A stretch of 44,174 nucleotides of DNA from a virus (lineage: Duplodnaviria > Caudoviricetes), in the IMG/VR virus record IMGVR_UViG_3300020045_010366, positions 1-44,174 of that record; one strand, written 5' to 3'. Numbering within the stretch: position 1 is the stretch's first letter; each line of letters opens with the position of its first letter. Shown here one piece after another: positions 1 to 44,174 of the stretch. A program made the translations under genes and the position numbers. Below the pieces are notes generated by a model, which saw only the letters and a list, made by a program, of their open reading frames with translations, was not told the DNA's origin and did no database searches.

Positions 1-16
1 GTTTTTATAGATAAAT

Positions 17-1543
17 ATGAAAAAAATAAAAAATAATATTAAAGAAGAAAAAAAAGAGAATGTAGTAAATTTAACAGAAGAACAAACTCTCACTATAAAT
101 TGATTGAGAGAGAAAGTTTATATTGTTAAGAGAGACTACTGAATTACTACGTCTACACTACTACCACATCAAAAGGAAATGTTTGATATTGCTACAGAAA
201 CATATAGAGCTTGGTTTAATAAAAGTTATATTCGGGCGCCAAAATATAAATATGTTACCCTACAAGGATGAAACTGAGTAGGGAAATCATTTTGGTTATA
301 TTATATGCTTACTAGATATGCAATAGGAAAACAATCTAAAAACTATAAACTAGAATATATATGAGAAAAGAAAAATATATTTATAGTTACACAGTCTTGA
401 AGTAATGTAAGAGACTACGTTGAGAAATACTTATTATGAGACTTTAGTCCTTGTAGAATACCACCAGACTTGATAGAAAAGATAATTAGATGAAGCGACC
501 ACATAAAAGAAATACGTTTAAAGAATTGATGTGTTATAACAATTAAAACTGTTGAACAAGGACAGAAAAGGTTGGTTTGATGAAACCCAGACTTATTAGT
601 TATAGATGAACCTATAGAGAATGATGAGGTGTGGGGAGAACTACTTGCCAGACTACGTTCGCCGAAAGCTCAAATGCTATATTGATTTACACCAGTAAAC
701 TGATATAATGCTTCTTATTATTTCCTTTATGAGCAGAATGATGAAATGATAAGGCGTAGAACACACATATGAAAATATAGTTCTTATCTAAATGTAACAC
801 AAGACCATTCAACATTAAACGCTTTTAGTGAAAATGAAAGAGCTGTTCGTTTACATTGAGAGTTTATGCCTAAGAGTGGATTGGTATATAATCAGTTTGA
901 TAGATATACTAACGTAATACCAAAGATTGTACCAAGACTATTATGACCTTGTAAATTTTATTGATGACTAGATGTTGGGGTGAAACATCCCACAGGTTTT
1001 GTAGCAATAGCTGTAGACCAAGACGGTAGACATATAATATTTGATGAATTTAAATGAAGTTGAATGCTTGTAAGAGAGATGGCAAATAAAATTAAATTTA
1101 TGGAAAGTAATTATAAAATAAAATTTGATAAGATAATAATTGATAGTGCTGGGCAAAGAGAAAAATTAGAACTAAAACAATTATGAATTTCTTGTGATAA
1201 TGCAAGAAAACAAGATAGATGAGATAACCACGAGAAGAATAGAGTGGCGTGAATATTAAGAGTGAACCAGTTCTTTCACGATTGAATGTTATTAATAACT
1301 GAAAATTGTGTTGATTTAATTAAAGAATTATGAGTTCACGCATATGCTGATTGATGAACTAAAGATTGAGATGTTAAAAAGGTTAATGACGATTTAATTG
1401 ATTGAATGCGTTACTGCTTATTCTTTCTTAAACCTCCACGCGAGAAAAAAGAACTTTCATTTATTGAAAATTTTAACAAAAAATATAAAAAATATTGATT
1501 ATGATACAAGAAATGAAAGGTTATACAAACAGTGGATGATTAA
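17..1543 (+). CDS. terL: Terminase large subunit
   Basis: With TGA=Gly: Walker A QGGNGVGKS, Walker B LLVIDEP, coupling motif GFTP, nuclease motifs GGLDVGVKHP and DDLIDGMRY; ends TAA at 1541-1543. Confidence 0.93.
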
Positions 1544-2240
1544 CTGAATTATGAAATAAATATTGAAAACTAACAGTAATATCAATTTGAGAATATAAAA
1601 TATATCCATCTTGACAAAAAAGAATTACTTTTGACTGTATATGTGATTGTTGAAATAAACATAATGTAGTATGAAATAAATTAAGAAATTGAGAAACAAA
1701 AAGTTGTTGATGTTCTTGGAAAGATTTTATTCCACATAATAGAAAAGAATTAAAAGAATGAGAATTGATATGAAAATGATTTACTTTTATAAAAGATGCT
1801 TGATTTGTTAATAACAAAAGACGTATAGAAGTAGAATGTATCCATTGTTGAACGCACAAAGAAACTACATTATATGTAGCAGAAAGAAGTGGTTCTTGTG
1901 GTTGCTTAAATAAAAGCAAAAGAGATGAACACACTGCAAATAGAGTGAGAATAGTTTCAGCGAATAGAAGATGAAGAAAAAATAGCACTGACGATTGAAC
2001 AGTAACTAAACAAGCTATTAACGTCATCTTTTATATGCAAAAATGAAAATGTCCAGTTTGTGATACAGATATATCTAGTAATTATCATATTGACCACATA
2101 TATCCTTTGTGTAAATGATGAGAACATTCTATATATAATATTCAATTATTATGTCCAGAATGTAATTTAGAAAAAAGCTGAAAGTAAAAATGATTTTTTT
2201 AAATCATTATTTTAACAAAAAATATAAAAAATATTGATTA
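1470..2240. repeat. 32-bp direct repeat flanking the HNH gene (1470-1501 and 2209-2240)
   Basis: attttaacaaaaaatataaaaaatattgatta occurs at both positions. Confidence 0.9.
1501..2187 (+). CDS. HNH homing endonuclease with CxCDCG/SCGC Zn-binding repeats
   Basis: GNKYGKLTV..CICDCGN..LRNGETKSCGC repeat, then CPVC..HIDHIYPLCKGGEHSIYNIQLLCPECNLEK. Confidence 0.9.
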
Positions 2241-2282
2241 AAATACAATAAATGAAAAATAGTTAAAGAAAATATTGATTAA
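2211..2282 (+). pseudogene. Orphaned second copy of the terminase 3' end
   Basis: Reads FNKKYKKYGLKYNKGKIVKENID*, versus FNKKYKKYGLGYKKGKVIQTVDD* at the end of terL; same length. Confidence 0.75.
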
Positions 2283-2294
2283 CAAAAGACATAA

Positions 2295-2837
2295 ATGAAA
2301 AATAAAAAACCTATAAGTGATAGAATGAGAGAGATGATGGAAGACGAAGAAATAATTCAATATGCTATGGTGCATTGATTTAAAGACGTTAGACATCCAA
2401 TGAATATTGCAGAATGAGTTCTTCCTTGACAAAAAATGAAAAGAGACCAAATATATAGAGAAATATGAACAGATAAAAAAGAGTATTGACTAAAAGAACT
2501 TAAACTAATAAATACTTGAGAGAAGAAAGAATTTTCTGTTTATAAGCAAGAACTTAAAAAGAAAATAAGAGAATGAATGAAAGAGAATGCTGAAAAATTT
2601 TTATGAGAAGTGTTTGAAGAAGAGTCTCCTCATTTTATGAAAGCTAATGAAAAAGCCAGACTAGCATTAGATTTACTAAAAGCAACAGATAGAGAATATA
2701 ATCAAACAGTAACAAGTCCTGTTACAATAAATTTAGGTGAACTTCCATTATGAGAATGATTAGAAGAAGCACAAAGAAAGCTAATTCTTGAATTAGGAAT
2801 TACTCAAGATATTTTTTCACAATTAGAAAATGATTAA
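2295..2837 (+). CDS. Hypothetical protein, possible terminase small subunit
   Basis: 180-aa helical ORF between terL and portal; ARLALDLLKA..YNQT..VTINL resembles a TerS C-terminus. Confidence 0.5.
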
Positions 2838-4590
2838 AGAAACAAAACAACTAGAGTGAAAGATATTAAATGAATATATTAATCTAGTTACTATAAGAAA
2901 TCAAGACTGATTTGAAAGCAAGCTTTCTTGATGGATAGAAAAAAGTCAATTAAAAAAGAAAGAAGGTGAAAGATATAAAACCCATTTATCAAGAGCTGTT
3001 TCTGACCAACAAAAAGCTGACCTATTACATAATAATCCAATATTTGATTTCATTCCATTAGATAAGGATGCGCGTACAAACGTATATCCTCTTAAAGAAG
3101 CTTGGAAATATTGGTGGAAAGTTGATGAAACTGATAGTAAAATATATGATGTAGTTAGTGATGCGGCAGACTTCGGTAGTTGATTTTTGTATCAATGATG
3201 GAAAGTAGAATATAGAAATGTAGATATGCCAGTTTTTGATAATATTTCTAAATGAATATCTTTTGAAAATAAAAAAGTTGAGCAATATTTTTGAATATAT
3301 AGTGAATACATTAGGATAGAAGATATCTATTTTGATTGACTTACAATAGAAGATTCAAATATTGTTATATGGAGAAAATTTTGGAATAGAGATGATTTTA
3401 TATTAGCTCACGAAAATAATAGTTTATATAAAAATATAAATAATAAACTTCCTTGATATGATATCTTTATGGCTAGTAATACAAATATTCCTAGACTTAG
3501 AAATTGATTAATGGAAGATATGTTAGTAGAAATAAAATATTATAATAAAGCTAAAGACTCTTTAGTAATATTGGCTAATGGTAAAAATGTATATCACACA
3601 CCAATACCTCATACACATAAAGAACTTCCTTTTGTAAAATATGATAATTTCATTTATAGAAATAGACTTATACAAATGTGAAATTATGAGCTATTGGAAG
3701 ATGTTGAATTATATATAGATAAACTTAGACATCAAACTATTGACATTACTAAGGCCAATATATGATTTACAGCAATAGATAAGGATTCAGATTTTAATCC
3801 AGAAGTGTATAAAATATGAGCGCAAGAATTTATAGAACTTGAAAACTTAGACTCAATTAAACATATTTCTGCAAATATACAAGCTAACAGTTTAGTTTGA
3901 TTACAAAATAGTTGACAGGAAGATGCGATAGTATTAAGTTGAACAGACTATAGAAGCCAACTATTACAAAGCTGAGAAACAGCAACAAAAACAGCTAGTA
4001 AAAATGCAAGTCAATTAAAGCGTGTCAATCTTATATTAAAAAGAAACTCGTTTAAATTTTATAATAGACTAGCAAAACTACGTTTAGCTGATATGCAATG
4101 GATAGCTAGTTTATGAGAATTTAGAATACCATTAAAATGATTACACGTAAAATGAAATGATTTTATTAAATTACAAGATGGATATTGATTATTCACAATA
4201 AAACCAGATATGCTTAAATGAATGTTTAACATAGTTATGCAAACAGAAAGTTTATTGGGCGACTCAACTGAAAAAGAAAAAGAGAACTATCTAAATTTCT
4301 TTCAAATATTTTGAAATTTAATTGATGAAAATCAAAAACCAATAATGAATAGAAATAATATGGTTACTATAGCTTGACAAAAACTATGAGTTGATGTTGA
4401 TTATCTATTAGAAAAAGAAATGTCAAGTAAGAGTGGTGAAGATATAATAAACGAAATAATACAATGAAATAATTGACAAGGTGAAATTTGAAATCAATCC
4501 AATAACCCAAATGCTATACCAGTAGAAAATAGAGCTAATAATGCCGGCTGAGTAAATGTATTGGGATGAGGGAATACAGCTACTAATTAA
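2830..4590 (+). CDS. Portal protein (P22-like)
   Basis: 586-aa ORF in the expected position; DAADFGSGFLYQGW, IRIEDIYFD, PHTHKELPFVKY, TAT motifs. Confidence 0.8.
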
Positions 4591-4605
4591 TATATTTTCT
4601 TTTAT

Positions 4606-4827
4606 ATGAGTGAAATAAAAATACAATGGATTGAATGAGAAATAGAATTTAGTAAACAAGAACAACATATTATTGATGCTATATCAGTTGAAAAAGATAT
4701 ATTAAAGAAAATAATTAATAAGCAAACTAATAAACTTGTTGTTCAAATGCTAAATTGAGAAATTACAAAAGAATATGTAGAATGATACAAAAAAGCAATG
4801 ACAGTGTTTCTGTCAACATTTAAATAA
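4606..4827 (+). CDS. Small hypothetical protein after portal
   Basis: 73-aa ORF MSEIKIQWIE...STFK*. Confidence 0.7.
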
Positions 4828-4849
4828 ATTTATTACATAAATTAAAAAT

Positions 4850-5488
4850 ATGGAAAACGATAATAAAAACGCTCCTAACAATCAGCCAGAGTTATCTGAT
4901 ACTGAAAAAAAGTTAAAAGCAGACCACGATGAGTTATATGGTAAATATAGCAAGAGGAATGCACAACTTTATAAAATTTCAGAGCTTGTCTTTGAAAAAG
5001 CTCCAGAAACTATATTAGACTTTGATGATGAAATTAAAGATAGGATAGTAAAGGAAAAGTTTTGAGTAAATACTTTCGCAGAAGCATTAGCTGTGCTTTG
5101 AGAAGACTTTTATAAAAAAACAAAAAATGATGATGACACATCAGACTTAGAGAAAACCGTAGCTGAGTTAATCAAAGATAAAAAGATGTCTGATTATCAA
5201 AGAAAAGAACAAAATGAAGATATGGCTATAGATTTATTTATAACTAAAAATGCTTCTTTATTTGAATGAATAGAACAACCGAAAGAGCTATTAAAAAAAG
5301 AAATGAAAAAATTAGCCGATTGAACACCTATGCAGGAAAAAATAGAAGATGCTTCTTCATTAGTTAAAATGAGATATTCTAAACAAGTGAATTTTGCTAA
5401 CACAACAAGCTGAAATTCGAAGAATTTTAACACTGATTGAGTTAAAAGAAATGCTTCTCTTGCTAAAATATTTTGAAACAAAATTTAA
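4850..5488 (+). CDS. Capsid scaffolding protein (putative)
   Basis: Charged helical 212-aa ORF between portal and capsid genes. Confidence 0.6.
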
Positions 5489-5509
5489 TATTTAAAACAA
5501 AAATAAAAT

Positions 5510-5965
5510 ATGGCAAATATATTATTTGAAAAATGAAACGCTATTCCTTCTGAAACTAGAGTTGCATCAAATTCTTTAGCTATTGCTCAACACGATTTCG
5601 TATCAGAAACAAGTGGGTTTATGGTTAAAGCAGGTGCATCATCAGAAGTATTAGGTATATCAGAAACTATAAAAACTTTTGACTCAGATAATCAAACTGT
5701 AGACAAAGCTGTAGTTAACTTTGTACCTAAACAAAATGACCTAATAATGAAAATGGTAGTAAATGCTTCTTCTTTAGCCCAAGCTGATGTAGGTTCATAT
5801 TTTAATATGACATCATCACAAACTATTGATTATGCTACAAAATCTACTACTAAATCAGTTGTAAATACTTCTGATGCTGGTTCAGCAACTGACCCATTAA
5901 TTACAAAACAATTTCAATGTACTAAGTTTCTTACTTCTACACTTTGATTGTTTAAATTAATTTAA
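5510..5965 (+). CDS. Capsid decoration/cement protein (putative)
   Basis: 151-aa Ala/Ser/Thr-rich beta-type ORF directly upstream of the capsid gene. Confidence 0.6.
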
Positions 5966-5986
5966 TTCCTAAAATAAAAATAAAAT

Positions 5987-7051
5987 ATGGCAATACAATT
6001 TACTTGAACAGAGGTTGTTGATAGTGTTGTTCAACTTATTAGACCAGAATTAGAAATAGCTTTTTCTGAGGCTGATTTAGACCCAAGAGCAGAAGGTTCA
6101 ATCCTTGAAGCATTAGGGTTTGTTACGGTTGAAACAAGACTACCACAACACGTAGTTACAAGAATTGGTTCAGTTTCGGCTTTACCAAAAATAAATGAAA
6201 ATGGTGATAGACCAAGACAAAGTTACTCTACTTGAGATGAAAAAGGATATAAAGTTAGCCAATATGGTTGAAGCTATAGTATTTCTAAATTAGCTATGAA
6301 AGTTATTAAAGATAGTGGTTTAGACACTTCTTTACTACATCCAACAGTTGCTTCTGAATTATCAGACTTAGCTTCACAAATAAAGAGACTTGGTATATCT
6401 GCTAAAATTACTATGGTTGACGAAGCGACTAAATTACTAGCTAATGGGTTCTCTGTAACAGCTCCTTACGGTGCAGGTAGCGCATCTCCTGACGGTTATG
6501 CTTTATTCTCTGCTTCTCACGCATCTGGTTCTAACTTAGTTACTTGAGCAATTAGTTCTTCTACTGCTCAAACTAAATTAACAGAAGCAATCACTGCTTT
6601 AAGAGCAATTAAGAATGACAAATGAGGAATATATAGACTTCCATCTATGTATACGCTAGTGTGTAATCCTACTAATTACTTAGTGTGGGTGAAAGCATTA
6701 AACAACTGAGAATATTTCTCTTCTAAACAAGACGATGTTGCATTAAGTAACTGAATCACTGCAAACGTATTCACTTCTGTGGATTGATTTAAAGTGGCGT
6801 TAATCGCGTTAGAAAGTTTTGGACAACCAGATGTAAATGGTGTTACTATTTGAACTGGTACTCAATCTTTCCTTTTAGATGCAGATAGACTTAGAATGTC
6901 AAAAGCATTAAGACTTATTAAACTTTACGACGTTGAAATCGATGACTATATCGACCAAAGAACTAAAGAATATGTAGTTGATTGTGATTTTGCATTCACT
7001 GTAGACCATTTTGGTGCTGAAATAGGTATCGTTGGTTTCACTTGAGCGTAG
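5987..7051 (+). CDS. Major capsid protein (Mu gpT-like, HK97 fold)
   Basis: 354 aa; LPKINENGD, YGGSYSISK, PDGYALFSASH, LVCNP motifs; strong GGT codon bias. Confidence 0.85.
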
Positions 7052-7060
7052 TCGAAAGAA

Positions 7061-7121
7061 TTATAATTGAAAAATCAATTATAAGCTAGATGTGTAGCAA
7101 AGGAGAAAGCTCCTTTGTTAC
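7061..7121 (+). terminator. Two hairpins after the capsid gene
   Basis: ttataattga-aaaa-tcaattataa and gtagcaaaggag-aaag-ctcctttgttac. Confidence 0.65.
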
Positions 7122-7146
7122 CATTTACTTTATAAAAAAGAAATAT

Positions 7147-7521
7147 ATGTGATTAAATGCACAATTAGCAATAGGTAATAAAATGAGAGAAAAAGCAATG
7201 TTAGAGAGTTATAAAATAAAAGAAATAGAAACTTTTGTTAAAGATGAATTTTTAATAAATGTGAAATCAATATGAATAAATACAAAAACACAATTATTAA
7301 ATAATTGAATAAAAACAATTAATGATTTAAAAAAATGAACATATAAAGATATAAACTTATCTATTGTATCAGTATTAGCTTTAGATAGATTTTTAGAAAA
7401 AATAGAAAAAGATGAAATGGAAAAAGAAATAGCAGTTAAAACTGCTGAGTCTATAGAATGAAAAATAAATGAAAATGTAGAAGTTGTTGAGCTTGAAGAA
7501 AATTTCTTAGATAAGGAATAA
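7147..7521 (+). CDS. Hypothetical protein with HhH-like motif
   Basis: VKSIGINTKTQLLNNGIKTINDL; acidic C-terminus. Confidence 0.6.
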
Positions 7522-7544
7522 TTATTATATAAAAACAAAAACAT

Positions 7545-10316
7545 ATGCAAGATGTAAAATTATTTCGTATAGAAAATTGAGAAATATTAAAAATAATTAC
7601 TGAATGATTTAAAAATGTTTCTGATTTTTATTTTCTTACAATAGAAGAAAGAGACTTATCAATACCATTAACAAATCAAACTTGTATCGTTGCCGAGACA
7701 GGTTTATTTTATATTTTTGATTGAACAGACTGGATAGCAGACGGTAGTATTATATGAAGAGAATGAGAGGATTGAATTGATGGGACAAATTGAATAGACT
7801 GAGATGATTGAGCTTCAATAACTAGCTGAACTTTTGTTTGAGATGATTTAGTTTTCACAAAAGATGATGCAACAACAGTAACAATAACAGATGCTAAAGT
7901 AGATTTAAAATGAAACCCTTGAACAGACTGAACAGATTGAATAAGTTGTAATTGGAAATGACCTTGGGTAACTACCACAGTTTATGTTTTACAAGATATA
8001 GTAGAAGAATGATGAAGTTCTTATGTTTGTATAGTTCCACACACTTCTTGAACTTTTGTAACAGACTTAGTAGATTTAAAATGGGAACTGTGTGCTCAGA
8101 AATGAACTGATTGAACTTGAATTTGAGATATGTTAGTTTCTACTTATGACCCTGCTTGATGAGCTGAACAAGTTGCATTTGAAAGTGATTTAAATTTAAA
8201 ACAAACAGTTTTCACTTGAATATGTCAAGAACAATATATCACAGAAAATGATATAGTTATTGATTGAGTTAGTGCAACACCTACTTTAACAATAGCAACA
8301 ATAAAGAACTGAGAAACAATCTCAGCATCTAATCCTATATGTTACTATACAGATTGAAGTGGGATAGCAGTGAGGCATACTATAAATACAAGCGTAAGTG
8401 TTAATTTTGCATATACCACTTGAGTATGGTACTTCTATTTTAATACTTCTTGAGCACTTATAGCAACACAAACTCCTTGGACTACATTTGATACGATAGC
8501 AACAGTTTATAGACTTTATGTAAACTCTACTCTATCTTGAGCTGATAGGATACAAGTGGAAGTAGTAGAATATCATAAGAATGATATAAGTTGGATAGAC
8601 CACGAATGGAAACATTCATTATGAACAATTCACTACACTTGATTAAATATTGCTAGTAATTTACTTACTAGTTGAAGTCCAAATGCAGATGGTAGAAATT
8701 CAGTAATAGCTCTCACTTCTTGAACTTGTATCGATGATAACCTTCCTTATACAGTAACAAGTACAACATCTTGAGTAGTTAAATTTACACAAGACCTTTG
8801 AAACGTAACTCCTGCAAGTTTGAATGCTACTAATTCAGCTATATTCAATATTAGATGAAATGATAGCGGTTGAATACTTGTAAAACAAACAGGAACTAGA
8901 TATCCATTTAGTTTTAATTCAAGTACGAATATACCAGAATATATAACAACTTTATGAGTTAGAACTCCTGTGAGTAATTTATATTATTTTGTTTATTATG
9001 TCTATGCTTTACAAGACCCTAGAAGATGAGAAACTATCAAGATTGTATCAGCAGAAACACAATTTTCAACTTCCACTTTAGCATCTGCTCATAGTTGGGA
9101 GGTGTTACAATGACTATATCCAACTTTAGCAGATACAGAAATAAGACCTTTATATAAACTTACTTTTGAATATAGAACTATTTATGATGTATGAGCTAAG
9201 TACTCAGCATTAAGAGTAGTTGACGATTTAAGAAAAGCAAGAGTTTCAAGAAGTGCAGTTGCTAGTTGAAGTCTGCCTGCTACAAGCGTAACAGAAATAA
9301 CTGATTGAAATGTGCAAACCGCTTTAGATAATCTAAGAATTACTAAACAAGACATAGAAACTGCAACACTTACTTATGCTAGAGAGGTTATATGTAGGGC
9401 TAGAACAACAGCTAATATTACACTTTCTTGAACACAAATAATAGATTGAATATCGCTAATCGCTGGAGACTATGTATTAGTAGCTAACCAATCAACTTGA
9501 GCAAATAACTGAATTTATATAGTTAATGCTTCAACTTGGACTAGAGCACCAGAATTTGATAGCACAATAGAAGCCGACAAAGTTGATATATTTGTAGTTG
9601 AATGAACAACATATTACAAAACTTGGTGGATGTGTTATACAAGAAATCCAACAATATGAACAACAGCTTTAGTATTTACTCAAATGCCTTGATGAATATG
9701 AACTGCGGCAGACCAATCATCAGCTTGAAATCATAGTCATACGGCACTTAATTTCACTTGATTAGCTTCTATGTGAGCATCAATAGCTTATAGATATACT
9801 AGTAGAACAGCTACTGCTTCCACTTGAACAACAGATAATGTAGTTAGATTTAGTTGAAGCACTGCTTGACAAATTGAAACAATGCCAGACTGAATTGCTG
9901 TAGCAAATAACTCTTGAAGAATAATTCATTATGTAAACAATGCTTCTGTTAATTGGATATTAAGGCAATTCACTTCTAATACTTTAGATTGAAGCGCAAG
10001 TGATTTTACACTTATTCCTTGAGAATATAAAACTATTTACAACATAGCAGTTGACACTTGGATAACATTAGATAGTTGAAGAAAAGATAATACAATAGAC
10101 TTAACTGTACCTGCCGAAACATATTGAGCTTGATGGAATTGAAGTAATGAAGTTCCTACTAAGAACGATGTGTATGATAAGATAGAGACGGTAGTGTCAA
10201 GTATAGCTTGAACTCCAACTTGATGAGATAGAATAACAAATATAATAAGTCTAACAACTGCTGAATATACATCAGCAACTAAGGACTGAGCAACTCTTTA
10301 TATCCTTACTGATTAA
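7545..10316 (+). CDS. Mosaic tail/head fibre protein
   Basis: Gly-X-Y collagen repeats built from TGA codons, CBM-like WKGPW..Y..D.V..GSSYVC, ANITLSGTQIIDG..GDYVLVANQ..NGIY..WTRA domain, C-terminal LTTAEY..KDGATLYI. Confidence 0.8.
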
Positions 10317-10317
10317 T

Positions 10318-11022
10318 ATGAGTATTAAACTTTGAAACACAGCAATAAGTAAATTATATTTATGAAGTATAGCGATAAGTAAGTCTTATTTATGAACAAC
10401 TCAAATATTTAGTACATCTGCTTGAATAGCTTTCGATGCTGGTGCTTGATGAGTATCATCTACTCCTGCAACTACTTTTACTAAATCAATAACAGTATGA
10501 AGCTGAGTTAATAGAATATTATTTGTTACAGTAGCTTTAAATGCTTGAACAACATCTTGAGTTACTTATGCTTGAAATGCAATGACTAAAATAGATGAAC
10601 AAGCTCACACTTGATTATGAGCAGTTAGTTTATGGTATATTATAAACCCTACTAGTTGAACAAATAATATGGTAAGTACAGCAAGTGTAAGTACATATCA
10701 TTTGATTAATGGAGCTTCCTACACTTGAGCTAGTCAAACTTGAATACCAGATGCTACAAGTAAAACTAATTGAAGTGCTAGTACATACACTTCTGTACTT
10801 TCTTCTATTGCTGATAATTGTTGGCATATAGCAGGTACTCGTTCAAGTAGTGCAAGTGTAGTTGCTTGAGCTAATACAACAATGAGAGCAAATTGATGAA
10901 CAAATGGTGGGATATTTGATTGAAACTGACCTATAACACCAGCAGGAAGTAGTACACTTAACATTACAGCTTGAAGTAGTGCAAATTATGCAATAGTTGG
11001 AGCTACATTTAAACCAGCTTAG
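10318..11022 (+). CDS. Fibre-associated/adhesin protein
   Basis: N-terminal IKLGNTAISKLYLGS repeat, then Ser/Thr/Gly-rich beta domain (SITVGSGVNRILFV, VTYAGNAMTKI). Confidence 0.7.
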
Positions 11023-11040
11023 TATTTTATATTTTTAAAT

Positions 11041-11343
11041 ATGACACCAAAAAAAGAGCCAATATGTACTAAGGAAGCTGACATAGCTACTATATCAACT
11101 AATCTTATTAATATGACAACTGACGTGCACGAAATAAAGGAAATGTTAAAAGAATTTAGAGTTGAATTTAAAGAAATAAGAAATGATTTTGCAACTAAAG
11201 TTGATGTTGAGACAAATAAAAAAGAAATAGAAATATTGAAAGTGGCGAATATAGATATGAAACTATTAATAGCAAAGGTGAGTTGAATAGTTATTGCTGT
11301 TTCCGCTATTGCTTCATTCTTAATATGATTTATTAAATATTAA
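11041..11343 (+). CDS. Holin/XhlA-like membrane protein
   Basis: Coiled coil plus one C-terminal TM helix GIVIAVSAIASFLIGFI. Confidence 0.6.
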
Positions 11344-11355
11344 TATATACGGAGT

Positions 11356-11682
11356 ATGTGAGATTGTTGACCACAAATAAAGAAAGAATGGACAATATAT
11401 AAGAGAATATTAACGTGGATATTAAACAAATGTCTTGATATTCTTTCTCCTCATTTCATTCAAGCAAGTTGCGCAAAACACGATAGATGTTATCAAAAAT
11501 GATGAGATGAAAAAAGACGCTTTGCTTGTGATAATAAATTCTTTTTCTTTATATGTAGAGACTTAGAAGAACTTAATGTTAATATATTTAAAGAAATATT
11601 TTTATATACAGTTGCTTTTGTTTTCTATCTATCTGTTAGGGAATGATGAAACCTATCTTTTAATTACATTGATAATGAATAA
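11356..11682 (+). CDS. Phospholipase A2-like protein
   Basis: MGDCGP, ASCAKHDRCY, ACDNKF, FYLSVR.GG motifs; GGAG upstream of ATG. Confidence 0.75.
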
Positions 11683-12313
11683 TGAATACAACCAATTACT
11701 ACAAAAAGACACCTACTATGCTTGTTCTATATATGCCTTATTAAACCTATTTAAATATGACTACTGAGTTATAATACCAATAAATTTAATACTTAAATTA
11801 TTAATATATTTAGAAAGACTATGAGTATTTTTTAGATTGTGATGAGCTGTTGCAGATGTAATATATCCAATAGCAATTAAATATATAAACATTCGTTATT
11901 GAATAAGTCTTAAAATAGAAAAAACTACAGTGGATAAGATTACAAATAAAAGATGATATATATTATGATTTAAAAAAGCTACTACATTATATAAAAAGAA
12001 TGCAGAGGATTGAGAAATAACTAAAGAGGACATAAATGCTTTTTCTTCTTATAAAGACAATGGACATTTCCATTATTGGAAAAGATGAGAAGTGGTTGAA
12101 AGTTTAGGTTGATTTAGAAGCAGACTATCTTTAGATAATTTATCATATGCCTTTGAAAAAGGTTTCTACTATCCAACTATAAGAACTATTTCTTGAGAAG
12201 AAAAACTTAAACTTAAGCTTATATCAATAGCTCAAGAAAGAAAACTATACAATTTTAAAATACCATATATACAAGAATATGAACTAAAAGATTTTATTAA
12301 ACAATATAAATAA
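11675..12313 (+). CDS. Papain-fold (C39-like) cysteine peptidase, putative
   Basis: YNQ..YACSIYA, later GHFH and VVES, the Gln/Cys/His/acid order of papain-like enzymes. Confidence 0.6.
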
Positions 12314-12314
12314 T

Positions 12315-12581
12315 ATGAGTACAAATAGTAAGGCTTACAACAAGAAAAACTATCAAAAGTTTTGGTGAAATCCAAAAGCAATTAAAAAGCGTACTGAACA
12401 AAATAAGGGTAGAAAACTTTCTTGATTAAAGAAATGAGACCCCCGTGAAGCTCATCACGTTAAACAACTTTCAAAATGATGAAAAACAACTAAATGAAAT
12501 ATAAAAATAATTAGCAGAAAGGCTAATAGAAGAGATTGAGTTAAAATAGCAAATAACAATAAAAAGAAAAATAAACTTTAG
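12315..12581 (+). CDS. Small HNH endonuclease
   Basis: KKGDPREAHHVKQLSKGGKTTKGNIKIISRKANR. Confidence 0.8.
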
Positions 12582-12702
12582 TATTTATTTAATATAAATA
12601 CTATTTAAATGAGCTTTAAGAGGTGAGAATATATTTTCTGATATAACTAAAGGAAAAACTATTCTCTCTTCAATTAAGCCTATTTACTAACTATATAAAC
12701 AT

Positions 12703-12924
12703 ATGTCTGACGCAGATAAATATATATATGATGAAACTCCTATATGAGAAATAAATTGAATTAATAAATTATTTACTACAGAATTTAATATTAATAAAAT
12801 TGATGATGTATATGTTTGATGAGTTCCTTATAGAACATTAGATTATATATGAACAAATACATTTACATTAAACGAAGCTCCACCAACTGACTCAATAGTA
12901 TCAGTTGATTATTTTAAAATTTAA
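12703..12924 (+). CDS. Small structural protein (single beta domain)
   Basis: DETPIGEINGINKLFT..FTLNEAPP..VSVDY. Confidence 0.7.
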
Positions 12925-12936
12925 TAAATAATTAAT

Positions 12937-13956
12937 ATGGATTTAATATATTGAGAAATATTACAATGAAAGGTTGATTGAATAAATAAAGTTTATACAA
13001 GTCAATATACAATATCATCAACAGTTTATTTATGAATTTGATGAGCTGAGTATACAGCATTCACGTCTGTATGAAGAATAATAACGCTTACTGATGCAAT
13101 TCCAGAATGAGAAGAACCACCAGTGTTGGATTATTATTTTACAGATAATATAACATACACAGCTTGAGCTGACTTTTTAGTTTCAAATGCGCTTTTAGAA
13201 ACATTAGATGTACTATGAATAAGTGCTTTTAATAATTCCTATAAACAAGCTACTGCAATAAAACTTTTTAATGAATGTTATTTTTCAGAACTTAATAGAA
13301 ACTTAGACAATAGAATTGTTTCTACATATAGCTTTACTAGTGGAAATAGTTATAAATATTGAGAATTTTATAGATGAGATGTACTTCCTGTGCAGGAACT
13401 AATAAGTAACTACACACCAAGAGTTGGTAAATTAATGATAAACTGATTTATTACTAGTTTTACTACTAGAACAACTTCGGCGTTTACACTTCCAGACTGA
13501 CTTACTACTACGCCAAATAATTGAGACATAGTATTAGTTGGTTATAAAATTCCAGACTCTGTTAAGGAAATATCATATCTAACGCTAAATTGAGATAGAT
13601 ATACAAGAATGTCAAGTGAAGACTTTTGAATATGAAATAAGTATTGAACATATTTAATAAAAGATGGTTATTTATTCATTTCGTGGAGTGATGAAGCACA
13701 AATAGTGTGTCATTACACTTCTAAAAATGATAGACTAACACTTCCTACTGATATAATAGATATAGACTACACTTATTCTTCAATTCTTTCTTTATATGCT
13801 TGATATAATATGATGATAGGTAGAGAAGATGTAAGAAGAGCAGAAATAAAACAACAATATACAGAATTAAAAAGAAAATATATAGCATACCTATTAAGAC
13901 ATTCAAAAAGGGTAACAACTATGAATAGTTTTAATTGACCACTTAGTTGATTATAA
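12937..13956 (+). CDS. Head-tail adaptor-like structural protein
   Basis: 339 aa; N-domain paralogous to the preceding gene; YKIPDS and C-terminal ILSLYA helix typical of adaptors; position before tail hub. Confidence 0.5.
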
Positions 13957-13965
13957 AAAAATAAT

Positions 13966-16734
13966 ATGGCAAGAAAACAATGATTTAAAGACTATAAAAT
14001 AAGAGACTTAACTAAATGATTAAATCTAACAGACTACAGTTCAAAGATATGAGATGAACAATGTTTAGTTTGTAATAATTGGAATATAGAATGAAATAAA
14101 TTAGTAACAACTAAATGAAAGAAATTAATATATGCTTGAAATGGTAGTAGTATTCAATGACTTACAAAAGATGGTAATGATTTGTATTATATTAAAAATA
14201 ATAATATATATAAAAATTGAAATATTTTATATAGTTGAACATATAACTTATCTGTTACAACAATAGATTGATATGTGTTTTGACTTGATGTAGATTGAAT
14301 AAAATACATAACTAAAATATGACCATTTTCAAATGAAACTACAGCTAAAGCTACACTATTAACAACTCTTCAAACTTGGTTTTGAGCTTGATATACAATT
14401 ACACAACCTACTGCTTGAAATTATCATATAGTGAATAATGCCTGAACTTCATTTACTGTTAGTAATTATTCATTATGAAAGGTGGTGGAAAATCCAACAA
14501 CGTGGGATGTAAGTATGAAAGCAGATGTAGTTATTGATACAACTACAATAAACATTCTTCCGTGAGTATATACAAATTTTTCTGATGTAAAAACATATAT
14601 AGTGAGTCAATTACCAAGTTGATATTATACACAATACCTATCTTCTTGACTTCTTATAACAAGAGATGATACAACTATGGTAACTATAACAGTTACTAAT
14701 ATGACAACATATACTTATTGAATTTCTTATAATAATCAAAGTATGTGAAGTGGAAGAAGTTGGTCATATACAGACACATCTATTAATTGAATTGTTTATA
14801 GGTCTACTTGAACTAATACAACAAACTTCTATTGAAGCTTAATAGGTAGAGATTTACAATGATTTACTACAGATGCAGTTTCTTGATTTAATGATAGTAG
14901 TCAATATAATTGATATTCTGAATTTACAGCAAATTCACATATAAAAATAAATTCAATAACTAAATTATCAACAAATACTTCAACATTAGTAACATTAAAA
15001 ACAATTTGATGAACAACTATATGAACAGCAACATTCGTTTGAAATGTAGCTACATTTTCTTCACCAATAACATTAATTAAATGAGATGTATATTCAACAC
15101 TTCTTAATGCCCCTTATAATGCTTGATGAGATTGAATACAATCAGAATTTGTTACATTTAGAGCTTGAAGTGGTTATAGGTCAGCTATTTATTCTATTAA
15201 TGTTACAACAGTAATACCACCAGAATTAAGTAGTGTGGAATATTGGAAAAGTAGTTGATATGATACTGTTTGGAATAGTAGTAATTATTCAGCTTGATAT
15301 TATATATGATATAATACTAATTTATATTTAAAAAAATCAGACTATAGTAGTATGTCAGTTTCTACTATTAATCATTATTCTGATGCAACAGAAAACTCTC
15401 TTTACTCTAATGTAACAACGCAAGCTTACACATCAACTATTAATACTAGTTGATATACATTTCCAATGACAATTACAAATAATTCATTATGATTACAGGA
15501 AGGATATTTATATAGTTTATATAAATCTCCTTATTGATTATTATTAGTTTCTCAAAAATGAACTAGTACTATATTTATTTGACTTACAGGAACCGTTACT
15601 AATTTATCAACTACTATATGAGTTGGAAATCCAACTGTATGAGTAATATATAAATGAAAAATAATATTATGATGATATGATTGACAAGATGGAATTGTAT
15701 TTAGTAAAACCGCTGATTTAATAACTCCAGAAAATATAATAGTATTTAGTTGATATAATTCAAATAATCAATCAGTTTCTTCTGGTAACACTTGAGTAAT
15801 TACGTGAATGATAATAAGTGAAAATTGATTATATGTATTTAAAGACTGAGAAATATGGCTTAGTAATAAAGAATATGACGCAGAGAAGAAGAATATAATA
15901 ACTGGTACAGTTGAATGGACATTTAATTTCTTATTTGATAAGGTTACAAGTAATGGTTGTATGTCAAATTTATCTATTGCCACTTGATGACAAAATACTT
16001 TCTATTTTGATTATAAGAATAGAGCAATGAGAGTATTACAACAAGAACAAAATTATACTTGATTAAGAGATAATAATATATCAAAAGATATAGAACCTAT
16101 ATTAAGAAATATACCAGATGACACCACTAGCATAATATATTCAAAACTAATAAATGTAAATTATTCCTATCCTTATTTAGAGCTTAGTTTTCCAGATGAG
16201 AACGCAACTGATATTTATAAACTATATCCTACAGCTTCTTATTGATATGCTCTTCCTAATAAAACTTATGTATATAATGTAATAAGTTGAGGGTGGTATG
16301 AAAAAGATGAATATGATAATATTATTATTTCTACTAGCTGATACTACTGAGACACTGAATGAAACATATATAAATCAAACGCTTTAAATATATTAAAGCA
16401 ATGAGAATATTTAAGCTGAGAACTTAAACTAACTAGCGATATAGAATATAAGAAACTTTGAAGCTTCTATGTTTCTTGAGATATAGAGGGAGAAAAGACA
16501 TTATCTATAGAGCTTCTAAAAGATTGAGAGAATGTCGTTATTTGAAATGAAATAACTCCGACACAAAGAATAATATCTTGACCGTGAATTATATGAGAAA
16601 AAATAGACTTATATGAACAAGGAATACAAAAGCTTCAATATAAGCTTATGTCTGATGATTGAGACTGAAAAATAAATATATCAGAAGTTGGCTTCACTTG
16701 GTCGCCAGATAATAGTTATTCCAACTACTATTAA
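13966..16734 (+). CDS. Tail hub/nozzle protein (P22 gp10 / T7 gp12-like) with large insertion
   Basis: 922 aa; LTKGLNL..C..CNNWNIE..TTKG start, LYVFKD, ISKDIEPIL, TYVYN...W motifs. Confidence 0.65.
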
Positions 16735-16757
16735 TTAACTTATAAAATAATAAAAAT

Positions 16758-19277
16758 ATGCAAAACATTTATAAAATACCTTGAGTTAATGACCAACAAT
16801 CAACTAACACAAATATTGTACCAACAGCTGATACAGCAAATAACTCAATAGTAAATTGAAATTCTCCTACAAATTCTCCTTCTAGTAATATTAATAATGT
16901 TATTAATTGACAGAGTTATACTAATACATCTTCTACAACAACAAATGCTTGAGCTCCTACAAATGGAGCTCCTGTTGTAAGCGGGGCAACCGTTTCAACC
17001 ACACCTTGAGAAGCATCTTCTTGATGACAACCAGATGCAACTGCTACAGCATTAGCTTGACAAAAAGCTGTTATTACTAGTCAGCAAAATGATTTAAATA
17101 GCAATAAGAATGCTGATATTGTTGCACAGGCTAATGATAATGCAAAATATTTAGCTGATATTCAAAAAGCAAAAGATGAACAAATAAAAGCACAAGAAGA
17201 TACTAATAAACAAATAGATGCTTTACAAAAAGCAGAAGAGGCTAGAGCTAAGAGTATAGTTGACCAACAAAATCAACAACTGTTAGATGAAAAAATTGCT
17301 TCTGTAAATGATTTAGAAGCTTCTAAGGCTCAACAAAAATTAACAGATGAACAAAATATAAAGAACCAAGAAATAAATAATAACATTTTACAACAAAAAA
17401 GTGCTTGGGCATTTAATAAACTTGGTCTTTCTTTTAGTTGATGAGCTATAGAACAGGCTACACAAATTGCTCAGAATTGAGCATATTCTTTAGCTAAAGC
17501 TCAAAGTGATTTAGTTAAAAATCAAACTAGTATTGAAAAAGATATTATAAAAGCTAAAAATGATTATTCAACTCTTATTAATGATAACATTAATAAATAT
17601 AATGATTTAATGGCTAAATATAAAGAAGATGCTATTAATAGAATAAATAGCTTAACACTGAATAAAATAAAAACTAGTGAAGAAGTGTTAAAGGAAAAGA
17701 AAACTACTGCTGATGAATTTAGAAAAACTGTTTCTGATTTAGAAAAACAATTCAAAGCAGACCAACAAACATTAGCTGATGAGGCTGTAAAGAATGCAGA
17801 AAATATTAGACTTAATTCAGAAAGAATAAAGACTGAAAAAATGACAGCATTAGAATGACAATTAACTAGTGGTAATTTAAATAGAATGACACCAGAACAA
17901 ATAAGTCAAATGGAAACTGAATTATGACAACCACAATGATTTATTAAAGCTAAAATGAATGAATGAATAAGTAAGACAATTAGATGAGAACTGGATAAGC
18001 TGGTTTGAACTGATTATTTTCCTAATAATATGAATAGCTTAATAGCAAAGGTGAAAGAGCAAATGAGTCAATGAAGAGACTTAACAGCTTCTATTAATTA
18101 TGTTATAGCTAATGAAAAGAAAACAAATCCAGAAATACAAAAAGCTATAGAAGAGAAAAAAGCTAAAGAAAATTTAGACGCTGAAAAATTACAACTTGAA
18201 AGAGATAAATTTGATTATCAACAATCTACTACTAACTTTGAATTAAATCAAGAATATGGTACAGACTTTAACATCACTGCTTGACCTTGAAATACTAGAG
18301 CTGATAGAAATAATAATCCTTGAAATTTAAGAGTGGAAGGTACTAATTGAAAAGACTCTGGATGATTTGGAATATTCAATACGCCAGAAGAATGATTTAA
18401 TGCTATGGTTAAAGATGTTTCAGCAAAAGTAAATTGATGAAGCAGATATTCTTGACAAATAAAAACACTTAAAGATTTAATAAGCGTTTATGCTCCTGCT
18501 TGAGATGGTAACAATCCTAATAGTTATTCAGCTATAGTTGCTAAAGCATTATGAATAAGCGTAGATGCACCAATAGGTAGTTTAAAATGAAGAGAAGCAG
18601 AACTTGCTACAGCTATGGCTAAGCACGAATGATGGACAGGTTCAGTTACAAATAAAACAGCACCTACTACAGAAGATTTATCTACTAAATCTATTAGTCA
18701 ATTAAGACAAATTGCATTAGCTAATTGAGTTGATAATGTTAATAATTATAAATGAGACGAGGGTAAAACTCAGCTTATGAATGTTATAAATTCAACAATA
18801 GAAGGAAACAGACAAAAAGCTGAAATTAATAAAGCTAAAGAAAGTGAAACTAATATTACAAAATTAAAAGAAAAAGTTAAAAGTTGAGACAAGCTTGATA
18901 TTGATTTATTAGAAAAAGATTTGGTAGCTTTTAAGCCAGAAATTAATGATTTAAAATGATACGTTTCTTGAATTAAATCTATAGCAGATAGAACACTCAC
19001 TGCATTAAATCCAATGAATGCTTTAAGAGGTTGAAGTAAACAAGATTTGAATACTAAAACTTTTTGAGACCAGAATAGAGATGTGGAAAAAATAAAAAGT
19101 ATTATATCTTCTATTGAAGACTCAATAACTACAGCAGATACAAAATGAGATGTAGAAACAATGAAAGAGATTAGAAGAAGATATTTAGCTCCAATGCTAA
19201 AATCAAAATGAATACAATATGATGAGAAAAAATGAAAATTTTATATAGACCAAACTATATGAGACTTTTATCTTTAA
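16758..19277 (+). CDS. Internal virion/ejection protein with lysozyme-like domain
   Basis: Low-complexity N-terminus, long Q/K/E coiled coil, RADRNNNPGNLR..GFGIFNTPEEG..ISVYAP..NNPNSY..VAKALG at about 18290-18630. Confidence 0.75.
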
Positions 19278-19282
19278 AAACT

Positions 19283-19310
19283 AAGGGGCGAATAATATTC
19301 GCTCCTTTTA
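19283..19310 (+). terminator. Intrinsic terminator-like hairpin
   Basis: aaggggcgaat-aat-attcgctccttt followed by T-rich run. Confidence 0.65.
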
Positions 19311-19328
19311 TTTAATAAATAAATTAAT

Positions 19329-22300
19329 ATGGCAGATGTAAGATTTTCATCTCTTTTTAGTTGAGGGTATTTAAGACCAGAAGCTAATTTATGAGACCCA
19401 TATAATATGGAGAAACAACTTCAAAATAAAATAGAGGAAATAAATACTAGTAGAGCTTATCAGTCTTACTGAGAAAGGGTGACAGGTGATTTTTCTGATA
19501 TATGGGATACAATATGAAATGATTTAAATACTACAGCGCAAGATACTTGATGAAATCCATTACAAGGAATATTTACTCCTGTTAAATGACCTATGTATTC
19601 TTGAAACTTAACTGATACACAGTTCTATTGAAAAACACTTCCTACGGCAATATGAGCAGGTACAAGAGCTGTATTAAGTCCTCTTTCTTGATTATTCTCT
19701 TGAATAAGTAAATGAGAAGAACAAACTGATAAAGGAATATTTAGTGAATGATTAAGGACTATATGAGAAACTTTTGAATGAGTACAAAATATATGAACTA
19801 AATTATGAGAAAGTGCTTGATTAGAGAATAGATACTCTTCTCTTTTATCTGAATGAGTAACTAATATACTTACGTGAGAAATTTGAGAGGTGTGATTTAT
19901 CAAGGCATTCTGATTATCAAAAGCTAGTAAAATAAAAAAAATAAATGAAACAAGAAAATTAGTTGAAGCTAATATGTTAGACGAAATTGGTAAATCAGAG
20001 TTTACTAATTTATATAATAAAGATATAAAAATACAACAAGCTAAATGAATAATGGATGATTTCCATAATAAAATAAGTAATTGAGACTTATCCAAAACTG
20101 ATTTAATACAAACTAAAAAAGAGCTAACAAATTTGTGAGTGAAAGACACAAATTATTTTACTGAGAGGTGGAATGATATTCATTCTTCTTCAACGATAAA
20201 AGAAAAAGCTGATGAACAAATATTATCTGAAATTGATAATATAATAAATAAAAATAAAGAAATTGAATATTATAAAAACCCAGAAAAATCTCCATTAAAT
20301 CTTAGAAAAACAATAGAAGATATAAAAAAGATAGAAGAGCTTGGTTGATATAAAGATAAATATTGATTAATAATTAGCCCTATTGAAAGCCCTAAAATTA
20401 ATACTGCTATTAAAAGGGCGTTTAAATGAGACCAACAAGCAATCAATAATGCTATAGCTTATAAGAAAGAATTATTTAAGGATAGCGATTTAGAAAAACT
20501 ATATAATTTATATAAAGATAATAAACCAAATAGTAAAGAATATACAAATGATTGAATTAAAGAATATAAATTTGATAGTGAAGAAAATCCATTTAAAAGA
20601 AAACCATTAACTGAATTAAGAGACTCTTGAGTGTTGAAACAAGTTCAACAGTGAGACCAATATTCTTATTCACTTACTAAGAAATGAGAAGAACTTAATA
20701 AGATGTTGTGATTTACAGAAGAAGAAACAATTAGTAAAAGAGGGGGATTATACCACCACAAAATAGAAGCTATAGATAGTTTTGATGCTAAATCTTTTGA
20801 TATGATAGAAATATTAAAAGAGGGTGATATAATAGAAATGAATAAATTAAATGATTTAGCTAAAAAATGAAAGCTAGATGATTTGTTTAATCCAACAACT
20901 AGAGAATGATGAGTGGTGAGCAAAACAGATGTTAATGATATAAATAAATTTAAGGTTATAATTAAAAAAATTAATGATAGATATAAATTATGATTTACAG
21001 AAGAATTAATTAAAAGCAATACAATAAAAGAATTAACTAAAATAGCCGATAAAATTAATAATATAGTTTCTGACGATTTAATTAATTCATCTAGTTTTAA
21101 ACCATTTAAAATTAAAGGAATATCAGATACTAATTATATATTTAAAAATATTCCAAAAGATATAGTTGAAAGAGTTGTGGAAAAGACTAACTTTTCTTTA
21201 GAAAAGAATAGAATAATTAATTCTTTTGAAAAGCAAATAAATATAATTAAAGCAAAATATAAAAATAATTTAGAAAAACTTTCTCTGTCTACTAAAAATG
21301 CTTTAGATAAAAAAGAAGCTCTTCTTTTAGAAGTGAGACTTAAATATAAACAATTTTGAGAAATAAAAAGCGAAAGAATAAAAGAGTTTAAAACCCTTGC
21401 TAGAAACTGAATTATTTTATGAAATATAGATAAAGCAGTCGCTTCTATTGTTAAAAATAAATCTTGGAATGTAATAACTACTGTAGACCAACTTAAAGCT
21501 CAATTTGAAAAACTTGATAAAGCTGTGGCTTTGTCTCACACTAAATGACTACAAAATAGAATAACTAAAGAATTAAATAGAGCTGTGCATTCTAAAAAAT
21601 CTACAAGTAAAACTGTACGTATGGCTATTACTCCAGAAATAGAAGGAATGTTATTAGAAATAAAAAGCATATGGAGGAAAAATAAAGCTTGATATATTAA
21701 TATAGACCAGCTTAATCAGTTATTATATAATATAAGAGACTTAAAAAGTAAGAGTAGAGAAATAGCAAAAGATGCTCAAATAAAAAGAGCAAAAGAACTT
21801 ACTGAATATCAACGTATAATAAAAGAAGAATGAATAACTAATTTAGTAGGTACTGATGATATAACGGATAAGTGAAATACAATAGAGAAGCTTAAAGGGT
21901 ATATGTGAAACTGGGAAAACGCTTCTACATTTATGTATAACACTTTATGAAAAATATTCTGACATACTTCTGAATGAAAAATGAGTAAATGAGTTGAAAT
22001 ATATAATGCAAATCCAGTAAGAGCTTCTAATAAAATGAATAACTGGATAGAAAAATATCAAAAACCATTAGCTCAATTAATAGTTGATAAATTATGACCA
22101 GAGATGAACGAATGGTGACTAGCTATGTTAGCAAGACAAATAGATAATAGTAAAAAGAATATTTATGTTTGACTAGATAGAATTGAAAACTCTCCTGCTC
22201 TTAAGAAAGAATATCTAATAAAAAGAGAAAGTAAAATAGGAAAACAACCAGAATGGATGAATGACGATAGTTGGAATAAATTCAAAAATACTAAATTATG

Positions 22301-23909
22301 AGAGTATTTAGAAAGAATGGAAAGTGATGTTACTTGGTCTAATACTAAAGCTATGTGGAATGAATTTCACGACAAGCTATTTAGTATGCACCAAAGTGTT
22401 ACAAATAGACACGATTGAATACTTATGATAAAGAGGCAAGATTACTTCAAAGCAATGGCTGAAAAATCTATTAATGAAATGCAATTTGATGAACCTAGTT
22501 ATTTAACAAGAGCTAGTTTAGATAATAGCTCAGCTAATGAATTAGTAAGTACAACTAAATGATTATGAATAGATTATAATGTTGACCCAATTAAAACTTT
22601 ATTATGGTGAGACCGTAGTAGTTTAATGCAATCATTCTTACGTGACTCATTTGAAGATATGGTACAAACTCATATTGGGAAACAATATAAATTTAAGAAT
22701 ATATCTAAGGAACAACGTCTTTCTTTATTAGAGAGTGGAGAATGGAAGATAACGGATAAAATGTGAGAAGAAAACGTTTCATCATTATTACCAGAAGAAA
22801 TGTATATTACTAATATAGAATGATGAGTTAGAAAAAGTATGAATAAATCTACTGATAAACTTATAACTGAATATATACAAAAAATAAGTAAAGGATGAAG
22901 TGTTAAAATGAGTTGAGTAGAGAGAGTGGTGAGCTGAGTATTAAACCAATATACAGCTAATACTCTATGATTTAGTCCTTCTGCTATATTGCAACAACCT
23001 CTTTCATTAATGCACGGTATGGCTGTAATGTGAACTAGAAGAACATTAAGAACACTTTCTGATATTTTAAATGACTCATCATTAATAGAAAAAGCAGAAC
23101 AAGCTTCTACGTCTATTAGAAGTAGAAAATGAGATAACTTTATGTTTAATGATATATTAGAAAAAACATATGATACCAACTTTATCTGAAAAAGTAAAGA
23201 AGTGTTAAGAAAATATAATGAAATAGCATTATATGCTATGAGAATAGTTGATGAAAAAACATATGCTTCTATATGGATTACTACATATAGAGAATGGATG
23301 GAAAAGAATTGATTTAAATTTGATTGAAACTTCAATAAAGAAGAGGCTATTAAATATGCTGATGTTATGTCTGATAAAATTGCAGGTACAACTAATAAAG
23401 TGAATGTTCCACCATTAATGAATAATTTAATGTGACAAATATTATTTAAACTTATGTCTACTAAAATTAATGAATGGCAAACAATTAAATATACTACATT
23501 AAGTGCATTTAAACGTAGCGATAGCACTAGAGGATTAAAAACCATATGAATATATACAGCTAGTAATTTAGCACAAGCTTGAATAGTTTATGCCGTTGCT
23601 AAAGCTCTGTATTGAATATGATTTACAAACTACGACCCAGATAAAAATTGAGACTTAGTACAACAGATATTTTCTTTGGAATGAGCTTATGATTTAACAG
23701 TAGGTAATAGTCCTATATGAGCAAAGGCTAGTTGAATAGTAAATTTCTGAACATTAACAATGGCTGACTCATTAGTGGATAATATTAGTAAATCAATTAA
23801 AGGAATGAGTGAAGGTGAGGTTCAATGACTTATAGATTTTATTTCTACATTTATTTGAAAGAAACCTATACAATATACACAATGAGCTATAAAAACATTA
23901 TGAGAATAA
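19329..23909 (+). CDS. Large internal virion/ejection protein (about 1526 aa)
   Basis: Longest ORF, last in the structural operon; GFSPSAILQQP and LFKLMS motifs resemble podophage DNA-transfer proteins; frame checked at several points only. Confidence 0.65.
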
Positions 23910-23922
23910 ATTTATTAACATA

Positions 23923-23980
23923 AACAAAAAAAGACTAGAAAAAAATGTAATTTTTACATATTTTCTAGTCTTTTTTTGTT
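23923..23980. terminator. Long inverted repeat, bidirectional terminator between convergent arms
   Basis: aacaaaaaaagactagaaaa..atgtaa-ttt-ttacat..ttttctagtctttttttgtt. Confidence 0.8.
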
Positions 23981-24060
23981 GTACAAGCAATTTAAAATTA
24001 TTTTCCGATATAACATAGCTAAAGCTATATAGCGTTGCTTAAAACGCAAAATAACATATA

Positions 24061-24396
24061 TTACAGAGCATTCCTACAAGGAGAGCAATAATATGTTACA
24101 TTACCATCATCGTCAAACATCATTACAGTATTTCTCTCTCCCAGTTCTTTTTTACACACAGAACAAAACACTTTCTCTGTTTCTTTTTTCTCTATTTCTT
24201 CTAGTTTTGGATTAGGTGTAAAATCTTCTATAAATTTACTATTAGCTGATTTATTCTGGTCAAAATAAACTCTTCAATAAAATTCAGCTTTCTTTCATAC
24301 ATTGAAATTATTTACATTTCTCATATATCCCATAACTCTGGTATAAATTTCACAAGGCTGTCTATCAGCATTAGTTAGTTCTTTTTTTTCTTCCAT
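24061..24396 (-). CDS. Stand-alone NrdD C-terminal glycyl-radical domain plus Zn finger
   Basis: CEIYTRVMGYMRNVNNFNVGKKAEFYGRVYF, then CSVC...CSPC; 111 aa. Confidence 0.85.
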
Positions 24397-24399
24397 TAT

Positions 24400-24576
24400 T
24401 TATTCAACTATTAAAGGATAAATTATGTGATGTATAGCTTTTTCATATAAAGGAATTATTCTCTCTAATATTTCTCTATTAACTCATTTAGTCATTAATC
24501 TACCCTTAACATTTAATGCGTTTAAGTCATCTTGTATTATATGGAAGTTTTCTTGTGTTGTTTTTATTTCACTCAT
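24400..24576 (-). CDS. Hypothetical protein
   Basis: 58-aa ORF tightly packed with neighbours. Confidence 0.55.
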
Positions 24577-24613
24577 AATTAATTTACTTAATTTTATTTT
24601 TAATATTATGTTT

Positions 24614-24769
24614 TTATGCTCTCTTTAAAATTTCTTTTTCCCCACACCTTTTACAAAAAACATAATATTCAACATATGAAGGTTTTAGTGTATTTGGATT
24701 TAGTCTTGTAATACTATTCCAACTACCAGACAAATTATGTCATAATATTTTACAAATAATCTTTTTCAT
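24614..24769 (-). CDS. Small Zn-binding phage protein (DUF1660-like)
   Basis: ICKILGH...CKRCG. Confidence 0.65.
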
Positions 24770-24779
24770 ATTTTATTAA

Positions 24780-25088
24780 TTATATTTTTATATATTTTAT
24801 CCGTAAATATTTAAAACACATTGCTTTAAATCTTTCTATTGTTTTTATTGTTTTTGGTTTGTATAGATTTTCAGGAGAAGGTATGTCGATAATTTTCATT
24901 ATTTCCTCTTTTATTTCTTCCTTTATTGGCTCACATCATATTTTTAATATGTATTCAATCATCATATGAGGAGGCATAGTGTTAAATAACATATGTAGTC
25001 TTCTATGCTGTTCTTGTGTAAGCTCAGTGTAATTACTTTCTATATTTTCTCCTCAACAGTCTTTAGCTATATTATGATGTTTGCTCAT
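24780..25088 (-). CDS. HNH-like protein
   Basis: KHHNIAKDCGGENIESN..L...HRRLH. Confidence 0.65.
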
Positions 25089-25089
25089 A

Positions 25090-25491
25090 TTATTTATTTA
25101 ATAATTTATTTTTTCTTCTTTCCTCATTCTCTTCTTTAGTAATTTTAGAATGACACTCCCAACATATAGCTTGAAAGCCACTAGCTGGAACGAAGCATCT
25201 TCTTATCCATTCATCATAAGACGTAAATCATTCTGGTCATACAATGGGAATAATATGGTCTGCATTTATATTATGTCTTTTTCTTTTTTTACCAGATAAA
25301 GGAGGAAGAGAAGCTGGTCAAATCTTTCAACACAGTTCACATTTATATTGCCCTCTACTCACTCTAGCTCTTGCTATTGCTTCACTTTTTGGTTTCCAAA
25401 ATCTACTAACATTTCTTAATGCTCATATTATTCTAGCCTTAAATTCAGCTTTCGTTAAATTCTCATCAAACGGTTTCGTTTTCTTTTTCAT
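25090..25491 (-). CDS. HNH endonuclease
   Basis: YKCELCG..ADHIIPIV..GF..W..R.F..FQAICWECHSKIT..E. Confidence 0.85.
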
Positions 25492-25696
25492 TTCTATCTA
25501 AATCAAATCAAATAAGAGTTTTTTCTTCTACACATTCTAATTGCCATTCATCAAATGTATCATATGTATTATCTTTTATATTCCATAACTGATACTTCAC
25601 TGTTCAATGTATGGAAGCTATAATGGCGAATATAATATATTCATTTCCCCCAATTTTAATAGTTTGTCAAAATGTATATTTATTATTTATTTCCAT
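25439..25696 (-). CDS. Hypothetical protein
   Basis: 85-aa ORF, TAATG coupling to the upstream gene. Confidence 0.55.
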
Positions 25697-25953
25697 TATT
25701 TATTTATTTTAATTCTATTTATATCAACATACATTATTCATTTAAATGGGTTTCTTATATCTAAAGATATAGCGTCTATATTTATAAATCATTCTCTCGG
25801 CTCATCATCAATAATAATTCATTCATATAATGACATAGCAGAGTTAGTTCAAATAAACCACACCTTTTTTCATAATAAAGAAGGAAAATTGTTTTTAATA
25901 TTTTTCTCTTCCTTTAAGCTTTCATTATAACGTTCTATTGTGCTTTTTCTCAT
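25696..25953 (-). CDS. Hypothetical protein
   Basis: 85-aa ORF. Confidence 0.55.
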
Positions 25954-26088
25954 TATACCTTGTAATTCAAAAATTAAATTGAAAAGAAAGAATATTTATA
26001 TTTACATCTAAAAAATGATATACATTATTTTTAATATTACAATAAGTGATAAAGGCTTCTTTAGTATTTCACATTTCTCATATTCTTT

Positions 26089-26670
26089 TTATAAGTTTCA
26101 TTCTGTATATTGTTTAATAAGATATTTTTGTAATCTAATTGCTTCATCTATTTTCTCTTCATATGTTTTTCATTCTAAATCATTTTCTTCTAAAATTATA
26201 GAGGCTTTTGAATATAGTTGTTCTGGTATCACTGTCTGTATTTCTATTCTTGACATATTCTTAATTAAAATAGTAAAATTTGGTGGTATTTCTGTATTTC
26301 TTATAAAGAAAGAAGAAAGAAGAGCGTCTAATTCTTCATCTGTCCATCTCCCCACTTCGTATTCATAACATCAACTGTCGTGTAACCACACTCAATATAA
26401 TCACATTATTTCATATCACATTTGTTCTAATATTCTAGCATATAGCGACAGTTGTAAAGCAAGTTTTTTTAGTTTCTCTGTTGGTTTAGGTGGGGAGCCA
26501 TTCTTATTAAGTTTTTGTTCTAATCAGAAAGCTTTCTTTGTTATTTCCCACGATTTTAAATCAAATAGAATAGCTTTTTTTTCTTCTTCATTTATTAGCA
26601 CTATATCACAAGTTCATTGAAATAAATCGTTTTTATCTTTAAAATAAACCTCTGTTTTAACTTCCCACAT
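26089..26670 (-). CDS. PD-(D/E)XK exonuclease, C-terminal part
   Basis: KTEVYF..FQGTCDIV..LFDFKS..LQLSLYA. Confidence 0.8.
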
Positions 26671-26673
26671 ATA

Positions 26674-27108
26674 TTATATATTTAATTCTAAACTTCTTTC
26701 TATACTCCGTCATAATTTCTTATATCTTTGGTGGGTTCTTTTATAATCTTTTCATAATTCAATACACCAATCTTTTAGACATTGAGTTTTTCAATTATAT
26801 GTGAAATGAATTGTTTTACTAGTATTTCTCATCTGTTCTCATTTAGTAACCCATCTACAGTTTTCTTTATAATATCATTTTGTATTATCTATTCTATCTA
26901 TAGATGTATCTATTTCTCAAAAATTTAAAACGTGAAATAAATAATCTATATACATATCATCTTTGAATTTTAAAAAACTTTTCCATTCATTACATATTGT
27001 CAGATGAGAATAATGTTTTATATCGTATTTAGATTGTCATTTAACTCTTTTATTCATTACTTGCCAAATTTTAAAAAATCTAGTTTTCCGCATTCAGTGT
27101 ATAGTCAT
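26674..27108 (-). CDS. HNH homing endonuclease inserted in the exonuclease gene
   Basis: HGMRKTRFFKIW..CNEWKSF..F..DM..SIDRIDNTKGYYKENCRWVT..EQ.RN. Confidence 0.9.
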
Positions 27109-27405
27109 TTATTTTAATTTATATGTTATTTTAAGCTCATCTATCCATTGTTTTCATCAATCAATTTCATTATTTATATATTCATATAAAGGAGAAACAT
27201 ATTCAGTTCAACACATATAATGTTCCATAGTTAGATGAATTTCCGTTCACCGTGTGGTGGCAATATTCATATAATCTTTCTGTTTTATCCCTTTTCATTC
27301 CAACCAAGAAACAAATCTTGCTTCTGAATTTTCATCAAATGGGTATTGATATGAAACTATATCAGACACTCTAGGGATACCTTTTTTATATCATTCTGGA
27401 AGCAT
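27109..27405 (-). CDS. PD-(D/E)XK exonuclease, N-terminal part
   Basis: PRVSDIV..W..ATTRGTEIHLTMEHY. Confidence 0.8.
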
Positions 27406-28079
27406 TATTTATCTATATTTAATATTAATGGTATTCAGTCGCCGTATTCTAAATTATCACAAAATATAACTCATTCTATATATTCTATTGTATTAACGTG
27501 AGTATGTCCAACCACTTGTGTTAAAAACATATATGTAGGTTCTTCTTCTAATTCTTTTTTATCTGTCCATAGTGGTCAACTACATTCATCGCGTCATCAT
27601 CTACTAGCTCAACACATAAATAGCATTTCTCTATTATGTGTCTGTAATAATCTATTATAATCTTCATACTCTGTTATTCAAAATACATCAATATTATCAA
27701 ATACATAATCTTCCCATTTCTCAGTAAATCAAGCGTGACTAAATAGATATTTTCATTCTTGATGACATATTTTAAATAGCGATAGATTATCGCTAAATAT
27801 TAGTTTTAATATTGGTTTCATACTAGTTCTATTTCCACTACATCAATGTCATTCGTATATATAACTTATGTCGTGGTTTCATAAGAGAAGAACTACGTCT
27901 TCTTTATGAGCTTTCTTATAATCAATAATTTCATTTAAATTATTAAAAATATCACTGTCTGGTGCAATGAAACTATCTACATAATCTCATAAGAAAATAG
28001 TCTTATCTGGCTTATGTTCTTCTATAAGTTTTTTCCATACATTTAGTCAATGGATATCGCCCAGTACTAATATTTTCAT
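27405..28079 (-). CDS. Calcineurin-like metallophosphoesterase
   Basis: GDIHG, FLGDYVDS, LLGNHD, SHAG, VGHTH. Confidence 0.92.
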
Positions 28080-28216
28080 TTTTTAAAAAGGTTTCAAAAT
28101 AAATCCTCAATAGAGGGTGGATTTTTAGAAGCATTCTGTTCACAAGCTACACAACAATATTGTTTATTAGGGCTAAAATATCATATATTTTCTCCACAAG
28201 TAAGGCATTTATTCAT
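28067..28216 (-). CDS. Small Zn-ribbon protein
   Basis: CLTCG...YCCVAC. Confidence 0.55.
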
Positions 28217-28622
28217 TTGTTTTTATGTTAATTACACTTTCCAGTCTTTCTAAAAAATAAGATTTATATTCTGTTTTTATACTAGATACATTCATTAATA
28301 TATTCTTTATGTGTGGAACAGATAAGTCTTTAAGAGGAACGAAAACCATCTCTCATTTTCCATTTTCTCATCTAGTTCCCCATAAATTGTTTTCTGTTTT
28401 AGATAAATCGTCCGCCATTGTAAGTCATTCAGCATTATATTTACTATATCCATTTAGTTTTCATTCATTATCAAATTGATATGTAAGTGAATAATCAGGA
28501 TATTGCTTATATGTTTTGAATTCGTTTCAAGTGAAACGATTTGTATACTTATCTATCTCATCATCATATTCAAACAACACACCATCGTAATCTCCCATTA
28601 TTTCTATATATTTTATTGTCAT
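28209..28622 (-). CDS. Phage hypothetical protein
   Basis: WGTRGENG....PLKDLS..HIKNIL. Confidence 0.65.
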
Positions 28623-28738
28623 AATTCTTTATAATAATTATTTATTTTCTTTCTATTACATTTCCATTTCTTTATTTTTCTTTCCCGTCATTTTATTATT
28701 CTTTTTATTTGTCAGTTTATCATTACACTCATAAATAT

Positions 28739-28767
28739 TTAATAATAATATAATTCACAGTTGTCAA
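28739..28767 (-). promoter_or_regulatory. Possible sigma70-type promoter downstream of the tRNA array
   Basis: TTGACA followed by AT-rich TATTAT/TATTAA boxes; -10 register ambiguous. Confidence 0.4.
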
Positions 28768-28810
28768 ACTAAAAGAGCTAGTGAGACTGCTTTTGCCTTT
28801 CTGTATTGTT

Positions 28811-28900
28811 TGGTGTACTGTGTTAGAATTGAACTAATCGGTAGCCTCCTAACTTATTTTATACCAATCGATTTACAGTCGACCGCTAGGAACACAGAAC
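28811..28900 (-). tRNA. Atypical tRNA-Tyr(GUA): no D-arm, enlarged variable arm
   Basis: GUUCUGU/ACAGUAC-A-CCA acceptor, UCGA-CUGUAAA-UCGA anticodon arm, UUAG-UUCAAUU-CUAA T-arm. Confidence 0.7.
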
Positions 28901-28901
28901 C

Positions 28902-28990
28902 TGGTCTCCATAGAAGGAGTTGCACCCTCACCGCCCTATCGGGCAACCAGTTTCTAAGACTGGCGTGTCTACTAATTTCACCATATGGAG
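28902..28990 (-). tRNA. tRNA-Leu(UAG)
   Basis: CUCCAUA/UAUGGAG-A-CCA; CCAGU-CUUAGAA-ACUGG; long variable arm. Confidence 0.9.
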
Positions 28991-28991
28991 A

Positions 28992-29081
28992 TGGAGGATG
29001 AAGTTGGATTTGAACCAACGGCAACATTTCTGCTACACAGCTTTAGCAAAGCTGAACAATAAACCACTCTGACATTCATCC
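28992..29081 (-). tRNA. tRNA-Ser(GCU)
   Basis: GGAUGAA/UUCAUCC-U-CCA; CAGCU-UUGCUAA-AGCUG; long variable arm. Confidence 0.92.
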
Positions 29082-29083
29082 TT

Positions 29084-29159
29084 TGGTCTGCGAGTTGAGA
29101 TTTGAACTCAAAATCCACCCTTCCAGGGAGCGAGTGATAACCAATTTCACTACTCACAG
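29084..29159 (-). tRNA. tRNA-Pro(UGG)
   Basis: CUGUGAG/CUCGCAG-A-CCA; CGCUC-CCUGGAA-GGGUG; UUGAG-UUCAAAU-CUCAA. Confidence 0.85.
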
Positions 29160-29163
29160 AAAA

Positions 29164-29589
29164 TTAATTATACCAATTAAAATCAATACTAGTTTTAATA
29201 AAATGACAATTTGCACATCTTATTTCACATTTAGCTATTTCTTGATATATTAAAGTTTCAGAATATCATCTTCATACTAATTCTGATACATTATATATTT
29301 TTCATCACATATGGTCAAATTGTAATGCGGCTGGATTTTCATTATAACCACAATCTTTACATCATTTTGATAATTTTAAACTATTTATATCTGACATAAA
29401 CTTCTTTATTCTAAGTCTCTGTTTATTATATTTAGTATCTTTCTGTATTTTTGTCCTATTTTTATGATAATTATTATCATAAATTCTTTTACAATCCTTA
29501 CATTTATTTTGTAATCCATCATTATTTCTACTATGTATTCAAAATTCAGATAAGTCTTTACTATTTTTACAACTATAACAAACTTTCAT
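29164..29589 (-). CDS. HNH endonuclease within the tRNA array
   Basis: CYSC..DGLQNKCKDC..GCKDCGYNENPAALQFDH..EIAKCEIRCANCH. Confidence 0.9.
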
Positions 29590-29619
29590 TTATAATTAAC
29601 TACTTAAATAAATTTTATT

Positions 29620-29691
29620 TGCAGGATTATGGATTTGCACCACACCTTAACTCCCAATGAGTTATGTTCTACTGATTAAACTATTTCCTGC
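29620..29691 (-). tRNA. Degenerate tRNA-like element (nominal UUG anticodon, no CCA)
   Basis: GCAGGA/UCCUGC acceptor with bulge, GUUU/GAAC D-stem, UAACU-CAUUGGG-AGUUA, UGUGG-UGCAAAU-CCAUA. Confidence 0.55.
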
Positions 29692-29694
29692 ATA

Positions 29695-30070
29695 AATTGC
29701 CTTTTTTAGAAGAGGCATAACTTCACCCGACAGATAGGCTTTCTTTACGTCTGTCATTTTATAGCCTTAGGACGCTATCCTATTTATTCGGGTGTGCTAT
29801 GCCTCCGCTCTTTAGTTTTTATATAGCGTATTAAAGTGCTACGCTTATTACCTAGCTCGTATTGGGACGAACCCACTAGGATTTTCGCATAACATTCAGT
29901 ATTGATTAGTTTTAACCCACTGAATGTTACCATATTCAATTAACTACTTCCTCCTACATACATTATATGTACAGGGGAAATTTGTAGTGGTCATTTCCTA
30001 CCATTTTAATCCTTTACAAAACTAATAAAAGTAGAGTATGGGCGAGTGGTGAAAAATAAAAACGACCGAT
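29695..30070. ncRNA. Multi-stem structured non-coding region, class unknown
   Basis: GC-elevated intergenic block with at least five stems (29712-29805, 29823-29848, 29851-29880, 29890-29929, 29943-29988). Confidence 0.5.
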
Positions 30071-30121
30071 ATTAAAAGGGGTTATTATTCTACACTGACA
30101 GTTTTGGTTCATATCTAGGAA

Positions 30122-30697
30122 CTAACTAAAAGGAATATCTTCTACAGATATTTCTTCTCAATTTCACTCAGCTGGCTTCCCAAATTTATCTCTTATCCTT
30201 GTGATAAAGAACTCATTAGCTTCACTGTCATCAGACGAAACATATTCTCATTTCTTATTATTTATCACTTCCACTTCTGGATGCTCAAATTTTGTCATCC
30301 AAAAATAATCCTCATTCACTGTTATTGTTTTTCAGTCTTTAGTAGTTATTTTTTTCTTTTTATCTGAATTAGTAATAGAAATTGATTTAAATCAACCTTT
30401 ATTAATAAATGTGTACATTTCTATATTTTCTCAAATATTAGAATTAAGAATACTGTGCATAGCCTGTCTAAATAATTTTCATCATTCAATACTAAATGCT
30501 ACACTTTGTTCATTTTCAAAAACTATATTAACATTAGCAGGTATTGTAACATTTTTTCATTCTTTTGTTACAACATCTTTAGGGGCGTTGTAAAACACCC
30601 CTTTTAATGTTCAAGATAGTTTATTTGTTTCCTCGTCCTTAGTTTTAAAACTAGGCTTGTCTTCTTTTGCTCACTTCCTAAATTGGTAATATTTCAT
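30122..30697 (-). CDS. Single-stranded DNA-binding protein (putative)
   Basis: Acidic tail EEISVEDIPFS*; located in the replication region. Confidence 0.65.
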
Positions 30698-30724
30698 TTT
30701 TACTATTCTTGTTTAATTGTTAAA

Positions 30725-30970
30725 TTAGGCAACTACTAGATTGCTAGTTTTTTTACCAGATACACCTAATTGTTCTTTTAAGTCTTCTAGGTTATCCATT
30801 TTTAAATCCATTCATTGGCTATTACCTCTATAAATATCATTTACAGCATTCATAGTATCTCTTCCAAAGTTAGCAAAATGTAACATTCTAATTGCATTTT
30901 CTTGACTCATTGTAACAGTAACATCACCATTAGTAGCTTCATCTATATCGTTCACGCTTAATATTGTCAT
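30725..30970 (-). CDS. Hypothetical protein
   Basis: 81-aa ORF. Confidence 0.6.
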
Positions 30971-30986
30971 ATTGTTTTATAATTAA

Positions 30987-31409
30987 CTAATAAATATTTA
31001 TCAAGTCACTGGTTTTAAAATAAATCCAGCCTTTCTTCTTATCAATTCACCTATCCCAGCGTTGTAGTACATATTCTTTTCTTGGTAAATATTCAAGAGG
31101 CTTTATATAAAATAGTCAGTCCTCATACAGAAATAGAAATAATGTTTCTTCTCAACTGGTGTAATATTTGTTCCGAGCCTCTCACAATTTATTTGCCCCA
31201 ATAAGTGTATCTTCATATAAGCTAGAAGTACACCTTCTTGTTTTAAGCTCTATATGTATAGGGATATTCTCCTTATTGGTTATAATAAAATCGTGTACAT
31301 CGGTGCTTTCCGTTCTGTGTACCTTATATCATAATTTAATTAGATATTCTAATATCTTTTCTTCTCCTTCTATTCAAAAATTGTAGTCTTTTAGGAATTT
31401 ATTACTCAT
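30987..31409 (-). CDS. PD-(D/E)XK endonuclease
   Basis: GIEGEEKI..HDFII..IELKTRR..DTLIGANK. Confidence 0.75.
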
Positions 31410-31938
31410 TGTCTATCAATTTTATTAAACATTCTACAGGGTTATTTCAGCTTAATATTTTACAGGACGGAGTAGGAAAAAACCATTTAAAATCTCTTTT
31501 CCTTTTTACTATATCATCCTTTCTATCTCATCTATATATCATTCTTTTTTCCTGTTCTTCTGGGGTTATTTCTAAGAAATATGTTTCAAATTCAATTCAT
31601 TTTCTTACAAAGAACTCACTAGCCATCTCTCTACCAACTGGGTCTAATATTAAAATAATATTTCTATCATCTTTTCATTCATAACAATTTAATATTCAAT
31701 ACCAATTTCATCAATAGTTAGTATGTTCTAAGAAGTCTCATTTATCTAATTTAAAGAAAAATTGTTCTTTAGTTAAAAAGATATATTCATCTAATTCATA
31801 GTCTCATCTAGCTTCTCTTGTTGTACAGTTTAATGGTCTAACCCATCTTTCTGTGTCAATTAGCTTTTCTTGTATTGTTGTTTTACCACTTCAACTTGGT
31901 CAACAAATAATAGCTATTCTTCTTTTCTTATTTGTCAT
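31402..31938 (-). CDS. gmk: Guanylate kinase-like nucleotide kinase
   Basis: GPSGSGKTT, TTREAR..E..YIF, FLEHTNYGGNWYG, DPVG. Confidence 0.88.
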
Positions 31939-31978
31939 TTTAAATAATTAATGTATATTTCCTCTTTTGCATATTATA

Positions 31979-32006
31979 ACTATATTAAAAAAATGGAACC
32001 TGTCAA
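31979..32006 (-). promoter_or_regulatory. sigma70-type promoter upstream of the kinase
   Basis: TTGACA-16 nt-TATAGT. Confidence 0.55.
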
Positions 32007-32193
32007 AACTTTTTTTAAAAATCTTTTATTCAATAAATAACTCATATAAAATATACAGATAATACTAAGCATAGAAACCACAAAAATGTAACTATGTTTT
32101 TATTTTCTTTTTTTATTAAATCAATAATTTGATTTAAAGATATAACATATATTATAAATATCAATATTGTATTCATTTTCTATTGTTTTAAAA

Positions 32194-33870
32194 TTAAATT
32201 TTCTTAAAAGAAGTTTTGGTTGAATTACTATTCCCCTCAAAATCCTCAGCCATATTAAATGTAGCACTAGCATAGTCGACGTTTAAAAGAAACGTAGTAC
32301 CAGCTTTTCAGAATTTGTTTTTAGCTATTGTTAAATAGCGTTCTCATTCCTTTGCCCATAAAGACAAGATAACGTCTGATGAAGCGAATAAGGCTCAAGA
32401 ACCTTTAGGCATCATATTTTCACCACCAACAAATCTACTTTCATTATTTACTTGTGATAAATTAATTAATGTAGTTCACGTTATAATGCCTAATTTTTGC
32501 ATTCTAAGAGCTATATCTGATATCTTCTCATATTCAGACCCTTTAGCTTCTATTATCTGCACAAAATCAATTATAGCTATATCTGGGGCGTCTGCTTTTA
32601 TCTTTCATTCTATAGCTTCAATGGAACGAATATTATCATATATTTCTATATATTGTTCTAAATAAGAAGTGTCGATTTCGTTTATGTTTTTAATGATGTA
32701 GTCTCTATCTTTTTGCATAAGAGCAGACAGGAGTTCAATAATAAGCATTCACGTATCAATTTCTAAACTATAGAAATGTATTTTCTTTTTTGTTTTTATT
32801 AGTTCTCTACATAGAGAATACGCAAAACGAGTCTTTCATACATTAGAAAAAGCCATAACCAAATATGTTTTTCATCGGATAAATCATCAAGTGTATTGGT
32901 CTATTAATGGATAACCAGAACTAACCCCTAAGCGTCATCAATTTTGTTCATATAATTTCTTATATACCTTAGCTTTTTCTATTGCTAGTCATATATTTGT
33001 CATTGGCTTTTTTGCTTCGGCGAATATTGTAATCATAACTTCTTCACCTATTTTAAATGACGTTAATAATTCATTAATATCCTTCACTCAATAATCTCTT
33101 AAAGAGAAAATATAGGCTTTTATTCAAGCTTCTTCAATCATTTTTAAGCATTTTTCTCACGCCTCATCATTGTCTGGCACTAAATATATTAAATATTTCC
33201 CACTCAATTCTTTTAACATTCTTATCTGGTCTTCATTATTTGCATTAACTAGTCATACAACGTTAGTTGTATATTGTCTCAAACTTAGATAGTCGGCAAA
33301 TCATTCAACAACCACTATAGCTTTTTTTGTTTCATCTAAAGAGTTGAAAAATAATCAGTCTCATTTAGTTTCTTTCTCTATATAAAAAGCTTTTTTAGTT
33401 ATTGACCTACTTTGTAAAGAAATGTAATGTCATCAAGTAGAAAGAATAGGAATACATAAATTTCAATTATAGTTTTTTATCCGTGGAGTATCTTTAGAGA
33501 CGACTATTTCCCTATCTCTTAGATATTCTATCTGCTCGTCTGTAATTGGTCATAATGAGTCCCATATTCATTTAATATCTTTCTCTGTTTGCATTATTTC
33601 TTCTCTTTTAATATTAAATCTATCTACAAACCATTGCAGTGTATTTGGAAAATCTAATCATAATGTTTCACTAACAAATTTTATTCTGTCTCAGCTAGGT
33701 CTTCATTTTCAAGAGAAATCACTAACTATTCCTCTAATAAAATCTGCCCTATATCAATCTGTTAATTTATTTTCGTGATAAAGAAACCCAACTCTTCAAT
33801 TCTTTTTATATCTAATTCAAAGAGTGGATAATATTTGTTCAAGTGGGATAGAATTTATTTGCTCTTTCAT
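32194..33870 (-). CDS. Primase-helicase fusion (TOPRIM + DnaB-like)
   Basis: IVVEGFADYL, PDNDEAG, KDINE; AFSNVGKT, IIDFVQ, LSQVN, KGSG, IAKNKFG. Confidence 0.9.
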
Positions 33871-34020
33871 TTTATTAAAATTATTTAATATAATCACTAT
33901 AGTCTTCCTAATATAAATTATCTGAATAGTTATCCATATCCATATAATAATCCTCTGGACAATTATATTGTTTTTCTAATTCTTCTATATGAGACGTATC
34001 TTTTTCCATATATTATTTAG

Positions 34021-34284
34021 TTAAATAATAAATCACCAATTTAGAATAAACCATTCAGCATTTCTTATTGCTACTTTTTTAGGAGTAGAAAGCTCTTTAA
34101 TTAAATAACTTATAAGCCATTCTCTGAATTTATCTTCTATTTCTTTATTTGTATTATATTTTGTAAACCATTGTTCTTTTCATTCGCCAGAAGAAAGTAA
34201 TTTAGAATATGTGTTATCAATTCAATTTAACTCAAATTGCTTATTGATACATTCTTCTAAATTTTCTTCTTTAAACTGTTTCAT
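34021..34284 (-). CDS. Hypothetical protein
   Basis: 87-aa Trp-rich ORF. Confidence 0.6.
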
Positions 34285-34299
34285 ATATACCTTTATTTA

Positions 34300-34638
34300 T
34301 TAAAATAATGTACCTATTTGAGGTATTTATATCTTTTCCTACACTTATATCATCTAGTGTATTATCATCTCTTAAATAGCATATAATTTATCTTTCATTT
34401 TTTCTATACATTCTTTATAATCTTTTCAAAGAACACATATAAATGTATAGTTTCATTTAACATAACTAATAGAATGATTATATATTCACCCTCATAAAAA
34501 GGAATTATATTGTATATGATAATTTCAATTAAGAAAATATCTTTTATCTTTCCATCTCATAAAAATCTCTTTAGGGAGTCAATTTATATCAAGAGATAAT
34601 GATAGTGTTGGAATTCAACTAAAGCATTTTAATTTCAT
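34300..34638 (-). CDS. Hypothetical protein
   Basis: 112-aa ORF. Confidence 0.55.
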
Positions 34639-34662
34639 AATATTAATTTATTAATAAATATT

Positions 34663-34854
34663 TTATATTTCTTCAAATCATATAGCTCAAGACACTAATG
34701 TTATAATGATTATAACAATTAAATACATTGCTCTTATTGGTAAATCCCAAGTTCAATAATTAAAATTAATATTCCAAGTAATAAAAAATATAGATAAGTG
34801 AAATATAATTTGTATTATAATAAAAAATGTTAATGTTTTTATATATTTATTCAT
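34663..34854 (-). CDS. Small two-TM membrane protein
   Basis: Two hydrophobic stretches in 63 aa. Confidence 0.55.
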
Positions 34855-34864
34855 AATTTATAAT

Positions 34865-35590
34865 TTATAAGCTACTAAATTTTAACAGAGCGTTAGTTTG
34901 TTTTATCCACGCATAAAGAGAAAATCTATGAGAAGCATAATCGTTTCTTTGGTCTCTTCTGTTTATATCGGCAAAATAATTCATTATAGCTCTATTAAAT
35001 GTTTCCTTGTCATATTTATTTCGCTCAGCAAACCATAGTTCATTTAGTGAATCCCAAGATTTCAGTCCCTTCTTTCATATAAAAGGAATAAGAGAGTATT
35101 TGACTGGTAGATTATTCCGCCAATCAATTATTTGTTCTGTACTAACGTCATTTAAATCAGTTTTTATCTTCTCTTTTTTCTTTTTATTTGTCTTCGGAGA
35201 AGAAAGAGTATTATTATTTATATTTATTATATTATTATTGTGTGTCGTTTCGACTCACTCAGCTGTGTCGTTTCGACTCACTAACTGAGTTGTTTCGACT
35301 CACTGTGTTAAATCGACTCACTCTAATATATTTTCTCTATAACAAAGCTCCCATAATTCAGTTGTTTTGTCGCCGTCTTCATCTAATATTCATTTAATAA
35401 TAAGTCTATTAATTATTAGTAATATATTTTTACGAGTTATTCAAAAGAAATCAGATAAATATGTTTTATTAATACTCCCTGTAAATCTATTAGAATGTGA
35501 TATATAATATATTGTATCAGCAATAGCATATTCATTCATAGATAATCAAAGCTCTTTTCTTTTTATATGGTTTATTGTAGTGAATTGCAT
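34865..35590 (-). CDS. Replication initiator (lambda O-like wHTH)
   Basis: ELGLSMNEYAI..YLSDFFGITRKNIL..INRL..KGIL; internal iterons and Asn/Lys-rich linker. Confidence 0.8.
35241..35323. repeat. Four iterons, probable replication origin
   Basis: tgtgtcgtttcgactcact x2, tgagttgtttcgactcact, tgtgttaaatcgactcact; AT-rich tract adjacent at about 35205-35240. Confidence 0.85.
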
Positions 35591-35619
35591 ATTTTATTTA
35601 TTAATAAATAACTATTCTT

Positions 35620-35647
35620 ATAGTAATAAAAATAAAGAACTTGTCAA
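35620..35647 (-). promoter_or_regulatory. sigma70-type promoter upstream of the initiator
   Basis: TTGACA-16 nt-TACTAT. Confidence 0.55.
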
Positions 35648-35664
35648 AAGAATATTTTCTTTTC

Positions 35665-36147
35665 TTATGATAAAGATTTAGTAAAATTATTCAACCATTC
35701 TCTATATTTTTCTAGCTCATCACTTTTCATATTAATAGAAAGTTTCTTTTTATTATTTAAAACTATATATCAAGGATTTTTTAATCATCAAGAAATTATT
35801 TCAGTTGTATTATTTTCTCCATTCCAACTTATAGCTAGAACATCATTTTTTTCATTTATAAGGATACAATTACTTCAATTAGTATGTCAGTAAGGGAAGT
35901 GAAGAAAAAGAAGCTCTAAGCTCGAATTATAGTCTAATCAATTAAATGATGGACTTTTACTTTCATTGTCTTGTATGAGTCTTCTAAATTCTCTTATATC
36001 ATTTTTATGTGGTATGGTTAATTTTATAGAGTTTCATATAATATTATATGAAAATGTTTCTCAAATAATATATGCAGTATCTATTGTTAGATGTTTTTCT
36101 CAATATACTAAATTACTAACAGCTTCGTATAATTCTTTTTTATTCAT
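35665..36147 (-). CDS. Hypothetical protein, possibly a degenerate class II GATase
   Basis: LFLHFPYGHTNG..LAISWNG echoes GHFRWGTAG..LFHNG; no N-terminal Cys. Confidence 0.45.
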
Positions 36148-36163
36148 AATTATTATTAATATA

Positions 36164-37309
36164 TTAAAATACATCTTCTACTATCGTTTGTTGTGCTGTT
36201 GGTTCTTCTTGGATTGTGGCATTCTCCCAATCAATAATAAAACTCATTCTATTATTTATTCTGGATGACGATGCTTGAGGAGTAATTAAATCAAAAAGCT
36301 CGTGATTTAAAGAAAACATAGGAGTTGATGATTGATTTATTAACATACTATTCATTTGTTCTCTATATAATATATCTTGTTTTATTTTATACAAAATACT
36401 TTTATATGTAGACCTAGATACCGCTCTATTATTTAATAGTTGAAACTCTGAGTAATAAGTTAAATTCATTGTAATTCAAATAAGCTGTATTTCTCAATCT
36501 ATATTATCTATATTTGTTAATACTAAAGGAATTTTATATGTATTATTATTATACGAAACAAATCAATCCCAACCTGTTTTATTTTGCTTTACTATTCATA
36601 CTTTTTCCTCATATTTATCTATTAATTTTGTAAAAAAATCAATAGGAGAAACAAGTTCTCTTCTAAAAATATCCTTGTTTTCTATTTCTTTTAACAGGTC
36701 TATTAATTTTCAATTAAAAACAAAATCATTAGGAACTATTCTAAGTTCTAAACTCTTAGGTTTTCATTGAGAAGTTTCTCAACTAATAAACACAGGAACA
36801 TATTTATTTTTATCTCTTGTGTTTTGATAAATATCTAAATAATATCATCTTCTCTTTAATGTTTCTATCCATAAATGATTATGATTATGTGACCAATATC
36901 ACCATATTTGGTGTCATTTAATTAGTCTTAATAGTCATAATTCACTAATTGTATCTATATTTTCTATGATAAAGCTCATCACTCAACTTAGCAATTTATC
37001 TTTAGGCATTGATAGTTTATCAAAAAAATGTATATGAGTTCACACAAAAGCTGGGCTTTGTCCATTTATTTCAAAACCATATTTTTCTTTTTGATTTTTT
37101 AAATATTCTACCACCTCATTCACCATATCATCACTATTATCAAAAGGGAAAAAGTTATATTCAATAGTTGTATTATAATATTCTTGACTAAGCTTAACTC
37201 ATAAGTTTCATATATCTTTAAACTTTTCAAGAGAAAGATTTTCTTCCTCAGCTATTGTATAATATTCATACCCTACTCAATTTAATTCCACCTCAATTCA
37301 TATTTTCAT
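36164..37309 (-). CDS. Amidoligase (COOH-NH2 ligase), divergent copy 3
   Basis: MKIGIEVEL, TIEYN, VGTHIHF, LELRIVPN. Confidence 0.75.
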
Positions 37310-37349
37310 ATATATAATTTATGTAATAATTTTATTTAAATTGTAAATT

Positions 37350-38444
37350 TTATAAAAAATATTTTAAAGCATTTGACTGAAAAGTATTTTTAAATAAATA
37401 TACAGGATAATCAACTCCCCACGTATCTTTAAATGGTTCTCAATCATATATATAGAAATATTCACACATATAAGCTTCAAATACTTCTTCCCAATAAGGA
37501 GCTGTATAAACATATTTTTTTCTTTCAAAGAAATTTAGAATATTTTGTTTTTCTAATTCATAGTCCCATTTATTTTCATTAGGAAGGTCTACATCAAAAG
37601 CATATTCAAACCTTAACTTTTTATCCATCACTTTCAATAAGTCTCTAACATCATCTTCTTCTTTTTCTTTTTCTGTAGGCGTTACAGGTGGAAGAGAAAG
37701 AGGCGGAGTGTATGAACGATATAAATAACCTTGTCAATTAGTTAAATAAGGATATTCAATGGGGCTTTGCGTCCTTTCTTGATATGAATAAACCACTCTT
37801 TTATAAAACTTTTTCTCATTTAATTCTTTAAAAGTATTTTTTATTATCAATCAATTTAAATCCATTATTATATATCACTTATTTTCATATCATTCTTTTT
37901 TTCAAGGGGAGTAGTTTGTAATGCTCACCACTCTATTTCAATAGATATTAATAAAGCTTTCTCTATATCAATCACTATAAAATAGTATTTTATCGTCGCT
38001 TATTACGACTATATTTCAAAAATAATCTGATATATATTCTTTAACAAGTCTTTCTAGTTCTATTGCACAATCACTAATTGTATTACATTCGTCATCTAAA
38101 TGACATAATAAATTATGACTATCCACTTCTTTTTTATAGGTTTCTTTTAATGCTCTATGAAGAGCTTTACAAGTTCAATTTTGAGCTAATATAAATTTCT
38201 TTCATACAAATGGATGAGTATTTTCTAAGCTAGCTTCTCAAACCGATGCTTGTCTATTATGAAGAACAGAAAGTCATTGAAATGATTTTTTACGAAGAAA
38301 ATTCTTATATCATCTATAAGAATATCAACTTGCTCTATAAACAATTCATCAGTTCCATACTCAAACGCCATCTAATCATCTATCTTGATGATTTGATAAT
38401 ATTTCTTTTAATTTAAATCATTGAGCTATTGCTATTCAACACAT
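37350..38444 (-). CDS. Class II glutamine amidotransferase, copy 2
   Basis: MCGI, DRGLDGVG, HNRQAS, NTHPF, AQNGT, DSH. Confidence 0.88.
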
Positions 38445-38455
38445 TATTTTATAGT

Positions 38456-39262
38456 TTAATTATAAACGGAGTGTAATATTTGTTTTTCAAATATCTATTT
38501 TTCTAATTCATCACATTGTTTTCTTAGATAAGCAATGATATTCTTTTCTTCTGCCACATCTATTTCATAAGCCTTAATTATTCTCTTAATTACATTTATT
38601 TTTTTTCTAATTGTTGGATAAGAAATATGTAATATAGATAAAAATTCTACACTTTTTTCATTTATTACATTCAATGCTTGTTCTTTTGTATTTCAAACAT
38701 TTGTGATAAAGAACCTTATTAAAGCAAGTCTAAACCTCACTTGATTCAAGCTTCTTAATATAGGAAAAATTCTAAATTCTACTGTTCTTTCTCTAACTCA
38801 CACATCAACACTATGAGAATATTTACTATTAAATCTATTAGAATAATTTCTTAACGCTCTTTGTGGATATAATCCCCATAGTACAGGTCTAAATCATTCT
38901 ATATTATTATAAATTTTGTCTGTATTTTTTCCTTCAATAGAAATGTGTATGTGTCATCAACATCTATTACTATTATTAGTTCAATTTAAAACAAAGCTAT
39001 ATTTTTCAATAAACTCATATGCTTTATTCATATCTAATATAGGCGTAATATATTCTCATCCTCTAACACTTCCATCTCTTTCACATCTCCATCAATCATT
39101 TTGTAATATTACACAATGCTCATAAGAAAGAAATGAGTCCCTTTCAATTTCAAACCCTACCTTTATTTTTCATCATTCAGATAAGTCTAAGTCTCTACTG
39201 CTTCTATTTACTAAATTATAACTATGATATCATTGTAAGATATCAGAACAATTTAAAGTCAT
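38456..39262 (-). CDS. Amidoligase, copy 2
   Basis: VGFEIE, DGSVRGGEYITP, CGGHIHIS, RTVEFRIFP. Confidence 0.88.
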
Positions 39263-39296
39263 AAAAATTTAATTAAAAAATATTAGTTTCTAAAGG

Positions 39297-40127
39297 TTAA
39301 TTTCTAAAAGAGAAGCTATCATCTATTTCCTTTCCATATAAAGAGGAAAGACAATTAATAACATTATTATGCCAATTATCTTCACTAGAGGCATATATTT
39401 TTCATTCCTTATTACCATACCTAGAAAGGTCTTTTACCTCTGTATACTCATTTAAATACTTATTATTAAGGGTTTGTGCTATAGCCTCTATGCCCTGTAT
39501 CGGCGAATCGAAGTGTACCTTGTCTCATCTATCATTATTTCACACATTACCAAAATTGTTTTTTGTTTTAAGTGCTTGTCATAAAGAGCTATCAGCCTTT
39601 GCTATACATATTAAAATAGGTGTTTTTAGTTTATATTTTTCCCCCACTCTTTGCCACCTTTTTTCTAATACATCTTCCCCTCTTCAATAAGATAATAAAA
39701 GCTCATTCATTCTTTCTTCTGTCTTATTTGCTATTAAAGGAATAAAAGCTTGACTTTGTCCATCTTTATTCACCTTCCATTTTTCAACTATATCTAATTG
39801 AGTTTCTAATATATCATTACATTTAATCGGCTCGACCACCGTATTATAATGAGCATAATTATAATCAACACATTTAGTTAATATGTTTTTTCTAGTTGAT
39901 AAACTAGCTATTTCCCTATTAATATTATTAATATTAATAGTATCTTTTTGATAATATTCTTTTCTTATGTTATTATACTTAATAGTAATTTTATTTACTA
40001 TTTCTTGGTCATTATCTGCCAACACTATTTTCATTCATAAAATAATTATTCATAATATGATAAAGAACAATATTATATTTCTATCTTTACTTTTCATAAA
40101 GCTTTCTATAAAGGTTAGTTTTTTCAT
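39297..40127 (-). CDS. Membrane-anchored glucosaminidase (GH73-like)
   Basis: N-terminal TM IILFFIILGIIILGM, coiled coil, CIAKADSSLG..NNFGNV..FDS..GIEAIA..YASSEDNW. Confidence 0.7.
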
Positions 40128-40147
40128 ACTTGGTTTTAAAAAATAAA

Positions 40148-40450
40148 TTAAAAGCTATTTAACACTTTTCATAATAAATAAGCTCATCAAGCTACTCACA
40201 CTGCTGTTTGTATTCAATCACCCACTGTAGTTTGTTGATTTTTTAGTTCTTGTACCTTCACTTCCACTGGTTTGTTTGCCTCTATTTGAGCCTGTATTTT
40301 CATAGCCTCTAATTGATAAGTTCTGTCTTTTTCAACTTGTTCTTGTGCTATTTTTTGCTGTTCTAATTGATAATCTAAACATTCCTTAGTTTTGCATCAA
40401 CAACTTGTTAATGTTAGCAATATAAATATTACTATAAATATTTTTTTCAT
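40148..40450 (-). CDS. Lipoprotein with C-terminal Gly-rich hydrophobic helix
   Basis: MKKIFIVIFILLTLTSC lipobox; Q/E coiled coil; TAVGVAGGAYLLGKVL. Confidence 0.75.
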
Positions 40451-40468
40451 ATATTAAATATTAATAAA

Positions 40469-41173
40469 TTAAATCCCACCTTTTAACCACATAGGTAGAC
40501 TAACGTCTTCATCTGCTACCCTTTCATACCGTTCATCCTCTATTTGCTTTGAAGATTTTATGCTTATTTCTCCTACGCTTTCATCAATCCAATCATCATC
40601 AACTTTTTTTTTACCCCAATTTAATAAAGGGGTATATACCTTATATCAACTATTACTATACCAACTATTTCAGTCCCAATGTCATAGTTTTTCATTTATT
40701 ATAAAATAATCTCTTCCATTAGCAATGATAAATTTATTACTACCACCAGCAATTTTTAACATTATTTCAACAAATGTTGTAGTAAATATTTTATTGGTTG
40801 GTGTTCTGCTTTCACTAAAAAATAATGCAAGTTCACTTGTATCACTTTCACCTTCTCTAGGAGTAATACTTATTATTCAATTATGAAATAGATAAGTAGA
40901 TTTATTTAAATTAAAAGGATGAACTAAGTGTTCATTTTTTGGTCAAGCTGTTCACCATCTGAAATGACCTATAAGAATTGTATAAGGCTTTGCTATAGCT
41001 TCAAAATAAGCATTAATACTTTCTTGTAAATTTAATGATTTAAATATTGTTACATTTCAAAATTCATCTGAAATATACATTCAAAAACCATCTCTATTTG
41101 TTCTCCAAGCCTCATTAAATTCTTCAACAGTAAATGTTCTTGTATTATCTTTTTGCATAAAAAGTAGACACAT
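40469..41173 (-). CDS. Class II glutamine amidotransferase, copy 1
   Basis: MCLLF, NRDGFG, GHFRWGTAG, VHPF, FHNGI, SDT. Confidence 0.88.
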
Positions 41174-41199
41174 ATTTTTATATTAGTTAAAAATTAATA

Positions 41200-41310
41200 T
41201 TAGTTTATTTCTTTAAATGGTATTCCATAATCACAAAGTTCTCTTTCTATCATATCTTCCCATTCGTCATCCAATTCTATAGTTCTATCTTTAAATTTAA
41301 TAATAATCAT
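41200..41310 (-). CDS. Small acidic peptide
   Basis: 36-aa ORF with AGAGGA upstream. Confidence 0.4.
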   Translation of the reverse strand: MIIIKFKDRTIELDDEWEDMIERELCDYGIPFKEIN

Positions 41311-41342
41311 ATAAAATATAATTAAGTGATAGAGGAAGAGAC

Positions 41343-42485
41343 TTATTTATTAAGTCTATTACACTGTTCTTGTAAATAATTTGTAATACTTTCTTGTGTC
41401 TGTGGGTCAATTTCATAAGCCTCAATAATTCTTTTTAATATTTCTTGCTTTCTTTCTAATGTATCATATACAGTATGTAATATTTGGATAAATTCTACAC
41501 TTTTACAATTTATTATATTCAATGCTTGTTCTTTTGTTTGACAAGGATTTGTGATAAAGAACTTCAACATTCATATTCTAAATTTAGCTTGGTCTAAACT
41601 ATCTAAAGCTGGAAATATTCTCACTTCGATAGTCTTATAATTACTTCATAAACTAAAATCAGCTCTTCTTCCATTCACTGAATTGTTTTTACCACACCGT
41701 GCGCTTCTGGCTCTATCTGGATAAATAGCCCATAATATGGGTCTATAATGTTTTATATCATTATAAAAACTTTCTCTATCATTATAATTTTTATTAGCTA
41801 TATGTATGTGTCATCAACAACTACCAGAGCTTTCTAAATCAAATAGTTTTTGAAATTTATCTTGTGATAAATATTCTATTGCCTTATCTATATCTAATAT
41901 AGGAGTACAATGTTCTCCCCCTTCAATACTTCCATCGCTATGAATAGCCCAGCCTTGAAAATCCCTATTGTATTCACCATTACTAAGCCGTTCAGCTTTT
42001 TCTATTTCTAATCAAATAGTTATTTCAGCTCACTCACTAAGGTCAGAAAAACCATAAATAGACGGGTGTTCATCATCATCATCATCATACTCATCATCAT
42101 CATCATCATCATCATACTCATCATACATATTGTCATACTCTTCTTCCTCTTCATAGTTTTGGTCTTCTGCATACCCCCAATTGGTATTGAATAATCATTC
42201 TCTACTTAAAAACCGTCTTCAAGTATCAACCGCTTTAGTTAATAAATCAAAACTAGTGTATAGCTCATTAGTATCAGTCGCTAAATACGTATTTGTATTT
42301 AATCAAACAATACCACTATCAACTGTTGTTTTGTAGTGTCATTCTTTGTAATATTTTCTATCGTATCTACTACCTTTATAAATTACACCGTTGTAATTTA
42401 TGTCTGAAAAGTTTTTACGTAAAGCATCACCCACTTCCACATCCACCATTCATAATGGATATAAATTCAACTGCAATGTTCTCAT
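41343..42485 (-). CDS. Amidoligase, copy 1, with N-terminal extension and poly-Asp linker
   Basis: IGLEIE, DGSIEGGEHCTP, CGGHIHIA, TIEVRIFP. Confidence 0.88.
42070..42152. repeat. (TCA)n microsatellite encoding an Asp/Glu/Tyr tract
   Basis: Reads EEEEYDNMYDEYDDDDDDEYDDDDE on the minus strand. Confidence 0.8.
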
Positions 42486-42507
42486 AATAAAAAATTAAAA
42501 TATAAAA

Positions 42508-42900
42508 TTAGTCATTAAAATAAGTATCAGAAAAATATATCTCATCAACTTCCACCTTAACATTATAACACATATCTCATTGTACAATAACTCAACTTGA
42601 TGAGGATTTTCAACAATATTTTCTAAAGCCCTCTATATTATTACTATAAACATCAACTAATCATCTCTTTTCTATTTCTTTTTTAATTCTTCTATCTAAC
42701 TCTTCTTCTTTTTTTGCCTCTTCTCTTTTTTCTATTTGTCTCACTCTTATTTCTAAATTATCAAAAGAGGATATACTTATATTATCTTTTTCTAATTTAT
42801 CCACTTTTATGTTTATATCTTTAGATACAATATCTAAACAATAAACTCATACGATAGATAAAAATACAAGTAAGGATAAAAAATTTAAATATGTTTTCAT
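42508..42900 (-). CDS. Signal-anchor coiled-coil protein
   Basis: Hydrophobic N-terminus FLSLLVFLSIVGVYCL; 130 aa. Confidence 0.6.
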
Positions 42901-42987
42901 TATTATTTTCAATTAAAAAAAATAAATTAATCAAGTTTTATCACTTCCCCATTATGAGCTATTTTTACAACACATCAACCCCCAGTT

Positions 42988-43152
42988 TTAAACTGGCAAG
43001 AGTGATTTACGAAATTTTCTAAACTTATTATATTCCATTTTTACACTCCATTTATCTTCTCATTTCTTATATATAAATATAGTATTACACCGTTTTTCTA
43101 CTCTATATTTCTCATAAAAATCCATTTCACTAGTAATTAAATTCTTTTCCAT
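42988..43152 (-). CDS. Hypothetical protein
   Basis: 54-aa ORF. Confidence 0.4.
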
Positions 43153-43394
43153 TTATTTTTACTTAAATAAATAAAATGTAATTTACTACGTAAATTTAGC
43201 TTTGCTCTACGGTCTGTTTTATACATTAACAGATTATTCATAAATAATATAAGCTATTTTTGTTGTTCACTTCTATAATAGCTTCATTATAACTACCTAC
43301 TTTCTTTTCAAACTGTATTCCGTTTACAAATAAGCTCTTAATTGTGAACCCTTTTAATTTTTTCATATAGTTTTATGATAAAGGAATATAAATA

Positions 43395-43889
43395 TTATAA
43401 TCAAATTCAATTAGGGTGATTAAGTTCTATACGTTCTTGTAGATTTCTTTTAATCTCTTCACTCATCTCATTCAATTCTTCTACTGTTTTATTTTCTATC
43501 TCATCATATTTATAATTATTATAACAAATTAACTCCACCTGTAAGCCTGTTTTTATTTGTCTTGTTGCTTTCTCTATATCCTGCTCAGTTTCAAATATAT
43601 TTAATTTCATTGCTTTTGAAAAGGTTTCATAATTATATATATTATAACAATAAGTATTTATATATCCTGTTTCCTTATCTTTATACAGTCTACAATAATT
43701 ATAATATACACTCTTTTTTACTTTATTTTCTTTTCCGTTCTTTGGATTAATAGTTTGTTTACATATTCTATGTCAATTTTTATTTTTCTCTATCCATATA
43801 AACATACTTGTTTTTAATCTAAATCAATATGGATAATCTGTTATTTCATAAGCTTCTTCTCTAGTGTATACATTTTTTAATAGTTCCAT
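43395..43889 (-). CDS. Phage hypothetical protein
   Basis: DYPYGFRLKT..WIE..GHR..QTINPKNG..KKSVY; 164 aa. Confidence 0.65.
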
Positions 43890-44174
43890 ATTTATGGTAT
43901 TAAATGATAAAGGACTTTCCTTTTTAATTGTCAAACATATCATTATATATATTTATTATATTATAAGTAAATCTACCGCTTATTCATAGTTTTTCTTTTA
44001 TAAACTCATAACTTTCGTCGTCCTTATTTATAATAGAATTAATAAATCAACCACCATAAGGGTATCATTTTCTCTTCACCCTAAATTTAAGTGTACGACT
44101 ATCATATTCTCAAAAATTAAATTAATTTATTCTATCATCAAAATCTTCTAAATCAAAATTAGTTTCGACCACTT

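Follow-up and report, generated by a model that had tools for sequence, protein, structure and literature searches.

Gene content of the recoded phage

The window analyzed here is the whole stretch of 44,174 nucleotides in IMG/VR record IMGVR_UViG_3300020045_010366. The record is linear and estimated to be ~80% complete. Genes for a terminase large subunit, portal (weak match), and major capsid protein mark it as a tailed dsDNA phage (Caudoviricetes). Two other sequences recur throughout the analysis: G618, the IMG/VR record behind locus L001, a complete sequence of 55,434 bp with direct terminal repeats, and G484, a metagenome-assembled genome (MAG) of the BD1-5 order. G618 shares with the window 19 of 57 genes (27–51% identity) and a two-arm layout but is 11 kb longer and carries other tRNAs.

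The plus strand encodes the head and tail. The terminase large subunit gene (17..1543, 508 aa; PF03237, phrog_2, E = 1.5e-30) contains 32 in-frame TGA codons and one CGG (position 233), and its matches to terminases of cultured phages reach only 21–24% identity (best 25 of 85 matches). An HNH endonuclease gene (1495..2187) is flanked by a 64-nt direct repeat (1455–1518 and 2194–2257). The 180-aa product of the next gene (2295..2837) showed no family match and, from its position only, is possibly the small terminase subunit. The portal protein (2830..4590; weak match to phrog_1216, E = 0.0017) is 31% identical to G618 and G484 proteins adjoining the terminase. Two head genes (4850..5965) likely encode, by position, a scaffold and a capsid accessory protein; in both G618 and G484, too, the counterpart of the 5510–5965 gene comes before that for the capsid. 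The major capsid protein (5987..7051), which passed the PF25209 cut-off under code 25 only, has a 27% identical counterpart in G484. These genes are followed by those for a tail fibre, whose Gly-X-Y repeats have Gly encoded by TGA, and for a minor tail protein (7545..11022; phrog_11518, phrog_553) and by four large virion genes (12937..23909; 339, 922, 839, and 1526 aa; phrog_7182, phrog_2276) with relatives in G618 and G484. The 839-aa protein contains a transglycosylase-type domain, and the arrangement of 12937..23909 is suggestive of a short-tailed phage with ejection proteins. Locus searches with single proteins found nothing.

The minus-strand arm encodes a small protein similar to the C-terminal part of NrdD (24061..24396; PF13597). 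It is 51–69% identical over 35–61 aa to Gracilibacteria and Absconditabacterales genes, but these loci had been selected for a TGA motif and the comparison is not a best-hit test; a best-hit search returned one protein. An exonuclease is encoded in two parts (27109–27405 and 26089–26670; phrog_298, phrog_3377) split by an HNH gene (26674–27108), whereas in G618 the two parts are adjacent, with no HNH gene; the region 26089..27405 includes CGG codons at 27252, 27090, and 26709. Next to it are a metallophosphoesterase gene (27405..28079; PF00149) and a tRNA cluster (28811..29692, minus strand) comprising Leu(TAG), Ser(GCT), and Pro(TGG) tRNAs, a degenerate Gln(TTG) tRNA (29619–29692), a Tyr-like element so labeled from its anticodon arm (28811–28900), and another HNH gene (29164–29589). 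Further along this arm are genes for guanylate kinase (31402..31938; PF00625), with TGA in the Walker A motif, and for a primase-helicase (32194..33897) with 32 TGA codons, a CGG at 33483, and a CGA at 32877, as well as a 241-aa gene before the primase (34865..35590) with a CGG at 35119 and two CGA codons. An amidoligase-like gene (38495–39262), its paralogue (41343–42485), and two class-II glutamine amidotransferase genes (37350–38444 and 40469–41173) occupy the same strand. The 36164–37309 gene, which we take to be amidoligase-like from a motif, showed no family or paralogue match. The amidoligase-like and amidotransferase genes form one cluster (36164..42485). The phage is likely lytic, as no called gene matched an integrase or repressor family.

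TGA as a glycine codon

TGA is a sense codon across the genome, in early and late genes alike. Coding density (ORFs of at least 60 aa), a comparison suggested in the initial annotation, is 24.7% under table 11 and 91.0% with TGA read, compared with 41.1% with TAG read and 71.1% with TAA read. In-frame TGA is present in all 57 called genes (20/20 on the plus strand, 37/37 on the minus strand, the early arm), which substantiates the earlier claim that the early genes are recoded as well; the description of the whole phage as recoded stands for these 57 genes, in a record that is linear and incomplete. The first TGA occurs at codon 13 of the kinase gene and codon 27 of the primase gene. The codon totals are 732 TGA, 246 GGN, and 136 TGG, and TGA accounts for 70% of the glycine codons in the minus arm and 78% in the virion arm. 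Reading under table 4 would raise Trp to 5.6–6.8% of the residues and leave Gly at 1.7–1.9%. The genes end in TAA (50) or TAG (7), as stated in the initial annotation, but these ends are fixed by gene calling under table 25. A Shine-Dalgarno motif precedes 1 of the 57 starts; the same scarcity was found in host loci and is typical of Bacteroidota too, and was not used as evidence on the host.

All four motifs in which TGA had been noted at invariant glycine positions, on both arms, were located: the terminase P-loop Q-G-[TGA]-N-[TGA]-V-G-K-S (within 254–292), the kinase Walker A motif C-[TGA]-P-S-[TGA]-S-G-K-T (within 31911–31876), the Gly-X-Y runs of the tail fibre (7749–7820 and 7902–7949, with Gly mostly encoded by TGA), and M-C-[TGA]-I (beginning at 38444). 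A tally of the residues aligned with TGA, likewise proposed earlier, came out for Gly and not Trp: in the DNA of relatives (38 loci, 11 genes), the TGA columns of the window contain 359 stops, 250 Gly, and 3 Trp among 1,065 cells, and the TGG columns 90 Trp, 1 Gly, and no stops among 140 cells. Among 150 terminases, 116 appear to be standard-coded, and these have 903 G and 19 W in 2,689 TGA-column cells (backgrounds of 3.2% and 2.1%). In the Pfam comparisons, the best score was obtained with Gly at TGA for 7 of 7 proteins and never with Trp; for the metallophosphoesterase, in which TGA falls within the GD and GNH motifs, the PF00149 scores were 55.3 bits with Gly and 30.7 with Trp. In PDB alignments, G is found opposite the masked TGA sites of guanylate kinase. 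The assignment of TGA to glycine thus holds in every one of these sequence comparisons.

The protein database translates TGA as Trp (table 4), as would be expected, for example, of a mollicute phage: in its copy of the window primase, all 32 TGA sites appear as W, and the relatives in the database have W in 795 of 1,643 TGA-column cells. However, W also occupies 260 of the 672 GGN-column cells of these proteins, and none of their 157 TGG-column cells contains G, so that the tryptophans stem from the code used by the pipeline, and we rejected this tally as an artefact of table 4 translation. With Trp so rare in the TGA columns at the DNA level, TGA/TGG interchange unsupported given the lack of stops in the TGG columns, and the Pfam scores, PDB alignments, and terminase columns all to the contrary, tryptophan at TGA appears extremely improbable. 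The database gives Trp for Gly in the window primase and its 54 relatives, an annotation error.

CGG and CGA codons

CGG is likely read as tryptophan on top of the reassignment of TGA, a reading that draws on a small number of testable sites. The window contains 13 CGG codons (233, 24803, 26709, 27090, 27252, 31175, 33483, 35119, 40531, 41699, 41990, 42215, and 43092) and 3 CGA codons (32877, 35023, and 35275), against 238 NNG and 1,395 NNA in six other codon boxes (p = 6.5e-9). Per 10,000 codons, counting all codons, there are 296.5 AGA, 2.2 CGA, and 9.4 CGG. When all Arg and Trp codons were masked, 6 of the 13 CGG sites could be scored, and Trp-like contexts were found for 5 of these 6, 16 of 261 Arg codons, 43 of 63 TGG codons, and 0 of the 3 CGA codons; one CGG, at HNH residue 7, was neutral. 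In G618, in which TGA also corresponds to Gly, CGG was Trp-like at 7 of 10 sites (p = 1.4e-6) and CGA at 0 of 4.

Several individual sites point in the same direction. The CGG at 35119 is replaced by TGG in three relatives and retained as CGG in two. The CGG at 26709 faces W in three of seven homologues and F, Y, M, and L in the others, and W occupies this column in 3 of 6 neighbours of HNH genes from standard-code phages. The codons at 41990 and 41699 lie opposite F and Y of the paralogue, and that at 33483, in the primase-helicase, is in a hydrophobic column. The CGA at 32877 falls in a K/E/R/P column and the two CGA codons of the 34865–35590 gene in non-aromatic columns, so that CGA seems to be Arg-like at its three sites and nearly avoided, with AGA dominant. 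A close strain had no CGG/TGG exchange among the differences listed, and no cultured homologues were found for three CGG-bearing genes. We set aside C-to-U editing of CGG, given that a tRNA(CCG) bearing Trp elements is encoded by the candidate hosts.

If CGG were an ordinary Arg codon under plain code 25, any bacterium with that code could be the host. Apart from the few sites open to testing, this reading could draw on the PHROG scores, which, with W at CGG, were lower for three of four proteins on the top family and higher for one; on terminase residue 73 (CGG), to which 4 of 15 relatives have R aligned; and on the Cas loci of the BD1-5 order, where 42 of 47 CGG sites are Arg-like and just 5 Trp-like, although the scored sites come almost entirely from genomes in which TGA has a low share, and the low-GC genomes barely use CGG. 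Against it stand the excess of CGG over CGA despite the codon bias of the genome, the CGG/TGG swap across three relatives, the aromatic and hydrophobic residues facing 26709, and the repetition of the pattern in G618. We consider it unlikely and favor tryptophan at CGG.

Code-25 phages of Gracilibacteria and Absconditabacteria are already in print (Liu et al. 2023, PMC10746230; Borges et al., 10.1101/2021.08.26.457843), which amends the initial annotation, and the window record may itself be among the 547 phages of Liu et al. The window resembles these phages in its gain of coding density, dense TGA in nearly all genes, alignment of TGA with Gly, and an inferred code-25 host, and differs from them in having no spacer or prophage link and in the apparent second reassignment. 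The terms CGG and CGA have 0 occurrences in the searched text of Liu et al., and no report of CGG reassignment in a phage was found in the literature searched. A phage with TGA as Gly is known as such; the probable CGG reassignment is the new part.

Host and decoding

No TCA-anticodon tRNA was detected in the window by ARAGORN (down to -ps80), our own anticodon-arm scan, or Rfam, in agreement with the initial annotation, which had noted no canonical tRNA-Gly(UCA). No release factor was found in the window, no CCG-anticodon tRNA in the sequenced part, and neither a TCA tRNA nor a release factor in the complete G618. Recoding of the early genes, together with the absence of any decoding machinery from these searches, makes a host with the recoding native to it the best reading. 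The proposed assignment to Gracilibacteria or Absconditabacteria can probably be narrowed: because of the second reassignment, the phage quite likely relies on a low-GC BD1-5 gracilibacterium and not on Absconditabacteria. Shulgina and Eddy predicted CGG as Trp without CGA as Trp only for low-GC BD1-5 Gracilibacteria, in two genomes (UBA5194 and UBA6489), and called this prediction unconfirmed; in Absconditabacteria, both CGA and CGG are predicted to encode Trp (PMC8629427, including Fig. 4 source data). These two genomes and the window share UGA as Gly, CGG as presumed Trp, CGA as a rare Arg codon, and dominant AGA, and the six-codon Arg box of the window is closest to the UBA5194 row, the best of 25 rows. 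CGG is used at 1.8–3.1 per 10,000 Pfam-aligned codons in the cellular genomes (PMC8629427), compared with 9.4 per 10,000 of all codons in the phage, whose sequenced part encodes no tRNA for CGG.

G484, which belongs to the family of UBA5194, provided the only terminase match among 204 BD1-5-order genomes and also contains portal, capsid, and tail relatives. Among its tRNAs are a tRNA(UCA) that has the identity elements for Gly and a Trp-type tRNA(CCG), in which A1:U72 and G73 are present. Its phage genes are on 3–5 kb contigs with no host flanks seen; composition-based binning could place any code-25 phage in this MAG. A DNA search with window positions 1–20000 against the 204 genomes, scoring 2–3 candidates per genome, yielded mostly AT-rich noise, and its top match led to G484. 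Phage tRNAs had only 22–36-nt matches, in 2 of 5 genomes. A spacer match to Gracilibacteria or SR1, another link proposed earlier, was not obtained: 0 of 897 spacers matched the window within 3 mismatches, the best being two AT-rich spacers with 4 mismatches (reversed control, 5). Cas1 was identified in 41 of the 204 genomes and, in another set, in 32 of 141; 120 stretches around matches were read, and the spacers, 963 non-redundant with 897 tested, come from the vicinity of cas1, with part of the 86 matches extended. One spacer matched G618 with 3 mismatches and no TTTV motif upstream and was not counted. Repeats in three loci (L133, L051, and L072) were rejected as CRISPR arrays, being coding repeats. 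No integrated prophage linking phage and host was found, the relatives being confined to short binned contigs; a primase-like match in G568 was rejected as a prophage, being part of a recombinase island without head genes.

An Absconditabacterales (SR1) cell reading both CGA and CGG as Trp could also be the host: according to Liu et al. (PMC10746230), published code-25 phages are mostly linked to this group (44/50 versus 4/38), the MAG with the closest primase match, a full primase-helicase relative (36%), is an Absconditabacterales bin (G170), and tryptophan at CGG fits that code too (18/22). CGA is the difficulty: in the order, 56 of its 83 sites are Trp-like, but none of the scored sites in the window and G618 is (joint p about 4e-4). 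The window has 3 CGA codons, where even the low end of the published range (13–37 per 10,000; PMC8629427) would give at least 18.6. The only terminase match in the order is, moreover, distant (E = 3e-20, 26%), and such a host seems improbable. Still less probable, to the point of being hardly credible, is a standard-code host whose code is switched by the phage in the manner of crAss-like, Lak, or Jade phages. In its favor, about 20% of the genome may be missing, suppressor tRNAs are detected in only 35–40% of such phages, and two TGA-free terminases (P0086 and P0092) nest in the recoded clade. The window shares with the code-switchers (crAss-like, Lak, Jade, and Agate) low GC and in-frame stops used as sense codons, but its recoding is genome-wide and to Gly, with no bias to late or lysis genes; about 90% of genes are recoded in code-25 phages and 26–71% in code-switchers, and only TAG>Gln and TGA>Trp were seen in phages that differ from their hosts (10.1101/2021.08.26.457843). 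The complete relative also lacks a TCA tRNA and release factor, and a second, sense-codon change would be needed.

On the preferred reading, a BD1-5 host, the tRNA(UCA) of the host would insert Gly at TGA with no UGA-terminating factor in competition, while a host tRNA(CCG) that has the identity elements for Trp would insert Trp at CGG; CGA would be kept as Arg and nearly avoided. With host tRNAs reading both codons, no code switch would be required from the first minute of infection. The phage would be restricted to such recoded hosts because the standard code would break its replication genes every few dozen codons.

G621 and G622, phages in which CGA appears to encode Trp as in Absconditabacteria, have only the primase family in common with the window. 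The occurrence of this family in phages of two dialects suggests that modules have crossed between three-codon dialects, and it is somewhat more likely than not that the dialect (CGG as Trp with CGA as Arg in the window and G618) serves as a barcode of the host while modules cross dialects. If so, hosts of uncultured recoded phages could be read from codon use, to the family level, and host assignment would be possible without CRISPR. Table 25 alone would still place Arg at likely Trp sites. If CGG does stand for tryptophan, the genetic code of this phage includes a reassigned sense codon, and the phage would lend independent support to the tentative prediction for BD1-5 Gracilibacteria, in whose genomes CGG is too rare for a good test.

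Genome organization and inserted genes

The 44,174-bp record (27.2% GC) is of the linear class, with an estimated completeness of ~80%; no terminal repeat was found in it, and by our reading, its right end truncates a gene. With TGA taken as a sense codon, 57 genes cover 93.1% of the window and form two convergent arms. Family matches assign terminase, portal, capsid, tail fibre, and large virion genes to the plus-strand arm, and primase-helicase, guanylate kinase, phosphoesterase, exonuclease, tRNAs, and an amidoligase/amidotransferase cluster to the minus-strand arm; among the window proteins, there was no match to integrase, repressor, DNA polymerase, or release factor families. The gene order suggests a short-tailed, lytic phage. 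A Shine-Dalgarno-like word was present at only 1 of the 57 starts (20 nt upstream inspected), and the gene leaders are A/T runs like those in host loci. A close strain is represented piecewise in one freshwater study by 28 contigs of sequencing run X1 (23 of these at least 95% alike), which reach into 24 of the 30 bins across positions 24200-44174.

The exonuclease gene (26089-27405) is interrupted by a free-standing HNH gene. A close strain evidently lacks this insertion: a run X1 contig joins 27139 to 26556, with 132 different letters replacing 582; the exonuclease parts are also adjacent in G618, the closest complete relative. Another HNH gene, downstream of the terminase (1455-2257), has a 64-nt direct repeat (84%) on both sides, as if its insertion had duplicated the terminase end. 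The amidoligase/amidotransferase cluster (35665-42485) includes two paralogous amidoligase-like genes and two class-II amidotransferases, along with a third gene whose motifs we take to be similar to those of the amidoligase-like genes; the cluster may be a peptide-ligase module working on the host surface. The trio of genes at 35665, 36164, and 37350 is kept in G618 and in one further locus (L077). The tRNA cluster is flanked by two degenerate elements, one Tyr-like (28811-28900) and the other resembling a Gln TTG tRNA, with A at position 33 (29619-29692).

Decoding of TGA

Coding density is 24.7% under the standard code (table 11) vs 91.0% with TGA read through (41.1% for TAG and 71.1% for TAA). 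All 57 genes contain in-frame TGA, for a total of 732 TGA codons, along with 246 GGN and 136 TGG. A DNA-level column tally spanned 38 related loci and 11 genes, with three duplicate loci removed. The window TGA columns (1,065 cells) contained 359 stops, 250 Gly, and 3 Trp; the TGG columns (140 cells), 90 Trp, 1 Gly, and no stops; and the GGN columns (355 cells), 104 Gly and 64 stops. A full-library search gave 150 terminases. Of these, 116 appear standard-coded, and their TGA columns (2,689 cells) contain 903 Gly and 19 Trp, compared with 3.2% and 2.1% elsewhere, the result being slightly biased by a query that carried Gly. With TGA masked, Gly occupies the Walker A sites in solved guanylate kinases and DnaB helicases, and Pfam scores were highest with Gly at TGA in 7 of 7 proteins (six compared with Trp, Ala, Ser, and Cys, and one with Trp only). 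The initial annotation had placed TGA at invariant glycines and proposed the density comparison and residue tally; all four motifs it cited match codon for codon, and both comparisons bear it out. We consider it virtually certain that TGA encodes Gly in the window.

A naive residue tally at the primase TGA columns gave 48% Trp. Every one of the 32 TGA sites in the window primase is written as Trp in its database copy, and the 54 relatives are likewise all rich in Trp. The Trp reading was rejected, given that the GGN columns showed the same Trp/Gly mix and the TGG columns lacked Gly. A whole clade of database proteins (P0001-P0055 and P0066-P0081) is stored with TGA translated as Trp, and other proteins of the recoded clade (P0091 and P0232-P0234) are cut at TGA. 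A terminase tree was built from 51 rows of at least 300 aa, with Gly and Trp masked throughout. It groups the window, G618, and the BD1-5 Gracilibacteria MAG G484 in a single clade (support 1.0) whose proteins are rich in Trp and mistranslated. Three Gly-rich rows are nested within this clade. One of them is a piece of a recoded gene translated under table 11; the other two, the TGA-free terminases P0086 and P0092, would be either high-GC code-25 or standard-code members.

A probable second reassignment at CGG

In its accessible part, PMC8629427 predicts that both CGA and CGG encode Trp in Absconditabacteria and that CGG alone does so in some BD1-5 Gracilibacteria. The window contains 13 CGG and 3 CGA codons, a bias opposite to that of six other four-codon boxes (238 NNG vs 1,395 NNA; p 6.5e-9). 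When every Arg and Trp codon was masked in the query and homologue residues were scored, 5 of the 6 scorable CGG sites were Trp-like vs 16 of 261 for ordinary Arg codons (p 5e-5), with 43 of 63 for TGG and 0 of 3 for CGA. At 35119, three relatives carry TGG and two carry CGG; at 26709, homologues have W (three times), F, Y, M, and L; at 33483, the aligned positions include 49 hydrophobic or aromatic residues but neither Arg nor Lys; at 41990 and 41699, an in-genome paralogue has F and Y; and at 27252, G618 has Val (by eye). A run X1 contig carries the CGG at 31175 without difference, so this codon does not stem from a sequencing error. G618 follows the same pattern (Trp-like CGG 7 of 10, CGA 0 of 4).

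A plain Arg reading of CGG draws on several observations: the masked test scored 6 of the 13 sites, the CGG at HNH residue 7 is neutral, terminase residue 73 is given as Arg in 4 of 15 relatives, and PHROG scores, each on the top family, are lower with CGG as Trp for 3 of 4 proteins. Weighing these against the masked test and individual sites, we regard Trp as the quite probable meaning of CGG in the window.

Two other recoded phages, G621 and G622, which have little besides the primase in common with the window, show the Absconditabacteria dialect, with CGA at Trp columns: Trp-like CGA at 8 of 14 sites in G621, and both codons shifted in G622 (CGA 3 of 8, CGG 5 of 10). G621 uses 59 CGA and 4 CGG codons.

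Host lineage and origin of the code

A scan of 185,579 genomes for TGA-bearing motifs yielded 33 loci, used as centres, of which 31 are titled Gracilibacteria, Peribacteria, Patescibacteria, or Absconditabacterales and the remaining two 'uncultured bacterium' and a Cellvibrionales bin. The latter locus, probably a mis-binned contig, has a TGA-bearing NrdD-like motif near-identical to that of a Gracilibacteria locus (L013). In Cas-locus genes, Trp-like sites amount to 56 of 83 for CGA and 18 of 22 for CGG in the order Absconditabacterales, and to 4 of 147 and 5 of 47 in the BD1-5 order, where members with a phage-like TGA share (0.75-0.88) scarcely use either codon. In the accessible part of PMC8629427, CGG as Trp without CGA as Trp is called only for UBA5194 and UBA6489, both low-GC BD1-5. 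Among the 25 published rows there, UBA5194 best fits the window Arg-box usage, and the three CGA codons are far fewer than the 18.6 that even the lowest rate among Absconditabacterales would predict.

A terminase profile matched 1 of 204 BD1-5-order genomes (G484, 42%) and, distantly, 1 of 141 Absconditabacterales genomes (G563). G484, one of 96 genomes in the UBA5194 family, also carries relatives of the portal, capsid, tail, and HNH genes, all of them on short contigs; this is binning, which is not infection. Its tRNA(UCA) has G1:C72, C2:G71, G3:C70, and U73, its tRNA(CCG), closely similar to that of UBA5194, has A1:U72 and G73, and tRNA(UCG) is absent among the 23 G484 tRNAs read. Counting against a BD1-5 host, the best primase match is to the Absconditabacterales bin G170 (36%), with matches in 3 of 141 Absconditabacterales genomes and a weak one in 1 of 204 BD1-5 genomes. 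G170 encodes two different tRNA(UCA) genes and includes a 23-kb phage-like contig (G170:C4, locus L078) with two tRNA matches; the primase of this contig has CGA at non-Trp columns, contrary to the expected host code. None of 897 CRISPR spacers came within 3 mismatches of the window. A spacer of locus L234 (genome G519) has 3 mismatches in 26 nt to G618 (29770) and locus L066 (control best, 5), with no TTTV motif upstream. On balance, a low-GC BD1-5 host appears likely: of the two lineages initially proposed, the CGA rarity and G484 matches favor Gracilibacteria over Absconditabacteria.

TGA accounts for 70% of Gly codons in early genes vs 78% in late genes, and no tRNA with a TCA anticodon was found in this ~80% complete record, even at relaxed thresholds. 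In G618 (55,434 bp, direct terminal repeats, 19 of the 57 window genes in common), TGA occurs in 67 of 73 ORFs, none of three tRNA matches reads as TCA, and no release factor was found. As far as the accessible text of 10.1101/2021.08.26.457843 goes, recoded genes average 90% in code-25 phages vs 26-71% in code-switchers, and the changes observed in phages differing from their hosts were limited to TAG>Gln and TGA>Trp; unlike those code-switchers, the window has 57 of 57 genes recoded, with TGA as Gly. It is thus highly probable that the code is matched to a natively recoded host rather than imposed by the phage, as initially argued from the recoded early genes and the lack of a canonical tRNA-Gly(UCA).

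The recognition of a TGA=Gly phage was correct but already known: the accessible part of PMC10746230 describes code-25 phages and prophages from both lineages (PMC12911398 and PMC6209634, likewise seen in part, give context only). Of the 38 Gracilibacteria phages above 20 kb that this paper linked by spacers, 34 are not clearly recoded; therefore, few recoded free Gracilibacteria phages are in print. Among the titles listed by searches of the open-licence literature, none concerned a phage with CGG or CGA as Trp; the host paper, PMC8629427, did surface. What is new here is the probable CGG dialect, together with the narrowing of the likely host to a family. TGA occupies Gly positions throughout, and decoding genes are absent from the sequenced part. 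From the start of infection, host tRNA(UCA) would insert Gly at TGA and host tRNA(CCG) would insert Trp at CGG, with no termination at UGA expected in such a host; in standard-code cells, expression of this phage would be impossible.
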